Positions 1-64,000 of a stretch of 64,000 bases of DNA are shown one piece after another. Below the pieces are notes generated by a model. That model made no database searches. It saw only the letters and a list, made by a program, of their open reading frames with translations, and was not told the origin of the DNA. This stretch comes from a virus (taxonomy: Duplodnaviria > Caudoviricetes). The stretch's first letter is position 1; each line of letters starts with the position of its first letter. Made by a program: the position numbers and the translations under genes. Location of the stretch: the IMG/VR virus record IMGVR_UViG_3300020465_001196; one strand, written 5' to 3'.

Positions 1-62
1 ACAATAGAAAACTTCTCAGCAAGTCCGTATGTTGGATTGCCTGTCATTAATACTTTTAACAT

Positions 63-374
63 TTATACCTCTAGCTGTTTTTCAATTGCAACGTCTTTAA
101 GTTCTTCTGGTATGCCTTTAGGATATGATGGGCTTATTTGAAACTCTTCACCTGTTTCTTCATTTTTACATCCTGCTACTAACCAATCCCATTTAAAGTT
201 CATATCATCTACAAATTCCCACAATACATCATACGTACCATTATCACGAGTTTGCATTAACAACTCTGCTTTACATTCTTCCATAGTATCAAATGTTTTT
301 TCCATTTGGAAAGTTTGTTGAGTTGCTATAGGATCTTGTCCAATTAAATAAGCTAAAATTAATATCTTAAACAT
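63..374 (-). CDS. hypothetical protein
   Basis: 103-aa ORF abutting rplL; hydrophobic N-terminus. Confidence 0.75.
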   Translation of the reverse strand: MFKILILAYLIGQDPIATQQTFQMEKTFDTMEECKAELLMQTRDNGTYDVLWEFVDDMNFKWDWLVAGCKNEETGEEFQISPSYPKGIPEELKDVAIEKQLEV

Positions 375-752
375 TTACTTTAACTCCACTTGTCCACCTG
401 CGTCTTCAATTTCTTTTTTAAATTTTTCAGCTTGGTCTTTAGCAACTTCAGTATCAACTGTTGCAGGCATATCACCTTCAACAAATTGTTTGGCTTCCAT
501 TAAACCAATACCTTTGATTGTTTTAATTGCTTTCAACACGTTAATTTTTTTACTACTGTCAAAGCCTGTTAGTATTACATTAAATTCTGTTTTACTTGCA
601 TCAACAGGTGCCGCCGCTGGCGCTCCTGCTGTTAAATTGGCTAAATCTAAATCCCATTCTTTTTCTAATTGCTTTGCAAGTTGACCTGCTTCTACTACTG
701 TTAGTTGTCCTAATTGTTCTATTAGTATATCTAATTTGTTTGTTTCTGTCAT
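375..752 (-). CDS. rplL: 50S ribosomal protein L7/L12 (bL12), phage-encoded, full length
   Basis: N-terminal LTVVEAGQLAKQLEKEW dimerisation helix, Ala/Pro hinge, TEFNVIL...KKINVLK...GIGLMEAKQFVE...AGGQVELK C-domain; RBS AAAGGA. Confidence 0.95.
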   Translation of the reverse strand: MTETNKLDILIEQLGQLTVVEAGQLAKQLEKEWDLDLANLTAGAPAAAPVDASKTEFNVILTGFDSSKKINVLKAIKTIKGIGLMEAKQFVEGDMPATVDTEVAKDQAEKFKKEIEDAGGQVELK

Positions 753-815
753 AAATCCTTTTATATTATAACTGTTGTTTTAATTACTTATATTAATATT
801 GTATTATAATTGGGG

Positions 816-1076
816 TTATATGTCAATCTGCTCATTGTAAACTTTAAAAGCATCTGGGTCCAACGTTGATATAGTGTACTCCCCAAGTATCTTACCATTT
901 TTATTATCTTGTTCAGTAATTGACATATGGCATTTCTTACACTTCCAACCTTCTACCCAAAACTTATCTTTATATATTGGTAGTTCAGTTTCTTTATTAA
1001 TGCAATGAGTATGTAGCCAAACAGGTATGCCTGTTAGTTTATACCACATCCTGCGTTTGTGCAATGTCCATTTCAT
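816..1076 (-). CDS. hypothetical protein with HxHC and CKKC motifs
   Basis: 86-aa ORF, ATG/stop overlap with neighbour. Confidence 0.7.
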   Translation of the reverse strand: MKWTLHKRRMWYKLTGIPVWLHTHCINKETELPIYKDKFWVEGWKCKKCHMSITEQDNKNGKILGEYTISTLDPDAFKVYNEQIDI

Positions 1077-1291
1077 TATGGTGTATACCTTTTTATTCTT
1101 TTATCAAATTCTTCTTTAGTTATATCGTCAAATACTATACAAGTCCATTTGTTTGAATCTCTTAATTTTTCAAATTCTTGCCAAGCCATACGTTTAGTAA
1201 AGTAACCTAAATAAATCGTATCAGTTTTTCCATTATCAGCATTGTGCATATAAACTTTATGAAATTGATTATGTGTTTTTTCAAAACTCAT
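1076..1291 (-). CDS. hypothetical protein
   Basis: 71-aa ORF in tightly packed run. Confidence 0.7.
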   Translation of the reverse strand: MSFEKTHNQFHKVYMHNADNGKTDTIYLGYFTKRMAWQEFEKLRDSNKWTCIVFDDITKEEFDKRIKRYTP

Positions 1292-1292
1292 A

Positions 1293-1379
1293 TTATAACC
1301 AAATCAATGTTTCATGAATGTAACCTAGCCAGAGTGCTATTAAGATTGCTAATGCAAAAAACCCTAGTAACAGTTTCAT
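1293..1379 (-). CDS. 28-aa single-pass membrane micropeptide (MKLLLGFFALAILIALWLGYIHETLIWL)
   Basis: Hand-translated; fills gap exactly; upstream GGAG. Confidence 0.55.
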   Translation of the reverse strand: MKLLLGFFALAILIALWLGYIHETLIWL

Positions 1380-1392
1380 CAACTCCATACAT

Positions 1393-1473
1393 CTACCAAA
1401 CATATACTCCTAGGTAGAAAGCCAATACAACCATTGCTATAATCAATAAACCTTGTACTACATATGAGTTCAT
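1393..1473 (-). CDS. 26-aa single-pass membrane micropeptide (MNSYVVQGLLIIAMVVLAFYLGVYVW)
   Basis: Hand-translated; fills gap in operon. Confidence 0.55.
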   Translation of the reverse strand: MNSYVVQGLLIIAMVVLAFYLGVYVW

Positions 1474-1481
1474 GATAATAT

Positions 1482-1808
1482 TTATTGGAAATACTTAAAT
1501 AGGCCTACCATTAAGAATCCTGTAATTATGACTGAAGTAATCATAGATAACCAAAATCCATAGTTAGGTATCATATAAACAAATATAGGAAAGAATAATA
1601 AACTTACTAAAACAAAATATACAGTTTGAATACTAATCATTTTAAACGTCTGTACGTCAACTCCTGCATAATGCATAAAGATAAATGAAACAAATGTTGC
1701 TAAAGGTATGCCTAACACAAAGGCTCCTATAGTAGGATAACGTCCTCCTATAGTACTAACTGTTGCAATAATAATACCGCCAATGATTGCTTTAAGTAAT
1801 AGTTCCAT
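1482..1808 (-). CDS. 4-TM membrane protein, DUF3147-like
   Basis: KAIIGGIIIATVS...GAFVLGIPLATFVSFIF pattern resembles DUF3147. Confidence 0.65.
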   Translation of the reverse strand: MELLLKAIIGGIIIATVSTIGGRYPTIGAFVLGIPLATFVSFIFMHYAGVDVQTFKMISIQTVYFVLVSLLFFPIFVYMIPNYGFWLSMITSVIITGFLMVGLFKYFQ

Positions 1809-1809
1809 T

Positions 1810-2040
1810 TTATATTGTATTGCCTGTTATATTCCACCATTCTTTTTCATCAACGTTATGGCATCTAGACATCATAACTCCTGGCTTAGGCATAGTATTA
1901 AAGAACTCCATATGTTCAATACATTCTTCTTCAGTATTGAAAAACTTACGTTCGCTTTCGTACCATCCACCTTCGGGACCTGCGATAAAAAATAATATGA
2001 TTAATGCCCATTTCATAGTACTACTTATTGAACACACCAA
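1810..2040 (-). CDS. small secreted hypothetical protein (C-x18-C)
   Basis: Signal-like N-terminus, Cys pair. Confidence 0.65.
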   Translation of the reverse strand: MVCSISSTMKWALIILFFIAGPEGGWYESERKFFNTEEECIEHMEFFNTMPKPGVMMSRCHNVDEKEWWNITGNTI

Positions 2041-2243
2041 ACTTTTAATGACTCTACTTCAATACGAGCTTCATTAAACTTTGCTAATGTTTCTTCAGCT
2101 CTTTGTTGTGCTACAACTTCACATTGTTCTAAATTAACATATGAGGTATTACTAGCATCTTCAAACTGCGTACATTCTAATTCAGATAGCATTGTGTAGT
2201 CTGGCCATTCAAGCATACAAATTACTGCAACGATTTTCCACAT
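2025..2243 (-). CDS. small Cys-containing hypothetical protein
   Basis: RBS GAGAGG; TAAATA core at 2263-2268 upstream. Confidence 0.7.
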   Translation of the reverse strand: MWKIVAVICMLEWPDYTMLSELECTQFEDASNTSYVNLEQCEVVAQQRAEETLAKFNEARIEVESLKVWCVQ

Positions 2244-2282
2244 AGTAACCTCTCTCTCAAAGTATTTAGTGGGCAGGGGCTC

Positions 2283-2460
2283 ATATATTGTATTTTGTGT
2301 ATGCGAAAAATTTTTTTGCAGGGGTGTTTATATTGCATAGTTTGTATTAGCGATTTTTTGTATGTGCGGGGTTATATATTGTATTTGTGTGTATGTGGCG
2401 GTTATATTGTATAGTTTGTATGTGCGGCGGTTAGTTTGTATTTGCTTGTATTTGCGGAAA
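2283..2460. repeat. G/T-skewed degenerate repeats (TTATATTGTAT...TTGTATGTGCGG)
   Basis: TATATTG(T/C)AT at ~2285, 2329, 2375, 2402; TTGTATGTGCGG exact at 2358 and 2416. Confidence 0.75.
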
Positions 2461-2798
2461 ATTATAAGCAATCTAATTAACTTTACAAAAGGATATAACA
2501 TAGCTCGTCTATACGGATATATCTGCTCGCTAGTGGAACGGAACTTACGTTCCTTTTCCAGCTCTCGCAGAAGACTCTAATTACAGCAACCACCATGCCC
2601 CACCATAGCAAATAGTAATAAAGATTTCATTACAGTATGTTACACGCCTTAGACTAATTGTTCACCGTGTGTGTATGCTGTTATATGTGCTAACACTAAC
2701 AAGTACAGAGCATTACTAGTACTACGTATATCATAGCCTTTAATCCTGTTTTAAAGCCCGTGTATCCTATATCCTGACAGTTCTGCTTAAATAGTGCT

Positions 2799-2885
2799 AT
2801 GAACGATCGTATAGTTGAAATAGTGTTGTATGTACTTGCCGCTTTATGGTGGTTTATATTTGTGTATATGATATTTGTGGGTTAG
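2799..2885 (+). CDS. 28-aa membrane micropeptide (MNDRIVEIVLYVLAALWWFIFVYMIFVG)
   Basis: Hand-translated; TAAATA at 2788-2793 just upstream. Confidence 0.45.
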   Translation: MNDRIVEIVLYVLAALWWFIFVYMIFVG

Positions 2886-3020
2886 AAACCTATATAGTTG
2901 AAGCCAACACAGTTATTACAGTTTTCCAAGATAGTGCCAGTGTGATCCATTAAGTTATACCTCTCGCCGCGAGGTATTGTTATAAATGCTATTTTTTATA
3001 GCATTTTAATTTGTAGCATC

Positions 3021-3146
3021 ATTCACAATGGTTCATAGTAGTTCATAGTGTTCACAGTTCTTTACTGTTGATCACATCACAGTACTGCGTGTAGGCTCAT
3101 AGTAGCTCACAGTTGAATAACTGTCGTTTCTGTTGAGTTCATGGTT
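3021..3146 (-). repeat. ~10-bp-phased array, unit CT(A/G)TGA(A/G)C on minus strand
   Basis: Plus strand RYTCAYRRT-type units at 3021, 3031, 3041, 3050, 3095, 3105, 3137. Confidence 0.7.
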
Positions 3147-3404
3147 CTTACCGCGGGGTATACCTGTTATATTAGTTGTTTTATATTTAAAATAGTACAT
3201 TACAGAATTCTATACATTTAGCTAAAAATTTTTTACTGCAATTTTTTTAGCACCGCCCTATACATTACGTCTTACCTTTTTTGCCCAAAAAATATAACAG
3301 CCGCCATAACCCTGGTCCCTAGGATTTGTCCTAGCGAATATTTACATGGTCGGCCAGGGGAAAATTATTTTATTTTTCTTTTTTCTTTTACGAAATAAAT
3401 TTCA

Positions 3405-3429
3405 TAAAAAAAGGCCCCGTAGGGCCTTT
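3405..3429 (-). terminator. rho-independent terminator
   Basis: AAAGGCCC-TACG-GGGCCTTT followed by T run on minus strand, just after ORF 3456-3749. Confidence 0.8.
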
Positions 3430-3455
3430 AGTGTAGGAGTGTTCTGTATAGTACT

Positions 3456-3749
3456 CTATGCTACCTTGCTTAACATAGTAGCTGGTACATTGTATCGCAT
3501 AGGGAATCCACCCTTGCTGTCAACATTAACAAGTATGTACTTCTGCTTGATCTTATCAATAGTACCCTTGTATGTCTGTCCGTTTCTGCTAGTGAACTGT
3601 ACTCTGTCTCCAGCTACAAAGTTCCTTCTAGCTTCTGAAGCCAAATAGTTCTGCTTCAGTTTAATAGCATCAATAACCTGTGATACTTCATATGTGCTAT
3701 CCAAGTTCATGATAGCATCTATTATAGTTCCTATTGCCAGTTTAGCCAT
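3456..3749 (-). CDS. hypothetical early protein, SH3/KOW-like C-terminus
   Basis: RBS AGGAGG; FVAGDRVQF...GTIDKIK pattern. Confidence 0.75.
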   Translation of the reverse strand: MAKLAIGTIIDAIMNLDSTYEVSQVIDAIKLKQNYLASEARRNFVAGDRVQFTSRNGQTYKGTIDKIKQKYILVNVDSKGGFPMRYNVPATMLSKVA

Positions 3750-3758
3750 TTGACCTCC

Positions 3759-4106
3759 TTAGTCTGCTCTACTACCCATATGAGCATCAAACCCATATTT
3801 GTTTAATACTTCTGCATAAGCTGAAGCACCTACCTCTTTACAATCCATTGATTGTCCTCTGTGTTGGGCAGGATCCCACAGTTGCATTGCTCTACCTCTA
3901 TAACTAGGTTTAAAGCCAATTGAACTTAATTGCTTTGCCTCTTGGCTATTAGTTCTTGTTACAGAGACTTCAACCCAAGCAAACCCACAATACATAGGTT
4001 CACCATACTCATTTCCACCTGTTGTTTTAGTCCAGTTGTCCAAGTAGTTTACTACTGCCTGTTTCGCGGCATTTGTAGCTTCTGTGTGTATTTGATCTAT
4101 TTGCAT
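3759..4106 (-). CDS. hypothetical early protein (CGFAWV family)
   Basis: RBS AAGGAG; start refined to 4106; promoter at 4138-4165. Confidence 0.75.
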   Translation of the reverse strand: MQIDQIHTEATNAAKQAVVNYLDNWTKTTGGNEYGEPMYCGFAWVEVSVTRTNSQEAKQLSSIGFKPSYRGRAMQLWDPAQHRGQSMDCKEVGASAYAEVLNKYGFDAHMGSRAD

Positions 4107-4248
4107 ATCTGCTCCTTTGTTTTGCATTATATTAATAATAATAACATAATATAGGATTCTGTCAAGTGTTTATTTGCCATAAAAAAGTGGCGTAAACCTT
4201 GGTAGATCTACGCCACTATATGCGTCATATTACGAAAGGAACAGAATA

Positions 4249-5310
4249 TTATGACGCAATTCTGTTGGCCGCCATGCTTCTCTTCATACAAGTAGCACTA
4301 GCCAGCTTCTTCCAATCTGTGCTCATTCTCATTAGATCAGCTATTTTGGTGACCATTCTCAAACTTATTTCGTTTAAGCTATCTCTGTTATCCCATAGGA
4401 AATCAATAAGCTCTTGCTCTTGTTCCGGGGCGAACTTGTATGGAGTAAGCATTTCTCCATCTGCTATGATCTGTTTACATCTAAGCATTCTATCACGAAT
4501 ACTATCCATTGTTAAATCCAAATAGTGACATCTGGACATTACCGCTTGTAAGTGGTCCTGTAGCTTTTTAGATTTAACATAATCAAACTTGATGTTTGTT
4601 ATCATGATCACAGATCCTTGGAATTCAAATCTATCTGGCACACCCTCATTGGCTAATACTCTGGATTCTGTATTCCAACTTATGTATCTCTTCTTGCTTG
4701 AATCTAAAGCCGCTTTAAGTATGTTAAGAGCAACATCATCAAATAGGATACTGTCGCAGTCATCTAATACTAGGATATGTCCTCTATTAGAAAACTTAAA
4801 TAGTTTCTGATACAATCCTATGGCACTCATAGCACCTCTAACTATTTCCCATTTGGGTTGAGCTTCTGAGATCTTATCGAAGATGTTGGCCTCGTTTAGT
4901 TTCTCTTCTACTCCGTAACTTTTACCAACTCCTGGAGGGCCACTAACTATCATAGCTCTAACAGTCCCTTCCATAGTTGCTTCCGTCATAGTATCTAGGA
5001 TATCGAATCTTTCTCTGATTCTATCAATTGCTTGTTCTTCTGTTTCACCAGGTATGTTACTGTCGACGTGTTTGTTTTGCTTTTCAAAATCAGACTCGTT
5101 AACGAACTCGTAACTCTTAGGTGATTCACATCTTACCTTAATTGTACGAGCTGGAAAGTTAGGCACGTCAATGGCATCAACTGTAACAAAGCCACCTTGC
5201 TTATCAGTAGCAAATGCTTTTGTCATAGGAAATATTGTGCCAGCAACCGAAATAGGTTTGCCTGCTTTCTTACCGTAGGTTCCTTCTACGATCTTTACAA
5301 ATGTTTGCAT
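4249..5310 (-). CDS. AAA+/P-loop ATPase
   Basis: Walker A GPPGVGKS, Walker B LVLDDCD, sensor SVIMITN, MSRC arginine-finger-like motif. Confidence 0.85.
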   Translation of the reverse strand: MQTFVKIVEGTYGKKAGKPISVAGTIFPMTKAFATDKQGGFVTVDAIDVPNFPARTIKVRCESPKSYEFVNESDFEKQNKHVDSNIPGETEEQAIDRIRERFDILDTMTEATMEGTVRAMIVSGPPGVGKSYGVEEKLNEANIFDKISEAQPKWEIVRGAMSAIGLYQKLFKFSNRGHILVLDDCDSILFDDVALNILKAALDSSKKRYISWNTESRVLANEGVPDRFEFQGSVIMITNIKFDYVKSKKLQDHLQAVMSRCHYLDLTMDSIRDRMLRCKQIIADGEMLTPYKFAPEQEQELIDFLWDNRDSLNEISLRMVTKIADLMRMSTDWKKLASATCMKRSMAANRIAS

Positions 5311-5377
5311 AGTGTTCCTTTCTTTGCAATGTTAATTTATAATATTATAATAGCATGGATCTAAGATCTGTCAACCA

Positions 5378-5629
5378 TTAATTATTGTTCTCGATCTTTT
5401 CTCCTAATACATTACCAGCTTTACATCCAGCTAATGTTCCTAAAATAGTTGCCGCAGTTTTACCTGATCCGCTACCTACTTTAGATCCTAATACTCCACC
5501 TGCTACACACCCACCTGCAGTTGATACATCCTTTTTAGATATAGTTCCTGTAGTTGCATAACAACCTGATAACATAATCATAGCCGTTAATAATAATACA
5601 AGTGATATTAATGTTTTCTTATAGTACAT
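5378..5629 (-). CDS. glycine-zipper lipoprotein
   Basis: Lipobox LSGC; GGCVAGGVLGSKVGSG...ILGTLAGCKAGNVLG. Confidence 0.75.
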   Translation of the reverse strand: MYYKKTLISLVLLLTAMIMLSGCYATTGTISKKDVSTAGGCVAGGVLGSKVGSGSGKTAATILGTLAGCKAGNVLGEKIENNN

Positions 5630-5849
5630 ATTGACCCTCTCTCTTTAAGTTAATAAAAGGATAACCTAAGTTTTTAAAGTGTCCCAGCTTTCTGGCTCTT
5701 ACTAACATCCTAGCAAGAATCGATGTTTCATGGTTATCACTACTTTGCATCAATTGGTTAAATTTATAGAGTAAACCAGGCGCATCGCCGAAACCTCTCT
5801 GAGCACTTTTAAGTCTGCCGACTATTAGCTTCTTGCTTCTAATTCTCAT
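5619..5849 (-). CDS. hypothetical protein
   Basis: 76-aa ORF overlapping both neighbours. Confidence 0.65.
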   Translation of the reverse strand: MRIRSKKLIVGRLKSAQRGFGDAPGLLYKFNQLMQSSDNHETSILARMLVRARKLGHFKNLGYPFINLKREGQYVL

Positions 5850-6828
5850 ATGTGTCTACCTTTATAGATTGACTTTCTAACTCTGAACAACTATATCCTA
5901 GTTCTTCTAATTTTAATTTAGAACATTTCTTTTTTGCAAATCTTATTTCATCATAATAACTAACCTGCGTACCTCTAGTATCATGATAGTCTGTTCTGTA
6001 TATTCCAAATTGCATTGTAGACCAATTACTCCAAGTACCATTCTTTTTACCTGCTGGAGGAATAATTGAACCTTGGTAATGATAAACTAACTTACCATTA
6101 ATCCATAATTTTAAAAATCCACTATCCTTTGTTGTGTAGTTGACATTCATTACTACATCATTCCATTGGTTAAACAATTCTGATATGTCTAATGCTTTTT
6201 GGTTTGTATTCTCTTTCCAACTAACTGAACAACCTTCATTACCTTTGGCACCATACTTTTTATAAATCTTAGGTTCATTACAAGCAGTTCTTCTTTGTGT
6301 ATAAAGACCATCGCTTTCAATTGACCAGTTAAACATTGGTGCCCAATCACCATCGTTATGTATCTGCCAAATAGAATTGTGTCCTTCTTCATGTGGAATC
6401 TCTTCTACATAAAACGATAGTGTTTGCCAAACATTACCTTTGAAACCAATTTGTGAATTATCATTTGCAGGAGTTAATTCATTTCTTTCTGAATCTTGTC
6501 CGCAGTCCCATGATGTATTATTTGCTACATCATTTTTTGTAGCACCACAACTGCCTTTTCTAAGTTCAAACCTTAAAGCACTATCTCCATATCTAGTGTT
6601 GCTAGATACTTCTTGTATCATCCAAGGTTTCCAAAAAGACATATCATAATTGTATTTCCATTTATGAGGCCACTTCTGGAAAACGTCACCATCAGTTTTA
6701 ATTACTTGATTTTTAATTTTTAAAGTATTTGCTTCTGCTTTGTTGCAACCACCTAATCCCCATGCAAAGAAATACACGGCAAAGAATAGTATTGCTATTG
6801 TTTTAAAGTTTGGTTTATTGTTTTCCAT
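5839..6828 (-). CDS. exported polysaccharide-lyase-like beta-jelly-roll protein
   Basis: Signal peptide; ALRFELR...RNEL...WQIH...WNDVVMNV...KLWING...QFGIYR...YYDEIR motif order typical of Polysacc_lyase/ConA-like folds. Confidence 0.65.
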   Translation of the reverse strand: MENNKPNFKTIAILFFAVYFFAWGLGGCNKAEANTLKIKNQVIKTDGDVFQKWPHKWKYNYDMSFWKPWMIQEVSSNTRYGDSALRFELRKGSCGATKNDVANNTSWDCGQDSERNELTPANDNSQIGFKGNVWQTLSFYVEEIPHEEGHNSIWQIHNDGDWAPMFNWSIESDGLYTQRRTACNEPKIYKKYGAKGNEGCSVSWKENTNQKALDISELFNQWNDVVMNVNYTTKDSGFLKLWINGKLVYHYQGSIIPPAGKKNGTWSNWSTMQFGIYRTDYHDTRGTQVSYYDEIRFAKKKCSKLKLEELGYSCSELESQSIKVDTYEN

Positions 6829-6886
6829 CTGTTCTGTTCCTTTTGTTATACTATTATAATAGCATATTATAGGATTCTGTCAACCC

Positions 6887-6994
6887 CTAAAATCCCCAAC
6901 AAGTAATGCCCATAATACATAAGGTTTCTGTTGTCCACAGAATGTATATTGTACAGATTATACCCAAAATTACTTTTAAAATGTTCTCTCCCAT
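6887..6994 (-). CDS. 35-aa hydrophobic Cys-containing micropeptide
   Basis: Hand-translated MGENILKVILGIICTIYILWTTETLCIMGITCWGF directly after promoter 7001-7028. Confidence 0.5.
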   Translation of the reverse strand: MGENILKVILGIICTIYILWTTETLCIMGITCWGF

Positions 6995-7032
6995 ATAATA
7001 ACTATAGCACAATGTATAGATAAGTCAACCAC

Positions 7033-7061
7033 AAAAAAAGCCCCATATTTCAGGGGCTTTT
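7033..7061. terminator. rho-independent terminator (bidirectional shape)
   Basis: AAAAGCCCC-ATATTTCA-GGGGCTTTT. Confidence 0.8.
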
Positions 7062-7069
7062 AAATTTGT

Positions 7070-7300
7070 TTAAGCACCAGCTACAGCAGTAGCTTTTACT
7101 GAATCGATGTACTCTGATTTTGTCATCGGTTCTGATAATGCAATGAACTCTACTTTTGAGTGTTCATCTTTTGGTGTATAACCATTATTGATTAACACCT
7201 GAGCTCTGTTATCTGGTTTGTTAGTGAATCTTTTTACCAACTTACCATCGGCTCTTTTTGCTTCAAGTACGAATGTGTACTTTGTATTTGAGTCAGCCAT
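7070..7300 (-). CDS. hypothetical early protein
   Basis: Start refined to 7300 (RBS CAGGAGG); own promoter and terminator. Confidence 0.75.
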   Translation of the reverse strand: MADSNTKYTFVLEAKRADGKLVKRFTNKPDNRAQVLINNGYTPKDEHSKVEFIALSEPMTKSEYIDSVKATAVAGA

Positions 7301-7390
7301 TATAACCTCCTGTAGATTTAATTGACTATTTGTTTTAGTATAACACACTTTGGCCATTTGTCAACCAAAATGTTTTGGCCTAACATAGGC

Positions 7391-8041
7391 CTATTTCATA
7401 AATGTGTGGTTGCCCAACACACCTATATACTCTTTAGAACCAGCCCAGTAAGGTGATACTAAATTGTGATTATAATAGAAAACCGCACCGTGCGTGTTAT
7501 CATTTATAACTAGTTTTCCCCAACCTGTAATATAAATTGCAAGTTGAATAGAATCTTTCCAAGCTCTGGCATTGCCTTCGATGACTTGGCCAGTCTTTTC
7601 ATAGTTGGCCCATACAACATCTTTCTTACCATCGCAGTACCAACTGAATTGACATTTGTGTTTAATTGGCCAGAACACTCTATCTTCTTCAGCAACATCT
7701 TTACCTCTGGTCTTCCAAGACTCTCTTATAGGTCCTTGGTAGATAACTTCACAATAGGTAGACGGCCATCTAGAATCTGCAATTCGATTCTTAACAACAT
7801 TACCAACGGCCGCCTTACCTGATTCACCTTCAGCTCTGGCTTCAAAGTAGATGTTCTCTGCTAAACACATAATTTGTTTTATTTTTTCTTTATCATGAAT
7901 ATTGTTTTCTTCTAATTCAATCTTTAGAATTGTTTTGGCGTGCGTTGTAAGTGTTGCGGCTTGTGCCTTCTGATCAAAGAACCAAAGCACAACCATCAAC
8001 GCCATTAAGAAGTAAGCAACCTTTGTAATCAACTTATCCAT
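7391..8041 (-). CDS. cell wall hydrolase, SleB/Hydrolase_2 family
   Basis: CLAENIYFEARAE...AVGNVVKNR...WPSTYCEVIYQ...CQFSWYCDG...FYYNH...LGNHTF; N-terminal TM; start refined to 8041. Confidence 0.9.
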   Translation of the reverse strand: MDKLITKVAYFLMALMVVLWFFDQKAQAATLTTHAKTILKIELEENNIHDKEKIKQIMCLAENIYFEARAEGESGKAAVGNVVKNRIADSRWPSTYCEVIYQGPIRESWKTRGKDVAEEDRVFWPIKHKCQFSWYCDGKKDVVWANYEKTGQVIEGNARAWKDSIQLAIYITGWGKLVINDNTHGAVFYYNHNLVSPYWAGSKEYIGVLGNHTFMK

Positions 8042-8397
8042 TAAGCAACCTCTTCTTTCTTCCATTCATAATCATCTGTAGACCATTCATAGTCTCCATA
8101 ATCAATACTATCGCTATCTTCGTATGGAATACATTCAGCAACCTTTTTTGCTTCGAAGCTTTCTGAATGATCACCATTCCAATCACTAGCATAAACTTCT
8201 ACAGGTTCATCTTTATGATAACCTTCTTGCCATTCAATTTTATCAATACCACCTTCTTCGATAACAGCATCAACGGCTTCATCTCTACTATCAGCTACAA
8301 CATCATATTCAACCCATGCTGTGTAAGCCATTCTAACTCTGTATTTTGATTTACCGATATCCTTGTGTGGATTATCTTTGCTATATTCTTTTTTCAT
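8041..8397 (-). CDS. acidic hypothetical early protein
   Basis: RBS AAGGAAC; promoter 8424-8451. Confidence 0.75.
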   Translation of the reverse strand: MKKEYSKDNPHKDIGKSKYRVRMAYTAWVEYDVVADSRDEAVDAVIEEGGIDKIEWQEGYHKDEPVEVYASDWNGDHSESFEAKKVAECIPYEDSDSIDYGDYEWSTDDYEWKKEEVA

Positions 8398-8476
8398 ATT
8401 CTTGTTCCTTTTGTTATATTATTAATATAGCACATATTGGCCAATTGTCAAGACCCTAAATGACTCGCAGTTTTGC

Positions 8477-8677
8477 TTAATATTCGTCAAACAATACTCC
8501 TTCATCTTCATCTAGATCGCTGAAATACGTGGCATTATCTAATGCATCATCGGAACCTTGCTTATCCATACATTGGATACAATTCCATTTCTCATTATCT
8601 TCTGCATATTGTCTATCGTCAAAATGCTCTGTTGTCTCTTGACAAGTTTCACAGAACTTTGTTTTATATGGTACCAT
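8477..8677 (-). CDS. small Zn-ribbon-like protein (CETC...CIQC)
   Basis: Two CxxC motifs. Confidence 0.7.
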   Translation of the reverse strand: MVPYKTKFCETCQETTEHFDDRQYAEDNEKWNCIQCMDKQGSDDALDNATYFSDLDEDEGVLFDEY

Positions 8678-8903
8678 TTAATCTTTCCTCCTCTTCCATT
8701 CTATAATTGGCTTCACCGGCAGGTGTTCTCCAAATGTTAATAACCTTTACACGATGTTTCATATCTCTGTAGAACTCTTTCAACACCTTATGAAATGGTG
8801 TAGGTTCATCTACTTCAACTAAAGTGTATCCTCTAGTCATTCTCTCATCTTCAAGGTAATGATCTTTCTCCTTGTAGAATCTATATCTAATATGAACTGA
8901 CAT
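8664..8903 (-). CDS. hypothetical protein
   Basis: Coupled overlaps in early operon. Confidence 0.7.
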   Translation of the reverse strand: MSVHIRYRFYKEKDHYLEDERMTRGYTLVEVDEPTPFHKVLKEFYRDMKHRVKVINIWRTPAGEANYRMEEEERLNGTI

Positions 8904-9148
8904 TATCTAACTATACCTTTCTGCATTATTAAATGCTTGTCCCTTGCATCAGCAATAGGCTTGTCCTCATCTTCATCTTCTACTAAAGTCCAATAAGGTC
9001 CTCCATACATTAATTCTTTTACTTTTGCATCAACTAATCTTTCTGCTTCGACTTCATCGTCTGCACTAAAAGAATTAAATAGACTTTCTAAATGTTGTCC
9101 TTCTTCTCTAGGTGAATCAAAGTCTACTATTAATCTATATTTTGGCAT
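8903..9148 (-). CDS. hypothetical protein
   Basis: TAATG coupling; RBS GAGGAGG. Confidence 0.7.
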   Translation of the reverse strand: MPKYRLIVDFDSPREEGQHLESLFNSFSADDEVEAERLVDAKVKELMYGGPYWTLVEDEDEDKPIADARDKHLIMQKGIVR

Positions 9149-9330
9149 TACGCATCCTCCTCTTCTGTTTGATGATATCTGTCTGTAAAGTCCAAAGGTA
9201 AACCATTTGGATCGTGTTCGTCTTTTATTTCAGACTCTTTCCATGTGTTGCCATTTGCAATACTTGGTGTACCGCTTCTACCTGTTAAGGCATATATTTT
9301 ACCTGCTTCTGGTTTTCCTTTATCTGACAT
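9148..9330 (-). CDS. hypothetical protein
   Basis: TAATG coupling; RBS GGGGAGG. Confidence 0.65.
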   Translation of the reverse strand: MSDKGKPEAGKIYALTGRSGTPSIANGNTWKESEIKDEHDPNGLPLDFTDRYHQTEEEDA

Positions 9331-9857
9331 TACGCAACCTCCCCTAGTTTGTAACTTCTTTTTAATATATCGATATGATCTTTAACAGCATCTATTTCTA
9401 AAGACTTAAACGGTCCTTCAACATACTTGCCATTGTCTGTGTATATCGATTCTGAATAAAACCAAGTGCCAATTGGATTACCTAAATAATCTTTATGACC
9501 CGTATCTTTCATTAGATAAACAAATTGCTCACCCGACTTAAATCCGTTAGCAATAAAGTCTGCTTCATCTTTGTACACTTTGTACCCGCAGTTCTTCTCG
9601 CCTCTGTCTCTGCCATAATAAACATTTTGCACTTCGTATAATGGATCTTGTCTGTTGTCAAAATCAATTTTGTTTCCAACAATCATTCCCCATTTACTTG
9701 CGTCGCCAAGTTTAATTGCTTCTGTTACTTTCTTAGGGTCAGTCCAATAATCAATTAAGTTATAGCCCAAGCCGCCTGTATAGCCGTCCCAGTGTTGATA
9801 ACTTGCTATGATTCTTCCTGACTTTTGTTGTATTCCTATTCTAGCTCTAGTTGACAT
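9330..9857 (-). CDS. conserved phage hypothetical protein (TRARIG...YQHWDGY family)
   Basis: Recurrent phage N-terminal motif; TAATG coupling. Confidence 0.75.
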   Translation of the reverse strand: MSTRARIGIQQKSGRIIASYQHWDGYTGGLGYNLIDYWTDPKKVTEAIKLGDASKWGMIVGNKIDFDNRQDPLYEVQNVYYGRDRGEKNCGYKVYKDEADFIANGFKSGEQFVYLMKDTGHKDYLGNPIGTWFYSESIYTDNGKYVEGPFKSLEIDAVKDHIDILKRSYKLGEVA

Positions 9858-10057
9858 TACGCTTCCCTCCTATTTGCAAATAATATTGCAGTACCAGTTG
9901 TCATAAACGCAACACCTATACCAACCAGCATAAGCATTTCTGGTAAAGTGTTTGCAGTTTCCATACACTTGCCATCGCAGTCGTTAGCACTACCCGCCAT
10001 TACTATAAGTCCTATGGCAATTAGTATTGTTGCTAAAGTATTAAAAATGTTTTTCAT
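9857..10057 (-). CDS. 2-TM membrane protein with CDGKC loop
   Basis: Two hydrophobic segments; promoter 10083-10110. Confidence 0.75.
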   Translation of the reverse strand: MKNIFNTLATILIAIGLIVMAGSANDCDGKCMETANTLPEMLMLVGIGVAFMTTGTAILFANRREA

Positions 10058-10124
10058 TGTTTGTTCCTTTTGTTATATTATTAATATAGCATAGGTTTCT
10101 ATGTTGTCAACCATTAATTTTCCC

Positions 10125-10394
10125 TTATTTTGTGGGCGAATATGTGCCATCATCTTCGCAGTAAACCATAGGATCTACATATTCTTGCAGTTCTGCATGA
10201 TCAACAACATTAACTCTAGGCTCGTTTTTACCTACTTTAACTGTCAAGTCAAATTCAGCATTACAAGCCAAGTCAGTTGCTTCATCCTCATCCTTTGCAT
10301 CTACATCAACCCAAACAATGTAAGGTATGCCAATGCTGTATTTTTTATATGGTGATTTAAGATATGCTGTTTCTTCTTCTTGAGTCCAAACCAT
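10125..10394 (-). CDS. hypothetical protein
   Basis: RBS CAGGAGG; TAATG coupling. Confidence 0.7.
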   Translation of the reverse strand: MVWTQEEETAYLKSPYKKYSIGIPYIVWVDVDAKDEDEATDLACNAEFDLTVKVGKNEPRVNVVDHAELQEYVDPMVYCEDDGTYSPTK

Positions 10395-10561
10395 TATTCT
10401 TCCTCCTGTACATCAACTGTTATTGTATAACTAATTCCTGTTATACCAGGACTATCTTTGAAATATTTGTGTTCTCTAACAGCTTCCCATATTATTTCAG
10501 AAACTGTTTCTTTATCTCTTTTATTAAAGTTTTCGTTGATTCCTATTATTTGCTTTGGCAT
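10394..10561 (-). CDS. 55-aa hypothetical protein (not in ORF track)
   Basis: Hand-translated MPKQIIGINENF...VQEEE; RBS GAGGAGG. Confidence 0.65.
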   Translation of the reverse strand: MPKQIIGINENFNKRDKETVSEIIWEAVREHKYFKDSPGITGISYTITVDVQEEE

Positions 10562-10875
10562 ATTGGATCCTCCTCATATGGTTCCCATGGTAGCTCTCCA
10601 TCTTCGTACAGCTGAAACCATCTTCCTTCTGCACCATCAAGCCACTCATCTCTTAATTGTTGTTTAGTATATTTGTGAAAGCCTCTAAAGCCTCCCTCGA
10701 GTATATAAATTAATGTTTCGCTTTGCGGATCCATATCGTCAGTTATATCTTTGTACTCGACTTGTATCAATCGTTCAGCTAATACATAATGCGTTAAGAA
10801 GTGACCCTCCTTATCGACGATCACTTCTTCATCAGCACTACAATCTCTATAGTCTACAGGTAAGTTATTTGGCAT
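10546..10875 (-). CDS. hypothetical protein
   Basis: Start refined to 10875 (MPNNLPVDY). Confidence 0.65.
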   Translation of the reverse strand: MPNNLPVDYRDCSADEEVIVDKEGHFLTHYVLAERLIQVEYKDITDDMDPQSETLIYILEGGFRGFHKYTKQQLRDEWLDGAEGRWFQLYEDGELPWEPYEEDPICQSK

Positions 10876-11461
10876 TCGCTTCTTCCTTTTCCTCTGCTTC
10901 ATATTCAATAAGTCTTTCAACGCAACCCATATAGTCATCAATCAACTTACCATCTTCTGTATCCCAAAAGTCTGAATCTGATCTAGGTCCATCTTCGCTA
11001 CAATTATAGCAACGATCATCAAAGTCTTCATACACACCCATGAAGTCACAACCTGGTTCGTAATATACTAGACGAATTGAAACATCATCATTATTAGTAA
11101 GGTAATGTTCTATAGCCCCTAATGGTGGTGCCCAAGCACTATCAAAACCAAAGTCGACTTTCTTATCTCCATCGTCTTTACCAAATAGTTCTTCTTGTTC
11201 TTGTATTGAACCTTCGTAGATATCTACATCCCATTTGGTACCCCAATTGTCTACTCGCCAATCGTACCAGTTGTTATGTCCGTCCACGGTAGGTTGTTTC
11301 TTCATTACCTTTTCATCACTTGTGCTTTGCGTATCTTCAAGTTGTTTAGGCATTGGATAGAGTGCGTTTACGAACTCACCCTTTTTTGCACTATCAACAA
11401 GTTTGTCAACCTTTGCTTTAGGTCCAACTATTGAGATATTATTATTACACCAATTTGGCAT
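10865..11461 (-). CDS. DUF1281/Api92-like ferredoxin-fold protein
   Basis: MPNWCNN...WYDWRVDNWGTKWD...FDSAWAPP...YYEPG signature. Confidence 0.8.
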   Translation of the reverse strand: MPNWCNNNISIVGPKAKVDKLVDSAKKGEFVNALYPMPKQLEDTQSTSDEKVMKKQPTVDGHNNWYDWRVDNWGTKWDVDIYEGSIQEQEELFGKDDGDKKVDFGFDSAWAPPLGAIEHYLTNNDDVSIRLVYYEPGCDFMGVYEDFDDRCYNCSEDGPRSDSDFWDTEDGKLIDDYMGCVERLIEYEAEEKEEANAK

Positions 11462-11676
11462 TATTGCTCCTCTCCTGGTTTGTTGATTAATTGAACATAC
11501 TCACAAAAGTTATGTTCAAATACCGTAAGCAAATCATTATATGATCCTTGCATCATATCAACAACAATGCCTTCGGTCTTGTCCATAGGAAACGCAAGTT
11601 GCTTACCTAAAGATTTTGCAATCCCTATCAATGCGTATGCGTTGCCTTGTGGTCCTTGTAAGTCTATAGTTTGCAT
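11461..11676 (-). CDS. conserved phage hypothetical (IDLQGPQGNAYALIG family)
   Basis: RBS AAGGAG; promoter 11711-11738. Confidence 0.75.
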   Translation of the reverse strand: MQTIDLQGPQGNAYALIGIAKSLGKQLAFPMDKTEGIVVDMMQGSYNDLLTVFEHNFCEYVQLINKPGEEQ

Positions 11677-11878
11677 TTTTTCTGCTCCTTTTTAAGTTAA
11701 ACTATAATTAAATATAACATAGAAACCTATATTGTCAACCATTTATTTTAGTCTAAATACCCCAAAAAAATGTAATGATTTCAATGACTTACGTGAGGCA
11801 TTTTTATTAAAAAGAGGCTTGACATAACAGTATACTGTGTTATAGTTAATAATACAATTTACAACAAAAGGAGCAGTA

Positions 11879-12466
11879 ATGTATACAACACAACAAGTAC
11901 AAGCAGGTATTAAGTTTTTGCAGAATGCTAATGTTAACATGGAAGTAGAGTATGATGGTGATGAGAAGCAAATACACATACACATACATACTCCTGAGGG
12001 CACTCGTTTTTGGACTAGTGGAGATAGCATATGGAGTGACAGGGGTGTTAAAAAAGGTGTACTAGTAGAAGGTATTGGTATGTGTGCTACGTACACAGAC
12101 TACGAAGAAGACAACTATTGGAGTGGAGGACTTGCGGGCAACATTAACTATGATGGTAGTGGAAAAAACGGCACATGGTATGATGGAATTGACGATCCCT
12201 CTGCGTTAATTAATAGGAACCCTAGTAAAGCAAGTGATGGATTAATTTATACAGACTATGGCTTTATTGAGAATGCATTTAAATATATGGAAGAGCATTG
12301 CGACTTTAACAGCAAACTGTTAAGGGAAAAGTTTTTAGACTTTGACTATAGCGAACAGGGAATGCAAGATGAGGGTAACGTTAACTTAGACGTTGACTTA
12401 GATGGAGACTTTTGGATACATTGTAATGACGAGTTAGTAAAGTTTACAGCAACTAAAGTTGCATAA
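11879..12466 (+). CDS. acidic hypothetical early protein
   Basis: Own promoter 11819-11846, RBS AAGGAG, terminator downstream. Confidence 0.8.
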   Translation: MYTTQQVQAGIKFLQNANVNMEVEYDGDEKQIHIHIHTPEGTRFWTSGDSIWSDRGVKKGVLVEGIGMCATYTDYEEDNYWSGGLAGNINYDGSGKNGTWYDGIDDPSALINRNPSKASDGLIYTDYGFIENAFKYMEEHCDFNSKLLREKFLDFDYSEQGMQDEGNVNLDVDLDGDFWIHCNDELVKFTATKVA

Positions 12467-12477
12467 CACGTAAAAAG

Positions 12478-12514
12478 AAAAAGCCCCTTTGCTAAATGCA
12501 TTAGGGCTTTTTTT
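12478..12514. terminator. rho-independent terminator between convergent units
   Basis: AAAAGCCC...GGGCTTTTTTT. Confidence 0.75.
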
Positions 12515-12635
12515 ATGATTTAAATTTAATTTAAGATTAAAGGGCCGAATAGGATCAGCAGTAACATTCCTGGCACAACTATAGTCATGGGCCAGAAATG
12601 CAGTAACTCTAATAATGCACGTTTAGTACTTCTCT

Positions 12636-12977
12636 TCACGCAACCTCCAAGAAAGCTTCGTTGATTGGCTCCCAATCAATACCGTTATCGCTATAGTGCC
12701 ATACACCTTTCATGTGTACAAACAAACCTTCTAGGTTCTCTTTGTTCTTTACACCGCTGATTTGCGTACATAAAGGATCACCATAACCATCTATACCAGC
12801 ATGATCATCAACTAGATCCCATTGAGCTAAATGTACAAAGTACTTGGCATCCTTATGTGTAGGTGCAACCTTTTGCAATTGTTCAGCAAGTTGTACAGCT
12901 GAATCCTTTTGATACAATGTAGAAGTAACCGATTCACGCACATTGTAGTAACCAACTCTAAAGTTTTTTATTTCCAT
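12636..12977 (-). CDS. hypothetical early protein
   Basis: RBS GAGGA; promoter 13005-13032. Confidence 0.75.
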   Translation of the reverse strand: MEIKNFRVGYYNVRESVTSTLYQKDSAVQLAEQLQKVAPTHKDAKYFVHLAQWDLVDDHAGIDGYGDPLCTQISGVKNKENLEGLFVHMKGVWHYSDNGIDWEPINEAFLEVA

Positions 12978-13117
12978 ATGTTATATTCCTCTCTGTTATT
13001 ATTAATAATAGCACGAGTTACAGATCTGTCAAGTGTAAAAATTCCTTCCATTTTACACTACAAATTGTATTGACGTAACGTGTAACTATGCTATAATTTA
13101 AATAAAGAAAGGAACAA

Positions 13118-13330
13118 ATGGGAATAATATCTAAAGAGGCCGTAGATCTCTTAAACAAACTATGCAAATATAAATCATATACAGTACATCACAAATATGC
13201 TAGACCTAGTCGTATACAGTTTAGATTAAAAAGAGATGCTAAAAAGTACTGTATACAACATAACCTAGATCACAGTAGCAGTTGGGTCTTAACAACTTGT
13301 CATCATTATATTAAACCTAAAATAAAATAA
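13118..13330 (+). CDS. basic hypothetical early protein
   Basis: Promoter 13070-13097, RBS AAAGGA. Confidence 0.7.
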   Translation: MGIISKEAVDLLNKLCKYKSYTVHHKYARPSRIQFRLKRDAKKYCIQHNLDHSSSWVLTTCHHYIKPKIK

Positions 13331-13631
13331 ATTAGGCTCTTGACAATATAGAAACCTATGCTATTATAATATTATATCCGGTCGTAATTAACTAGAGCAG
13401 AGAAAATTTAGAAAGAAAAGATCGTTACTCAAAGGTTGGGCCGAACTCTGACCTTTTTACCATGGCACATGATATAGTCATGACTTGACTACATATTGTT
13501 TGTCGCTGTTGTTCGCCGCGGTAAGTCATTGAAATTATTAGTCTTTTTTCACACAAGATGTTGTGTCGCGTTTATCACGATGATCACTATATCTAGTGGC
13601 CAATTGTTACTGTACAGCAATGCGTACAGAC

Positions 13632-13728
13632 TGTTGTATTTTTGCAACACTCTGTGACTAATGTGTTGTAATTATGCAACACCCGAAATCTGTTGTATTT
13701 TTGCAACAGGTGTTGCAATTGTGCAACT
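13632..13728. repeat. four 18-bp palindromes TGTTG(T/C)A-N4-TGCAAC(A/T)
   Basis: At 13632, 13664, 13691, 13711. Confidence 0.9.
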
Positions 13729-13774
13729 CATCAAAAACCCCAGAATTTCTCAACCTCCCGGCCCCTTCTCTCCT

Positions 13775-13876
13775 CTTTGAACCTATCCCCTCTTTGAGGC
13801 CCTTTGAACCTCTTTGAAGCCTTTGAGTGCTTTGAACCGCTTTGAGTGTCTTTGAGTGCTTTGAACGTCTTTGAAG
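13775..13876 (+). repeat. ten CTTTGA(A/G)N units, mostly 9-10 bp apart
   Basis: CTTTGA starts at 13775, 13792, 13802, 13812, 13821, 13830, 13840, 13850, 13859, 13869. Confidence 0.9.
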
Positions 13877-14246
13877 GTGTAGCTGTTATCACCTAACCAT
13901 CCCCGTCATAACAGCTACTAGTATCTCTGGGCTCCATCATCTTTGTTGTAACACTGACCGCTGAGCATACTGAGTATACCAACTTGATCAAAACAGTTCA
14001 GCACGGTTAGGATGTGTAACTCCTTCGATCCATAATGTTATTTAATATAGCAGTATACGATCATCATGTCAACCATTTAATTAGTCTCGGAGAGACCACT
14101 AGATATAGTCATAATTAAATGAGGCCATTTTCAGAGGCTATAGGGGCCACCACAACATATAGTCATGGTGAAACCTACGCAGGTCTGGCGTAAATGACTA
14201 CATATAGTCTCGGGGTTGACAATATCCTGACTAATCCTGGGATCCC

Positions 14247-14314
14247 TACAGCGGGGTCTGTATATGTTACAGCGGGGTCTACCGGCTTTACAGCGGGGTC
14301 TTCGCTATACAGCG
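14247..14314 (+). repeat. iteron-like TACAGCGGGGTCT x3 at exact 21-bp period plus partial fourth copy
   Basis: At 14247, 14268, 14289; TACAGCG at 14308. Confidence 0.9.
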
Positions 14315-14702
14315 TATATAAGATGATCACATATTCAAGCGAACAAATGATCAGGGGCCACAATCGTATGTGCTACGCCATGCAAAGAGTGAAACGTTTT
14401 GCATAAGAGCACATATGAAGCCGAAGGCCTGTGCGAAGCACAGTTGCAAGGAAGAGGTACGCTCTGTTTGTGAGCCATATGGCCATGGTAGGAAGCGATG
14501 ATCAATGGTGATTATATGGTTAAGAGGCCATGGTTTACAGCATAGGTAATTACTTTTTTGATGGTGAAAAACGGGTAATGAGAGACGCGGTTTCTCTTTT
14601 TGAGTACCCTGTAATCATCATGCTCTGTATACTGTCTTATAGTGTTCATCTTGTACTATTCACTAGTATGTCGTATAGTGTGTCATTGAGTGTAATCGTG
14701 CT

Positions 14703-15017
14703 TTAACTAGGAAAGAAAAGCGTTTTTAATTGACGTGAATATTTCTTTATATCGTCTATTAATTCAATCTTTATTGGCTTCAAGTAGTTTTTGCAGAGAT
14801 CATACCAGTAAATCCCTGAACTTCTTAAGGCATCATTTGCACATCTTAGACGCTCTAGTTTACGTGTGATTTTGATGATTTCTCTTCTTCTAATAGTGAG
14901 GTGTTCTGCCCGCAAATTGTTGAGATCTTCTATGCAATCATCTATAATAGGACAGGTATGATCAGGGACTTTGGGTGCTTTTTTCTTCCATTTTGACCAA
15001 TGCTTGTTAGTAGCCAT
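14703..15017 (-). CDS. conserved phage hypothetical (PDHTCPIID...LRCANDALR family)
   Basis: 104-aa ORF, RBS GGGAGA. Confidence 0.7.
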   Translation of the reverse strand: MATNKHWSKWKKKAPKVPDHTCPIIDDCIEDLNNLRAEHLTIRRREIIKITRKLERLRCANDALRSSGIYWYDLCKNYLKPIKIELIDDIKKYSRQLKTLFFPS

Positions 15018-15087
15018 CAGCTGTATCTCCCTGCTAATAGTACTTAATGAGATTGAGGGTATGGATTAAAATTAATGTTAATTAATT

Positions 15088-15486
15088 CTATTGATTATCG
15101 GCTTCTTGTGCTTTTAAACGTTCGTTAATGTCCGTTAACTCTTGTTCTAAATCATTTATCATGAACTCTGCAGTCTGTACATCGTTGTTTAGTGCAGTTA
15201 CTTTGGCTTCTAAATCAGCATTATAAGCCTTCATATCTGATAATGTGTTCAAATATATAGTTGCTTCATCCTCTAATTCACGTATTTTTTTAGCCGCGGA
15301 AGTTAATGCTTTCTCTAAGGCTACGACTTCTAGTTGTACTGTATTATAAGATTGTTCTGCCGCAGTAGCAATCATTTTGTACGAACTTACTCGCGAACCC
15401 TGATAGAATATTACAGCAATTAATATGATAATTCCTATCGCTTGAGCTACACCCATTTTAAATAATTCACGTATTTTCTTTTCCAT
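15088..15486 (-). CDS. membrane-anchored coiled-coil protein
   Basis: N-terminal TM then long heptad region; start approximate. Confidence 0.7.
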   Translation of the reverse strand: MEKKIRELFKMGVAQAIGIIILIAVIFYQGSRVSSYKMIATAAEQSYNTVQLEVVALEKALTSAAKKIRELEDEATIYLNTLSDMKAYNADLEAKVTALNNDVQTAEFMINDLEQELTDINERLKAQEADNQ

Positions 15487-15578
15487 ATATAAAATATAGC
15501 AGTTTTCCAAGAAAAAATCAACCATTTATTTTCTATGCCAAAATTAAATGACATCATTTTCGGTGCTAAATATAATGT

Positions 15579-15872
15579 ATGCAAAAAAAATACCATCATT
15601 TAATTGAGAAGTTAAAACTAGATCATAAAAAATACCGTGAATTAATTAATGAATGTCATCGCATAGTAGAGAAAATACTCGAAATAGATGACCATTTAGA
15701 TGACTTGTATTCAATGGAAAACTATGATGAAGATGTTGAGCAAGGCTATTGGGAAGGCCGTGATCATTTAATGGGTCACTTAGATGAAAATTGGGATCAA
15801 TTAAAAAGCATGGGAATCACCATGAGCAAACAAGAATACTTCGACCTTATAGATTACCAAAATGTGCGATAA
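15579..15872 (+). CDS. hypothetical protein
   Basis: 97-aa helical ORF. Confidence 0.7.
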   Translation: MQKKYHHLIEKLKLDHKKYRELINECHRIVEKILEIDDHLDDLYSMENYDEDVEQGYWEGRDHLMGHLDENWDQLKSMGITMSKQEYFDLIDYQNVR

Positions 15873-15948
15873 ATACAGCAGTTAGTGGTCTAGTGGGCTT
15901 ACTCGATCACTAACAATTAAACCCTATTTTAAATAAATACTAATCGCT

Positions 15949-16359
15949 ATGAAACGATTAGATGTATCAGATAACACTTCTATTAGTATGCCAATCCGTA
16001 ATATGATTGCCATCATTGGTGCCGTATGTTTGGGTGTTTGGGCTTACTTTGGTGTTACTGAAAAGATCAATCAACATAGCACTACTCTACAATTAATTGA
16101 TAAAGAAATAAAAGCAAACACAGAATTTAGAATCAAATATCCACGTGGCGAATTAGGTCAATCACAAAACGATCTAGAACAATTTATGCTTATTGAAGAA
16201 CTATACAAGTCAGTGGAAAAAATGGAAAAAGTATTAGAATCAAATATGACTAACAAAGTTAACATTGACTTCTTATCTAAACAAGTTGAAAAGATGTTAA
16301 ATGATATTGAAAAGTTAAAAGACAAGCAAAGAGATTTTGCTAATGGAGATCACCAATGA
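15949..16359 (+). CDS. membrane-anchored coiled-coil protein, common in marine phages
   Basis: ISMPIRNMIAII TM, then coiled coil. Confidence 0.75.
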   Translation: MKRLDVSDNTSISMPIRNMIAIIGAVCLGVWAYFGVTEKINQHSTTLQLIDKEIKANTEFRIKYPRGELGQSQNDLEQFMLIEELYKSVEKMEKVLESNMTNKVNIDFLSKQVEKMLNDIEKLKDKQRDFANGDHQ

Positions 16360-16568
16360 TTGAAACAGTTGTAGCCTTACTAATGTTTATTAATAATGAA
16401 ATTAAAGAACATAGAATACAAGATAGTATGGGTGTATGTTTAAGAGGTAAACGTACAGCAGAAAGACAGTATTCAGAAGGCGTAAAATACCAATGCATCA
16501 AATCTAAAGCTGAACTAGAATTAAACATTGATGGTTCTAAAACAATTAAAGCATTAATATTAGAATAA
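16356..16568 (+). CDS. small conserved marine-phage protein ([10 protein letters not shown]...C...C)
   Basis: ATGA coupling to previous gene. Confidence 0.75.
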
Positions 16569-16629
16569 TTATCTATTTGTTTTACGCATAGCAGATATGC
16601 AGATAAATACTAGCTTACCAAAGGATATT

Positions 16630-16860
16630 ATGAAAAAAGATATACACCCTGACTATCATGAAATCACAGTTAAAAGAACTGATGGCTCTACGTTTAAAAC
16701 TAAATCAACTTGGGGCAAAAAGGGTGATACCATGAATCTAGAAACTGATCCAACAGACCATCCAGCATGGAATCCTGGTAAGAAAGCAAGGATGAAAGAA
16801 AAGGGTCGTGTTGCAAGTTTTCAATCTAGATATGGTAATATATTTTCTAAAAAGGATTAG
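16630..16860 (+). CDS. rpmE: 50S ribosomal protein L31 (bL31), zinc-free alphaproteobacterial type
   Basis: [10 protein letters not shown]...[13 protein letters not shown]...DPTDHPAW...[10 protein letters not shown]; no CxxC; RBS AAGGA; start refined to 16630. Confidence 0.93.
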
Positions 16861-16862
16861 TT

Positions 16863-17057
16863 ATGAGAGATACAAAAGGCTTAGAAGCATATACTAAAAA
16901 TCTTAATAAGAAAAACAAAGAAAAGTTACTTAATAAAGTATTACGTAGAGAAGTAGAAACTGGTGCTAATGGAACACAACAATACGTAATTAAAAAAGGC
17001 ACAAACAAAGGCAAAGTAGCCAAAGGCTTTAGTGGTAACAATGGATCAACAAACTAA
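16863..17057 (+). CDS. basic hypothetical protein (RREVETGANGTQQYVIK family)
   Basis: Follows rpmE by 2 nt. Confidence 0.7.
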   Translation: MRDTKGLEAYTKNLNKKNKEKLLNKVLRREVETGANGTQQYVIKKGTNKGKVAKGFSGNNGSTN

Positions 17058-17274
17058 ACTAGCTTCTATAATTTGGATTATTGTAGTGGTGTCTGCATTC
17101 TTTATTCTTACTGGATGTAGTGGAATGTCAGTATCAGGTAATTGCTGTGGTTCAAGCAATATTAAAATTGAAAAAACATGGGTGTTACCTACACCTACTA
17201 CGTATGAAGAAGAACGTACAGTCCACGACAAATACCCAGTTTTAGAAGTAATAGTGGAAAATCTAGCTAAATAG
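17041..17274 (+). CDS. putative lipoprotein
   Basis: TM/signal ending LTGC; GNCCG. Confidence 0.65.
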   Translation: MDQQTKLASIIWIIVVVSAFFILTGCSGMSVSGNCCGSSNIKIEKTWVLPTPTTYEEERTVHDKYPVLEVIVENLAK

Positions 17275-17278
17275 CATT

Positions 17279-17467
17279 ATGAAAAACTTTTTTAAAAATA
17301 TTACAGACTCGGCTAAAAAAGCAGGTTCTAAGATAACTGATGGTGCTAAAAACATTACATCTAAAACAGTAGATGGTGTTAAAGGCGTTGGCGATAAAGC
17401 CAAAAGATCAATGGATCTTGCCAAAGGTAAAGTTACTAAACTGACTCAGTTTAAACCTAAAAAATAA
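17279..17467 (+). CDS. Lys-rich amphipathic (LEA/YtxH-like) peptide
   Basis: 11-residue periodicity ITDSAKKAGSK/ITDGAKNITSK/TVDGVKGVGDK. Confidence 0.65.
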   Translation: MKNFFKNITDSAKKAGSKITDGAKNITSKTVDGVKGVGDKAKRSMDLAKGKVTKLTQFKPKK

Positions 17468-17707
17468 TTATTTTTTAGCAAAACTTTCTTTTGTTATCCC
17501 AGCTTTAGCGAATGCTTCAGCAAATGCATTATTCAAAGGTGCATTATTAGATTCATTTGATTTAAAACTTTTTTGATTGTGAGAAGGCTTTTTTCTTTTT
17601 TGAGGTTTAGATTTCTTCTTAGGTAAAGGCTCAATTGAGTGAGTGATTTTCTTTACTGACTTTTTTTGAGGTTCACCTATGGTGTATGTTTGTTTCTTTT
17701 TAGCCAT
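17468..17707 (-). CDS. very basic small protein
   Basis: Lys-rich; C-terminal NNAFAEAFAKA helix; TAAATA at 17731 upstream. Confidence 0.7.
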   Translation of the reverse strand: MAKKKQTYTIGEPQKKSVKKITHSIEPLPKKKSKPQKRKKPSHNQKSFKSNESNNAPLNNAFAEAFAKAGITKESFAKK

Positions 17708-17773
17708 ATATGTTTTAGGTTCCTTAACTGTATTTAACCATTATCATTGAAATGAAGCATATAATATGCAAAA

Positions 17774-18239
17774 ACCTTGGGCTTATGTCCTAAGACTGCC
17801 AAGGTACTATATGCAAGAAGGCCGTTTTAAGTACTTTAGTACACCTTCGGTGTAGACCAAATGTCTACGAAATGGAAGTATCTAAGACTTCCTATGGAAG
17901 CTACTGTGGCTTCCTAAAATGAGAAGCTTCAATGCTTCTCTAAATGAGAACAACTAAGGTTCTCTAAAACGGTGCAATTTTTAAAGACATTTTTAAACTT
18001 TATAAGTCGTCTAGCACCTCTATAAACATTATAGGTTATTATTGTTTAGTGTAAGAATTTATAAGCATTTTTAAAGTATTATACTAGCTAACTTACTAAT
18101 AATAAACCTAACTAAATGAGCATCTGTGGCTCTCTTTTCCTAGTAGGTGTAAGTAATTATCTCTTACATACCTCCATTAAAATATTTGATAATGGATATC
18201 GTTACACTTTATCAAATATTTTTTAGAGGTTAAGTTAGC
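17774..18239. ncRNA. candidate structured non-coding RNA / hairpin array
   Basis: Four adjacent covarying hairpins 17874-17964, fifth at 18118-18132, 14-bp perfect stem 18179-18222; no ORF. Confidence 0.45.
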
Positions 18240-18291
18240 GATAATTCACATGACATTTACATTAAATATTATAGCAGAGAGAGGTTGTATC

Positions 18292-18894
18292 GTGGATAAA
18301 ATTATTTTAACAGACATAGACGGTGTTGTTTTTGATTGGCATACAGCATTCGTTAAATGGATGGAACTTCAAGGTTATTCGTCAACAGGTGTGATGCATC
18401 ATGATGCAGAAATACACAACGAGTTTGGAATTGCTTTTCAAGAAGGTCTTATTAAAAGAGAAGAGTTCAATTCTTCTATGGCGTGTTCTATTTTAGAACC
18501 ATTACGCGGCGCCGAGATTTGGATTCCTAAACTTAAAGAAGAAGGTTTTAAATTTATTGCTATTACTTCTTTAAGTGATAAACCAATCGCTCAATACTAT
18601 CGTTATTTAAATTTAGAAGATTACTTTGATGTTGAAACTTTTTTAGATGTTAGATGTTTACCTGCAGGTGCAGATAAAACAGAAGCACTAGAAGAATTCA
18701 AAGATAGTGCTTTACTTTACATTGATGATAGAACATTAAATATTGAAATAGCATTAAAACAAAATCTTAATGCTATACTAATGAAACATCCTTATAACAT
18801 TCAATACTCAAACCCAAAAGTTAAATTAGTTAGCACTTGGGAAGATATTTACAATTACATTCAAAAAGTATACAACGTAAAACCAAATAAATAA
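18292..18894 (+). CDS. HAD-superfamily 5'(3')-nucleotidase-like phosphatase
   Basis: ILTDIDGV motif I, ITS motif II, K and YIDD motifs; GTG start with RBS GAGG. Confidence 0.85.
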   Translation: MDKIILTDIDGVVFDWHTAFVKWMELQGYSSTGVMHHDAEIHNEFGIAFQEGLIKREEFNSSMACSILEPLRGAEIWIPKLKEEGFKFIAITSLSDKPIAQYYRYLNLEDYFDVETFLDVRCLPAGADKTEALEEFKDSALLYIDDRTLNIEIALKQNLNAILMKHPYNIQYSNPKVKLVSTWEDIYNYIQKVYNVKPNK

Positions 18895-18898
18895 AAAT

Positions 18899-19507
18899 AT
18901 GTTACACAAACATATTTTTCACGTTCCAGAATTAGATCTTAATGATCAACAAAGATCAATCATTAAAGAAAGATATTATAAGTTCAAAGAAGCCAACCCA
19001 GGTGTTGGCTTCGAGAGCGTCGAGAGAGAAGAAGGTGGAAATAATCCAGGAAACATAGCAACAACAAGTTCAGATGGTGAACCTGTGTTTAAGTATATTA
19101 CAAGTGGTATAGATTTATTAGAAGGTGTATATACTGACAAACAAATACAGCAAATTAAAAGTTTATGTTCTCCATTAGACAATATGAATGCTGATGAGCC
19201 TTTTGATTTTTTAGAAACACATGGCAAAGTATTAAAACATATTGATGATATGCGATATGGTGTTATTACAGTACCTATTATAGAACTAGGACATACATTA
19301 GAGTTTTATGCTAGTGATGATGCTTCTGTAACTGATGATGTTGTTGAAACAATGAAGTATGATAATAAAACTTACATATTCAATCCTAAAATACCGCATG
19401 GAGTAAGAACATCAGATCATATGAGATTGTTTTGGCAAGGTAGCATTTTTAATAAAAACTTTGAACAAATAAAACAAGAATATGAACAAGGTAAATTGTT
19501 TAGATAA
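18899..19507 (+). CDS. Fe(II)/2OG-type oxygenase (DSBH)
   Basis: HID...PHGV...R. Confidence 0.65.
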   Translation: MLHKHIFHVPELDLNDQQRSIIKERYYKFKEANPGVGFESVEREEGGNNPGNIATTSSDGEPVFKYITSGIDLLEGVYTDKQIQQIKSLCSPLDNMNADEPFDFLETHGKVLKHIDDMRYGVITVPIIELGHTLEFYASDDASVTDDVVETMKYDNKTYIFNPKIPHGVRTSDHMRLFWQGSIFNKNFEQIKQEYEQGKLFR

Positions 19508-19515
19508 GTATTAAT

Positions 19516-20310
19516 ATGGCACATTCAAAAATAGGATTATATGGAGACAGTTTTGTTGAAGTATGGCCGGAAGAAAAAAAGAAATATAAAGAAGAAGAAC
19601 ATTATTCATTAACACCGTGGCCAAAAATAGTTGCGGACAAATTTAATTTAGAAATTGTTCATTCAGGTAAAGGTGGAACATCATATTGGGATATTCCATT
19701 ACAACAGTTTTCATTAGATAATGTTCCTGATATATTAATATTTTCTTGGACCTCTAGTGCTAGACTTTATAACAAACAAGGAATCCAATTACATCCTAAC
19801 CCAGGTAAAATTTGGTGGCAAGACGGTGATGTTAAAGATAGTTATGTAGATGCAAGTAAACAATATTTCAAATACATTCATGATACTGAAAAAGAAATAG
19901 CAGAGTACAAGGCTTGTTTATATTGGTTTGATGAAACTATATTAAGTCAAATACCATCAGATAGAAAAATAATTCACTTGTGGTCATTTGGACATGATAA
20001 CACAGACACTAAATTAGGTGGAACATATCATCCTGGCAATTTAACTTATTTGCACAATTGGAAAAATGGTTGCGAAATAAGACCAAGTTGTATGAGTATT
20101 GCTTTGATGGATGGTGCAGGGTTTGATGATGTTGATCCATTTGAAAATCATATGAATACACAAACTAAACATAATCTTATGGCAGACTTTATAATGCATT
20201 CTTTAATTGATACTAATGTTAACGGAGGATATGATAGAGAAGCATTAAATGACTATTCAGAAAACGTAATTAAAAATCACATTTATTCTACAATGCCCCC
20301 TTCTAAATAA
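19516..20310 (+). CDS. SGNH/GDSL-like hydrolase or acyltransferase
   Basis: YGDSF block I, GKGGTS, late HMN. Confidence 0.55.
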   Translation: MAHSKIGLYGDSFVEVWPEEKKKYKEEEHYSLTPWPKIVADKFNLEIVHSGKGGTSYWDIPLQQFSLDNVPDILIFSWTSSARLYNKQGIQLHPNPGKIWWQDGDVKDSYVDASKQYFKYIHDTEKEIAEYKACLYWFDETILSQIPSDRKIIHLWSFGHDNTDTKLGGTYHPGNLTYLHNWKNGCEIRPSCMSIALMDGAGFDDVDPFENHMNTQTKHNLMADFIMHSLIDTNVNGGYDREALNDYSENVIKNHIYSTMPPSK

Positions 20311-20343
20311 CAAATAAATATACTATAACAGGAGTCAATTAAA

Positions 20344-21072
20344 ATGAAGTGGACAACTTTAATACAAACAAAATACTATAATATAGATAAAACTGAATCA
20401 ATTGATCTTATTATACCTAGAACTGTTAAAGATGATCAACAAATTGCTGGTAGGCAGGTTGATACATTAGGTATATGGTGTTCAGGTGGTGCTGACTCAA
20501 GTGCTTTATTATATTTGCTTTGTAAAGAAATAAAAAAGAATAATTTAAGTATAAAAGTACAACCAATGACAGTTAGAAGACAACGTCCATGGAACCCTGT
20601 AAAAGCAACTCATGTTATTAATAAAATTACTGAAATTTGTGAAGCACAAGAAATTGTGTTACCTCATTTAATTTACTATCCTGACTTAAAAGATGAGCAT
20701 CAAACTGAATGGCAAGAATTTCAAGATAGAAATAAAGAAAATGAAGAAACAGGAGTGTGGGATGTTCTATATGATGGTATAACATCTAACCCACCAGAAG
20801 GGGCAATGCCTTATGACACAGATCAAAAAGATAGACGTGATCCAAATGTAGACCATGAATTGATTACTCCAGATGGATGTTCTCATAGACCATTTTTTAA
20901 TACAAATAAAAAATTTATTGCTGACATTTATAAGCAAGAAAATTTAATGAGTAATTTATTTCCTTTAACTTGGTCATGTGAAGGAACGTTTGAACAAACA
21001 AATGGTTACCTAACACCTTGTGAAAACTGTTGGTGGTGTCATGAAAGATATTGGGCATTCAATAGATATTAA
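20344..21072 (+). CDS. QueC-like PP-loop ATP pyrophosphatase
   Basis: CSGGADS; PF...K..I; TWSC...CENCWWCHER. Confidence 0.8.
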   Translation: MKWTTLIQTKYYNIDKTESIDLIIPRTVKDDQQIAGRQVDTLGIWCSGGADSSALLYLLCKEIKKNNLSIKVQPMTVRRQRPWNPVKATHVINKITEICEAQEIVLPHLIYYPDLKDEHQTEWQEFQDRNKENEETGVWDVLYDGITSNPPEGAMPYDTDQKDRRDPNVDHELITPDGCSHRPFFNTNKKFIADIYKQENLMSNLFPLTWSCEGTFEQTNGYLTPCENCWWCHERYWAFNRY

Positions 21073-22397
21073 TGTCAGAAATTATTGCAATCGATAACGA
21101 TATACAAAATCCTTATTCATTTGAAGTAACATGGGATTTAGGTTTACGATGTAATTTTGATTGTACTTACTGTCCTTCACACAGACATAACAACACATCA
21201 CCTCATGCAAGTTTAGAAACATTAATTAAAACAAGTAAGTTTGTTTTTGATTATAAAAAATTATTACAATCGTATATGACATATTCTCGTAAATGGAATA
21301 TTGGATTTACAGGAGGTGAACCAACTGCCAATCCAAACTTTTTAGCAATGTGTGAATACATACATGATCAAGGTGACCAAGATGTAGTTGTTGATGTAAC
21401 AACAAATGGAGCCATAGGAGAAAAATATTGTAAAAAATTAATTGATAATGTTGATAGTATTACTGTAAGTTATCACAGCGAAGTAGATCAAAAAACAAAA
21501 GATAGAGTTGTAGATAGAATTTATCAATTAAAAGAATCAAATATTAGACATAAAGTTAATTTAATGTTTCATGCTAAAGAAGAATACTTTAATGAATGTA
21601 TTGATTTAGTTGGAAAATTTACTAGAGATAATGTAAAGTTTGTACCAAGAATTATTGGAGAAAGTTATGATAATGACAAGTACAATCATAGATATACTCC
21701 AGAACAACATAAATGGTTTAGAGACTTTTGGGCAATTAGAAACAAAAAAGAAAACAATCAAAAGCAACCTAAAAAGATAGATGAAAATAATGATGCCGAA
21801 TATGAGTATACAGATGATCAAAAGAAAGTACAAGAAAAAAGATTAGCACAAAAGGCAAAAGATATTGCAGTAGGTGAAAGAATTAAAACCAAAGACCTAT
21901 CAAAACCTATAAAAGATTTACTACCAAAAAAACAAGAAGGTAGAAAAAGTTTAGGTAGACCTTGTTGTGGGCAAAGAACATTTTATACATTAACAGAAGA
22001 ACATTATACACAAAATAATAAAAAATTAGATACAGATAAATGGAATAAAAGTGTATTTGCTTGTTCAACAGAATATAAAGATTGGTCTTGTTTAATTAAT
22101 TGGAATTGGTTACATATTGAACAAGAATATGATAATATACTACATCATCAAACTTGTCGTGCAAATTTTGGTGGGGAACGTGGGCCTATTGGTAAGATAT
22201 CTGAAAGTGAAATAGTTTTAGAAAGATTAGAAAAACAATTAGCAACAGGTAAAATGCCTGTAATAACTTGCCCTAATAAAGTTTGCGGTTGTGGTTTATG
22301 TGTACAAAAATCAAAACATCATGATATGACAGAAGCAATGTTTAATAAAGCAGTAAAAGGTTTAACTCCTGTTATTGGAGCAAAACTAAATGGATAA
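21072..22397 (+). CDS. radical SAM enzyme with Cys-rich C-terminus
   Basis: CNFDCTYC, FTGGEP, C-terminal CPNKVCGCGLC. Confidence 0.9.
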   Translation: MSEIIAIDNDIQNPYSFEVTWDLGLRCNFDCTYCPSHRHNNTSPHASLETLIKTSKFVFDYKKLLQSYMTYSRKWNIGFTGGEPTANPNFLAMCEYIHDQGDQDVVVDVTTNGAIGEKYCKKLIDNVDSITVSYHSEVDQKTKDRVVDRIYQLKESNIRHKVNLMFHAKEEYFNECIDLVGKFTRDNVKFVPRIIGESYDNDKYNHRYTPEQHKWFRDFWAIRNKKENNQKQPKKIDENNDAEYEYTDDQKKVQEKRLAQKAKDIAVGERIKTKDLSKPIKDLLPKKQEGRKSLGRPCCGQRTFYTLTEEHYTQNNKKLDTDKWNKSVFACSTEYKDWSCLINWNWLHIEQEYDNILHHQTCRANFGGERGPIGKISESEIVLERLEKQLATGKMPVITCPNKVCGCGLCVQKSKHHDMTEAMFNKAVKGLTPVIGAKLNG

Positions 22398-23676
22398 AGA
22401 AGTAAAAAACTTTAATGAAAAGTATGGTAACACCTTCTGTATAAAACCTTTTTCAGAAGTAGCATCTACACCACTTGGTGCAATTAAGTTGTGCTGTTAC
22501 TCTGGAACAATTGATCCTAAAGAAGAATATTTCAGCAAAGATAAAACTATCAAACAAGTGTTTAACAACAACGCAGGATTGATACAAGCAAGAAAAGATT
22601 TACTTGCTGGTAAAAAAATAAAACAATGTCAAGGTTGTTGGAAAGACGAAGAAGCTGGAAACAAATCAATGAGGATAAATCACACACAATATTACGATGA
22701 GATGGATCCAGAGTTTGTGCAACAAGCAAAACAACAAGGCAAAGCAGAAGTTAAAAGTATAGACATAAAATTTGGTAACAAATGCAATTATGCCTGCGTT
22801 ATGTGTGCACCAGACAACAGCAGTTTGTGGGGAAAAGAAATACAAAAAAATCCAATAGACGTAGATTTATATCAAGGTGGCTTTAATAATTTTGTTCAAT
22901 TAGTTGATTACCCAGAACACAAATATGATGAGCTTTTAGAAATATCTAAAAGTATTAGAAGAGTGAAAAGCACTGGTGGTGAACCAATGTTGCTAGATGG
23001 ATTCAAAGGTTACATAAAAAAAATAGTAGACAAAGGATATGCCAAATACATGAACTTTAAAACTGTAACAAATGGTACAGTTGATTGTTCTGAATTACTA
23101 CCTTACATGAATGAGTTCAAAAGGTTTGAAATGGATTGGAGTGTTGATGGCACCGGCGAAGTTTATAATTATATTAGGTGGCCTGGCAACTTTAATAGGA
23201 TGAAAAGAATACACGAAAAATTAGCATCAGAAATTATCAACAACAATTATAAAAATATTGAAATTACTATGCACCCAACTATACAAGTTTTTAATCTACA
23301 TAATATTCCTGAAATAATACAATATGCAAAAGATCTACAGGTTGTTAATTTTGTAGATTTTGGATACATTTTTGATGAGCCAAGTTATTTAAACACTGGT
23401 GTATTTCCTGATAAAATGCTAGAAGATATTATTCAAGAAAACAATAAAAAAGTTGGTAAAATAGAAACATCAAACAATTTTAATCATTCATATGATAATC
23501 TTGTGTCGACTGTACGTAGAGATCAAAAATTATTTAATAAAAAGTACAACAAAAAAGAATTGTTTGATAAAACTAAAAGAATAGCAAAATGGTTTGATAA
23601 AAGTAGGAAACTAGATATTCACAATCACATATCAACATATAAAGAGCTTGAAAATTACTATCTACACCTACAATAA
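22390..23676 (+). CDS. N-terminal twitch-domain radical SAM enzyme
   Basis: FCIKPF...CC...CQGCW then CNYACVMC, TGGEP. Confidence 0.9.
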   Translation: MDKEVKNFNEKYGNTFCIKPFSEVASTPLGAIKLCCYSGTIDPKEEYFSKDKTIKQVFNNNAGLIQARKDLLAGKKIKQCQGCWKDEEAGNKSMRINHTQYYDEMDPEFVQQAKQQGKAEVKSIDIKFGNKCNYACVMCAPDNSSLWGKEIQKNPIDVDLYQGGFNNFVQLVDYPEHKYDELLEISKSIRRVKSTGGEPMLLDGFKGYIKKIVDKGYAKYMNFKTVTNGTVDCSELLPYMNEFKRFEMDWSVDGTGEVYNYIRWPGNFNRMKRIHEKLASEIINNNYKNIEITMHPTIQVFNLHNIPEIIQYAKDLQVVNFVDFGYIFDEPSYLNTGVFPDKMLEDIIQENNKKVGKIETSNNFNHSYDNLVSTVRRDQKLFNKKYNKKELFDKTKRIAKWFDKSRKLDIHNHISTYKELENYYLHLQ

Positions 23677-23973
23677 AACCCAATAGTTTTTGGCCTATAA
23701 TTTGTTCTATTACACCTCTAATAAACAAACAGCACTTTGGTACATAATACATCATAAAAGCGGACACACGGTGCTTAAAAGCGGATATAGACGGTGATTT
23801 AGATGTGTTTTAAGTGTCTGACAAGGGGGCAATGCCCCGCTTGTCTTTATTGCAATTTGAGTAAAATAATGTTAAGACCTTTATTGGAATCGGAAAACTA
23901 TCTGACGCGAGTCTTGTTTTCCCTTTGTGTGCATTATTTATAGAACTCTATATGCACATTAACTTGTAATGTT

Positions 23974-24047
23974 TGGTAGCACTACCGGGAATTGAACCTG
24001 GGTCTTAACCTCCTGAAAGTTACGTTCTACCATTGAACTATAGTGCA
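23974..24047 (-). tRNA. atypical tRNA, anticodon CAG (Leu codon) on a short-variable-arm body, CCA encoded
   Basis: TGCACTA TA GTTC-AATGGTA-GAAC G TAACT-TTCAGGA-GGTTA AGAC CCAGG-TTCAATT-CCCGG TAGTGCT A CCA. Confidence 0.8.
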
Positions 24048-24178
24048 TACAGTATTTAAAGGTATAGGCACCTATGTTAAAACTATAGAATTCTATATTA
24101 AATATAGACTTTTAAAAATATAAATGTTATAATAAACTGTAGATTAGATACACACAAACATACACAAAGGAGGATATT

Positions 24179-24406
24179 ATGTCTACAAATAAAAACGCAT
24201 ACGAAATCCGTGCTGACATCTTAGGTCAAGCTCAGGGATTAATTCACGAAAAATATAATAGAGCATATCAAACTTGGGAAATGTCTGTAACACGACATCC
24301 TGAAACAGGAGTTATACTTTCAACAAAAGATGCTCCAGTATTTCCTACTACTAAAGAAATACTTGATTGTGCTAATGAATTATATTCATTCGTAGATAAA
24401 AAATAA
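24179..24406 (+). CDS. conserved T4-like aquatic phage protein (NAYEIRADIL family)
   Basis: RBS AAGGAGG; terminator after. Confidence 0.8.
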   Translation: MSTNKNAYEIRADILGQAQGLIHEKYNRAYQTWEMSVTRHPETGVILSTKDAPVFPTTKEILDCANELYSFVDKK

Positions 24407-24412
24407 TCAACA

Positions 24413-24443
24413 AAAAACCCGGGCCTATTTCTAGACCCGGGTT
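24413..24443. terminator. terminator hairpin between convergent genes
   Basis: AACCCGGG...CCCGGGTT with flanking A run. Confidence 0.7.
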
Positions 24444-24493
24444 CAATTATTAATTAGTGTTTGAGCTTAACAAGTTAGCTCTATACTAACCTA

Positions 24494-27400
24494 TTAAGTT
24501 AATGCTTTGTATTCAACAGTAACTATACCAGCACCACCTGTTGGAGTTGACGCCGCACCACCTGACTGTAAGTAAGCCATTGTGAATGTAGCACCACCTG
24601 CCGTAGCAGTTGCAAATGGAACATCAATTACGTATGTACCTGCTGTTTTAATATCAGCGTCAGCATTAGCTACGAAAGTAGTAGTACCGTCTGATAAAGT
24701 AACGTGATCAATTGAACCACCTGAGAAAGCAGTAGTTACGTGAACAGTCACTTTAGCAACATAGTAAGTTGTTGAACCTGCATTTGGCATAGAACCAATT
24801 GTAGTAGTTGTAGCACCTGAGGCGATCGCAGTTCTAATAGTTAGATCGTCTGTAGTAGTTACAACGTTAGCATTTACCCATGCTTTTGTAACAAGAGTAT
24901 CATCAGTAATAGTTAATGACTCATAGTTAGCTGGAACGTTAACAACACCATTACCTTTTGGAGAAAGTAATAAGTCGATGTGTGAATCACCACCTGTAGT
25001 TGAGATCGCTGGAGCATTTGAAGTAGCCGCGTTCGTGATTGTAACTTCGTTTACAGCTGAAGCTGTTCTTTCGAAAATTGCAATCTCGTTGTTAGAAGAA
25101 TCGTTAATTTTAACTTTACCTTCTGCAGAACCACCTGTACCACCTCTGATGATTACATCACCTGAAGCATTACCACCAGTACCGTTACCACCTTTGATAA
25201 CCGCATCACCAGCCGCGCCACTGTTAGCCGCACCACCAGATACTGTTAAGTCCATATTATCGTCACCCATTACAAGTGAGTTACCACCTGCCGCTTCAGA
25301 GATAACAACAACACCATCGCCTTGTCCTTTAAGAACTAAATCGATATCTGCTGAGTTGTCATCTGGATCTGTTGCAGTAAGAGTTACGTTAGAAGCCGTG
25401 TTAGTCATTACTAACTTGATGTTATCAGTTAATGTACCTGATACTTCAATAGCTGATTTACCAGCCGCGTCTCTAAGAGCTGATACATAGTCATATTGGT
25501 TAGCTGAACCAGTAGATCTTAAGTATTTGTTTACTGTTCCAACTGCCGCTAAACCTGTACCACCATTGCCTACTGGTAGTGTACCAGTAACATCAGCAGT
25601 CAAGTCAGCTTGTGCATATTGTAATGTACCGCCTGAAGATACTTTAAGAACAGTTGAGTTAGAACCTTTTGCTAATTCAGATACTGTACCGTCACCATCA
25701 GTTGTGATGATTGAACTTGCCGCGAAAGCAGAAACGTTTGTACCTAAACCACCATTAGCCGCCGCAACAGTACCAGATAAATCTGATGCCGATAAAGCAG
25801 AAGCTGAGAAGTTAGTTCCGTCTGATCTTAAGTATTGACCTGTTGAACCTACAGCGATTTCGCCACCGTCTGCTTCAACAAGTGAGTTGTTACCATGACC
25901 TGAGATAGATGCACCGAAGCCACCATATGCTCTGCCGATAACTGTACCATTCCAAGTACCAGCCGCAATTGTTCCAAAACGCATAGTTGCATCTGAAACA
26001 GAAGCTTGGTTAGCCGAACCAGTTTTGAACGTGAATGAATCTGTTGAATCATCAAAGTTCATGAATGCAAATTGGTTAGTGTTTGCTGTTGATGATCTTT
26101 TGATCTCAACACCACCTGCTAAACCAGTTTCTTGCGAAGTTGCACCACTGTTTACTTGAATGTATTTGTCTTCTGAAGTTACAGTTCCAACGTCTAATGT
26201 AATAGAGTTACCTGAAACTGTTAAGTCACCTGTTACTGCTAGGTCACCAGTGATAGCCATTGAACCATCAATAGTTGCTGTTGAACCTAATGTACCAGTT
26301 GAGAAAGTAGTAACACCAGTGATTGAACCACCAGTTAGTGCTACTGAACCTGCGTCCTGAGTAGCAATTGAACCTAAGCCCAATGATGTTCTAGCAGTTG
26401 CGCCTGACTCTGCAACCCAAGTTGAACCATTACCAACGATAATGTTACCATCACCTTTAGCCAATGCCGCAATTGCGTCTAAGTCTGCATCGTATGCCTG
26501 AACGTTAGTGCCAATAGTTAAACCTAATGACGCTCTAGCAGTTGCACCAGTTTCTAACACGAAGTTAGAACCGTCACCAACGATGATACCACCGTCTGTA
26601 ACAGCCAAACCAGCAACGTCTGCCAATTGTGCATCATAAGCCTGAACATCTGAACCAATTGCTAAACCTAAGTTAGATCTAGTTGAGTTAGAGTCAGTTA
26701 ATGTGATAGCACCTGTGTCTGCCAATGTTGCGTCACCTGACATAACATTGTCAATCCAAACTGAGTTACCTGTGTCATATAATAACATAGATCCGTCAGC
26801 TGGAGTAGTTAAAGTAACATCACCCATTTCAGCCAGTGTGTTTGAAGCCGCAACAGAATCATCTACATATTTTTTAGTTGATGCATCTGTATCAGCCGTT
26901 GGAGCACCCAAGCCAGTGATTTTTGCAGAAGACATTGCCGCACCGTTGAAAGTTGGCGTGTCACCTGTACCAAGACCTAATGAAGTTCTTGCTGTGTTAC
27001 CTGATTCAGCAACAAAGTTTGAGCCATCACCAACAATGATGTTACCATCTGATGGAGTTAAGCCCGCAACGTCAGCCAATTGTGCATCGTACGCCTGTAC
27101 ATCTGAACCAATAGCCAAACCTAAGTTTGTTCTTGCGTCAGAAGCCGTAGAAGCACCTGTACCACCGTGTGCAACAGCAACGTCAGTTGCCGCCCAAGTA
27201 CCAGTTGCAATAGTACCTAGTGTAGTAATTGATGTTTGACCTGCGTAAGTAGATTTAATTTTTAAAGTATCAGAATCGATCTCTAAAGTAGAATCATCAA
27301 CGTTAACACTCAGGTTGTTACCTGATTTTGCTAAACCGTCGCCTGCTGTGATCAAACCAGCACCAGAAAACTGAGTGAAAGTCAATGCAGTTGTACCAAC

Positions 27401-27910
27401 TGTGATAGAACCGTCATTTGTTAACACCCAACCAGTGTCTGCGTTTACAGTACCTTCTTCAACGAATGAGAAAGCACCAGGAGTTACTTCTGAGTTAGCA
27501 TCGTAGTCAGTTGCTCTGTCTGGAGCGCCTGATGCCTTAACAGTATATATACCGTTTTCAGAACCGTCTGCCTGGTTTTTGATTAATATTCTGTCACCCG
27601 TAGCAAGTGACACACCGTCAATGGTATCACCATTAACGAAGTCTGAAGCAAGTGTTCCTGCCGCAGTAGTTGCCGCTCTAACTGAATCTTTAACGTCAAG
27701 ACCAGCCTTAGTAGCATCTACATATGATTTAGATGTAGCATCATTGGCATTTGATGGAGTTGAAGCAACTCTAACATTTGACAATGTTGAACCATCTGTA
27801 GTAAATTTGAAGAAAGATGATGATGAATCATAAATTAATCTACCACCACTTTTACCAAATTGTACGTCAGAACCTATACCTGCTAGACCAAAGTTTTTAA
27901 CTGTAGCCAT
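24494..27910 (-). CDS. long virion fibre/structural protein with internal repeats
   Basis: 1138 aa, Gly/Ala/Thr/Ser-rich; DATSKSYVD and GDRILIKNQ...ENGIY motifs; three ~47-aa VQAYDAQL...IIVGDGSNFV...AR.SLGL repeats. Confidence 0.8.
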   Translation of the reverse strand: MATVKNFGLAGIGSDVQFGKSGGRLIYDSSSSFFKFTTDGSTLSNVRVASTPSNANDATSKSYVDATKAGLDVKDSVRAATTAAGTLASDFVNGDTIDGVSLATGDRILIKNQADGSENGIYTVKASGAPDRATDYDANSEVTPGAFSFVEEGTVNADTGWVLTNDGSITVGTTALTFTQFSGAGLITAGDGLAKSGNNLSVNVDDSTLEIDSDTLKIKSTYAGQTSITTLGTIATGTWAATDVAVAHGGTGASTASDARTNLGLAIGSDVQAYDAQLADVAGLTPSDGNIIVGDGSNFVAESGNTARTSLGLGTGDTPTFNGAAMSSAKITGLGAPTADTDASTKKYVDDSVAASNTLAEMGDVTLTTPADGSMLLYDTGNSVWIDNVMSGDATLADTGAITLTDSNSTRSNLGLAIGSDVQAYDAQLADVAGLAVTDGGIIVGDGSNFVLETGATARASLGLTIGTNVQAYDADLDAIAALAKGDGNIIVGNGSTWVAESGATARTSLGLGSIATQDAGSVALTGGSITGVTTFSTGTLGSTATIDGSMAITGDLAVTGDLTVSGNSITLDVGTVTSEDKYIQVNSGATSQETGLAGGVEIKRSSTANTNQFAFMNFDDSTDSFTFKTGSANQASVSDATMRFGTIAAGTWNGTVIGRAYGGFGASISGHGNNSLVEADGGEIAVGSTGQYLRSDGTNFSASALSASDLSGTVAAANGGLGTNVSAFAASSIITTDGDGTVSELAKGSNSTVLKVSSGGTLQYAQADLTADVTGTLPVGNGGTGLAAVGTVNKYLRSTGSANQYDYVSALRDAAGKSAIEVSGTLTDNIKLVMTNTASNVTLTATDPDDNSADIDLVLKGQGDGVVVISEAAGGNSLVMGDDNMDLTVSGGAANSGAAGDAVIKGGNGTGGNASGDVIIRGGTGGSAEGKVKINDSSNNEIAIFERTASAVNEVTITNAATSNAPAISTTGGDSHIDLLLSPKGNGVVNVPANYESLTITDDTLVTKAWVNANVVTTTDDLTIRTAIASGATTTTIGSMPNAGSTTYYVAKVTVHVTTAFSGGSIDHVTLSDGTTTFVANADADIKTAGTYVIDVPFATATAGGATFTMAYLQSGGAASTPTGGAGIVTVEYKALT

Positions 27911-28081
27911 TATATTATCTCCCTATATAAGCTATATTCAAATTTAGTTTAATTTCGGGAGGGTCTGCCTCATTGTTATTCTATTATCCACTTTCGTTCG
28001 GAGTGGTTAGTAATATTTATAATGTAATGATGAAAATTATAGTTGTATATTAACATATAACTTAATATTTAATTCAAAAGA

Positions 28082-28106
28082 AAAGGGCTTATATTTCTAT
28101 AAGCCC
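28082..28106 (-). terminator. rho-independent terminator
   Basis: GGGCTTATAGAAATATAAGCCC followed by TTTT on minus strand. Confidence 0.75.
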
Positions 28107-28125
28107 CCTCTCAATATTTTAGTTA

Positions 28126-28386
28126 TTATGCGATTGAACCCCAGTCGATTGTATCAACTGATGCTACTGCAATACCGCCCATGTCAAAACTGTTCGTAAG
28201 CATAGTACCTTGTACACCTGCTCCGTGAACGTGTTGTGGAAAGTTAGTGTTTCCTTCAGTTAAAATACCGAAGTTAGTAAAACCATTTCCTGGATCAAAA
28301 ACTTTTCTAACATTTGATTTGATTTCAAAGTTCTTGATTTTAACATTGTTTAATGCTTTAAGGTTAAAATATCTAATGTTTGCCAT
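28126..28386 (-). CDS. small putative virion protein
   Basis: Co-transcribed with fibre gene; C-terminal DWGSI motif. Confidence 0.65.
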   Translation of the reverse strand: MANIRYFNLKALNNVKIKNFEIKSNVRKVFDPGNGFTNFGILTEGNTNFPQHVHGAGVQGTMLTNSFDMGGIAVASVDTIDWGSIA

Positions 28387-28408
28387 TGTGATTCTCCTAT
28401 CCTTTAAA

Positions 28409-29761
28409 TTACATTAAGTTAATTAATACTTCGATAACACCTGTTTCGCCATCGAAATCTTCTAATGCTTTACCAATCATGTGACCACATTTTGCTTCGC
28501 CAGCCATAGCATGACCTGCCACGTCTGAAGTGCAAAGTAAATCACCTTTTCTAACTGTACCTGCAACTTTACAAGGAACTCTTCCTGTTAAAGCCACGTA
28601 TGGGTGTGTAGCGTCACTACCTGCTTCTGAGTTCATCATGTAAGCTGGAGCTGAAGATACAACACCTGCTACTTTATGATCATAACCTGTTGAAGACATA
28701 GTAATTTCTTTGTCGCCACCGAAGATAACAACTGTACCAGCATCATATTGTGCGTCTGATTCGTATCTCTCAGCCAAATCCGCGTATTGCGCCGATGTTG
28801 CTGTAGCAGTAATAGTACCTGCCGCAAAGTTACCTGAACCATCTCTAATTACAACTTTGTTTGCTGTATTAGCCGTAGCCGCATCATTCATTGATAATGA
28901 TTGGTAGTATGTTGTACCGTCTAAAGTTAATTCCCAAACATCTGATGTTTCGTTCCATCTGAAGTCAACGTTTGCAGAAGTACCTCTGTTTACTTCGATA
29001 CCTGCGTTGTCTGATGGTGCACCAGTTTCGTTTGAGTTTAACTCAATAATGTTATCAGCTAATTTGATTGTCTCAGTATTAACTGTTGTAGTTGTTCCTG
29101 ATACTGTTAAGTCACCAGATACAATAACGTTGTTTGAAAACGTTTTGTTTCCAGCGATTGTTTGTGTACCAGTTACCATCGCATATCTGGCATCCGCATA
29201 TGATCTAGGTATAGCTGATGAATCACCAACGTTACCTGTACCAACACCAAGGATGTCATTTGAATTTAATTGTAAGTCGTTATTGAAGTCGATTTCTGAA
29301 CCTGTTGATGAAATTGCTTTTCCATCAGTAAGTTGAACGTTACCTTTAAGTGCAATTGCACCTGTAGCCGGAGTTAATTCAACATCACCTGAACCTAATG
29401 CTTTAACGATAACATTTTCGTTAGTGTCACCTGATAATGTTACATCACCAGAATCAACACCCATCGCCGCTACACCATTAATGTAAAGTGTAGAAGGACC
29501 TACGTAAATATCACCCCACATAGCAGACGATGAACCTAAGTTATAAGTTACGTTTGCTGAAGGTATTAAGTGAGCACCAATTGAAGTAGATGCTACGTTT
29601 GATAAATCGATTTTCGCTAACTCGTGTCCGCCTGCTTGTGAACCGTCATGTACGTGAACTGAATTACGTGTAGTATTGACTGTTAACTCACCTGCTAAAC
29701 CAGTAAAAGAACCGTGCTCTGTTGCTGTTCCTCTACGTCTTTGAATTGCATAACTTGCCAT
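28409..29761 (-). CDS. tail fibre protein with Mtd_N-like N-terminus and chaperone-like C-terminus
   Basis: IQRRRGT...FTGLAGELTV...VHDG..AGGHEL; C-terminal ATSAQYADLAERY...VALTGRVPCKV...IGKALE. Confidence 0.85.
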   Translation of the reverse strand: MASYAIQRRRGTATEHGSFTGLAGELTVNTTRNSVHVHDGSQAGGHELAKIDLSNVASTSIGAHLIPSANVTYNLGSSSAMWGDIYVGPSTLYINGVAAMGVDSGDVTLSGDTNENVIVKALGSGDVELTPATGAIALKGNVQLTDGKAISSTGSEIDFNNDLQLNSNDILGVGTGNVGDSSAIPRSYADARYAMVTGTQTIAGNKTFSNNVIVSGDLTVSGTTTTVNTETIKLADNIIELNSNETGAPSDNAGIEVNRGTSANVDFRWNETSDVWELTLDGTTYYQSLSMNDAATANTANKVVIRDGSGNFAAGTITATATSAQYADLAERYESDAQYDAGTVVIFGGDKEITMSSTGYDHKVAGVVSSAPAYMMNSEAGSDATHPYVALTGRVPCKVAGTVRKGDLLCTSDVAGHAMAGEAKCGHMIGKALEDFDGETGVIEVLINLM

Positions 29762-29946
29762 TTTATATTGCTCCTATATCGATATATTAGACATATAGTT
29801 TATTCTTTTTCCATATGTTTTTGATAAATTCCGAATAGAGTCGCGTCTCCCTACTCAAGTATATTTAACCTTTTTGCTTGAAATTTAAGTGATTATTTAA
29901 TATACATATAATAATTAAACATAATTCATTATCAAAGCACTTAAAT

Positions 29947-30741
29947 ATGTATATGAAGTTCACAGTCAGCAGACATCAATGGAATTTAGACCTACACAAA
30001 GTAGCCGAAGAGCTAGAAATGCCAGTACCTCACACAGCAATTTTGAAAATGAGTGGTGGATTAGACAGCACCGCAATGGGCTATTGTGTAGCCCTATACA
30101 AAAAGCATGAATATCATGATCTTAAATTAAAAGTAGTAACCATCAACGGTTATGCTCCAAAGAATTGGAACAGAATGTATGCTCACAGAATACTAGACAG
30201 AATCACACATTTAACTGGTGTAGATTTTGATGAAAGAATTGTAGGTGAACAAGCAACACCAGGATTGTCTGCACAACAAGAACGTGAATATGTTGGTCGC
30301 GAAGAGCTGTGGATAGACGGTGATGTTGATCCATATGGTACAGCAGTTCAAAAAACAGCAGAACCTCATTGGACAGAAGGCACAGTTGCATTCACAGGTG
30401 TTACGGCTAATCCTCCTACACATTTAACACAGTTTTACCAAGATTATTTGCCAGAAGTATACGGTGGAGATTATCAAGCACCAGAACTACAGGTAAGAAC
30501 TCCTAACAAAATACGTCAAGAATATGACAAATCAAATAGCACAAATAGAATGTGGTGGCAACCGTGGACTAATTGGCACAAACAAGATCTAGCAGAACTG
30601 TATAACAATTTAAGCATTATGGACACACTATTTCCTTTAACAAGATCCTGCGAAGGTATGGGTAGCGAAATAATTGCACAAAAACATTGTGGCGAATGTT
30701 GGTGGTGTCAAGAACGTCTCTGGGGCTTCGGAAAATTGTAA
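29947..30741 (+). CDS. QueC-like PP-loop ATP pyrophosphatase (second paralogue)
   Basis: MSGGLDS; TRSC...CGECWWCQER. Confidence 0.8.
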   Translation: MYMKFTVSRHQWNLDLHKVAEELEMPVPHTAILKMSGGLDSTAMGYCVALYKKHEYHDLKLKVVTINGYAPKNWNRMYAHRILDRITHLTGVDFDERIVGEQATPGLSAQQEREYVGREELWIDGDVDPYGTAVQKTAEPHWTEGTVAFTGVTANPPTHLTQFYQDYLPEVYGGDYQAPELQVRTPNKIRQEYDKSNSTNRMWWQPWTNWHKQDLAELYNNLSIMDTLFPLTRSCEGMGSEIIAQKHCGECWWCQERLWGFGKL

Positions 30742-30752
30742 TAAGTAATAGT

Positions 30753-31067
30753 ATGAACAAAAAACAAATTCTAGACAGTTTAACAAGTTTAATACCATAC
30801 AAAAAATACGAAAATCTAGGAGAAGAAGCAGAGCATATCAAAGATGTAATAGGTCCAAATAGAAAGTTTAACGACAGATCTATATGCTCATTGCTAGGTG
30901 CTATACACGACATAACAGACGATCCAGACATCAAACAACTAGCATTAGAAGCCATATGGATGTCCGAACGTATGCACAAGAGAATTAGATTGCTCAAAGG
31001 CAGAGAAGATATTTGGTTAGAAATTCTCGACCCATCACATCCAGAAAACGACAAATACAAAAAATAA
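30753..31067 (+). CDS. hypothetical protein
   Basis: Start refined to 30753 (MNKKQILD). Confidence 0.7.
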   Translation: MNKKQILDSLTSLIPYKKYENLGEEAEHIKDVIGPNRKFNDRSICSLLGAIHDITDDPDIKQLALEAIWMSERMHKRIRLLKGREDIWLEILDPSHPENDKYKK

Positions 31068-31592
31068 GGCAACGCCTTTACTTGCGGATTTTATCCGCAT
31101 TTAGGCCCCTCGGCGGCTATGCAGGAGTAGTAGGTGTATCGTGTTTCAATATAAGATCGTATAGAACAGCTCTAACTCATATTCATCTTTATAGAGGACA
31201 CGTCTATTCAACTCTAGGACTTCATAAAACTACCGTCAGGAACACTTAATCCAGATTCAGTTAACAACATCCATCGAGTCAGAATATTCTCAAGTACGTC
31301 TCCACTCTAGCAATATGTTAGATTAGGCCCCAACGTCCATTCACTCACCATCCATCATATCTCTATCAGATGAGTTGCAGTAGAGCCAGTGAGATTCTGT
31401 TCTTGCACCCCCACTTATAATCTGACACCGTGTTGAGAACGGTGGTGTAGTGTAATGGGAAAACGAATATGAAAATCACGAAGTGATTTGATGTTGAGTT
31501 TTACATTAAAATAGGACTTCCTAAAAATTTAACCGCACATACAATTATAATGCAATATACCGCGGTATGCCCCCTGGCCAATAAATAACTAT

Positions 31593-32156
31593 ATGAAAAA
31601 GCCTTATTTCCATGTACCAGAATTAGATTTAACTGAAGAACAAAGATCTAAACTATTCAATAAATTTAAATCAAAAAGAAATACTGAATTGTTTAGACTT
31701 AAATTTGAGAAACGTGAAAAACTAATTTATAACTTATCAACATATTACGCAAATATTAATTTTGTATCTGAATTCTTTGCTGATAACTTACTTAATGATA
31801 TTAAAACTATTTCATCAGAATTTGATCCAAATGATAAATGGGGAAAGACTTCATCATATGAGTTTATGCAAACTACTGGACCTATTGAAAAGCATTGTGA
31901 TAAGGTACGTCATGCTACAATAATAATTCCACTATATGATCCAGAATGTAATAAACTTCAATGGTGGAATAAAAAAGAAACAAAAATTATAGATACTTTA
32001 GATTATAAATTTAAAACATGGATTCTAAATGTAAAATGTCCTCACAGTATGTTGACTGCTTCTAAAACAAGAATAAGTTTTCAAGCAAGTATATATGGAT
32101 ATACGTTTGATGAAATAAAAGAAATGTATGACTCAGGTAAAATATTTAAAGATTAA
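31593..32156 (+). CDS. Fe(II)/2OG-type oxygenase, paralogue of 18899-19507
   Basis: Shared FHVPELDL..QRS N-terminus; HCD...PHS...R. Confidence 0.65.
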   Translation: MKKPYFHVPELDLTEEQRSKLFNKFKSKRNTELFRLKFEKREKLIYNLSTYYANINFVSEFFADNLLNDIKTISSEFDPNDKWGKTSSYEFMQTTGPIEKHCDKVRHATIIIPLYDPECNKLQWWNKKETKIIDTLDYKFKTWILNVKCPHSMLTASKTRISFQASIYGYTFDEIKEMYDSGKIFKD

Positions 32157-33313
32157 TGAAACGTCCATTCATACAATTGTGGATTAACTACTTGCAAACT
32201 AGTTTCTCTAACCGTATCTAATTTATGTGTAAAATCTCTATAGTCTTTAAGTGCTTCTTGGTTATAGTAATCGTTATTTAAAAATTTTATTAATGGCTCA
32301 CGTATAATTTCTGTTTTAAGATTACTAACTATTTTAATACATTCATTTATATGTTCTTTGCTTAACACTTTTCTTATATCTGTATAGTGTGGGCCGCGTA
32401 CAAATGCATTGTAAGGAGTTAAGTTATTATCAAGTAACCATTCTTCAGTTTCTTCTAATTTATTAACATTGTATACACTATGAGCCATATGCAATCTTAA
32501 TTGTATATTTGGATATTCTTTAGATAACTCTTTCCATTTTTTAATATTAGTGTTGTATTGTTCCCAATTTAATCCACTACGTATATACTCTGCTAAACTG
32601 CCAATACTTTCTCCACTAATTCTTAAATCAACAATATCAAATTTAGTTAAGTGATCTATTATAGATTGTTTTGGAAATATACTTGCGTTAGTATTAAATT
32701 GTATAACTGTTTCATCTGTTTTAGCTCTTTCAGTTATAATTTGTAAGAACTCATCTAGGTGCCTAGTCATAAATGGCTCTCCACCAAACACTCCAACTTC
32801 TCTTAATTTAGATAAATCTAACTTTTTTAAATCATTTATAATTTCTTTTTCACGTACAAATGTTTGTTGAGGTGTTGTTTGAATTGCTAGATGATCATAG
32901 TCAAATGGTATGTTTCTTTTTTGCATTTCTTCAATGTCTTTGTTCCACTCTGTACTACTATGTGGACCACAATACAAACATTTAAAATTACAAAATGCAC
33001 TAAAGGCTACTTGTAAAAATGCAACTTGCCCAGGATTTATTTTGTGTTTGTTAATTGTTTTTACTGAATTAATTCTTGGGCCATATGTTGGACTTATTTT
33101 TTCTTCTTGAGTACACTTATAACAAATATTGTTTTTAAAATTTTCATAAAGATACTCTGGATCTTTCATTGCTCCAATTTGTTCTTCAATAGTATTGTGT
33201 GTATATTTTTTATCAGGAAATGTTTTTATTAAACAACAAGGCTTAAACTTGCCATCCATTGCTGTTGGTTCAATAAAAATTCCGTTTCTAAGATATCCAC
33301 AATCAGTTTTCAT
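32153..33313 (-). CDS. N-terminal twitch-domain radical SAM enzyme
   Basis: N-terminal C...PCC...CYKC; CNFKCLYC; FGGEP. Confidence 0.88.
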   Translation of the reverse strand: MKTDCGYLRNGIFIEPTAMDGKFKPCCLIKTFPDKKYTHNTIEEQIGAMKDPEYLYENFKNNICYKCTQEEKISPTYGPRINSVKTINKHKINPGQVAFLQVAFSAFCNFKCLYCGPHSSTEWNKDIEEMQKRNIPFDYDHLAIQTTPQQTFVREKEIINDLKKLDLSKLREVGVFGGEPFMTRHLDEFLQIITERAKTDETVIQFNTNASIFPKQSIIDHLTKFDIVDLRISGESIGSLAEYIRSGLNWEQYNTNIKKWKELSKEYPNIQLRLHMAHSVYNVNKLEETEEWLLDNNLTPYNAFVRGPHYTDIRKVLSKEHINECIKIVSNLKTEIIREPLIKFLNNDYYNQEALKDYRDFTHKLDTVRETSLQVVNPQLYEWTFH

Positions 33314-34689
33314 TATTGTATCTGCAACATTGTTCTAATAAGCTCAATCCAATAAGTAGTATGATTCTTTTTTAGAAACACTTCTCTATTGTGTCTTAAC
33401 TTATCCCAAACTTTAATATACATATTTTGTAGCTCTGTTTGATCTAAAGCACAAACAGTTTTGATATTTTCCATAACATGATAAAATCTTTGTGAATGAT
33501 CTGTTATTTTATCATAATGCTCATCAAACCAAATTTGATCAAATGTTTCATATCCTTCTTCATGTAAGTATTCTAAAAGACCAGGATGCCCTACAAGTAT
33601 AAATGGTTGAAGATTCATAATTGGTTTGAACAGTTTTTCTGTAACAAAAAATGATGGCTCTGCTGGCCATGTTTCAGTTGTAACATTAAAGTAAGTATCA
33701 AGATAATGTTGTGCTGTCATACCTCTGTTGTGCCATGCATCATGTTCTGCATTTACATCTAATTGTATTTCTTCAATGTTATTACCATGTTCTCTATGAT
33801 AATCTAATACTTCAAGCATAGATCTATCGCCTGTGTATTTTTCTATTGGCTTATACACAAAATGATCAGGATTATAAGGGATATCAAACTTGTTTAGATA
33901 ACTTACTACTCCATGCTTCATTAGATCATTTCTTTTTAATTCAGTCATTAGCCATTTACGGTGTGGCCTACCTCCGCCATTCAAACATAAAAACTTTTTA
34001 GGTCTTGGCTTATACATTGTATCACCATCTAAAGGAACAAGTTCTTTTGATTCTCTTTCTGTTCCTATTACCATGTTTTTGATATAGTCTGAAAACTCCC
34101 AAGCAAAATGATCATACACAAATACATTTTGCAAAAAGTATTCGTAAAAAGGACCTTGACCAGATGACATATACTTTTGATAATTTTCATCAAACTTTTG
34201 ATCACCAAATATTAATATAAAGTTTTCTTTTGGTATCTTTAACCAACCCAAACTTCTTTCAACAACATTAATCCAATTTACTTGATTAACTGGAAAGGCT
34301 TCGTACGCATAATACAATATAAGTTTTGCCTGTCCTTTACGTAATGCATCTAGTGTATGCTGTTTTATATTACCAAACATATTTTCTGTAAGCAATGATA
34401 TGTCCATATGATTTGGTTCCATTACATACCAATCAGGAGTTCCGCTTATATTAGCACCAATCTCTTCTGGTTTAATATGTGTAATATCTATTCCTGCTTG
34501 ATCACACAGCAAAGGAAAAAACCCAAGGTTATATCTTTCCATTGGAATAAAACGGGTTAAAACATTTATATCATATCTGTCTTTCCATTTAGTATCCCAT
34601 TCTTTTATATACTTTGGATGTAGTCCGTTTGGCATGGGACCATTATCATTCCAGTTATCCCAAATTAGATTTATTTTTAAATTTTCCAT
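33313..34689 (-). CDS. putative glycosyltransferase-like protein
   Basis: FLCLN...RPHR...FNVTTET...TEKLFKPI...PFILVG...GYETF family motif; function inferred. Confidence 0.5.
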   Translation of the reverse strand: MENLKINLIWDNWNDNGPMPNGLHPKYIKEWDTKWKDRYDINVLTRFIPMERYNLGFFPLLCDQAGIDITHIKPEEIGANISGTPDWYVMEPNHMDISLLTENMFGNIKQHTLDALRKGQAKLILYYAYEAFPVNQVNWINVVERSLGWLKIPKENFILIFGDQKFDENYQKYMSSGQGPFYEYFLQNVFVYDHFAWEFSDYIKNMVIGTERESKELVPLDGDTMYKPRPKKFLCLNGGGRPHRKWLMTELKRNDLMKHGVVSYLNKFDIPYNPDHFVYKPIEKYTGDRSMLEVLDYHREHGNNIEEIQLDVNAEHDAWHNRGMTAQHYLDTYFNVTTETWPAEPSFFVTEKLFKPIMNLQPFILVGHPGLLEYLHEEGYETFDQIWFDEHYDKITDHSQRFYHVMENIKTVCALDQTELQNMYIKVWDKLRHNREVFLKKNHTTYWIELIRTMLQIQ

Positions 34690-34816
34690 ATTTTATAAGC
34701 TCTGTTAATAGTATTTATTTGTTATTATAACATAAGTTATTGCGTTATACAAACATTTAACTTGAGGTATAGGTCACCTAAATACTTATGACTATTAACA
34801 TTTTAGGAGAGCTGGT

Positions 34817-35152
34817 ATGTACGATGAAGATAACAAAAACGTTATTGAACAACTAAATGATAGAATAGATTTACTAGAAGAAAAAATCGAAAGATTGATT
34901 GATCTTTTAGAAATGGGTCATGAGTTTGATAATGATGATGAGCATGATGAAGATTACACTGATGAAGAATTAAATGATGAAAGCGACAGCGAGATTTGTG
35001 ACGATTGTTACGATGATCCTTGTGCTTGTTTACCTGAAGATTACGATTACGAAAACGAAGACGAAGATGAATCAGATGACGATGATGATTTTGAGTATGA
35101 CGAAGACGAAGTAATCGATGGTGATTACGAAGACGAAGACACTAAACACTAA
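34817..35152 (+). CDS. extremely acidic protein with N-terminal coiled coil and CxxC-x4-CxC
   Basis: 55 of 111 residues D/E (hand count); RBS AGGAG. Confidence 0.8.
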   Translation: MYDEDNKNVIEQLNDRIDLLEEKIERLIDLLEMGHEFDNDDEHDEDYTDEELNDESDSEICDDCYDDPCACLPEDYDYENEDEDESDDDDDFEYDEDEVIDGDYEDEDTKH

Positions 35153-35172
35153 AACTTTCTACACGTGAATAT

Positions 35173-35209
35173 AAGGGAGGAGTATAATTAAAATACTCCT
35201 TCCTTTTTT
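35173..35209 (+). terminator. rho-independent terminator
   Basis: AGGGAGGAGTAT-AATTAAA-ATACTCCTTCCT then T run. Confidence 0.75.
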
Positions 35210-35386
35210 TATGATTTATAAAAGAAATAAAAGTAATATAGATAATATTGCAATAACAACTGCGACTACCCCTGCTGTAGTATATATTGCATTCATAAAT
35301 TTTATCATTTTTAACTGCTTATGATCTTATTATAACATATAAAAATAATTTTGCAATACACGAGTTAGTTGTTATCCACAACTATT

Positions 35387-35463
35387 TGGCCTGCCCGGGA
35401 AGATTCGAACTTCCGACCTTCAGTTCCGCAAACTGACGCTCTATCCAACTGAGCTACGGGCAG
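35387..35463 (-). tRNA. tRNA-Arg(GCG), CCA encoded
   Basis: CTGCCCG acceptor, A20, TCAGT-TTGCGGA-ACTGA, G73. Confidence 0.92.
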
Positions 35464-35467
35464 TTGT

Positions 35468-35541
35468 TGGCTGGGGTAGATGGATTCGAACCACCGATGT
35501 CGGTACCAAAAACCGATGCCTTACCACTTGGCGATACCCCA
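35468..35541 (-). tRNA. tRNA-Gln(TTG), CCA encoded
   Basis: TGGGGTA acceptor U1-A72, TCGGT-TTTTGGT-ACCGA. Confidence 0.93.
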
Positions 35542-35542
35542 A

Positions 35543-35619
35543 TGGTAGCAGAGGCTGGGATCGAACCAGCGACCTCCGGCTTATGAGTCCGGCGCTCTAA
35601 CCAACTGAGCTACTCTGCC
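35543..35619 (-). tRNA. tRNA with CAT anticodon, elongator Met more likely than Ile2
   Basis: GGCAGAG acceptor, CCGGA-CTCATAA-GCCGG; lacks initiator C1:A72 and lacks C4:G69/C5:G68 TilS-type pairs. Confidence 0.88.
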
Positions 35620-35620
35620 A

Positions 35621-36109
35621 TTAGTACTCAAAATTAACAGTTGTCTTATTAACTCTTAATTCTTTGGCTCCATTTTTTAAATGAAATTTTCTTGCCATCT
35701 CGGTCATTGGTGATAATGTAACTAGTCTATTAAGATGATGTGATTCTTTAATCATCTTATAAACTTCACGTACAATTTTTTTACCGCCACCTTTTTTCTT
35801 TGACCAAACTGTATATGCAATAGCAATAGATCCTTGCATACCTTCTCTATGTATGGCTTGAGTAAAAGCATCTTTGCTAAACTCATCTAATTCTTTTATA
35901 TCTGCTGGTACATCATTTGTAAATGCAAAACACATTACCGCGGCAATCTCGTCACCGTCTTTTAATCCAAAAACTTTTCTACCATATTGATGTCTAAACC
36001 AATTGTCTAGTTCTGGTCTTACTGGGTCTTCTGATGGATCAATCTGATCAAGTTCTACAAGCTCAACCTTTTTTAGCCATTCAAATTGTTTAAGAAGCCA
36101 ATCTTTCAT
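35621..36109 (-). CDS. conserved T4-like phage protein, GNAT-like
   Basis: AIAYTVWS..KGGG...RLVTLSP...FHLKNGA. Confidence 0.6.
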   Translation of the reverse strand: MKDWLLKQFEWLKKVELVELDQIDPSEDPVRPELDNWFRHQYGRKVFGLKDGDEIAAVMCFAFTNDVPADIKELDEFSKDAFTQAIHREGMQGSIAIAYTVWSKKKGGGKKIVREVYKMIKESHHLNRLVTLSPMTEMARKFHLKNGAKELRVNKTTVNFEY

Positions 36110-36121
36110 TTTTAAATCCTG

Positions 36122-36700
36122 TTATAGTTGATTAATTACTGTTGCTACTAGATGAACTCTATCTTCTTCACCGCCATTAAAAGCATTATGATATTTTGTA
36201 TTGTCAGTTATCCAAACAGATCCATCTGCTGGCATATGACGTACTTCTGTATCAATACACATACGAGCACCAAAGTTGGTAACTATTGGTATATGTAATC
36301 TAGGCTCTGGATCTCTATGCCAACTTAATGTTGTACGTGGCAATTTCCAAAGCAATCTAATTCTACCTAGTGTATATTTTTTTGTTAATTCATTATACAC
36401 TTCTTTAAAATAAGTATCTTCAAATAGTTTTACAAACTCTGAATACTTTGATTCATCAATTGGTTCTTCTCTTTGAACTTCTTCATATGTACTATTTGGT
36501 TTAGTCCAAAATAATCCTCTAACATTACCACCTGTTATTGAATTTGCATCTCCTGGTATTTGTGTTAAGCAAATTGCATTTATATCTCTTTCACCTAACG
36601 GAGATTGTCTTGCTACTCTTGAATCAACTTCTTTTAATGCTGATTGTAATTTAGCAATATCAAATTTAATATCAGGATCTTTATAAAAGTTTGTATCCAT
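36122..36700 (-). CDS. Asp/Asn beta-hydroxylase-like oxygenase
   Basis: WHRD.EPRLHIPIVTN...HNAFN...RVHLV. Confidence 0.8.
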   Translation of the reverse strand: MDTNFYKDPDIKFDIAKLQSALKEVDSRVARQSPLGERDINAICLTQIPGDANSITGGNVRGLFWTKPNSTYEEVQREEPIDESKYSEFVKLFEDTYFKEVYNELTKKYTLGRIRLLWKLPRTTLSWHRDPEPRLHIPIVTNFGARMCIDTEVRHMPADGSVWITDNTKYHNAFNGGEEDRVHLVATVINQL

Positions 36701-37011
36701 TATTTAAAAAACTCCTCTGAGTTGTGTGCTTTATCGTCAACCCATATATCATAATGTGGTTTGCCACCAACTCTTACACTTGTATATTTACATCCCCAAC
36801 TGTCTAATTGTTTTGTAGTTAGCTCTGTATAGTCTACACCACTAACGGCACCACGTGCTGTCCAATAATGAATCTCATGTCCTTTATCAAACATTTTGTT
36901 TACTTTTTCTATTCTGTCTTTCATAGGTTCATGATTAGCATAATCTTTTTTACCATTTGGTAAAAATACTTCTTTACAAATAGTTCCGTCAATGTCAACT
37001 ATGTATATCAT
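36700..37011 (-). CDS. small HAD phosphatase (capsule-biosynthesis type)
   Basis: VDIDGTIC, YWTARG, KP.YD.WVDDKA. Confidence 0.8.
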   Translation of the reverse strand: MIYIVDIDGTICKEVFLPNGKKDYANHEPMKDRIEKVNKMFDKGHEIHYWTARGAVSGVDYTELTTKQLDSWGCKYTSVRVGGKPHYDIWVDDKAHNSEEFFK

Positions 37012-37174
37012 CTTTTACGAGACTTCCATATTTTAATTTGATTTACTATTGCATATACGTATAGATATATTCCAAACGGTATAAGCAATAAAGAATTAAA
37101 ATACAAAAAGAATTTTGCAATTCCTCCATACTCACCTTGTGCTATTGCAACAAGATTAGTTATGAAGAGATCCA

Positions 37175-37432
37175 TTAACTTCCTCTTTTAACTGTATCTA
37201 AAATTGCTTCAATGTCTTCAAACATATCACGTTCTTCAGATAAACTTCTTTTGTGTGCAATTTTAATTGCTTTATTAAGAACTGCTGGTTTTACATCTAG
37301 TTCTACTGCAATATGTTTAACAGTATCCCTTAACCCAGATCTTAAATCATCTGCTTCTTGTAGTACCTGTGTACCTTCATCGAGCAATTTGACTAATTTT
37401 GCCTTTTCTTCTGGTCCAATTGTTAATGCCAT
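37175..37432 (-). CDS. T4 DsbA-like / GapR-like dsDNA-binding protein
   Basis: LRDTVKHIAVELDVKPAVLNKAIKIAHK pattern. Confidence 0.7.
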   Translation of the reverse strand: MALTIGPEEKAKLVKLLDEGTQVLQEADDLRSGLRDTVKHIAVELDVKPAVLNKAIKIAHKRSLSEERDMFEDIEAILDTVKRGS

Positions 37433-37465
37433 TTTTACTCCTTTTTCTTTATTATAATATATATC

Positions 37466-37663
37466 CTATTGAGAGTCAAGTTTTCTTGTGTCTTGGATAT
37501 ATATTATCCAATCAATTAATATAAAATTTAAAAACAGGCCGGTAGGTGTTAGTGCTACACCTAAAAAATTTGGTATAATAAAATTCAATAAAAATTGAAA
37601 AACCAAATATTTCCTTGGACTTGTTGGTGTCCAATCTAACCACCTAGGCTTGATTTCATTCAT
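37466..37663 (-). CDS. small membrane protein
   Basis: Hydrophobic 65-aa ORF. Confidence 0.6.
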   Translation of the reverse strand: MNEIKPRWLDWTPTSPRKYLVFQFLLNFIIPNFLGVALTPTGLFLNFILIDWIIYIQDTRKLDSQ

Positions 37664-37664
37664 A

Positions 37665-37856
37665 TTACTTGTCGCAATGTTCTTGATTTGCTTTTAACCC
37701 TGATTCTTTATTGTATACCCAAACGTGACTTGTAATTACTGTTCCGTCTGGTGTTACTTCACATTTTTTTCCAAATGCCATTCTTGGATTTTCAGGAATG
37801 CTTGAGCAACTTGTAAGAATAAATGCTAATGCAAATATTGATAATATAGTTTTCAT
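37665..37856 (-). CDS. small lipoprotein (FGKKC family)
   Basis: Lipobox LTSC; RBS AAGGA. Confidence 0.75.
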   Translation of the reverse strand: MKTILSIFALAFILTSCSSIPENPRMAFGKKCEVTPDGTVITSHVWVYNKESGLKANQEHCDK

Positions 37857-37908
37857 TTGTTTGTTTTCCTTTGTTGTTGTTTAATTGTATGACAATATTC
37901 TATTTTTG

Positions 37909-39222
37909 TCAATGGTCATATTTCTTTAATACATTATATAATTCTGGAACTTGCTTTTCAAAACTTTGGCCTCTTATTTGATCAAGTATCTTTGTATGTT
38001 CAAAAAACATTGGAAGATACTTTTTCTCTTCATTTGGCCTATCTGCTTCTAAATATTTTAAAACATTATTAACACCCATTTTTAAATTATAGTGTAGTGA
38101 GTCTTTATTACGTTCTCTACACTTATCTAATTTATTCCATGCAAGTTCTCTAATTTCTTTTGGTAAACAGGATATAGCATGATACTCTGGTTCGTGTACA
38201 GGATTTAAATTAGCCAAGTCCATATCATTTTCAAGATGATACTCTATTAAGTTTGGAATATTTAAAATATTTAAAACTTGATATGTAGGATCACTATTAA
38301 CTTTGAATCTATCTGATCTATATTCTTCTAATATTTTTCTATTTTCATGTAAAGTTTCCCATACACCTTTCCATCTTATATATTCATAAACTGATCCAGT
38401 TCCATCCATACTAATTTTTACTTCTACTTTTTTAAAGCCGTCTAACTTCTCCATGTATTTTCTATTGATTTGCATTCCATTAGTTGTAAACTTAAGAATC
38501 ATATTTTTATCAATACCTTCACGTTTACAAAAATCAAGTATCTCACTAAAATATTTGTTTACTGTTGGTTCACCACCACTAACTGTAATAGCATCTAGTT
38601 GTGGTAATAGCTCTTCTATTTGTCTTCTAAACTCTGGATCTTTCCAATAGTCTTTTACTTCTTTAACTCTTGGTAGTGGTTTAATTATATTTTTATGAAA
38701 CAGTTCTTTTCCTTTTAATTTATCATTACTAAATTTATCAATATGCTCTAGTGCTTCTTCTTCAATAATAGAACTATTCCATGGATTACACATACGACAA
38801 GCCAAATTACATAAATTTGCTAATTGAAAATCTATCCATCTTATTTTTGGTTTTTTAATAACTTGTTCTTTAAATTGTTCAACTGTTAAGTTTTCTAAAT
38901 TTGCACTTGGAACTTTTGCTTGATCAAGAATTCTTTTTGACATCATACCTTTAGATTCATCTATCCAGCAACGTCTACAACCTGGATCTTTTTTACCATT
39001 TAATAAATTTTGCCTTAGTTTTTCAAGTCCTGAAGATTCCCAATACCCATTTGTAAACCAACCAATGTCGTTTATTCTATGGTGCTCACTAATACAGCAA
39101 GGATCTGCTTCTCCGCCTGATCCTATATAAGATGTTGTAAATGGAAAATGACAAAAGGTTTTTGAGATTTTATCTTGCCATTTTAAATATTGCAAATCCT
39201 GATTATCTTCTTGTTCACTCAT
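37909..39222 (-). CDS. N-terminal twitch-domain radical SAM enzyme
   Basis: FCHFPF...PCC...CRRCW; CNLACRMC; SGGEP. Confidence 0.9.
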   Translation of the reverse strand: MSEQEDNQDLQYLKWQDKISKTFCHFPFTTSYIGSGGEADPCCISEHHRINDIGWFTNGYWESSGLEKLRQNLLNGKKDPGCRRCWIDESKGMMSKRILDQAKVPSANLENLTVEQFKEQVIKKPKIRWIDFQLANLCNLACRMCNPWNSSIIEEEALEHIDKFSNDKLKGKELFHKNIIKPLPRVKEVKDYWKDPEFRRQIEELLPQLDAITVSGGEPTVNKYFSEILDFCKREGIDKNMILKFTTNGMQINRKYMEKLDGFKKVEVKISMDGTGSVYEYIRWKGVWETLHENRKILEEYRSDRFKVNSDPTYQVLNILNIPNLIEYHLENDMDLANLNPVHEPEYHAISCLPKEIRELAWNKLDKCRERNKDSLHYNLKMGVNNVLKYLEADRPNEEKKYLPMFFEHTKILDQIRGQSFEKQVPELYNVLKKYDH

Positions 39223-39231
39223 TGTATATCC

Positions 39232-39432
39232 TTATATTATATTTATTCTGATATAATTCATGAGGATTTTGTACCAAATATTGTGATTTACACAATGATT
39301 ATTTTTTCTTTCTAGCTCTTCTTCTAGCTCTTCTTTTTTTAGAGCCAACTTTTCTACGACCTCTATGAGTCTTATTTTGTCTAGCCATAATTTCCTTTTA
39401 TCAAAACTAAGACTATTTAATTGTTTTGGCAT
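39232..39432 (-). CDS. hypothetical protein
   Basis: Coupled to methyltransferase. Confidence 0.55.
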   Translation of the reverse strand: MPKQLNSLSFDKRKLWLDKIRLIEVVEKLALKKEELEEELERKNNHCVNHNIWYKILMNYIRINII

Positions 39433-40118
39433 TATTTGATTGTTTTTAAGTTAAATTTCAATGTACTTTGACCTAAATCTTCAAAAGAAGGTACAGCATA
39501 TTTTAAAAGATCTGGAGAACCATATCCTTCATAAGTTGAAAATGGTGGGCAAAATCCAAGATGTATTATTGCATTACTTTTGCAAACTACTTTTAATTCT
39601 TTTACTAAACCCATAAATGATTCATAAACTATTTGTGACGAAATAGCATCTACTGATTCTACATGATCATAAGTTACTTTTTTAACCATTGATTCTTTTT
39701 TACTATTTTCATTACAATGCATTGCAAATCTTTTAGCAATTACCATATCATATTTTTTATTTGAAAGTGATTTTAATTTTTCTAATTGACTTGGATTAGT
39801 AACTCCCCAATCATAAGTATACTCGTGAACTTTTATATTGTAGTATTCCATTTCTTTTTTTGAATGAAGATATTGACCTTCCCATCCATAACCTGAATTA
39901 GTTGAAACTACCGAATGCCCTAGATCAATTAGTTGTCTACTTAAATCTCCAAGTCCACATCCTAAATCAAGAATATGTTTTGGCTTACAATTATTTAATT
40001 TTGCATATTTGATAATTCGATTATTCTTTTCTGTTCGATGACCTCTGTCATGTTTGGAATATTGAGCTAGGTATGGATGCCCTTCACTCCAACGTTTTAA
40101 TACAAATTTTGTTGGCAT
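39432..40118 (-). CDS. class I SAM-dependent methyltransferase
   Basis: ILDLGCGLG motif I; YDMVIA motif. Confidence 0.8.
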   Translation of the reverse strand: MPTKFVLKRWSEGHPYLAQYSKHDRGHRTEKNNRIIKYAKLNNCKPKHILDLGCGLGDLSRQLIDLGHSVVSTNSGYGWEGQYLHSKKEMEYYNIKVHEYTYDWGVTNPSQLEKLKSLSNKKYDMVIAKRFAMHCNENSKKESMVKKVTYDHVESVDAISSQIVYESFMGLVKELKVVCKSNAIIHLGFCPPFSTYEGYGSPDLLKYAVPSFEDLGQSTLKFNLKTIK

Positions 40119-40135
40119 AAAGGTATTTATTTACT

Positions 40136-40429
40136 TTAATAGTTATCGTATTTTTTATCGTAGTTATGAAGGTCTTCAAGATTGCCCATTGCTAGAGCAG
40201 ATGTAATTCTTAGATTACCTGTTGACTTACCTATTCTATTTAGGTGTGCCATTGCTGTATCATTAAACTTTATGTTGTAATGATTTTTTATGTATTTTGC
40301 AAACTCAAGAATTTCTCCTTCAAGTTCTTCTAAGTGCCAAACTTTAGGATCATGTTCTGATGCTACAGAATGTTTGACGTGTGGTGGGTCTAATTTAATG
40401 TGATCGTAGTTTTTAGTTTTTTTTGACAT
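40136..40429 (-). CDS. hypothetical protein
   Basis: 97-aa ORF. Confidence 0.7.
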   Translation of the reverse strand: MSKKTKNYDHIKLDPPHVKHSVASEHDPKVWHLEELEGEILEFAKYIKNHYNIKFNDTAMAHLNRIGKSTGNLRITSALAMGNLEDLHNYDKKYDNY

Positions 40430-40561
40430 ATTATAACACCTTTAGTAATATATAAATTTGTAAGGCCAATATCATTATTGGTAGAATAGTTCTAATTAAT
40501 TCCATAGTATGATTGTACTCATCTAATTTTCTTTCTAACCAGTTTCTTCTTTTTTTTGGCA

Positions 40562-40768
40562 CTATTTGACGCTCCTTTTTAAATCATCTCTATTGTTAAC
40601 AAATACTCTAACTAACCTTGAAACATCTACTGTTTCTTCTTTTAATGTTTTTGGGTTTGTAAAAATTACTCTACTTGAATTAGCCTTTAACACATTGTCA
40701 CCTTTGTCATCTACCACAACAGCGTCATCTGTATTCTTTCTCCAATCATGTGAACTATATTCTGTCAT
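40562..40768 (-). CDS. conserved pelagiphage-type hypothetical (HDWRKNTD family)
   Basis: RBS GAGGA. Confidence 0.7.
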   Translation of the reverse strand: MTEYSSHDWRKNTDDAVVVDDKGDNVLKANSSRVIFTNPKTLKEETVDVSRLVRVFVNNRDDLKRSVK

Positions 40769-40897
40769 ATTCCTCCTAGTTAAATATTCCTGTGGTTGAT
40801 AAAATAAACAACGATACCATAACTATAGCAATACCAATTATCCATGGTAGTGCATCTACAAATAGTTCTTTAATCCAAAACCACATATTATCAAACA

Positions 40898-41083
40898 TTA
40901 CAAATTACCTTCCCATTTTTCTATTTTAGATTTTACTTTTTTCTTAGATAAGTTTTCTCTACCTTCTTCTAAATCACTTACAAGGTCTTTAATGTCATCA
41001 CACAATATTGTAAGGTCTTTTAATTTTCCATCTAACTTATCTGCTATGCTATAAATTTTGTTTAATAATTTTTTATCTTTCAT
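40898..41083 (-). CDS. helical hypothetical protein
   Basis: TAATG coupling. Confidence 0.65.
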   Translation of the reverse strand: MKDKKLLNKIYSIADKLDGKLKDLTILCDDIKDLVSDLEEGRENLSKKKVKSKIEKWEGNL

Positions 41084-41307
41084 TATTCAAAATCCGATCT
41101 TACTATATGTTTTCTTAATGCTCTAACAAGTTCTTCGATCTTATCTATACAACCAATCATATCTCTATCAGTAATATATTTTTGTTTTTCTTTTAACTTA
41201 TCATATTCTTTTAATGGAATAGTGACTGTACTTTGTTCATTTTCATATGTCATGTCTGTTGCATGATCTTTATGACTGTCATACATTCTTTTATCTTCTT
41301 CTGTCAT
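41083..41307 (-). CDS. hypothetical protein
   Basis: RBS AGGAGG. Confidence 0.7.
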   Translation of the reverse strand: MTEEDKRMYDSHKDHATDMTYENEQSTVTIPLKEYDKLKEKQKYITDRDMIGCIDKIEELVRALRKHIVRSDFE

Positions 41308-41319
41308 ACCCCTCCTGGG

Positions 41320-41562
41320 TTAATTTGTTGTTAAAAATTTCTTTTTCCAAATCGTATGCAATACGTAGAACCATACTCCATTTATTGTAGGTTCAACTAG
41401 TGCTACAAGTCCTGCTTCCCATAAACTTGCACCAGTCATCATTGATACTACTGTCATAGCAATAACAATATGTCCCATAGTATAAATTATTGCTAATACA
41501 AAAGAGTTTCCACTAATGAAACTTTTTATTGTTTCAAATATTCCTCTAGTAAATTCTGACAT
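41320..41562 (-). CDS. DUF2061-like membrane protein
   Basis: IYTMGHIVIAM...ALVEPTINGVWFYVLH. Confidence 0.7.
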   Translation of the reverse strand: MSEFTRGIFETIKSFISGNSFVLAIIYTMGHIVIAMTVVSMMTGASLWEAGLVALVEPTINGVWFYVLHTIWKKKFLTTN

Positions 41563-41565
41563 AGA

Positions 41566-41838
41566 TTACCCTACTGGTTCAAGTTTACCATTTTTATCTG
41601 TAAACCAAGTATATCCTGCCACTTTGGCCTGTTTGTCTAATCCTTTTAGATTATATGCAAACAATAAATCTGGTTGATGTGTGTTACGGATCAATCCATA
41701 TTTTGATTGTCTGTTTCCTTCTAGTATATAAGTTGCCTGTTTTGTTTTTGGATCAGTAACTAATTCAACTTTGAAAGTTCTTTTTCCAATTTGAATAGTG
41801 TTCTGACTAGGCATACTGTTATCAGTTGTTTTATTCAT
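41566..41838 (-). CDS. hypothetical protein
   Basis: Downstream of sigma70 promoter 41877-41904. Confidence 0.7.
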   Translation of the reverse strand: MNKTTDNSMPSQNTIQIGKRTFKVELVTDPKTKQATYILEGNRQSKYGLIRNTHQPDLLFAYNLKGLDKQAKVAGYTWFTDKNGKLEPVG

Positions 41839-41876
41839 AGTTTTTATTCACCTTTGTTTTAAACATATTATTCTAT

Positions 41877-41904
41877 AGTATAACACATTATAGATATCTG
41901 TCAA
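41877..41904 (-). promoter_or_regulatory. sigma70 promoter TTGACA-N16-TATACT
   Basis: TTGACA gatatctataatgtgt TATACT. Confidence 0.8.
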
Positions 41905-41993
41905 GCGAAAAGATGCCTATCTATGTTATTATTTTCTGGCCAATTTTTGGCCAATGCTAAATACACTTGTATATACAAAAAGGAGATCTCATT

Positions 41994-42275
41994 ATGTTTA
42001 TATCTTGGAAAACTGATGGTTCGGCAGATGCAGTAGCAACGATGGAGTCTAGATTAAATGATCTAGATATGAATCGTGCATACTCAGAATGGGCTAATGC
42101 AAACGGCAGAACTAACTTTAAATGGGACAAAGTAGGTGGTGACTTGGTTATTACAGAAGAGTGGAGTATTTCTAGAGAAGAATACGATGCTTTTGTATCA
42201 GGTGGTCAAATTGATCATACACCAGGTGGAATTAGCTTACCAGTAGTTGAAACTACTGATCATTTAACATTCTAA
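41994..42275 (+). CDS. hypothetical protein
   Basis: RBS AAGGAG; TAAATA at 41958; start refined. Confidence 0.75.
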   Translation: MFISWKTDGSADAVATMESRLNDLDMNRAYSEWANANGRTNFKWDKVGGDLVITEEWSISREEYDAFVSGGQIDHTPGGISLPVVETTDHLTF

Positions 42276-42293
42276 TAATTAATTATTAAGAGC

Positions 42294-42875
42294 TCACTGT
42301 TGTTCAAACAATGGTGAGCTTTTATAGTATTCATACACTTCATCAATTGTCATACCATAATCAAAATCAAGTTGAAAACCATAACGTGTCATAGTTGTGC
42401 CACCTTTAGCACTATGCAATTGACCAGTGTTTACTACTACAGGGTGTCCGTAATATAATGTTTTTGTATGTTCTTTTTTATTATTATACCAACTAATAGA
42501 ACCTCCAGCTGGTTTAAATTCTACTAACAATGCAACTTTACGTTCAACATCTCTATGAATATTTAAAAACCATCCAGGAGACATCTTTGTATATTGCTTT
42601 CTAACAATTAGTTCTTTAGGCATATTTAAAACTTTACAAGCATCATCTACTATTTGTTCTACTAAAGGGTTACCATTAAATTCTGCACCATGATCAACAT
42701 CTTGATAATAAACCCATTCATTGTCATTTGCATCTTCTTCAATGCCTTCTTCATAAGTTACTTGATGACCTGCGTATGCTACATCAACTTTTTGAAACTT
42801 ATCACGCAATTTATCAATAGCATTTATATTTGCTTCATTATCTATTTTTAATTGTGGTAGTTCGAAATATTCCAT
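42294..42875 (-). CDS. Fe(II)/2OG-type oxygenase
   Basis: IHRD...LHSA...RYGFQ. Confidence 0.7.
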   Translation of the reverse strand: MEYFELPQLKIDNEANINAIDKLRDKFQKVDVAYAGHQVTYEEGIEEDANDNEWVYYQDVDHGAEFNGNPLVEQIVDDACKVLNMPKELIVRKQYTKMSPGWFLNIHRDVERKVALLVEFKPAGGSISWYNNKKEHTKTLYYGHPVVVNTGQLHSAKGGTTMTRYGFQLDFDYGMTIDEVYEYYKSSPLFEQQ

Positions 42876-42883
42876 AATACTCT

Positions 42884-43189
42884 CTACTTTAACATTTCCT
42901 CTAGTGATCCATCTTTTTGCATTTCTCTAACAATATCACAACCACCAACAAATTCTTTATTAATATAAAGTTGAGGTATAGTTGGCCAATCACTAAATGT
43001 TTTAATTTGTTGTCTTAAATCTCCATTTGCTTCATCTAACACATTTACATCTGTAAAGTCAGTACCAAGGTTAGTTAATATTTTAGAAACTAATCCTGAA
43101 AACCCACATTGTGGAGAGTGTTTAGTACCTTTCATAAAAAGTACAACTTTGTTTTCATTAATTATTTTTTGTATTTCATCGTTTGTCAT
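42884..43189 (-). CDS. grxD: monothiol glutaredoxin Grx4
   Basis: VVLFMKGT...PQCGFS...WPTIPQLY...FVGGCDI; start refined to 43189 (RBS GAGGAG). Confidence 0.95.
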   Translation of the reverse strand: MTNDEIQKIINENKVVLFMKGTKHSPQCGFSGLVSKILTNLGTDFTDVNVLDEANGDLRQQIKTFSDWPTIPQLYINKEFVGGCDIVREMQKDGSLEEMLK

Positions 43190-43190
43190 A

Positions 43191-43985
43191 TTACTCCTCA
43201 TCATATTGAATTGCATAGTCTTTGTATTTTTTTAAACTACGATCTAATACTTCAATATGTTCTTTTGGTTTTATTGCTCCTGTTGTTGTAACAACAAATT
43301 TTTGTTCATCAATTTTATCTGCTCCATGTGGATGCCATAATTCATTAATAACAAATGTATTTGTATCCATAGGTAAGTCAATAAAATCTTTTTCTTCAGG
43401 ATGTGTTTCAATATGCTTTCTATGTTCTTCAATTGGCATACTGTTTTTATGTTTACAAAAATAAAAACTTGGCTTACGTATATCATTTATTAATAATCTG
43501 TATCCTGATGGTTCAAAAGGCATCAACTGTGAATGTTGGTCTGCTCCTAGTTTACTAACGTCATGATGTATAGCAACATCTTTTCTTTGTCTAATTAATT
43601 CTGCATGATTACATTGTATAGGTAATTGTTCTATTAATTTAATTACTCCATACAGTTCTTTTGGTAATGCAGGATTTATTTTTACAGGTTGTTTTCTTTC
43701 TAATCTATTAACCCAAGAACGTCTTACTGCTTTAGGATCATTAAATTCGTTATCATCAAGTTGACCTAGTAAACAAACTATTCTCCAAATCTGATGTGGA
43801 TGTTCTTCTACATATGGTGCATCTTTAACTGCTCCTCCACCATATGATTCTTGTATTACATCAGGTGGCCATAGATAGTTTCTATCATGGAATACTTCTA
43901 GTTCATCTAAATTAATTTTTTCGTATGGTAAGTCTATTGGTAGAAAACTTAACTTACTAAATTTTTCTGTTTCTGATGACATCAT
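43191..43985 (-). CDS. Fe(II)/2OG-type oxygenase-like protein
   Basis: IHHD...PHGA; paralogous to 44702-45367. Confidence 0.55.
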   Translation of the reverse strand: MMSSETEKFSKLSFLPIDLPYEKINLDELEVFHDRNYLWPPDVIQESYGGGAVKDAPYVEEHPHQIWRIVCLLGQLDDNEFNDPKAVRRSWVNRLERKQPVKINPALPKELYGVIKLIEQLPIQCNHAELIRQRKDVAIHHDVSKLGADQHSQLMPFEPSGYRLLINDIRKPSFYFCKHKNSMPIEEHRKHIETHPEEKDFIDLPMDTNTFVINELWHPHGADKIDEQKFVVTTTGAIKPKEHIEVLDRSLKKYKDYAIQYDEE

Positions 43986-44718
43986 CTTTCCTCATAAAGA
44001 ATGTTTTAATTACCCAACCAGGAAAATCTATTTCCCACCATTTAACTTTGTTAGTCCAACTTGTAGGTTTTTCATGATGAGTGTTATGCAACCCACTACC
44101 TAATGTTAATAAATTTACTATTGTGTTGTTTGTACTATGATCTGGAGTATCAAATAGTCTGTACCCCCATCTATGACATATAGTATTAACCATACCTGCA
44201 CTATGAAACGTTATTACAGCAGGTATAGACACTAAAAACACAGCAATACGCCAGTCAAGTAAGAATAAGGCGCTGTATGACGCTAATAATAGGATTAAAT
44301 AGTGGTTATGTATGTATTTTATCCATTTGTCTTTAATTAAATCTGCTACATATTTTCGTTCAATTGTAAACGGCTCCCAGAACGTACTCCATATTCTCCA
44401 CATTGGTTGACCACCATGTGGATCTGCTTCTGTTTCAGGAGCGGCATGATGCTTTCTGTGTATTCCACACCAAGCAATAGGTGAGCCAAAACAATTAAAC
44501 ATACTTAATACAATTAACAATCTTGATTTCCAATATGATGTTTCAAAACTTTTATGTGATAGATATCTATGTAAAGCAATTTCGCCACCTACTTTACCAA
44601 ACATAATCCAACCAACAAGAGATAGCCATAGCCAACTCAAGTCAGCATATACAAGCCCAATCACAAGCATTATGTGGTTTGCTAATAGTATCAATTTTAG
44701 TTTATATTCGTAACTCAT
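43957..44718 (-). CDS. membrane acyl desaturase (delta-9 type)
   Basis: His boxes HRYLSH, HRKHH, HNTHH; NTICH.WGYR. Confidence 0.9.
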   Translation of the reverse strand: MSYEYKLKLILLANHIMLVIGLVYADLSWLWLSLVGWIMFGKVGGEIALHRYLSHKSFETSYWKSRLLIVLSMFNCFGSPIAWCGIHRKHHAAPETEADPHGGQPMWRIWSTFWEPFTIERKYVADLIKDKWIKYIHNHYLILLLASYSALFLLDWRIAVFLVSIPAVITFHSAGMVNTICHRWGYRLFDTPDHSTNNTIVNLLTLGSGLHNTHHEKPTSWTNKVKWWEIDFPGWVIKTFFMRKDDVIRNRKI

Positions 44719-45367
44719 CTTTTTTTACAACCTGTTTATTGTATTTATTTTCACTTCTTTCAATAAGTTTTTGGTGTGCTTCTGGTACTACTTTACCAAG
44801 TATAAATCCAACAATTCTATCGTCATCTACACCTTCTTTAACATCAACTCCATGTGGTTGTGTACAATTATTAATTAAGAACGCATCTGTTTCTTCAGGA
44901 ATAGTACAAAAATGTTTAGGTTGATTACTCATGTCTTTGCTGTAATCATATTCATTACACATATACAAAGTATCTCTAGATCCACTTACAACAAATCTAT
45001 ATCCTATTGGTTCATTTGTTAGTTGATGATCTAACATCTCTTGAGTTATTGTCATATGATGTGGATGTGGGGCTTCAACTTTATTTCCATCAACGTGTGC
45101 CGCAACGTTTCCAGTTGACCTAGCCAATCTTACGTAACATAGATATTCAAAAGGAAAATAACTTTCTATCCATTTTATTAATTCTGGATATTTTTCTTGT
45201 GCTTCTTTATTCCAAACTTTTGGTTCACCTAATGGCTTACTAAAGTCTTTAGTACCTAATAGTGTTTCTTCTTTCCACCACACATATTTTTCATTACCAA
45301 CAAAATTATCAAGGATTGTTTGTTTGTTTGGTATTGTTGGTATATCTAATGGAGTAAAAATTATCAT
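44702..45367 (-). CDS. Fe(II)/2OG-type oxygenase-like protein
   Basis: AHVD...PHGV...R. Confidence 0.6.
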   Translation of the reverse strand: MIIFTPLDIPTIPNKQTILDNFVGNEKYVWWKEETLLGTKDFSKPLGEPKVWNKEAQEKYPELIKWIESYFPFEYLCYVRLARSTGNVAAHVDGNKVEAPHPHHMTITQEMLDHQLTNEPIGYRFVVSGSRDTLYMCNEYDYSKDMSNQPKHFCTIPEETDAFLINNCTQPHGVDVKEGVDDDRIVGFILGKVVPEAHQKLIERSENKYNKQVVKKDELRI

Positions 45368-46122
45368 CTTTGCACGAATGCTTTCTCTACTACAAATTGT
45401 GCAGGAATAGATGTATTGCCTTCTTGCATACCTAATGACTCAAAGTGTTCTATTAAGTCTTTATTAAGACCTTGCGACCCACATATCATAAACCTATCTT
45501 CTTTTGTATCTAAACTTTGTCCAGAAGCATCAGAAAAAAGTCTACCATTTTTTATCCATTCAGTAATTCTTCCTTTACGTGGCCATTCTTGTTGAGTTAA
45601 TGTATTAAAATATCTAAAGTTTCCATTTGTGATTGCTTTCCATTCTTCATTAAACCAATTCAGTGGTTCATGGTATGCTAATTCATTTTCATATTGAACT
45701 GTGTGTGTAAGTATAACTTTATCAAATCTATTATATGTTTCTGGATCTTTTATTATACCTAAGAAAGGTGCAAGTCCTGTACCTGTTGCAATCAAATATA
45801 AGTTACGTCCAGGTAACAGATAATCAATTACAAGTGTTCCAGTTGCTTTACTATTAATAATAACTTCATCTCCTACTTTTATATGCTGTAATTTAGAAGT
45901 TAATGGTCCATCATCTATCTTTATAGATAAAAATTCTAAATAGTCTTCATGGTTAGCTGAAGCAATTGAATATGCTCTCAATAATTTTTTACCTTCATGC
46001 TCTATGCCCATCATAACAAATTCACCATTATTAAACTTGTTTGGAAAGTTCCTGGTCGTTTTGAATGAAAAAGTTTTGTCACTCCAGTGATGTATATGTG
46101 TTACTTTCTCTTTATTAATCAT
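45364..46122 (-). CDS. fpr: ferredoxin(flavodoxin)-NADP+ reductase, bacterial subclass I
   Basis: HWSDKTFSF, RAYSIAS, GPLTSKL, ATGTGLAPF, MICGS, VEKAFV. Confidence 0.93.
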   Translation of the reverse strand: MINKEKVTHIHHWSDKTFSFKTTRNFPNKFNNGEFVMMGIEHEGKKLLRAYSIASANHEDYLEFLSIKIDDGPLTSKLQHIKVGDEVIINSKATGTLVIDYLLPGRNLYLIATGTGLAPFLGIIKDPETYNRFDKVILTHTVQYENELAYHEPLNWFNEEWKAITNGNFRYFNTLTQQEWPRKGRITEWIKNGRLFSDASGQSLDTKEDRFMICGSQGLNKDLIEHFESLGMQEGNTSIPAQFVVEKAFVQR

Positions 46123-46173
46123 TAATTAATTCCTCTTTATTTCAATATATTATACAATAATTATGCTAGTTTG

Positions 46174-47505
46174 TCACTCAAAATATTCTTTAAGTAGATC
46201 ATATTCTTTTGGGCAACTCTTTTTGAAACTTTGATTACGAATCTTGTCTATAGTTTTAGTGTATGTAGCAAATCTTTTTAATGCAGTTTCATTATTCATT
46301 CCAGTATTTGACAAGTATGTCATAAATCTATTAATTTGTTCTATATGTTCTGGATGTTTTAATTCTGAAATATGTTTAGAATAATAATCTATTACAATAC
46401 TTTTCATCTCAGATGTTAAATTTCTTGGAGCCAAATTAGCTGGGGTTTCAACAAAGTTTGTGTCTAATATCACTGAACCAATTAACTCTGCGTATTTGTA
46501 GATATCAATCATATTAAACAAATTATACATTTGCAATACCGGAGATATACTTACTTGTACTTTAGAATGATCATTAATTTTTTTATCTGCATTATGTATA
46601 ACATCATACTTTCTTAACAATCTCATATTATAATCTAATTTTTTCCATTTGCCAGGATATCTAATATATTCATAATGATCATATACTCCATCAACACTAA
46701 CATTTATTTTAAGTGTTCTAAATTTTAATAATGTATCTACAAGTAGTTCTTCATTAATTTTTGTTGCGTTTGTTATAAGATGTAGCATGATATCTTTTGC
46801 TTTGTTTTCTTTAACTAACTTTTTTAAAAATTGTATTACTTCATTTATTAGCAAAGGTTCACCGCCAGTAAATTTAAACTTGTAAACATTATCAGTATAG
46901 TCATTAAACTCTTGCCAAAAATCATTATCTTTATCTTTAAACCATAAAAACTTACTATCATCTTGTGGTTTGTGTGGATACAACTCTTGATGATATAAGT
47001 CTGTGTTATCTTTTGCTTCTTTGTTAATTTGAGAACTTGAATGTGGATCACACATTCTACATTTTAAATTACACAAATTACCAAATTTAATATCGTAATA
47101 CTGTGGCTGGTATTTCATTTTTTCATTATTAATTGTGCTATTAATATTTTCATACAATACTTTAAAATGCTCTTTTCCATTTTCAAGTTTTTCAAAATCA
47201 TTTATAAACATAGATGTATTATGGTGCCTATGAGAAGTAACTCCTGCTTCTTCTCTCATCCAACATACTTTACATTGATATGGTTTTTTATTGTTTAGCA
47301 TCTGTTTTCTTGCTACATTTATTTCTTCACCATCCCAATATTCTTTAAGAGGCATATTAGCTCTGTCGCTATGATTAGATATACAACAAAAATGTTTATG
47401 ATTGTTTGGACTAATTACAACATGATTCCATAACATTGGACAAAATGATTCGCTACTGTCTGCTAAATTTTTGATAAAGTTTTTATGTATGTCTCTGGCT
47501 TCCAT
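46174..47505 (-). CDS. N-terminal twitch-domain radical SAM enzyme
   Basis: FCPMLW...FCC...CKVCW; CNLKCRMC; TGGEP. Confidence 0.9.
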   Translation of the reverse strand: MEARDIHKNFIKNLADSSESFCPMLWNHVVISPNNHKHFCCISNHSDRANMPLKEYWDGEEINVARKQMLNNKKPYQCKVCWMREEAGVTSHRHHNTSMFINDFEKLENGKEHFKVLYENINSTINNEKMKYQPQYYDIKFGNLCNLKCRMCDPHSSSQINKEAKDNTDLYHQELYPHKPQDDSKFLWFKDKDNDFWQEFNDYTDNVYKFKFTGGEPLLINEVIQFLKKLVKENKAKDIMLHLITNATKINEELLVDTLLKFRTLKINVSVDGVYDHYEYIRYPGKWKKLDYNMRLLRKYDVIHNADKKINDHSKVQVSISPVLQMYNLFNMIDIYKYAELIGSVILDTNFVETPANLAPRNLTSEMKSIVIDYYSKHISELKHPEHIEQINRFMTYLSNTGMNNETALKRFATYTKTIDKIRNQSFKKSCPKEYDLLKEYFE

Positions 47506-47513
47506 ACAAATAT

Positions 47514-48959
47514 TTATTTGAAATGCTCTTTGACTAATTTATACTCTTTAGGACAGGATTCTTTAAAACTATTTCCACGAATTGAATCTATTATAGATAT
47601 GTATTTTACAAACTGTTCTCTATGTTTTTCATTTAAATTTGAATTTTCTATTCTTTTAATAACATCTTTACACATATCAATATATCTTTGTTGTTGATGA
47701 GCATTAGTATTTTTTTCAAGTTTTAAATTAACTATAGTTTTACTCCAATATTTGATTGCTTCTTTTTTCATACTATCAGTTAACAAGTGTAAAATACTTA
47801 AATGTTCTGGGTAAAATACAAAGCCAATATCACCTATAATAAATCTATCATGATGCAAATCATCATCACGTAAACTAGGTGAATTTTGACTTTTGTTAAG
47901 TCTTAATGACCATAACATAACTTCGCCTAGACTTAACAAATTTAAAATAGATAAAGTTGGATGAAACCTAATTTTAACTCTTGTAATTTTTGCTTTTATA
48001 CTATCTGGATTTTTAAAAGTAAACATCTTAACATTTTTATCTAATACATTCCATTTGCCAGGAAATCTAATATATTCATATTGTTTTCCTATTCCATCTA
48101 CACTTGTTATAATTCTTGTTTCTTTAAACTTTTCAAACACTTCTTCTTTTAATTTTTTTGAAAATGTTTGTCCATTTGAAATCATTTCTACGAGAGTATT
48201 TTTTGCTTTATCTTCTTCAATTAACTTTATTAAAAAATTATGGAAGGTATTATTAAGTATAGGTTCTCCACCAGTAGATTTTATTTTAATTAAGTTATCT
48301 GACATTTCAAAAAAATCTTTCCACCAATTTTCATCGTTAACCCAATCAAACATTGTTTTAGGTGGAACTGCATAATGCTCTTGAGTTGTTTTATCTAACT
48401 TATCATATAAACTTTTATTACTATCTACTTCTTTTAAATGTTGAGAACTTGAAAATGGACTACACGTTGGGCATTTTAAATTACATAAATTACCAAACTT
48501 CATATCAAAAGATTGTGGATTATGTGGTAATGGTTTATTATCTAATGTTGCTTGAACATTTTCAAGTACTTGAATTAAATGATGATCTTCTCTTTTGTCA
48601 TCACCTTCAAATAGTGCATTGATTGCCTGTTGCCTATATGATAGTTGATTATTGTCTTCTTGTATCCAACAAATTTTACACTCTTTAATTCTAGCATCAG
48701 GTTTAAAGTTTGATAATATATTTTTTCTATCGCCACTAAACTTATCACCATGCCACCAATCACTAACTGTTTCTTTGATATACTTTTTATCAAAGTCATA
48801 TTCTGGATCATCAGGGGCTTTAGATACACAACAATATGTTTTTTCATTAAGTGTACCTACATGAACATGATTGAAAAACAAAGGACAAAAATGTTTATGC
48901 TTTTCAGATATTTCGCGTAACTTATTAAATAATGTTTCTCGTGTTTCCATACTCGACAA
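47514..48959 (-). CDS. N-terminal twitch-domain radical SAM enzyme
   Basis: FCPLFF...YCC...CKICW; CNLKCPTC; TGGEP. Confidence 0.9.
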   Translation of the reverse strand: MSSMETRETLFNKLREISEKHKHFCPLFFNHVHVGTLNEKTYCCVSKAPDDPEYDFDKKYIKETVSDWWHGDKFSGDRKNILSNFKPDARIKECKICWIQEDNNQLSYRQQAINALFEGDDKREDHHLIQVLENVQATLDNKPLPHNPQSFDMKFGNLCNLKCPTCSPFSSSQHLKEVDSNKSLYDKLDKTTQEHYAVPPKTMFDWVNDENWWKDFFEMSDNLIKIKSTGGEPILNNTFHNFLIKLIEEDKAKNTLVEMISNGQTFSKKLKEEVFEKFKETRIITSVDGIGKQYEYIRFPGKWNVLDKNVKMFTFKNPDSIKAKITRVKIRFHPTLSILNLLSLGEVMLWSLRLNKSQNSPSLRDDDLHHDRFIIGDIGFVFYPEHLSILHLLTDSMKKEAIKYWSKTIVNLKLEKNTNAHQQQRYIDMCKDVIKRIENSNLNEKHREQFVKYISIIDSIRGNSFKESCPKEYKLVKEHFK

Positions 48960-50142
48960 TTGTACACCCTTCTATTTGTGGACATTGTCTCCATGGATCA
49001 ATAATTATCGACCCTTGTGGAAAATCGTACTTAGATGTATCATCTGTACCATAGGTAACTTTTGGATTGTGTGCTAATAGATAAACTGCTTTACCTAAAT
49101 CTTTAGGTGGCTGATCGCCTGTCTGCTCATCTTGGTAGTACAAAGTTCTCCCTGCTTTTTCAATGTAATGCCCAATTAGTAAACTGTAAGATCCATTAGT
49201 ATACGGTACGTGTGGCTTGTATGCTTTACCTACTATTACAATTGGTAAATTATATTGCATACATTTTTTTGCTAGGTTTTCTGCTTGTACTTCTCTTGCT
49301 CCCATAATAGCATCAAACAAATCATAACCTAATCCTAAATTATCAGCCATCCAACGAAGTGCAATATTATCACGTGGGTGACAAGCACCTCCATCACCCA
49401 TACCTGCTGTCATATACTTTGGACCCATAATACGCATATCAGAAAATGCTAGTGCTGATGTTACTACATCTACATTTATATTACCTTGCTTTTCTGCTAC
49501 GTCTTGAATCATATTAACTAAACCAATTTTTGCTGATATAAATGTGTTGTAAAATATTTTTATTGATTCACATTCATCCCAAGTACCTACTACGTACCTT
49601 GGATTGTTCTGCATTAATGGTTTGTAAAAATCTATAAGTTCTTTTGCGTCACCTGTTTTTGATCCATCTTCTGTACCAATCATAATCATTTCTGGATTTA
49701 CCATATCCCATTTTACTGATCCCATTGCAATTAAATATGGATTATAAACAAATCTTGCATTTGTAATTAAAGGTTCAAGCTCACGTCTTGTTGTACCTGG
49801 TAGTACAGTTGATATAAGAACTACTAATTGTTTTTTATTAACAAATTGATTAACTTCACTTAATATATTTTTAACTATTGTGTAATCAAAATCTTTTGGC
49901 TCTAAATGTGCTGTTGGTGTAGATCCATCATAACGTGGATCGTGTGGTGTTGGAGCCGCAATAAAAACTATGTCTTTGTCTTTTACTGCTTCTTGTATTG
50001 TTGGTTGCATTTTAAAATTCTCTGGTTGTCTAGGTTCGACGTCGAACCCTTCAACTGTATATTTTTCTGCCATAACTTCGGCACAGTCTTTACCTAGTTT
50101 ACCGCATCCTATCATTGCAATTTTTGTATCTTTTGTTTTCAT
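48925..50142 (-). CDS. UDP-glucose/GDP-mannose dehydrogenase family
   Basis: IGCGKLG Rossmann, AAPTP, STVLPGT, YNP, K..YNTF, GDGGACHPRD, GKAYK. Confidence 0.9.
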   Translation of the reverse strand: MKTKDTKIAMIGCGKLGKDCAEVMAEKYTVEGFDVEPRQPENFKMQPTIQEAVKDKDIVFIAAPTPHDPRYDGSTPTAHLEPKDFDYTIVKNILSEVNQFVNKKQLVVLISTVLPGTTRRELEPLITNARFVYNPYLIAMGSVKWDMVNPEMIMIGTEDGSKTGDAKELIDFYKPLMQNNPRYVVGTWDECESIKIFYNTFISAKIGLVNMIQDVAEKQGNINVDVVTSALAFSDMRIMGPKYMTAGMGDGGACHPRDNIALRWMADNLGLGYDLFDAIMGAREVQAENLAKKCMQYNLPIVIVGKAYKPHVPYTNGSYSLLIGHYIEKAGRTLYYQDEQTGDQPPKDLGKAVYLLAHNPKVTYGTDDTSKYDFPQGSIIIDPWRQCPQIEGCTIVEYGNTRNII

Positions 50143-51620
50143 GAGTATACCTTTATATTATGTTTTTGTTCAAATGCATCTGCGTGTGCTCTAGTATTTA
50201 CCAAAGGTTCACCTTTAATGTTTAAAGATGTATTTAAAAGCATAGGACAGCCTGTTTGATCATAAAACTTTTTAATTAAATTATAAAACCCGGGAGCTTC
50301 TTTCTGTGTTACTGTTTGTACACGTGAAGTCCCATCAGCATGAATAATTGCTGGAAATTCGTGTGGCTTTCTACATATAGCAACTGCCTGCATATAAGGA
50401 GATTCAGTAATACCACCTGGCATAGTAAAATAATCATGTACGTGTTCTTCAAGTATAGCTGGTGCAAAAGGTCTAAACTTTTGTCGTTTTTTAATATCAT
50501 TTACTCTATCTTTGATTGCACTACCTCTTGGATCTGCAAGTAATGAACGATTACCTAATGCTCTAGGACCAAACTCTGCTCTACCACTTGCTACACCAAT
50601 TATGTCTCCATTCATTAGTGCCTGACAAGCAGAATCAACAGGATAATCTCCTTCAATGTTTGTACCTAAAAAAGGACCTTTCCAATTTACTTTACTACCA
50701 TAACCTAATGCCGCGGCGCCTAACGAATTACCTGCGTCACCTGGATTAGGCATAATCCATATGTTTGGATTTTTTCTTAACAATAATGAGTTGGCTACAC
50801 AATTAAGTGCAACTCCACCCATCCATACTAAATTCTTTTTTGAACTTAATGTTTTTGCTATATTAAATAATTCTAAGATTTTCTTTTCAATAACCATTTG
50901 TATTGATGCCGCAACATCATATGAAAACTGATGGTCAAGCAACGGAATATGACACATCCATTCTTCAATACCAGCATGAACATTTTGTTTTAGTTTTAAT
51001 GGATCACGTGTATCAAAAAATTCTTTCTCAATTTTATCTGCGTAAATTGGTTTACCATATGCGGCCATACCCATTAAAATATATTCTTCTTCGTTTGGTT
51101 TTAGTCCAACCCTTTGTGTAAATGCCGAATACAATAATCCTAATGAATGTGGATACTTGTATGTTTTCAATCTTGTTAACTTACCAGGAGCAACATAATC
51201 CCAAATAGATATAGTATCAAACTCACCAATAGCATCTGCAACAATAACACAGGCAGATTCATATGGAGATGTAAATGCTCCAGCGGCCGCGTGTGATTCA
51301 TGATGACTTACATATTCTAACTTTGTTTTAAATACTGTTCTCATATACTGTGAAGGCAAATTACTCATAGAAAATGCTTCATTAAACTGTCCTGAATACA
51401 ATTGTCTACGTTTCTTTTGCCATGGTCTTTCATGCCAAATAACTTTATCTGGTTCACCATACTCTAATGCTTCATTAATAATTTCTGGACACAGGTTTGG
51501 ATCATTTTTTATTCTTGTATACCTTTCTGTGTGGGCACCAAATACTACTTCGCCATCTTTAACAACAGACAGAGCACCATCATGTCCTAATGCACATATA
51601 CCCCAAATTGTTTTACTCAT
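50139..51620 (-). CDS. O-carbamoyltransferase (NodU/CmcH/TobZ family)
   Basis: GHDG, ERYTRIK, HHESHAA, DAIGE, SLGLLY, MGMAAYG, GGVALN, GRAEFGPRALGNRS, RQKFRPFAP, LNTSLN; start refined. Confidence 0.93.
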   Translation of the reverse strand: MSKTIWGICALGHDGALSVVKDGEVVFGAHTERYTRIKNDPNLCPEIINEALEYGEPDKVIWHERPWQKKRRQLYSGQFNEAFSMSNLPSQYMRTVFKTKLEYVSHHESHAAAGAFTSPYESACVIVADAIGEFDTISIWDYVAPGKLTRLKTYKYPHSLGLLYSAFTQRVGLKPNEEEYILMGMAAYGKPIYADKIEKEFFDTRDPLKLKQNVHAGIEEWMCHIPLLDHQFSYDVAASIQMVIEKKILELFNIAKTLSSKKNLVWMGGVALNCVANSLLLRKNPNIWIMPNPGDAGNSLGAAALGYGSKVNWKGPFLGTNIEGDYPVDSACQALMNGDIIGVASGRAEFGPRALGNRSLLADPRGSAIKDRVNDIKKRQKFRPFAPAILEEHVHDYFTMPGGITESPYMQAVAICRKPHEFPAIIHADGTSRVQTVTQKEAPGFYNLIKKFYDQTGCPMLLNTSLNIKGEPLVNTRAHADAFEQKHNIKVYS

Positions 51621-52161
51621 TGTTACCTCTCGCACTTAATATCATAAATTTTATTTCTGCTTCGTTCTCAACTATCCATTTTATATTATTAATAATATTA
51701 TCATATGACAGTTTAGCACCATTGTAATCTTTATTAAATTCTGTATCAACATATCCTAATGCTAATGTTGTTATTTTACAACTTCTTTTTTCATTTTGTA
51801 AGAGTTCTGCTTGAGCATGAAGAGCCATTTTTTCTATTGGGTATTGTCTATAAACAACTTGCCAATCTGTATAAGGAACAGTATCTACTCCAATATTAAT
51901 AATGTGTTTGCCTTCTTTGTGTTGCCAAGCCTTAAACATTGTATTCAACATTTCTACTTGATGAAATCCATCATGTGCATTATTAATAAACACATCGCAA
52001 TTTAATGCTTGGTGTAATATTGATGTTCTACCATCTTGTGTTGATATATCACCAACTCCTATTGACTTACTACATCCTACAGAGTTAGGAAGAAATGCTT
52101 CATATACTGCTTTACCTATTCCTCTAGTATGTCCTGTTACTGCTATTTTTTTATTCATCAA
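51613..52161 (-). CDS. short-chain dehydrogenase/reductase
   Basis: TGHTRGIG, FINNA, IINIG, YxxxK (YPIEK). Confidence 0.85.
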   Translation of the reverse strand: MMNKKIAVTGHTRGIGKAVYEAFLPNSVGCSKSIGVGDISTQDGRTSILHQALNCDVFINNAHDGFHQVEMLNTMFKAWQHKEGKHIINIGVDTVPYTDWQVVYRQYPIEKMALHAQAELLQNEKRSCKITTLALGYVDTEFNKDYNGAKLSYDNIINNIKWIVENEAEIKFMILSARGNNE

Positions 52162-52426
52162 CTGCCTCTACGTGTATTCCTTTTACCCAATGGTACCATT
52201 CTTTTGCTTTTGCTTTTGCCTCGATGTGTAATGGATCTGTTCTCCAAGCATCAACATCTTCTTTTGTTTTCCATGAACTAATTGTAATTTCAACATCATC
52301 TTTTTCTTCTGACGTAATATTTATAAAGCCAGGTAAGGTCTCAGCTTTTTCTCTAACTCTTTTACTATAGTCATAATATTCTTCGTTAAAATTTTTTATC
52401 TTTGCAATAAAGAAAACTTTAATCAT
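52151..52426 (-). CDS. antibiotic biosynthesis monooxygenase (ABM) domain protein
   Basis: PGFI...ITISSW...AWRTDPLH..AK...W. Confidence 0.8.
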   Translation of the reverse strand: MIKVFFIAKIKNFNEEYYDYSKRVREKAETLPGFINITSEEKDDVEITISSWKTKEDVDAWRTDPLHIEAKAKAKEWYHWVKGIHVEAVDE

Positions 52427-53312
52427 TCATTACCTTTTCATATGCTCCTGTTAAGCATACTCTATTAATTCCATTTTCTCTTTTAAATCTATCCCATTGT
52501 TCATCTCTTGTTGTTGCTACCAGATATGAATCACTAGGATCAAGATCAAACTTTTTACATATTTGTTTTTGTAAACTTTCATATTGTTGTTTTTTATCAA
52601 ACACTGAACTATTCAATGTTACTTCTTTAAACACATCAATTATTGCATGATTAAAATATCCAACACCTTGTAGTTCTTCTTGTATTAGTTCTGCTTTTCT
52701 TGTGAACCTTATACCTGCTCTCAATAACCCAAGTCCCCACGGTTTAGAACAACTCCAAAATATTTCTTTTACACTTGGATATATTTTAACATGATTTACT
52801 CCAGTTGAACCTGCAAACGCCATATCTAAATATATTGGAACATTTCCCATTTCACCTACACGATCATAACGTGTATCAAAGCAACCTGATGCACTAAAAG
52901 GATTACTCATATACAAAGGTACTCCTGGCATAACGTCACCTATGGTTGTTGCAATATTAACTGGTCTTTTAACAAACGAAGAATATCTATATTCACCTTT
53001 AAATATTTGATACTCTTCTAGTTTATTACACATCCAATCAATACTTTCATGGATTCCATTTGTTGGATAAGCATAAGGTAAATCATTTGTGTCAACTAAA
53101 GGTTTTAAAAAAGTACGAACTTGGTCTTGACATACTTCCCACATCTTACGTCTTTTTACTGACGGTGTTTTATCATTTTCATTTGTGCTTTCAATGTACG
53201 ATCCATATCTTGCATCTAATTTATTTTTAATAATTTTATCAACAGGAGAATGTATTGCTTTACTAATACCAAACGTGCTATTGTCTATGCTATCTAAATT
53301 TATTGTTTCCAT
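52419..53312 (-). CDS. PLP-dependent fold-type I enzyme (aminotransferase-like)
   Basis: SNP, YLDMAF, SCSKPWGL...RAG. Confidence 0.75.
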   Translation of the reverse strand: METINLDSIDNSTFGISKAIHSPVDKIIKNKLDARYGSYIESTNENDKTPSVKRRKMWEVCQDQVRTFLKPLVDTNDLPYAYPTNGIHESIDWMCNKLEEYQIFKGEYRYSSFVKRPVNIATTIGDVMPGVPLYMSNPFSASGCFDTRYDRVGEMGNVPIYLDMAFAGSTGVNHVKIYPSVKEIFWSCSKPWGLGLLRAGIRFTRKAELIQEELQGVGYFNHAIIDVFKEVTLNSSVFDKKQQYESLQKQICKKFDLDPSDSYLVATTRDEQWDRFKRENGINRVCLTGAYEKVMND

Positions 53313-53314
53313 AA

Positions 53315-53992
53315 TTACCTTTGTTTCAATAACTTACAAACTTTTTTTACTGACTCTTCATTAACATCTACATTTACAATTAACCAATACGATGGATCAT
53401 TTGTTGTATTAAATAACGTATGAATTTTTGCAGTATCTACATAATACAATCTTCCAGTTACCCATTGTGTTGGAAGTTTGTCATCTATTATCCATACTAC
53501 TCCAGGTGTATAACAATTTTTTAATGGCATAATTAATCTAAATGTATCAAATACAACTTTGCTATTATGATGAAATTGATATTCATCAGGATGATCTCTA
53601 TGTGGTGGAAAGAAGCCTCCTGTATCAAGTCTTATAATATGAGTTCTAAACAAATGTTCTTTAAATGGATCTAAACATTTCTGTAATGATTCCCACTCGT
53701 AAACTGGTGTTGGTTTTGTAAAATCTCTTTCTGTCCATTTTGTATTATTTTCTCTATTATAATCATATACACTATCTAAATCTGGCTTACCTGATAATCC
53801 ACCATCTAAACTTGTAATACTTAATCCATGTCTTCTATAATCTTTTCTTGGATTATATTTTACATAATCAAAATTTTGTTCTGTCCATTCTATAAACTTA
53901 ACAGTATCATTCATTTTTAAATTTAATGCGTACTTTGTTCCAAGTGATGATAAATCTCTATATAAACTATTCTTATTCATTAACTTCTCCAA
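53315..53992 (-). CDS. Asp/Asn beta-hydroxylase-like oxygenase
   Basis: GFFPPHRD...IHTLFN. Confidence 0.78.
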   Translation of the reverse strand: MEKLMNKNSLYRDLSSLGTKYALNLKMNDTVKFIEWTEQNFDYVKYNPRKDYRRHGLSITSLDGGLSGKPDLDSVYDYNRENNTKWTERDFTKPTPVYEWESLQKCLDPFKEHLFRTHIIRLDTGGFFPPHRDHPDEYQFHHNSKVVFDTFRLIMPLKNCYTPGVVWIIDDKLPTQWVTGRLYYVDTAKIHTLFNTTNDPSYWLIVNVDVNEESVKKVCKLLKQR

Positions 53993-54506
53993 AAACTAAA
54001 TGTATTCTGTCTTTAGTATCACCGTTTAATGCTGTATGCATTTTTGTTGTATCAACATAATAAGCACATCCATCAGCAGGTATATGCACTACTTTTTGAT
54101 CTTTAACAAATACAAAATGAGCATGATGAGTCGTTATTAATGCCATATGATATCTTCCTGTCCAATCATAATGTGTTGAATAACAACGTTTTGGTATTAA
54201 ACGCATAAGTCTAGCTCTAACAGGTTTAAAAGGTAAATTGTTTAATACTTCTTCAAAGTATGAACCTTTAAGCTCAGGATGTATTTGATTAAAGTTATTC
54301 TCATTAACTTTATACTCCCAACCTTTATCTGTTTCTACTGCTGACTTTCCAACTCCATCATGCCAATCATTACTGCCATCTCTTACTTGTATTGCAATTT
54401 GATTTTCTTTAGGATGCCATTCTGCTTTAGACATAACAGTTTCTAAACAATCAATCATTTTATATAAATCAAAATTTGTTTCAAACTTTTTTATTAATTC
54501 ACTCAT
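53973..54506 (-). CDS. Asp/Asn beta-hydroxylase-like oxygenase
   Basis: THYD...RYHMAL...MHTALN...RIHLV. Confidence 0.8.
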   Translation of the reverse strand: MSELIKKFETNFDLYKMIDCLETVMSKAEWHPKENQIAIQVRDGSNDWHDGVGKSAVETDKGWEYKVNENNFNQIHPELKGSYFEEVLNNLPFKPVRARLMRLIPKRCYSTHYDWTGRYHMALITTHHAHFVFVKDQKVVHIPADGCAYYVDTTKMHTALNGDTKDRIHLVFGEVNE

Positions 54507-55669
54507 GTATATGTTTTATCTCCAGGCCATAATGGTAATTTAGTTCCTTCTGCTCTTTTTGGTATTTTTGAATCAGCACTTGATACACAACTTTGTGAAA
54601 TACATTTTTCTGGTTTATCAAATAGTTTAAACCCTGTTTCAATATTTCCAAGTGGTTTATCATGACAACTGTAACTTCTTTTTATACTACCATCTGGTTC
54701 CCTAATAATAATTGATCTGTATCCTGATGAACACTCCCACCCTTCAAACTTATTAAAATTAAAAGCATTAAATCTTTCTGCTTGATCCATAAAGTATGGA
54801 TTGTTTTCTTTATCTCTAAATTCAACTTGAAAATGCTGTGGAACTCCTTGTGAGTAAGTTTGCTTTTGTAATGTTCTATCATCATCTATTTTAAATGTTG
54901 CTTTTGGTCTTTCTACGTGTTTGTTTTTTTCTTCAGTAAATCCTCGTTGTGGCATACCGTTGTATAACTTTTGAAGCATTTCATCCGTATAGCCTTTAAC
55001 AACCGTTGACGCTGTTGGATCCGATTGAGGTTTGAGCGTAACGTTAATACCTCTATTGTGGAAGTATAATGATTCTTCATATAGTTCATCGAACCATTCT
55101 GGTACCATAACTTGGTTGATTGTAACTTGGACATCGTGTTCTTGTGCATAACATAATTTGTCTGCGAACTGTTCTCTTTTTTCTTGTGTGTTAACGTGTT
55201 CCCTGTGGTAAGAAGCCGTGATACTGGCTCTATGGAACGGTGCGACTGCTTGTACATATTTTTCAAACCATTTCATGTTTCTACTACAATTACTTGTCAT
55301 ATGGACAGAAGTATAATTAGTATTTGGTGTATCATCAGCGAGATGCTGTAGAATATCAATATAACCAGGATGAAATGTAGGCTCGCCGCCAGAAAGTGAG
55401 AAGTGGAAACTATTAAATCCTCTAGCTCTCGCTTGTCTTTTGATTTCATCAATGGTGGCAAGACATAACTCAGTAGGCCTATGATCTTTTCTGTCACTCC
55501 TAGCATACGGCCAACAGTAGCTACACCTATAGTTACAAAACCTACCAAGAAGCCAACTGACTGTAAAAAGATCCCGATACAACATAGTACGTTGGCCCAC
55601 ACGAACGAGATCAGGGTACGGAATTTTTGTAAAATCATACTCACTCCATTTTAAATCGTTCATTGCCAA
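54503..55669 (-). CDS. radical SAM enzyme, same class as 21072-22397
   Basis: WLLGRFCNYRCSYC, LSGGEP, C-terminal Cys cluster. Confidence 0.9.
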   Translation of the reverse strand: MAMNDLKWSEYDFTKIPYPDLVRVGQRTMLYRDLFTVSWLLGRFCNYRCSYCWPYARSDRKDHRPTELCLATIDEIKRQARARGFNSFHFSLSGGEPTFHPGYIDILQHLADDTPNTNYTSVHMTSNCSRNMKWFEKYVQAVAPFHRASITASYHREHVNTQEKREQFADKLCYAQEHDVQVTINQVMVPEWFDELYEESLYFHNRGINVTLKPQSDPTASTVVKGYTDEMLQKLYNGMPQRGFTEEKNKHVERPKATFKIDDDRTLQKQTYSQGVPQHFQVEFRDKENNPYFMDQAERFNAFNFNKFEGWECSSGYRSIIIREPDGSIKRSYSCHDKPLGNIETGFKLFDKPEKCISQSCVSSADSKIPKRAEGTKLPLWPGDKTYT

Positions 55670-56880
55670 AACTCCTTAAACTCCGGATACACTTCTAAAA
55701 AATTTGTTTCATTTAATCTATCCATAGTTTCAACATATTCTTTAGTTGATCGTGGCAATGTTTCATTGTTAATATTAGTATTATTCATATAATCTAATAC
55801 ATAGTTTGACCATTTAACTATTTTGGCCAAACGATTCTCCTTAATGTTTACTAACTTATCTATTTTATTATAAACTCTTTTTGTTATAATGTCTTTCATT
55901 TTCTTTGGAATATATTGAATATTTAAGGCCTCTGGATATTGAACCAAACTACAATGGAAAGGACAATCCAACGAAACGTAATAATCAATTATCTCATCAA
56001 ATCTGGAAATATTATATAGAGAAACTGTACAAGTAGTTGTTAAATTAAACTGATCGGCCGATAATTCAGATTTTAATGTTCTAATATTATTTTCAATTGC
56101 TTCTAAATTACTTCCTGTTCTTAAATAACCATGAATCTTTTTATCACCATCTATACTAACTCTGCAATTTACTTTTTTAAAGTTTGCCCAAAGATCACTT
56201 ACGTGTTTATCTTTTAATATAATATTATTTAGATTAGTATTATACTCTAATGTAATGTTATGTGCATATGGTAACAACCTTTCCAATGCATCATAATGCT
56301 GTGGTTGTATTAAAGGTTCGCCACCTGCTATAACTATTTCTTCTACTCTTGGTCCTATGTCATTTACTACTTGATTAAATGTTTCTATAGGTAATTTTGC
56401 AATACCTCTCCATGTACTTGTTTCTGTTAATTGATATTTGTCAAATAAACGTTTTACATCATCATGCTTGTTTACTGCTACTGCCCAAGTTGAACTATAT
56501 ATTGATGAGCAATGTCTACATCTTAAATCGCATACATTACCAAAACGCAATTCAATTGATTTTACATTCATTGGTAGTGTGCCATCAACAACCTCTTCCA
56601 TCACTTGTGGAATATATGAAGCATAGTCTTCATTACATTGTTGCCTAGTTGATGTTATGTTTGCTTTTTCCATATCCCAACAGCTCTTACAACCTTCATG
56701 CTCAATATTGTTCATTAAATTTTTACGTATATTTTTATAGTTTTCATTGTTCCAAATTTCTTTAAGAGTCTTATCACCATAATGTCCTAGTGAATCGTGG
56801 TTTCGCCAACAAGCACTAACAAAACCTTTTGGTTTTAAATTCATATGTATGAACGGCATTATACAAAATGTTTTACTCAT
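55660..56880 (-). CDS. N-terminal twitch-domain radical SAM enzyme
   Basis: FCIMPF...ACW...CKSCW; CDLRCRHC; AGGEP. Confidence 0.9.
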   Translation of the reverse strand: MSKTFCIMPFIHMNLKPKGFVSACWRNHDSLGHYGDKTLKEIWNNENYKNIRKNLMNNIEHEGCKSCWDMEKANITSTRQQCNEDYASYIPQVMEEVVDGTLPMNVKSIELRFGNVCDLRCRHCSSIYSSTWAVAVNKHDDVKRLFDKYQLTETSTWRGIAKLPIETFNQVVNDIGPRVEEIVIAGGEPLIQPQHYDALERLLPYAHNITLEYNTNLNNIILKDKHVSDLWANFKKVNCRVSIDGDKKIHGYLRTGSNLEAIENNIRTLKSELSADQFNLTTTCTVSLYNISRFDEIIDYYVSLDCPFHCSLVQYPEALNIQYIPKKMKDIITKRVYNKIDKLVNIKENRLAKIVKWSNYVLDYMNNTNINNETLPRSTKEYVETMDRLNETNFLEVYPEFKEFWQ

Positions 56881-58243
56881 TAATAACCTCAGTTAACTTT
56901 GGAAATACTTCTTGCCAATTTTCTTTTCTTATTTTATCAAAAAATTCTGCTTTAACTTTAAAAAGGTCAGTACAATCTGGACCTTTACCTTTAAGTGTTT
57001 TTTCTAAAGCGGTATACCACTTATTAATTGCGTAATCTCTAACAAACGATTTGTCGCTATATCCAATGGATTCTAATTCTTTATCTACTTCTTCTCTTTG
57101 TATTTTGAGATCATCTATCATTTTAAGTTTTACTTTATTATTTAGATTTGATAAACATAGATAATCTGGACCAGAAACGTGAGTTACTTGCAGAAAATCA
57201 CCATACTGATGCTCTTCATTTCCATCTATGGTATATCCAGTTATATATTTGTTTACTAACTTTTTATCAAAATGAGTATACACCCAAACTATAAATTTTT
57301 TAAATGATAAAACATTAAATACACTTATAGTATGGCTTATAGCAACGAAAATGTTTTTATAATCTAACGATAATTTTTCCCAGTGTTTAGAAACTTTTAA
57401 TACAGTTTTCCAATTTGATTTCTTTCGTATAAATTCTGCTTCTTGTTCTATACCATCTAAACTTAAATTGATATATACTCTTTTAAATTTTGGAAGTATT
57501 GACCAATATTTTTCTTTTGGAAAAAAACTACAATTAGTAAACACATCTAATACTATGTTTTTTGCAAGATCCCACTTAACTAAATTATCTAAAAATCCAA
57601 GAAATGCATCAGTTAAAAATGGTTCACCACCTGTAACTTTAACTTCAAGTAAATGCTTAACAGTATCATATTCCATATCTTTAATATATTCATTTGTTGT
57701 TATGTTTCTCTTATGATCAGTATACCAATTATGCTTGGGATGTGGCTCACCAAAAAAATGTTGTTGTGCTTCTGTATTATCTATTAAATCTTCATCCCAA
57801 CTTGTTGATAACCCTGGACCACAAGTTCTACATTTTAAATTACAAAATCTACCAGTTTCTATTTCTAAATATTCAAGCCTAGGTTTAGCAATATTTCCCC
57901 ACTCTCCTTTTGGACCTCTTACTCCTTGAGCCCATTTAGGATTTTGTATTGCGGCAATGGCATTTTCTCTCATGCTTCTATTTCCATTAGCTTCTTGCCA
58001 ATAGCATTTAGTACACCCAGCAACTTTCTCACCACTTAACATTTTTCTTCGTACATTTGACCAAGACTCATTAAAGTCAGATACGTTGTTTATGCTAATC
58101 ATTCCTTCGTCATCTAAATCTTTATCAAGATATGCTCGATTGTCCCAACGACAACAAGGCTGTATCCATTCTCCTTTTGGCTCAATAATTGCTCCTTTAA
58201 AAGGAAATGGGCAAAATGTTTTATTCTTTTTTAAATCAATCAT
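56873..58243 (-). CDS. N-terminal twitch-domain radical SAM enzyme
   Basis: FCPFPF...PCC...CTKCY; CNLKCRTC; TGGEP. Confidence 0.9.
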   Translation of the reverse strand: MIDLKKNKTFCPFPFKGAIIEPKGEWIQPCCRWDNRAYLDKDLDDEGMISINNVSDFNESWSNVRRKMLSGEKVAGCTKCYWQEANGNRSMRENAIAAIQNPKWAQGVRGPKGEWGNIAKPRLEYLEIETGRFCNLKCRTCGPGLSTSWDEDLIDNTEAQQHFFGEPHPKHNWYTDHKRNITTNEYIKDMEYDTVKHLLEVKVTGGEPFLTDAFLGFLDNLVKWDLAKNIVLDVFTNCSFFPKEKYWSILPKFKRVYINLSLDGIEQEAEFIRKKSNWKTVLKVSKHWEKLSLDYKNIFVAISHTISVFNVLSFKKFIVWVYTHFDKKLVNKYITGYTIDGNEEHQYGDFLQVTHVSGPDYLCLSNLNNKVKLKMIDDLKIQREEVDKELESIGYSDKSFVRDYAINKWYTALEKTLKGKGPDCTDLFKVKAEFFDKIRKENWQEVFPKLTEVINE

Positions 58244-58372
58244 GCTGTTATATTATATACTAACTTTTTCCAAATATCAATATTATACTTAATACAAGTA
58301 TTTATTGGTTGATTTCTACCACATGATAATTTATAATAAATACAAGTATAAAGAGTTTATGGAAAGAAATCT

Positions 58373-59188
58373 ATGTTAGTAAGAAAAAAATATCAATTAC
58401 CAACAATGTGGAAATTTCAAAATAAGAAATTTGACATTGAAAGATTAAGAGAAGAAGCATTAAAGTTGGCCAACAACTATGGTGATGTTATGGAAACTAA
58501 CAAAGCCTTATGCTCAAACAATCACGAGTTAGTTATGAGTGTATACAAACACTTTAAGCAAATTAACCTTACAGAATTTGATCCAAGTGCGGCATCACCT
58601 ACTGTAGAAAGTTGTGAAGTAATGGGCAAGACTGCAGGAACTGGTGACGAGTCAATTAGTAAAATTGCAAAATATAAATTAAAATCTAGACTTGGCGAAG
58701 GACTTGCACCTGGGCTTAATGAACATAATTATAATACTCCAACTGAAGAATATACAGGTTCATACTTTCAAGAAGTTGTTGAATCGTTTAAAGCAGATGC
58801 AATTAGAGTTAGACTTGTAAGATTAGATCCAGGTAAAACACTTACACCACATATTGATTACGATCCAACTTATGCTGTAAGAGTTATTGTACCTATTTTT
58901 GCAGAAGAAGAAGCAACAAATTACTTTTGGCGTAAAGGTAAAGAAGAGTCATATCATTTAAAAGCTGATGGCTCTGCATACTTTTTAAATATTGGCTTTA
59001 GGCATACAGTAGTAAATTCAGGTTCTACACCTAGAATTAGTTTAATGTTTAGTTTAAAAAATCAATCAGACTTACAAGAAATAATTGATACTAACTGGAA
59101 CGAAACTAATAACATGGGTGACCTACGTATACAAAAAGATTACAAACAACATAAGGCTCAAGCAGATGCCCAACCAGTGGCTGTTTAA
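58373..59188 (+). CDS. Asp/Asn beta-hydroxylase-like oxygenase
   Basis: PHIDYD...RVIVPI...RHTVVN...RISLM. Confidence 0.8.
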   Translation: MLVRKKYQLPTMWKFQNKKFDIERLREEALKLANNYGDVMETNKALCSNNHELVMSVYKHFKQINLTEFDPSAASPTVESCEVMGKTAGTGDESISKIAKYKLKSRLGEGLAPGLNEHNYNTPTEEYTGSYFQEVVESFKADAIRVRLVRLDPGKTLTPHIDYDPTYAVRVIVPIFAEEEATNYFWRKGKEESYHLKADGSAYFLNIGFRHTVVNSGSTPRISLMFSLKNQSDLQEIIDTNWNETNNMGDLRIQKDYKQHKAQADAQPVAV

Positions 59189-59492
59189 AACAGAAGTAAA
59201 AGAATCAACTATACACGGACAAGGAAGATTTGCGTTAGAAGATATTCCTATTGGAAGAAATGTGCTTACTTTAGATGGTGCTATCGTACCAAAAGAACAA
59301 GCACCTAAAAAATTTCCTGTTAGTTTAACTCACAATATGGATTGTGAAGATACTTACATCAATCACTCAGACGATTCAAATTTAGCATATTTAGGTGGTA
59401 CAAGTTTTGTATCATGTAAAAATATAAAGGCAGGCGATGAACTAACTATGGATTATAGAGAGTTCGCTGGAGATCGTAAATTTTTATTCTAA
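59166..59492 (+). CDS. stand-alone SET domain methyltransferase
   Basis: STIHGQGRFA.EDI..G, YINHSDDSN, IKAGDELTMDY; start refined to 59166. Confidence 0.88.
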   Translation: MPNQWLFKTEVKESTIHGQGRFALEDIPIGRNVLTLDGAIVPKEQAPKKFPVSLTHNMDCEDTYINHSDDSNLAYLGGTSFVSCKNIKAGDELTMDYREFAGDRKFLF

Positions 59493-59558
59493 TGAAAGAT
59501 CCTTTAAGTTATAAAATCAAAAGAATAATTGAATGGTTGCTGATACAACAAGTTCCAG

Positions 59559-59777
59559 CTATTTTAGTAATACTATTTTTGATTTACTATTTTTTATTTT
59601 AATCTTACTTTCAGGAAGTATAGCACCTGTTGTAATATAGTGTAATGTTAAAGGACTATTAGGTTGATAACTTGAATATTCGGAACTAAGATGCTTTGGT
59701 ATTTTTTTACGTTTTTTAGTAGTCTTTTTGCGTTTTGACTTCTTTTTTTGATAGTGCATCAAAACAATATTTATCAT
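59559..59777 (-). CDS. basic hypothetical protein
   Basis: Lys-rich, coupled to upstream oxygenase. Confidence 0.5.
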   Translation of the reverse strand: MINIVLMHYQKKKSKRKKTTKKRKKIPKHLSSEYSSYQPNSPLTLHYITTGAILPESKIKIKNSKSKIVLLK

Positions 59778-60460
59778 TATTGATTAAATTTTGCTTTCCA
59801 ATCCATATTAGCAAACGGCCATCCTGTTATAACAACACGGCATCCTGGCTTGCCATTTCTTACTGGGTAAACGTAATGGGCTGATCCAACCCGCATTAGC
59901 ACACACGTATTTCTTTTTGGCTTTATTGCTAATGGTCCTACCAAATAAGGTTCTTGTTTTGAATCAGCATAAAGTTTTGTTTTGAACTCTTGCCAATTTT
60001 TTCTTTCTGATGGATTAGTTTGGAAATGATCTTCTAACATATACTCATTTGGAAAAACTAATTCTCCACCATCTTCAGTTGTTAAGTAATTAATAAACAC
60101 AAAGTCTCCATATATATCTTTGCGTTCTGTGTGTACGTTGTATACACTATCTGGATTAAATGTTTTTGTTGTAAATTGTAATACGTTCTTTTCGTTTACT
60201 TCTGTTATTGGTTTGTATACTTTTGTAAGTATTTCATTAAGTTTCTCAATAACTGCTAAAACAACTTCTTTATCTTTGTGTATATCATATTTTACGTGAT
60301 TATAGTTGTAATGTGATTTGCTTATAATATGTTTTTGCTCATTAGCATCTAATTCTTTTGTTTCTGAACTATAAATTTTTTCTAATGTTTGATCAACTAG
60401 ATCTTCATTAATAAAATTTTCTGTATACCATATTTCATCTTTGACTAGTTCCTGCCACAT
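59777..60460 (-). CDS. 2OG-Fe(II) oxygenase (prolyl-hydroxylase-like), HxE variant
   Basis: VHTE, DGGELVFP, AHYV, RVVITGW. Confidence 0.75.
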   Translation of the reverse strand: MWQELVKDEIWYTENFINEDLVDQTLEKIYSSETKELDANEQKHIISKSHYNYNHVKYDIHKDKEVVLAVIEKLNEILTKVYKPITEVNEKNVLQFTTKTFNPDSVYNVHTERKDIYGDFVFINYLTTEDGGELVFPNEYMLEDHFQTNPSERKNWQEFKTKLYADSKQEPYLVGPLAIKPKRNTCVLMRVGSAHYVYPVRNGKPGCRVVITGWPFANMDWKAKFNQ

Positions 60461-61032
60461 TAATCGTAAAACCTCCTTACCCTTCCATGAGTAAATCCTT
60501 GTACTAATACTTCAACTGCTTCATCATATGATAATCCTCTATGCTGTAAGTAAAACAGATGTTCTTCATCTAATGCTCCTATAGTACAACCATGCGTACA
60601 AATAGTATCATCATTATGTATTTCTAATTCTGGTTTTGAAAATGCATCTGATTGATTATCTAATAAAATATTTTTGTTTAACATATGACTTTCACAACCA
60701 CTTATGTGTTTTGGTATTATTATTTTACCTTCAAATGATGTATTACTCTTTTTGTTAATAAATCTAAAATCTTGATTACATTTTGATTTTTTACCTTTAT
60801 GAACAACTATTGTTTTTATATTTGTATCAAATCGTTTATTTTTAAAAAATCCAAACATTTCGCATACTGCATCTTCTTGTAGTTCAACGTTGATCGTTGT
60901 TTTAGTTCCTTTAGATGTTTTAAAAAATATACAAGCCTTGGCTCCACGTTTTACATCTATGCTTATAGCATCTTCTTCACTTAAATTAATTTTACAGTCT
61001 AATGCTTTATCAACTACGTAATGGTTATCCAT
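60460..61032 (-). CDS. sufD: SufD-like Fe-S assembly protein, C-terminal half only
   Basis: FEGKIII, NKNILL, SKPELEIHNDD..CTHGCTIG.LDEEHLFYL..RGL...EA...LVQGF; 190 aa. Confidence 0.85.
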   Translation of the reverse strand: MDNHYVVDKALDCKINLSEEDAISIDVKRGAKACIFFKTSKGTKTTINVELQEDAVCEMFGFFKNKRFDTNIKTIVVHKGKKSKCNQDFRFINKKSNTSFEGKIIIPKHISGCESHMLNKNILLDNQSDAFSKPELEIHNDDTICTHGCTIGALDEEHLFYLQHRGLSYDEAVEVLVQGFTHGRVRRFYD

Positions 61033-61708
61033 TTGTAAATCCTTGTTTATCTATTCTATCTAATAGTGTAACATCACCTGTTTCATCTATTTTTTTATTT
61101 TTAATAATATGAACAAACGTTGGATTTAAATTTCTTAATATTTTTGTATTGTGGCTAATAACTAACCAACCATAATTACTTTTGTATTCATTAACAATTT
61201 TTGTTACCATTCGTAATGCATCTACATCTAAACCCGTATCAACTTCATCAAGTATAACTATCTTTGGATTTGCTTGTAATAATTGTAGTAGTTCATTCTT
61301 CTTACGTTCACCTCCAGAAGCACCTTCATTAAATTCTCTACTTGCCCAATCATTTTGTAAGTTTAAACTTTCAATATCTTTTTTATATTTTTGTACTTCA
61401 GTTGAATAATGTTGCACTAATTTATAATTTGTTATTCCAGGAATACTAGGTGGAGATTGAAAACTCATAAACAATCCTGCTTTTGCTCTTTCACTAACTT
61501 CCATTTCTAATATGTCTTCACCACTTAATGTTACTACTCCTTTGGCTTCATAATCATTTTTACCAACAAGAGCATTCGCTAGTGTACTTTTACCACAACC
61601 ATTAGGACCTATAATTGCATGAATTTCACCTTTGTTTATCGTAAGGTTAAGTCCATCAATAATTTTTTTATCTTGTATTTGTACTTCTAAGTTTTTTATT
61701 TCTAACAT
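61025..61708 (-). CDS. sufC: Fe-S assembly ATPase SufC
   Basis: GEIHAIIGPNGCGKST, ERAKAGLFMSFQ.P, SGGE, LDEVDTGLDVDAL. Confidence 0.93.
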   Translation of the reverse strand: MLEIKNLEVQIQDKKIIDGLNLTINKGEIHAIIGPNGCGKSTLANALVGKNDYEAKGVVTLSGEDILEMEVSERAKAGLFMSFQSPPSIPGITNYKLVQHYSTEVQKYKKDIESLNLQNDWASREFNEGASGGERKKNELLQLLQANPKIVILDEVDTGLDVDALRMVTKIVNEYKSNYGWLVISHNTKILRNLNPTFVHIIKNKKIDETGDVTLLDRIDKQGFTNG

Positions 61709-61718
61709 TTTCTTTCAC

Positions 61719-62483
61719 TCAATGACATTGTTCAATTGGTTTTTTATATTCTTCAGAATCAAAATAATGATTAAAATTACAATTTTGATTTAAACTTTCT
61801 ATTAAATCTTTTGTAGCATATGGCCATCCTGTAACAACCTGCCTTGAATCTTCTTTAACTTCGCCGTTTAACGGTGTAACATAATGAGCTGACCCTATTG
61901 CAAATACTACACATTTATTATACACTGGTTTAATCGTAATGTCATCCAAATATCTTATTGGATATCCTTTTGATTCTACTAATTGTATATTTTCTGGCCA
62001 ACGTTCTTTTTGATCAGGATGTTTTTCTAAAAACTTTTCTATTCCTTGCTTACTTGGAAATATTAATTCACCGCCATCTTCTGTAGATAAAAAATGCATA
62101 AATGCATATAGGCCATATTTGTTAATTGGTTCTGCGTGTAAATCATACCAACCACGTTTTGTAAAACTTTTTGTAAACAACTGTAGGCCATCTAAATCAG
62201 TTGTTGGAACTTTTGTACCTGTAATTGGTTCTAATAGTTCATTTACTTTATTCATGTATATGTCAATATACTTTTGATTTTTATGTATGTCTGTTCTATG
62301 AACTGTATAATTGTATGTTGTAGCATTTACTCCAGACTTTCTAAAGTTTGGTAATATTGCTTCTCCAGGCTGTAATTCTGTTTTACCTGCTTGTAGCATA
62401 TCTTCTTTAATTTGCTTAATTGTTGCATCATCAAGAAAATTATCAAATTCCCATATTTCATTTTTAACAAGTTCTTTCCACAT
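61719..62483 (-). CDS. 2OG-Fe(II) oxygenase, HxE variant, paralogue of 59777-60460
   Basis: Shared MW.ELVK.EIW N-terminus; LHAE, GGELIFP, AHYV, RQVVTGW. Confidence 0.75.
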   Translation of the reverse strand: MWKELVKNEIWEFDNFLDDATIKQIKEDMLQAGKTELQPGEAILPNFRKSGVNATTYNYTVHRTDIHKNQKYIDIYMNKVNELLEPITGTKVPTTDLDGLQLFTKSFTKRGWYDLHAEPINKYGLYAFMHFLSTEDGGELIFPSKQGIEKFLEKHPDQKERWPENIQLVESKGYPIRYLDDITIKPVYNKCVVFAIGSAHYVTPLNGEVKEDSRQVVTGWPYATKDLIESLNQNCNFNHYFDSEEYKKPIEQCH

Positions 62484-64000
62484 TATCTTTCACTCCCTAC
62501 AGCAATTCTATCTGTTGGTTTTATACGAGCATCTGTACCATACATACTCATATCAAATTCTTTTTTCCATTGTGCTATATCATATTTAACCAAGTTTTCT
62601 GGAAACACTTTTGACATATCATTTAAAAATTTATCCTGGTTGTGCCAAAACTGATACACTTCGTCTGCACGTAAACATCTTGAAAAATACAAATACGTTG
62701 CTAAATCTTTTACTTCTGTTCTTGGTTCATCTTTAAAAATATTTCTAATAATTGTTCTATTCTTTTCTACTAGTGATGTTATAAAAGGCATTTTATCTAA
62801 ATTTTTATAAAACCATTTTGCTTGTACTCCAATGTCATGCTCTGTGTCATATAAATTTTTCATAGTATGGCTCAATGCTCTTGAGTTATGAAAGTTATGA
62901 TAGAACCACCAATAGTCAAACATACGAACAATTTCATCTTCATCATATGAAAAACATCTATGCATAATTTCTATTTCTTCAAACTCATAAGTACTACGTT
63001 CATCTCTGTACTCAGGATGATTATGCAACTGCTTATATCCTAGTCCTGAAAAAGAATATGGAAATGCAAGTATTTTAGATTTAACTTTATGTTCTTTTTG
63101 AAACTTTTCTGTGTATAACTCTGTATTAGGTACTAAATTTAAAAAGTAAGTTCGCATAAAGTCAATACCAATTTCGTAATCTCTATTTAGACTATATAAC
63201 CAACTGTCTGCTGTTTCGCCTGGTAATGCAATAATCATTTCACTTGTTACAGGTAATCCTTTTGATTTAAAACTGTCTACTAATGGTGTAAGTTTATCAT
63301 TGTTAATATTATCTCTGTTAATAACTTTTAGTGTTTCCTTTGCGTGTGTTTGGAAACTTACTTTAAGGTTACGTTGATCTGCATCTAAATTATTATGTAT
63401 AATATCTATAATCTCTGGTAACCATTTACTACCATTCTTTGCAAGTCCACTGTAAGATATTTTAGGATTATTACCTGTTGCTTCTTTGTTTGCTTTCATT
63501 TTCTTAACAACATCTAAATCTCTAGGCAACATACCAAAGTTAGCATCAAGTATTTCTACTTCTGCTATGTTTGTATGTTTATATATAAAGTCTAACTGTT
63601 CATTTACAGGATCCATGTCAAACTTTGTAACTTTTGATCTTGCTTGTCCACCCCAATCACAAAATGCACATTTAAAAGGACAACCGCGATTAGTTTCAAA
63701 TGATGCTTTAACTCTTTTTTCTTCAGCAAGTATAGAATCAAATACTCCGTCTAAATAAGGTGTTGGCATTTCATGAGTTTCAATTTGATATAATTTACGT
63801 CCTACTTCTACATTGTTCCATCCTAATCCAAAACTGCCATCATGTGTACTCATAGGAGCATCTATATTTTTTAAAAACTTACTAACTAATTTCTCTCCTG
63901 GGCCAACCCAAAATATATCTATATAAGGATGTTCTTTTGCAAACTGCTCTGCAAGTTTAGGATCTTCAGGCACATTAGGACCGCCATACATTGTTATACC
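62483..64000 (-). CDS. cobalamin-dependent-type radical SAM enzyme, 5' end outside window
   Basis: Frame open to window edge; GGPNV B12-domain motif, GPGE, FETNRGCPFKCAFC, DANFG, IIALPGET. Confidence 0.88.
   Translation of the reverse strand, partial: GITMYGGPNVPEDPKLAEQFAKEHPYIDIFWVGPGEKLVSKFLKNIDAPMSTHDGSFGLGWNNVEVGRKLYQIETHEMPTPYLDGVFDSILAEEKRVKASFETNRGCPFKCAFCDWGGQARSKVTKFDMDPVNEQLDFIYKHTNIAEVEILDANFGMLPRDLDVVKKMKANKEATGNNPKISYSGLAKNGSKWLPEIIDIIHNNLDADQRNLKVSFQTHAKETLKVINRDNINNDKLTPLVDSFKSKGLPVTSEMIIALPGETADSWLYSLNRDYEIGIDFMRTYFLNLVPNTELYTEKFQKEHKVKSKILAFPYSFSGLGYKQLHNHPEYRDERSTYEFEEIEIMHRCFSYDEDEIVRMFDYWWFYHNFHNSRALSHTMKNLYDTEHDIGVQAKWFYKNLDKMPFITSLVEKNRTIIRNIFKDEPRTEVKDLATYLYFSRCLRADEVYQFWHNQDKFLNDMSKVFPENLVKYDIAQWKKEFDMSMYGTDARIKPTDRIAVGSER

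Follow-up and report, generated by a model that had tools for sequence, protein, structure and literature searches.

Seven paralogues of an uncharacterised radical SAM family, and their turnover, in a segment of a T4-like jumbo phage genome

In a 64,000-nucleotide stretch of viral DNA (IMGVR_UViG_3300020465_001196, the window in what follows), paralogues of the twitch-domain radical SAM family N_Twi_rSAM behave as exchangeable cassettes within a conserved scaffold. This cassette replacement at the N_Twi slots is the new result of our analysis. There are seven paralogues, a number that holds for the window and not for the phage: a close relative, the T4-like phage G003, has a complete genome of 328 kb that is collinear with the window and carries 15 copies. 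The genes around the paralogues suggest a phage-encoded sugar-tailoring pathway in which each paralogue would perform one radical step on a different sugar, nucleotide-sugar or glycan position, a reading to which we give a probability of about one half.

Nishimura 2017 (PMC5332604) described an environmental genome from a marine T4-like virus in which 12 radical SAM genes occur together with Fe-S assembly genes. It represents the same kind of phage and likewise pairs numerous radical SAM genes with genes for Fe-S supply and glutaredoxin, but the report gives a gene count for the superfamily, without family assignment, context analysis or cassette turnover. The family itself existed as a catalogue entry only (NF033640). 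Our copies match that entry end to end and have in common with it the four-cysteine N-terminal module, CxxxCxxC and GGEP; what differs is that here the genes are multiplied in the window and its relative, and are swappable in a T4-like jumbo phage.

Results

Family membership and divergence

An earlier note on this DNA had recognised seven members of a family without known function between positions 22390 and 58243, which are the start of the first gene and the end of the last. The scores of all seven ORFs exceed 170 bits, the curated cut-off of NCBIfam NF033640 (N_Twi_rSAM, twitch domain-containing radical SAM protein; Table 1), each covering approximately positions 1-397 of the 398 in the profile. 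No match over this cut-off was found in any of 14 control genomes, so that chance is excluded. CxxxCxxC and GGEP were found in every copy by motif scan and alignment, GGEP being invariant, and seven cysteines are invariant across the alignment: C6, C24, C64 and C67 of the N-terminal module, followed by C117, C121 and C124 of the radical SAM core (numbering of the 55660 ORF). The motif order given in the note, with N-terminal cysteines ahead of CxxxCxxC and GGEP, is common to all copies. Pfam Radical_SAM (PF04055) exceeds its threshold in six of the seven, the 47514 copy remaining at 22.4 against 29.5. Identity to the 55660 copy ranges from 19 to 26%, which bears out the description of the paralogues as strongly diverged, and the ORF at 32153 had rightly been singled out as the most divergent, having the lowest score and a first cysteine with no proline after it. 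Judged by these profile and alignment matches, the seven genes are intact members of a catalogued, uncharacterised family. Literature searches with the family name and the accession NF033640 gave no described function; those with 'twitch domain-containing radical SAM' returned articles that, by title and abstract, concern other twitch/SPASM enzymes, and nothing relevant was found on twitch-domain radical SAM enzymes acting on nucleotide sugars.

Table 1. Radical SAM paralogues and neighbouring genes discussed in the text (window coordinates)
Feature	Position	Strand	Evidence
QueC-like PP-loop ATPase	20344..21072	+	weak Pfam QueC and PP-loop matches
Second radical SAM enzyme without twitch module, 441 aa	21072..22397	+	Pfam Radical_SAM
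Paralogue 1, N_Twi_rSAM, 428 aa	22390..23676	+	NF033640 268 bits
Two fibre-like virion genes	24494..29761	-	PHROG tail fibre and head decoration matches
Paralogue 2, N_Twi_rSAM, 386 aa, most divergent	32153..33313	-	NF033640 190 bits
Putative glycosyltransferase, GT-B fold, 458 aa, closest to GT10 fucosyltransferases	33313..34689	-	predicted structure
Paralogue 3, N_Twi_rSAM, 437 aa	37909..39222	-	NF033640 300 bits
Ferredoxin-NADP reductase-like flavoprotein	45364..46122	-	Pfam FAD_binding_6 + NAD_binding_1
Paralogue 4, N_Twi_rSAM, 443 aa	46174..47505	-	NF033640 320 bits
Paralogue 5, N_Twi_rSAM, 481 aa	47514..48959	-	NF033640 259 bits
UDP-glucose/GDP-mannose dehydrogenase	48925..50142	-	Pfam PF00984 + PF03721
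Carbamoyltransferase, NodU/CmcH type	50139..51635	-	Pfam Carbam_trans_N + Carbam_trans_C, E 6e-55
Radical SAM enzyme without twitch module, 388 aa	54503..55669	-	Pfam Radical_SAM only; NF033640 39 bits
Paralogue 6, N_Twi_rSAM, 406 aa	55660..56880	-	NF033640 320 bits + Pfam SPASM, residues 6-68
Paralogue 7, N_Twi_rSAM, 456 aa, hypervariable slot	56873..58243	-	NF033640 255 bits
SufBD-like + SufC-like (ABC ATPase) genes	60460..61708	-	SUFBD_core E 2e-34; ABC_tran E 5e-24
Radical SAM gene, KedN5-like B12 type	62483-63991		

Turnover at the slots

Between close relatives, the flanks of the N_Twi slots are 85-95% identical as protein and 80-90% as DNA; six of the seven slots hold copies with 28-58% identity, and at the swapped slots the breaks in DNA identity coincide with the gene ends. 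The slot of paralogue 7 is hypervariable: its copies in five close relatives are 38-49% identical to it against 84-95% for the flanking genes, and DNA identity breaks at both ends of the gene. Paralogue 3 is 58% identical to the syntenic G003 copy (neighbours 94-97%), and paralogue 2 falls below 30% next to a GT-B gene at 86%. For paralogue 1, the copy in the syntenic G003 slot is 34% identical and the best match anywhere in that genome 44%. Paralogue 4 is the sister of paralogue 5, which is nearest to it in the trees. The sole G003 copy in the slot of paralogue 5 is 41% identical to it, DNA similarity of paralogue 4 to G003 is limited to 259 nt at 69%, and in three further relatives (L006-L008) the position of paralogue 4 shows no copy, as judged by gene coordinates. 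Only the slot of paralogue 6 is conserved (92% identity to the G003 copy).

Three further radical SAM genes of the window lie outside N_Twi_rSAM (Table 1). The one at 54503 is directly downstream of paralogue 6 as its conserved partner: in about 40 distant viral loci it is 72-80% identical, against only about 40% for the adjoining orthologue of paralogue 6; a search of cultured phages with this gene gave no match. The one at 21072, directly upstream of paralogue 1, falls in the same cluster as the 54503 gene and is 85% identical to G003.

Neighbouring genes

Three of the paralogues adjoin genes of putative sugar metabolism. Paralogue 2 starts on the last base of the upstream GT-B gene, paralogue 5 shares 35 nt with the 3' end of the sugar dehydrogenase gene, and that gene (93% identical to G003) overlaps in turn the carbamoyltransferase gene; paralogues 4 and 5 adjoin both. 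Paralogue 1 is the last gene of a plus-strand unit (20344 > 21072 > 22390) that opens with the QueC-like gene; a paralogue of the latter, from the same cluster, lies at 29947-30741, and the QueC-like PP-loop family also occurs beside bacterial N_Twi arrays. The fibre-like genes sit between paralogues 1 and 2, one encoding 1138 aa with 24% Ser+Thr and the other 450 aa with a Pfam Mtd_N domain. The Suf-like genes are likely to supply Fe-S clusters, and the flavoprotein is a possible electron supply.

The absence of the Pfam families GT2 and GT4 from the complete relative at first weakened a glycan reading; it was then countered by the predicted GT-B fold of the protein at 33313, which we call a putative glycosyltransferase on its structure model alone (pLDDT 88.5), a Pfam search of the protein giving no match. 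Its 50 best Foldseek matches are all GT-B type sugar-nucleotide enzymes, and the best VIA-align match is the Helicobacter pylori alpha-1,3-fucosyltransferase (Z 13.6, rmsd 4.5, 287 residues aligned). The family consensus contains the stretch VTEKIFKP, which we take to resemble a GT10 motif; a PF00852 (GT10) search of G003 gave no match, although the controls of the same search gave none either. The gene has six paralogues in G003, and a cellular homologue with 39% identity adjoins GT9, GT2 and sugar dehydrogenase genes.

The same kind of neighbourhood recurs elsewhere. The neighbour clusters that could be named in 60 distant viral loci comprise GDP-mannose 4,6-dehydratase, NAD epimerase/RmlD, DegT aminotransferase, mannose-6-phosphate isomerase, UDP-glucose/GDP-mannose dehydrogenase and cytidylyltransferase. 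Among 60 genes within 3.5 kb of bacterial arrays, the commonest families are GT2 (5) and PMT_2 (3), and in a Bdellovibrionales metagenome-assembled genome (MAG) NeuB and a CMP-sugar synthase stand beside the array. Viral and bacterial neighbours alike are thus enriched in nucleotide-sugar enzymes and glycosyltransferases. Ten neighbours lacking annotation, taken from other N_Twi clusters of the complete relative, gave just a weak SGNH match in Pfam searches. The suggestion of the note that one chemistry serves many sites, for example positions on sugars, is in line with this gene context in three independent settings.

Promoter-like motifs may point to the timing of expression. The sequence TATAAATA is depleted (3 found against 14.9 expected) and lies 104 nt upstream of the 1138-aa fibre-like gene. 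Matches to the late-type consensus ATAAATA are found 5-120 nt upstream of a same-strand start in 13 of 18 cases; they precede, among others, the fibre gene and the units of paralogues 1, 2, 3 (18 nt upstream), 4 and 7, which suggests that the paralogue units would be expressed late.

Spread in viruses and cells

Clusters of four to seven N_Twi copies recur in 66 IMG/VR loci, and in public data the family amounts to some 6,900 clusters at 50% identity (E at most 1e-30). The proposal that it may be largely viral stood in part. The same peptide patterns occur in 66 IMG/VR loci against 2 loci among 185,579 species genomes, a comparison that used an orthologue alignment and covers the 55660 subfamily only. 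The nearest ESM-Atlas clusters of the 46174 ORF are 88-100% Viruses/Uroviricota (best 100, among the matches listed), and the nearest tree neighbours of all seven copies are viral. Against it stands one bacterial phylum, that of a 'Bdellovibrionales' MAG, where 79 of 301 sampled genomes, related to one another, have N_Twi genes over the cut-off; at least five copies are present in many of these, and the contigs measure 0.9-3.8 Mb. In the tree, copies from viruses and from cells are intermixed. For the phylum of an Acidimicrobiaceae MAG the count was one of 301, this being the MAG itself. Megablast of positions 44000-58300 against cultured phages gave no match, and the only tblastn hits were homologues at 20-25% identity, from Ralstonia phage RsoM2USA and from KVP40-like Vibrio phages.

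Comparison with characterised enzymes

The AlphaFold model of paralogue 6 (pLDDT 91.7) was compared with solved structures using Foldseek and VIA-align. Its core ties at Z 12-13.4 with the peptide- or protein-acting anSME, CteB and SkfB, the sugar-acting BlsE and DesII, and the nucleotide-acting viperin and MoaA, so the fold gives no substrate call. The top match is the anaerobic sulfatase maturase anSME (PDB 4k36-4k39, TIGR03942; Z 13.4, rmsd 3.6, 223 residues). The note had named assignment to a characterised family such as this one, with a cognate substrate gene, as the outcome that would overturn its view, and assignment to anSME fails because the model stays far below its cut-off (21.8 bits against 349, in one paralogue) and does not match the others. 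The N_Twi copies also lack the C-terminal SPASM domain with two clusters, no C-terminal cysteine cluster being present in the alignment, and there is no sulfatase among the annotated neighbours in the window.

BlsE, a cytosylglucuronate decarboxylase, is tied for best structural match (Z 13.3), and its substrate, a glucuronate derivative, is of interest beside a sugar 6-dehydrogenase gene that adjoins paralogues 4 and 5. TIGR04466, however, reaches 25 bits in the 46174 ORF only (cut-off 400), the domain order differs, and cytosine or TDP-sugar pathway genes are absent here. The viperin family NF038283 scores 25-40 bits in five of the seven copies against a cut-off of 180. At the level of profile searches, no characterised family claims the seven genes.

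In sequence, the first 70 residues are closest to the auxiliary-cluster module of BtrN (PDB 4m7s/4m7t), whose twitch region matches the profile of our module with E 1.3e-4; cysteines of BtrN align with C24 and with the C64xxC67 pair. BtrN is a 2-deoxy-scyllo-inosamine dehydrogenase, which performs a radical SAM oxidation of a sugar-like secondary alcohol and has an all-Cys-ligated auxiliary cluster. Its twitch module, in contrast, follows the core, whereas that of N_Twi precedes it. No specific relationship links the two cores, nor does BtrN appear among the best fold matches of the N_Twi core.

Discussion

In the pathway that we propose, each protein is predicted to bind two [4Fe-4S] clusters. 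The cluster at CxxxCxxC would cleave S-adenosylmethionine to give a 5'-deoxyadenosyl radical, and the N-terminal module, of the BtrN twitch type, would carry an auxiliary cluster ligated by four cysteines, whose most likely role is electron transfer to or from the substrate radical. The step could be an oxidation, epimerisation, dehydration, decarboxylation or C-C bond formation. Partners would be the putative GT-B glycosyltransferases, the sugar dehydrogenase, the carbamoyltransferase, PP-loop enzymes and many 2OG oxygenases; the pathway would bring its own Fe-S and electron supply, and its product may end up as a decoration on the nearby fibre proteins or on some other structure where phage meets host. 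The exchange of cassettes in a conserved scaffold suggests a product under diversifying selection, as for surface polysaccharide loci.

Gene neighbourhood as such is weak evidence of function, and this one also holds genes that would fit a protein or lipid target just as well: in the window these are a desaturase-like gene, the B12 radical SAM gene and no fewer than nine of Asp/Asn-hydroxylase-like or 2OG-oxygenase-like type. Most SPASM/twitch maturases modify protein or peptide residues, and each paralogue might act on another residue of a fibre, another virion protein or an unrecognised precursor. The ties to anSME, CteB and SkfB among the closest solved cores would fit, as would the Asp/Asn beta-hydroxylase-like genes interleaved with the paralogues, the Ser-, Thr- and Gly-rich fibre genes within the island and an M16 peptidase near the array of the Bdellovibrionales MAG. 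We nevertheless think residue modification unlikely, as peptide-maturase profiles reach 20-40 bits against cut-offs of 300-650, and neither the gaps nor the conserved neighbour clusters contain a conserved small ORF or precursor (the gaps between positions 36.9 and 42.4 kb hold just ordinary small phage ORFs, none repeated or conserved together with the arrays). Peptide-maturation families are absent from the neighbours in the 60 distant viral loci, and no peptide-recognition domain, peptidase or exporter family recurs among viral and bacterial neighbours.

Nucleotides or nucleic acids, such as sugar-decorated or hypermodified phage DNA or tRNA, are improbable substrates. Under this reading, cassette exchange would be the outcome of an arms race against host restriction systems, which hypervariable slots would suit; the best secondary profile matches are often viperin, MoaA and QueE, all with nucleotide substrates, QueC-like PP-loop genes and HAD phosphatases are nearby, and a further structural match of the GT-B model is the T4 DNA alpha-glucosyltransferase (Z 10). 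But all nucleotide-family scores are far under their cut-offs, and bacterial arrays adjoin GT2 and GT-C enzymes rather than DNA-modification genes. Sugar-decorated DNA made via hydroxymethylcytosine was set aside, the complete relative having no convincing ThyA/dCMP-hydroxymethylase gene (15.5 bits, below cut-off). Modification of lipids, for instance membrane or lipid A acyl chains, in concert with the desaturase-like and LpxO-like hydroxylase genes, is very improbable. The FA_desaturase family gene adjoining the reductase has a counterpart in a distant contig of 304 kb, lipid hydroxylases are among the members of the Asp_Arg_Hydrox family, and tetraether synthase gives weak matches (33 bits; GDGT-MAS Z 12.3), yet the desaturase-like gene is missing from most distant loci, and the neighbours show no recurrent family of acyl carriers, acyltransferases or lipid-synthesis enzymes.

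If sugar tailoring is the right reading, the slots might be taken one step further, as the variable 'letters' of a hypervariable sugar code which attackers of bacteria would make for their own use: jumbo phages and predatory Bdellovibrionota would swap a cassette and thereby change one glycan position on their fibres or surface. We regard this extension as distinctly doubtful; were it true, altered recognition, adhesion or evasion would follow, in a phage counterpart of O-antigen diversification that employs uncharacterised chemistry. The cassette pattern offers a practical handle, since a syntenic slot that carries different inserts in different relatives amounts to a swap experiment done by nature.

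With 15 copies in one 328-kb genome, N_Twi_rSAM is among the most expanded gene families of marine T4-like jumbo phages, and none of its clusters has a known reaction in the literature searched. Should the sugar-tailoring reading hold, the family would be a large reservoir of new radical carbohydrate chemistry, and uncultured ocean phages would make elaborate, fast-changing glycans, with a bearing on both host recognition and enzyme discovery.

N_Twi assignment of the seven paralogues

A motif scan over all ORFs of the window showed that the seven ORFs named in the earlier note carry CxxxCxxC and, further along, GGEP; each also has an N-terminal cysteine-bearing segment of 100-160 residues. 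All seven score 190-320 bits against NF033640 (N_Twi_rSAM, radical SAM proteins with an N-terminal twitch-like module; hereafter N_Twi), where the curated NCBIfam cut-off is 170; the matches span the whole model, and all other families score about an order of magnitude lower. Pfam recognizes the generic Radical_SAM domain only, plus SPASM at residues 6-68 of the 55660 ORF, and no characterized family claims the seven proteins. In the seven-way alignment, four cysteines in the N-terminal module, three in the core, GGEP and a few further residues are invariant, while identity of the paralogues to the 55660 copy is 19-26%. The earlier description of seven N_Twi paralogues, with 32153 as the outlier, was correct in every detail. 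The radical SAM genes at 21072, 54503 and 62483 belong to other families, outside N_Twi. A literature search on N_Twi proteins found no paper, and the seven genes join, as new members, a family that is catalogued but has no described function.

Profiles of the family hit BtrN in its twitch module (E 1.3e-4), and pairwise alignment with BtrN places C24 and the C64xxC67 pair opposite cysteines of that enzyme. The auxiliary cluster of BtrN is an electron conduit; by analogy, the four-cysteine auxiliary cluster of N_Twi proteins would conduct electrons likewise.

Source phage and scale of the expansion

The window encodes four tRNAs, fibre-like proteins and an endolysin. In reverse orientation it is collinear with 69-142 kb of IMGVR_UViG_3300020477_000990 (hereafter the relative), a complete genome of 328,149 bp with terminal repeats, whose major capsid protein and portal are both of T4 type. 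Fifteen ORFs of the relative exceed the N_Twi cut-off, across five genome regions, so that seven is merely what the window happens to contain. Around orthologues of the 55660 ORF, 66 loci were taken from IMG/VR; they contain 467 family members, about 7 per 20 kb. For a marine T4-like genome, 12 radical SAM genes have been noted in the company of genes for Fe-S assembly (Nishimura et al. 2017, PMC5332604).

Searched against 1.84 billion representatives, a profile of the seven copies matched 6,942 clusters (50% identity, E <=1e-30). In many of them two N_Twi domains are fused in tandem to give proteins of about 800 residues, as at 7590-10004 of locus L070; such natural fusions are common and suggest that paralogues act together in pairs.

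Viral and cellular distribution

Three results favour a viral family. Of the 100 ESM-Atlas clusters nearest to the 46174 ORF, those listed are 88-100% Viruses, with Uroviricota predominating; the tree neighbours nearest to each of the seven copies are viral; and two peptide patterns of the 55660 subfamily hit 66 viral loci but no more than two among 185,579 species genomes. However, N_Twi genes above cut-off are present in 79 of 301 genomes sampled from the phylum of a 'Bdellovibrionales' MAG, often in at least five copies; the contigs that carry them measure 0.9-3.8 Mb and are chromosomes. In the phylum of an Acidimicrobiaceae MAG the single carrier among 301 genomes was that MAG itself, and none of 14 model organisms has a copy above cut-off. 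A joint tree with 44 cellular tips needs 25 label changes, compared with about 40 for shuffled labels; viral and cellular pools interleave in it, although its deep branches are unreliable. The earlier suggestion of a largely viral family was therefore half right: N_Twi genes are shared by phages and at least one bacterial phylum, and the family as a whole is not a viral one.

Allelic replacement within a conserved scaffold

Proteins flanking the N_Twi genes are 85-95% identical, gene by gene, between the window and the relative, whereas the syntenic N_Twi positions (slots) differ sharply (see table). The relative has an extra copy at the position of an intergenic spacer of the window. Five further close relatives have the same slot pattern, and in three of them the spacing of gene coordinates would not accommodate a copy at slot 47514/46174. 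Blocks of DNA with 80-90% identity break off at most some 50-135 nt from where a variable gene begins or ends, and continue past it. The slots therefore undergo allelic replacement of whole genes within a conserved scaffold, as is likewise seen in surface-polysaccharide and receptor-binding loci, and this suggests diversifying selection on the function of each slot.

A core order recurs: a 56873-like N_Twi gene, a 55660-like N_Twi gene, then a 54503-like radical SAM gene lacking the twitch module. Across the same roughly 40 distant viral loci in which the 54503-like product is strongly conserved, identity of the adjacent N_Twi protein falls to about 40%. The 54503-55669 product has no match in cultured phages. 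Possibly it supplies a shared intermediate, which the variable enzymes then diversify.

Other genes of the island and expression

The phage appears, from its Suf-like, glutaredoxin and reductase-like genes, to supply its own Fe-S assembly and electrons. The B12-binding radical SAM gene at the window end has an orthologue of 593 residues in the relative; the two proteins without family match are kept only in close relatives. At least nine Asp/Asn-hydroxylase-like and other 2OG-oxygenase-like paralogues of two to three families occur in the island, interleaved with oxygen-sensitive radical SAM genes, so that oxygen-dependent and oxygen-labile C-H chemistry are paired.

The T4 late-promoter core, TATAAATA, is depleted five-fold in the window (3 found, 14.9 expected). 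ATAAATA occurs 18 times, and 13 of these motifs precede a same-strand start by 5-120 nt; the starts include those of the large fibre gene and of the units holding paralogues 1, 2, 3, 4 and 7. This pattern looks like a T4-type late promoter signal and hints that the units are expressed late, along with virion genes, although ATAAATA is no more than a match to a consensus.

Features of the window, with protein identity to the relative for the N_Twi slots
Feature	Position	Strand	Remarks
N_Twi paralogue 1	22390-23676	+	34% to same-slot copy; 44% to copy elsewhere in relative
N_Twi paralogue 2	32153-33313	-	<30% to same-slot copy
N_Twi paralogue 3	37909-39222	-	58% to same-slot copy
N_Twi paralogue 4	46174-47505	-	36%, to same single gene as paralogue 5
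N_Twi paralogue 5	47514-48959	-	41%, to same single gene as paralogue 4
N_Twi paralogue 6	55660-56880	-	92% to same-slot copy
N_Twi paralogue 7	56873-58243	-	49% to same-slot copy
Radical SAM without twitch module	54503-55669	-	388 residues; 72-80% identical over ~40 distant viral loci
Predicted GT-B-fold protein	33313-34689	-	458 residues; model pLDDT 88.5; its 50 best fold matches are all GT-B-type sugar-nucleotide enzymes
SufBD-like, SufC-like	60460-61708	-	
Glutaredoxin, ferredoxin-NADP-reductase-like	42884-43216, 45364-46122	-	
B12-binding radical SAM, KedN5-related	62483-63991	-	135 bits, far under family cut-off; runs past window end
Two paralogous proteins, no family match	43191-43985, 44702-45367	-	flank fatty-acid-desaturase-like gene beside reductase
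Asp/Asn-hydroxylase- or 2OG-Fe(II)-oxygenase-like	18899-19507, 31593-32156, 36122-36700, 42294-42875, 53315-54506, 58373-59188, 59777-60460, 61719-62483		
tRNA-Leu(CAG)	23974-24047		inside island
tRNA-Arg(GCG), tRNA-Gln(UUG), tRNA-Met(CAU)	35387-35619	-	tight cluster inside island
ATAAATA, examples	28014, 34712, 39240, 44742, 58299	both	

Gene context and substrate class

A model of the 55660 ORF (pLDDT 91.7) matches anSME, BlsE, CteB, SkfB, viperin and MoaA with Z scores no more than one unit apart; with matches so nearly tied, the fold conveys a radical SAM core and an auxiliary cluster and no substrate information. Gene context is more informative, and points in the same direction in three independent settings. 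Paralogue 2 overlaps by one base the gene of the 458-residue protein, which has no Pfam match and whose model has H. pylori alpha-1,3-fucosyltransferase as its top structural match (Z 13.6). The relative has six paralogues of this protein (at 104379, 148670, 150244, 153587, 154665 and 196277), several adjoining other N_Twi genes, and a homologue on a bacterial chromosome (39% identical) sits between GT9, GT2 and a sugar dehydrogenase in an LPS-like cluster. Judging from the model, it looks like an unannotated glycosyltransferase family. Paralogues 4 and 5 adjoin a UDP-glucose/GDP-mannose dehydrogenase gene, itself next to a carbamoyltransferase gene.

At distant viral loci, the named neighbour clusters comprise GDP-mannose 4,6-dehydratase, epimerase/reductase, DegT aminotransferase, mannose-6-phosphate isomerase, sugar dehydrogenase and cytidylyltransferase, together with ordinary replication genes and 2OG oxygenases; no peptide-maturation family is among them. 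On bacterial chromosomes, GT2 (5) and PMT_2 (3) lead the family counts for 60 genes located no more than 3.5 kb from the N_Twi arrays; QueC-like PP-loop enzymes come next, and two of these also occur in the window. NeuB and a CMP-sugar synthase flank the N_Twi array of the 'Bdellovibrionales' MAG. Because these settings agree, we favour tailoring of sugars, nucleotide sugars or glycans as the putative substrate class, at about even odds.

Against this, enzymes of the GT2 and GT4 families are absent from the relative, and the island also holds the oxygenase-like genes, a desaturase-like gene and the B12 radical SAM gene, so that N_Twi enzymes could instead act on proteins, lipids or nucleic acids. 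The hydroxymethylcytosine version of a DNA target is weakened, as the relative has no convincing ThyA/dCMP-hydroxymethylase gene. The GT10 Pfam model had no match in the relative, and neither had the control models.

To the seven paralogues, this analysis adds the copy number in a complete relative, a large bacterial reservoir, the GT-B partner, the conserved twitch-less partner and cassette replacement, the last being new here. These findings are of interest because no reaction is yet known for N_Twi enzymes, although their family is very large and diverse.

Follow-up and report, generated by a model that had tools for sequence, protein, structure and literature searches.

A conserved tRNA with the anticodon CAG and a short variable loop in a marine phage that rarely uses CUG

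Introduction

The tRNA genes of phages are usually explained by codon supply. The DNA analyzed here, a 64,000-nt stretch from a virus of the Caudoviricetes (IMG/VR record IMGVR_UViG_3300020465_001196; hereafter the window), carries a tRNA gene, tRNA(CAG), that reads the codon CUG, which the genes of this phage hardly contain. This raises the question of what kind of tRNA it is, which amino acid it would carry and why it is kept. An original prediction made from the letters of the window had noted its unusual features and proposed special roles for it. We found that the observation was correct but that the interpretation overreaches.

Results

The window encodes a class I tRNA with two non-standard pairs

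By ARAGORN the window has four tRNA genes, each of them encoded on the minus strand. An Arg/Gln/Met tRNA cluster lies at 35387-35619, 11 kb away from tRNA(CAG), whose surroundings contain the following features.

23974-24047, minus strand: class I tRNA of 74 nt with anticodon CAG (reads CUG), called by ARAGORN
24053-24058, minus strand: TAAATA, candidate late-type promoter core, ending at -6 of tRNA(CAG)
24084-24097, no strand assigned: 14-bp palindrome TATAGAATTCTATA, ~40 nt upstream of tRNA(CAG)
24179-24406: gene for a 75-aa protein, divergent from tRNA(CAG)
24494-29761: fibre-like genes beyond the 75-aa gene, comprising a 1138-aa fibre-like gene and a protein with an Mtd_N domain
23846-23973, minus strand: conserved 3' trailer, with conservation equal to that of tRNA(CAG)
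23928-23958, minus strand: first trailer hairpin, UGUGCAU...AUGCACA, enclosing the second palindrome copy
23939-23952: second palindrome copy, TATAGAACTCTATA, in the loop of the first trailer hairpin
23892-23922, minus strand: second hairpin within the trailer, GGAAAAC...GUUUUCC
23820-23845, no strand assigned: GC-rich hairpin, bidirectional and terminator-like, called on the plus strand and conserved in all lineages
21072-23676, opposite strand to tRNA(CAG) and convergent with it: radical-SAM gene pair

These coordinates agree with the original prediction, which had placed the tRNA alone behind TAAATA, between radical-SAM genes and fibre genes; the minus strand is our addition, as it had named none. 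Read on the minus strand, the tRNA has an acceptor stem UGCACUA/UAGUGCU that includes U1xU72, then U8 and A9, a D arm GUUC-AAUGGUA-GAAC with a 4-bp stem and a 7-nt loop, G26, an anticodon arm UAACU-UUCAGGA-GGUUA that includes U31-G39, a 4-nt variable loop (AGAC), a T arm CCAGG-UUCAAUU-CCCGG that includes A51xC63, and A73 followed by an encoded CCA. The core and the anticodon loop are canonical (U33, the G36-G37 context, U8-A14, G18G19 and U54-A58). The gene scored 60.5 bits against Rfam RF00005 (gathering score 29) over the full length, 1-71, and in the Rfam annotation line only 1:72 and the third T-stem pair were marked as non-standard. Its stability in single-sequence folding did not differ from that of shuffled sequences (z = -0.03), so that stability alone was uninformative. 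Every structural feature listed in the original prediction was found again by minus-strand reading, ARAGORN and Rfam. It had also called the body non-Leu, and a bacterial tRNA-Leu indeed looks different: the variable loop here has 4 nt and the whole tRNA 74 nt, as compared to a long variable arm and ~85-87 nt for class II.

The tRNA is under selection while its mismatches belong to one clade

Nine independent assemblies, drawn from TARA, other ENA projects and Logan, contain the identical 74-nt tRNA(CAG) (assemblies with the identical gene: L001, L002, L006, L019-L023, L028 and L160), and in some of these lineages the neighbouring radical-SAM protein was just 89% identical. Since the same 74 nt recur without a difference in nine independent assemblies, U1xU72 and A51xC63 are not assembly errors, and the worry voiced in the original prediction on this point was dismissed. 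A metagenome scan yielded a more distant relative, L027, which matches 17-30 kb of the window at 80-85% nucleotide identity. Six positions of its tRNA are changed (U20->G, C48->U, A28:U42->G:C and A29:U41->C:G), such that both members of two anticodon-stem pairs are exchanged without disrupting any pair, and the tRNA keeps U1xU72, A51xC63, U31-G39 and the entire anticodon loop. When six random substitutions were simulated, two compensated pairs with no broken pair arose with p = 1.7e-4, and zero broken pairs with p = 0.03. The compensated swaps without a broken pair, together with the retention of both mismatches, make a pseudogene with randomly varying mismatches, the alternative named in the original prediction, unlikely.

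As a genome-wide proxy for the phage of the window we used G001, a complete phage of 328,149 bp with terminal repeats from IMG/VR, which is syntenic with the window at ~81% identity over 45.6 kb and has the promoter region, both palindromes and the trailer. Its tRNA(CAG) ortholog is identical to that of the window at 63 of 74 positions. Both mismatch sites are paired in G001, as G1-U72 and G51:C63, and two further pairs are compensated (U4:A69 for A4:U69 and C27:G43 for U27:A43). The anticodon CAG with its loop, the tertiary nucleotides and the CCA end are invariant across the lineages. Since the G001 ortholog is paired at both sites, the mismatches are specific to a clade rather than a design of the family, and by this comparison U1xU72 and A51xC63 appear derived within one clade. 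Conservation of the mismatches in relatives, which the original prediction had made a point to check, was therefore found in the window clade and in L027, where they are stable, and not in G001. We conclude that tRNA(CAG) is a genuine, conserved tRNA gene.

The window clade, L027 and G001 all carry the gene. Three loci (L159, L161 and L162) that encode this 75-aa protein but differ in the region upstream lack it, and it is missing near most homologs of the radical-SAM protein (57-83% identity) and of the 75-aa protein (64-87%). More distant relatives of the radical-SAM neighbour that lack the gene carry other tRNA clusters. The distribution is thus patchy, although contigs with homologs do not prove absence of the tRNA from whole genomes. 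The G001 ortholog was recovered solely by scanning IMG/VR with a D-arm pattern. Exact-pattern scans of IMG/VR with tRNA(CAG)-specific patterns, a protein-based scan of IMG/VR with the radical-SAM neighbour and a scan of the genome collection with the 3' half of the tRNA returned nothing, and the 2-kb region gave no blastn match among 50,697 GenBank phages. Two diverged DNA contigs of run X9 end at 23997, inside tRNA(CAG), an observation on which we base no conclusion.

The tRNA is part of a conserved unit with a candidate promoter and a trailer

TAAATA occurs 21 times in the 80-nt windows upstream of ORFs where 4.3 are expected, a five-fold enrichment, and the copy upstream of tRNA(CAG) is kept in all lineages with a spacer of 5-6 nt. 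Taken as a -10 element of the T4 late type, it would place the start at U1 or one base before, with a leader of 0-1 nt. The palindrome TATAGAAYTCTATA has two exact copies in 64 kb compared to 0.16 expected. Its upstream copy lies inside a nearly invariant region of 131 nt that is common to tRNA(CAG) and the divergent 75-aa gene and is 92-98% identical across lineages. Between the window and G001, identity was 92.5% in these 131 nt, 85.1% in the tRNA, 85.0% from the 3' end of the tRNA to the end of the GC-rich hairpin and 55.6% past the hairpin; the same step occurs at the hairpin in L027 and L023. The tRNA has therefore diverged more than the promoter region (85% vs 92.5% identity to G001), an observation that sits uneasily with an elongator tRNA. 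The GC-rich hairpin at 23820-23845, which is terminator-like, would close both the tRNA(CAG) unit and the convergent radical-SAM operon.

Evidence for transcription came from metatranscriptome run X15, in which a contig of 168 nt spans 23842-24009, i.e., the 3' half of the tRNA and the trailer, with zero differences. In the same run the radical-SAM operon was covered in 1 of 13 bins and the fibre gene at a depth of 104-186. Since the X15 data are assembled contigs, from which strand, ends and level are not readable, transcription of the tRNA and its trailer is suggested and no more than that; tRNA(CAG) is probably expressed. The end of the contig at 24009, two bases 3' of G37, would fit a stop of reverse transcription at m1G37, which is a guess. 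RNA runs X25-X27 contain words of the tRNA(CAG) locus and were not counted as evidence.

Alternatively, the tRNA might serve mainly as a 5' module that is cut by RNase P/Z-type enzymes and so releases or stabilises a functional trailer RNA of ~155 nt. Small RNAs from the 3'-ETS of E. coli tRNA operons and the stable RNAs C and D of T4 are parallels for such an RNA. Across lineages the trailer is as conserved as the tRNA, at 85-88% identity, and conservation collapses to 53-72% past the terminator. In L023 and L027, G-U pairs that function on the tRNA-sense strand only (-9 to -11 kcal/mol in sense vs -6 in antisense) preserve the stem of the first trailer hairpin, and the X15 contig covers the trailer, in a phage whose demand for CUG is very low. 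On the other hand, the trailer matched no Rfam family and showed no covariation, its sequences being too conserved to show any, and conserved trailer DNA could equally consist of protein-binding sites. In addition, the invariant anticodon and loop and the compensated anticodon stem are more than a processing handle would need. We therefore hold this role to be quite unlikely.

The same data bear on decay, by which a tRNA of low value would gather mildly harmful mutations, both mismatches among them, before being lost. That the gene diverges faster than its promoter, carries mismatches derived in one clade, is missing from some lineages retaining the 75-aa gene and meets little demand would agree with such a course. 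Four compensated pairs with none disrupted across lineages, the invariant anticodon loop, tertiary nucleotides and CCA, the conservation of the whole unit and the RNA evidence do not, and decay appears highly improbable to us.

CUG is nearly absent from the genes of the phage

We counted 24-27 CTG codons among ~16-17 thousand codons of the window (1.5 per 1000). In G001, CUG makes up 57 of 94,624 codons (0.6 per 1000, rank 57 of 61), and 282 of the 332 ORFs have none. The low demand for CUG decoding assumed in the original prediction was thus confirmed. The other 14 tRNAs of G001 each read 8-68 codons per 1000, such that the demand for CUG is more than tenfold under that on any of them; the class II tRNA-Leu(UAA) of G001, with 87 nt, reads UUA, the fourth most frequent codon. 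In the window the rarity of CTG is in line with a general avoidance of codons ending in G. A special avoidance of CUG was rejected, as the G/A ratio is 0.14 in the CUN box vs 0.07-0.22 elsewhere. Gating of late genes by conserved rare CUG codons, as in a bldA-like switch, was ruled out because only 2 of 17 CUG positions are conserved between the relatives. That the tRNA is kept despite its near-absent codon is an unexplained loose end, as is the conserved trailer.

[quoted passage not shown] Since its body is unlike that of bacterial tRNA-Leu, a nuclease specific for the host tRNA might miss it. The candidate nuclease, the target and the host are all hypothetical, however; the anticodon loop, the usual place of escape mutations, is canonical, and restored reading of CUG would be of little use to a phage with 57 such codons (the G001 count). 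We consider such an anti-defence role rather improbable.

Leucine is the most plausible amino acid

E. coli LeuRS requires A73, A15-U48, G18G19, A20a and the D/T elbow, and it dispenses with the anticodon and the long arm, such that minimal tRNAs without both arms are charged (PMC9976931). The anticodon is ignored by the bacterial LeuRS enzymes studied so far (PMC9976931). tRNA(CAG) has A73, A14, A15, G18G19, U54-A58, G37 and a Leu anticodon but lacks A20a. Position 48 is C in the window and U in L027 and G001, which gives A15-U48 there. As we read the identity sets of PMC9976931, none of the anticodon-reading synthetases would find all of its expected bases in tRNA(CAG). By elimination and by these identity rules, charging with leucine appears slightly better than an even bet. 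The LeuRS of Streptomyces coelicolor charges its type I tRNA-Leu while the E. coli enzyme does not (PMC6614811); charging of tRNA(CAG) by the host enzyme is therefore not assured.

The original prediction had also offered a mis-decoding tRNA. In this case a synthetase other than LeuRS would charge tRNA(CAG), and CUG, possibly commoner in host genes, would be mistranslated. We aligned the window and G001 at the 26 positions with CTG in either genome and found a Leu codon in the other genome at 24 of them, with no other amino acid recurring. CUG thus swaps freely with Leu codons and not towards another amino acid, which lends leucine indirect support and speaks against mis-decoding, as do the wrong bases that anticodon-reading synthetases would meet and A73, which fits Leu. 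The body that is not Leu-like, C34 and A35 as in the Met anticodon, an acceptor top like that of tRNA-Met and the small number of phage CUG codons to be harmed would be compatible with it, and natural mistranslating tRNAs are known in Streptomyces. Overall, we regard mis-decoding as very unlikely.

Phages and Actinomycetota commonly carry class I tRNAs with Leu anticodons

We searched for further class I genes with a pattern that combined the CAG anticodon loop with a T arm at class I distance. In IMG/VR the pattern occurred in 113 contigs and yielded 30 true class I tRNA(CAG) genes of 74-79 nt, and these contigs also bear class I tRNAs with CAA, UAG, GAG, AAG and UAA anticodons. The bacterial genome scan gave at least 31 genes in at least 120 loci, and among the matches listed nearly all were from Actinomycetota (Nonomuraea, Actinomadura, Streptosporangium, Nocardia and Kribbella). 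A73 was present in 30 of 30 viral genes and, among the bacterial matches listed, in 31 of 31; with the same scope for bacteria, nearly all genes found keep a Leu-type D arm. Judged from these genes, the combination of a class I body and a Leu anticodon is common in phages and Actinomycetota. Therefore the non-Leu body, which the original prediction had taken as a sign of a special role, loses that meaning. In the literature searched, type I tRNA-Leu was described for Streptomyces coelicolor only and class I tRNA-Leu in phages not at all, and we regard the class I Leu-anticodon tRNAs of phages as a wider, under-described group.

tRNA(CAG) has the traits of type I tRNA-Leu, namely a short variable loop, a Leu anticodon and A73, but it is without the Leu-type D arm (a 3-bp stem and a loop like CAAYNGGCAGA). 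Its own D arm, GUUC-AAUGGUA-GAAC, is generic, since at least 13 tRNA isotypes have it in IMG/VR. When we looked for the nearest neighbour of the body among 655 phage tRNAs, no isotype stood out clearly; the best match was a tRNA-Thr(GGU) of a 595-kb phage (53 of 68 positions), which also has A51-C63. In the phage family to which the window belongs, tRNA(CAG) exists beside a canonical class II tRNA-Leu(UAA) of 86-87 nt with a long arm.

The T stem predicts normal binding to EF-Tu

The original prediction had linked a weak T stem to evasion of EF-Tu. At the 51-63 pair, A-C costs +0.2 kcal/mol relative to G:C, a value measured in one tRNA background only, as compared to +1.1 for A:U, +1.0 for U:A and +0.8 for G-U (PMC3239215). 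The T-stem model covers the pairs 49-65, 50-64 and 51-63, with 1:72 outside it. The predicted affinity of tRNA(CAG) is -10.1 kcal/mol (C49:G65 0.0, C50:G64 -0.2, A51-C63 +0.2), and substitution of A:U for A51-C63 would lower it to -9.2 kcal/mol. The class means are -9.9 (sigma 0.5) for Leu(CAG), -10.0 to -10.4 for other Leu, -9.1 for fMet and -8.9 kcal/mol for Gln, and the spare staphylococcal tRNA-Gly has -9.5 vs a class mean of -10.8 kcal/mol (PMC3239215). We classed a tRNA as EF-Tu-evading when its T stem was >1.3 kcal/mol weaker than the class mean; at -10.1 vs -9.9 kcal/mol, tRNA(CAG) falls outside this class. With a cost of +0.2 kcal/mol for A51-C63 and a T stem at the Leu class value, evasion through the T stem is not borne out. 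By the model, the T stem would make tRNA(CAG) a normal EF-Tu binder of the Leu class, 1:72 aside. Unpaired 1:72 reduces EF-Tu binding in the initiator tRNA (PMC3239215).

To place the two mismatches, we ran ARAGORN on all fetched loci, mostly from IMG/VR, and compared 653 distinct tRNAs. Of these, 29 lacked a pair at 1:72; with few exceptions they were tRNA-Met (14 initiator-like genes, six of them U:U) or tRNA-Gln (11 genes, eight of them U:U). The pair 51:63 was unpaired in six, two of them A-C, and no tRNA of the 653 had both sites unpaired.

The unpaired 1:72 raises another possibility, that tRNA(CAG) is initiator-like or a non-ribosomal donor, i.e., a formylatable tRNA that is a poor substrate of EF-Tu and peptidyl-tRNA hydrolase and serves a CUG start or donates its amino acid off the ribosome. 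Methionyl-tRNA formyltransferase recognises unpaired 1:72, G2:C71, C3:G70 and A73 (PMC9976931). tRNA(CAG) has all four, with G4:C69 absent, and among 651 phage tRNAs the full combination occurred otherwise only in 14 tRNA-Met genes, six of them with U1xU72. No other feature speaks for an initiator-like tRNA. The resemblance ends at the acceptor: the D stem has U11:A24, the anticodon stem has A29:U41, C30:G40 and U31-G39 in place of three G:C pairs, the T stem predicts normal EF-Tu binding and the G001 ortholog has G1-U72. We found no Shine-Dalgarno sequence with a CTG start in the window and one weak candidate in the 328 kb of G001.

Partner enzymes for such a role were likewise not detected. 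A Pfam scan covered ~50 proteins encoded between 18 and 64 kb of the window, an enzyme island, ~18 of which were without a family match. The matches comprised radical-SAM enzymes, Asp/Asn hydroxylase-like proteins, 2OG oxygenases, a desaturase, a carbamoyltransferase, a sugar dehydrogenase, SufBD, a SufC-like protein, glutaredoxin, SET and a QueC-like protein. No aminoacyl-tRNA-dependent transferase or formyltransferase was found by Pfam among these ~50 proteins (~18 of them without any match), and the complete genome of G001 had no match to tRNA-synt_1, Formyl_trans_N, Leu_Phe_trans or FemAB, for which the control genomes were positive. With neither FemAB nor Leu_Phe_trans in G001 and no transferase in the island, the original prediction of a non-ribosomal aminoacyl donor for the enzyme island was not upheld. 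An initiator-like or donor tRNA has, in our estimate, a low probability.

Discussion

The reading that we favor, to which we give about an even chance, is that tRNA(CAG) is a working elongator tRNA of the phage that reads CUG and is most probably leucylated by the LeuRS of the host. It would belong to a loose and widespread group of short-armed Leu-anticodon tRNAs of phages and Actinomycetota. Together with its conserved 3' trailer of ~155 nt, it would be made as one transcript of ~230 nt from its own TAAATA-type promoter. U1xU72 and A51xC63 would be derived, mild changes of one clade, which we propose are tolerated because A-C hardly affects EF-Tu binding and the demand is very low. The phage may gain from it a safeguard for its ~50 scattered CUG codons if the host decodes CUG poorly. 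The data show the gene, its structure, its conservation with compensatory changes and the low codon demand; from these we infer which amino acid is charged, that the ribosome uses the tRNA, where transcription starts and what advantage is selected.

The tiny codon demand, the D arm that is not of the Leu type and the unpaired 1:72 are features that one would not look for in an elongator tRNA. CUG is near-absent and yet the gene, promoter and trailer are conserved as a unit, so that a role other than decoding is conceivable. It is possible, though clearly the less probable case, that the unit does not serve to decode the phage's own genes and instead provides a host-directed, nuclease-proof spare or decoy for the tRNA-Leu(CAG) of the host, a formylatable carrier of Leu with poor EF-Tu binding, or a precursor of a tRNA plus a small RNA with the tRNA as its handle for processing.

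In G001, 14 of the 15 phage tRNAs obey the codon-supply rule and tRNA(CAG) clearly does not, although its structure is under selection. It is therefore a clean test case for roles of phage tRNAs in defence escape or regulation. The survey of short-armed Leu-anticodon tRNAs bears on substrate recognition by LeuRS and on tRNA annotation in viral metagenomes. If tRNA(CAG) is merely a leucine tRNA of low demand, which we judge most likely, the outcome is a useful, ordinary annotation.

Among known systems, the elongator reading brings tRNA(CAG) close to the type I tRNA-Leu(CAA) of Streptomyces coelicolor (PMC6614811) and the class I genes of actinomycetes and phages. These are alike in the Leu anticodon, a body of 74-78 nt, a variable loop of 4-5 nt, A73, the loop UUCAGGA and a genome shared with class II tRNA-Leu. 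The type I group differs in being fully paired and in its Leu-type D arm (3-bp stem, A14 A15 .. G18 G19. A20a), whereas tRNA(CAG), which comes from an AT-rich marine phage, lacks A20a, has a 4-bp D stem with a loop of 7 nt and contains two non-standard pairs. The tRNA-Leu of animal mitochondria, e.g., human mt-tRNA-Leu(UUR), is leucylated without a long arm via A73 and A14, and stem mismatches are tolerated (PMC9976931). It is organellar, with a LeuRS and an EF-Tu of its own, and its likeness to tRNA(CAG) is without a demonstrated evolutionary link.

The non-proteinogenic tRNA-Gly of staphylococci resembles tRNA(CAG) as a spare isoacceptor with an unusual T stem. It is, however, a weak EF-Tu outlier that partners FemXAB, whereas tRNA(CAG) lies on its class mean and no Fem-type enzyme was found. 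Initiator tRNA-fMet shares unpaired 1:72, G2:C71, C3:G70 and A73, and the initiator-like phage tRNA-Met with U1xU72 has the same top of the acceptor stem. tRNA(CAG) departs from initiators in its anticodon, CAG instead of CAU, in U11:A24 instead of A11:U24, in G37, in the missing run of G:C pairs in the anticodon stem, in a T stem predicted to be stronger and in an ortholog, that of G001, with 1:72 paired. In T4, a single cluster comprises eight tRNAs together with two stable RNAs. The tRNA genes of T4 type are similar to tRNA(CAG) in the encoded CCA and in co-transcription with an RNA segment that is not a tRNA. The T4 tRNAs fit codons that T4 uses often, and its tRNA-Leu is of class II; in contrast, tRNA(CAG) stands alone and fits one of the rarest codons of its phage.

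Conserved non-coding DNA flanking tRNA(CAG)

The non-coding DNA on both sides of tRNA(CAG), a class I tRNA with a Leu anticodon (23974-24047, minus strand), was more conserved than most of the coding DNA nearby, and the same applied to the corresponding locus L351:430-800. The features of this region are:

23755-23800: two copies of TAAAAGCGGA, 20 nt apart, just past the terminator of the tRNA(CAG) unit
23820-23973: 3' flank of tRNA(CAG), a trailer of ~155 nt
24048-24178: 131-nt region upstream of tRNA(CAG)
24179-24406: gene for a 75-aa protein, divergent from tRNA(CAG)

Across lineages that are ~81% identical overall, the upstream region retained 92-98% identity and the trailer 85-88%. We found CTATA/TATAG inverted repeats densely packed in these flanks, together with two hairpins. 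The flanks may represent a small RNA linked to the tRNA, or they may be a group of sites bound by proteins. The TAAAAGCGGA copies stood out as conserved blocks in a stretch that had diverged elsewhere (columns 405-445 of alignment A4). The adjoining 75-aa protein had 72% identical homologs (L143-L150), encoded immediately after the gp23 major capsid gene in many other marine T4-like contigs; no family in Pfam or PHROG matched it.

Partial and unusual tRNA sequences in other loci

Locus L025:1-220 (minus strand) carried a tRNA-Glu(UUC) with G1-U72 and A73 and, after it, a partial copy of a tRNA without the 5' half. The T arm and 3' acceptor strand of this copy were identical to those of tRNA(CAG) over 28 nt, including A51-C63. 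A GIY-YIG-like ORF adjoins the copy, an arrangement that may reflect tRNA-gene recombination or mobility. A GC-rich metagenome contig (L024:5340-5420, L029:60-140) had a T arm, 3' acceptor strand and CCA matching the search pattern; a 5' half was not recognisable, and ARAGORN called neither a tRNA nor a tmRNA at this place. A 94-nt tRNA with the anticodon UAU (Ile) occurred in relatives (L011:3130-3223, L012:1436-1529, L028:1068-1161 and others), with a variable region enlarged by ~21 nt, one non-standard anticodon-stem pair and an Rfam score of 56.8 bits.

In G001, the complete relative phage, the direct terminal repeat (1-76 and 328075-328149) opens exactly with a tRNA-Ala(UGC) gene, which places the end of the genome at a tRNA gene.

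Acceptor stems and Leu anticodons in other tRNAs

The sole CAU-anticodon tRNA of the phage (35543-35619; 98915-98991 in G001) had G1-U72, G2:C71, C3:G70 and an A31xG39 mismatch, and was identical in sequence in the two phages, which are 81% identical. Elongator Met, Ile2 (lysidine) and an initiator-like tRNA are the candidate identities. Among IMG/VR phages, U1xU72 recurrently replaced C1xA72 on an initiator-like acceptor stem in tRNA-Met genes (L030, L046, L059, L068, L105, L120), several of which measured 74 nt and had a variable loop of 4 nt, and it recurred in tRNA-Gln genes as well (L035, L059, L113, L117, L127, L130, L134).

We found no description of class I Leu-anticodon tRNAs in phages in the literature. 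Such tRNAs (74-79 nt) were frequent in phage contigs with a GC content of 31-67% (IMG/VR loci L030-L142) and, among the matches listed, in Actinomycetota chromosomes (L163-L282), with the anticodons CAG, CAA, UAG, GAG, AAG and UAA. All of these phage tRNAs and listed Actinomycetota matches had A73, and most had a Leu-type D arm.
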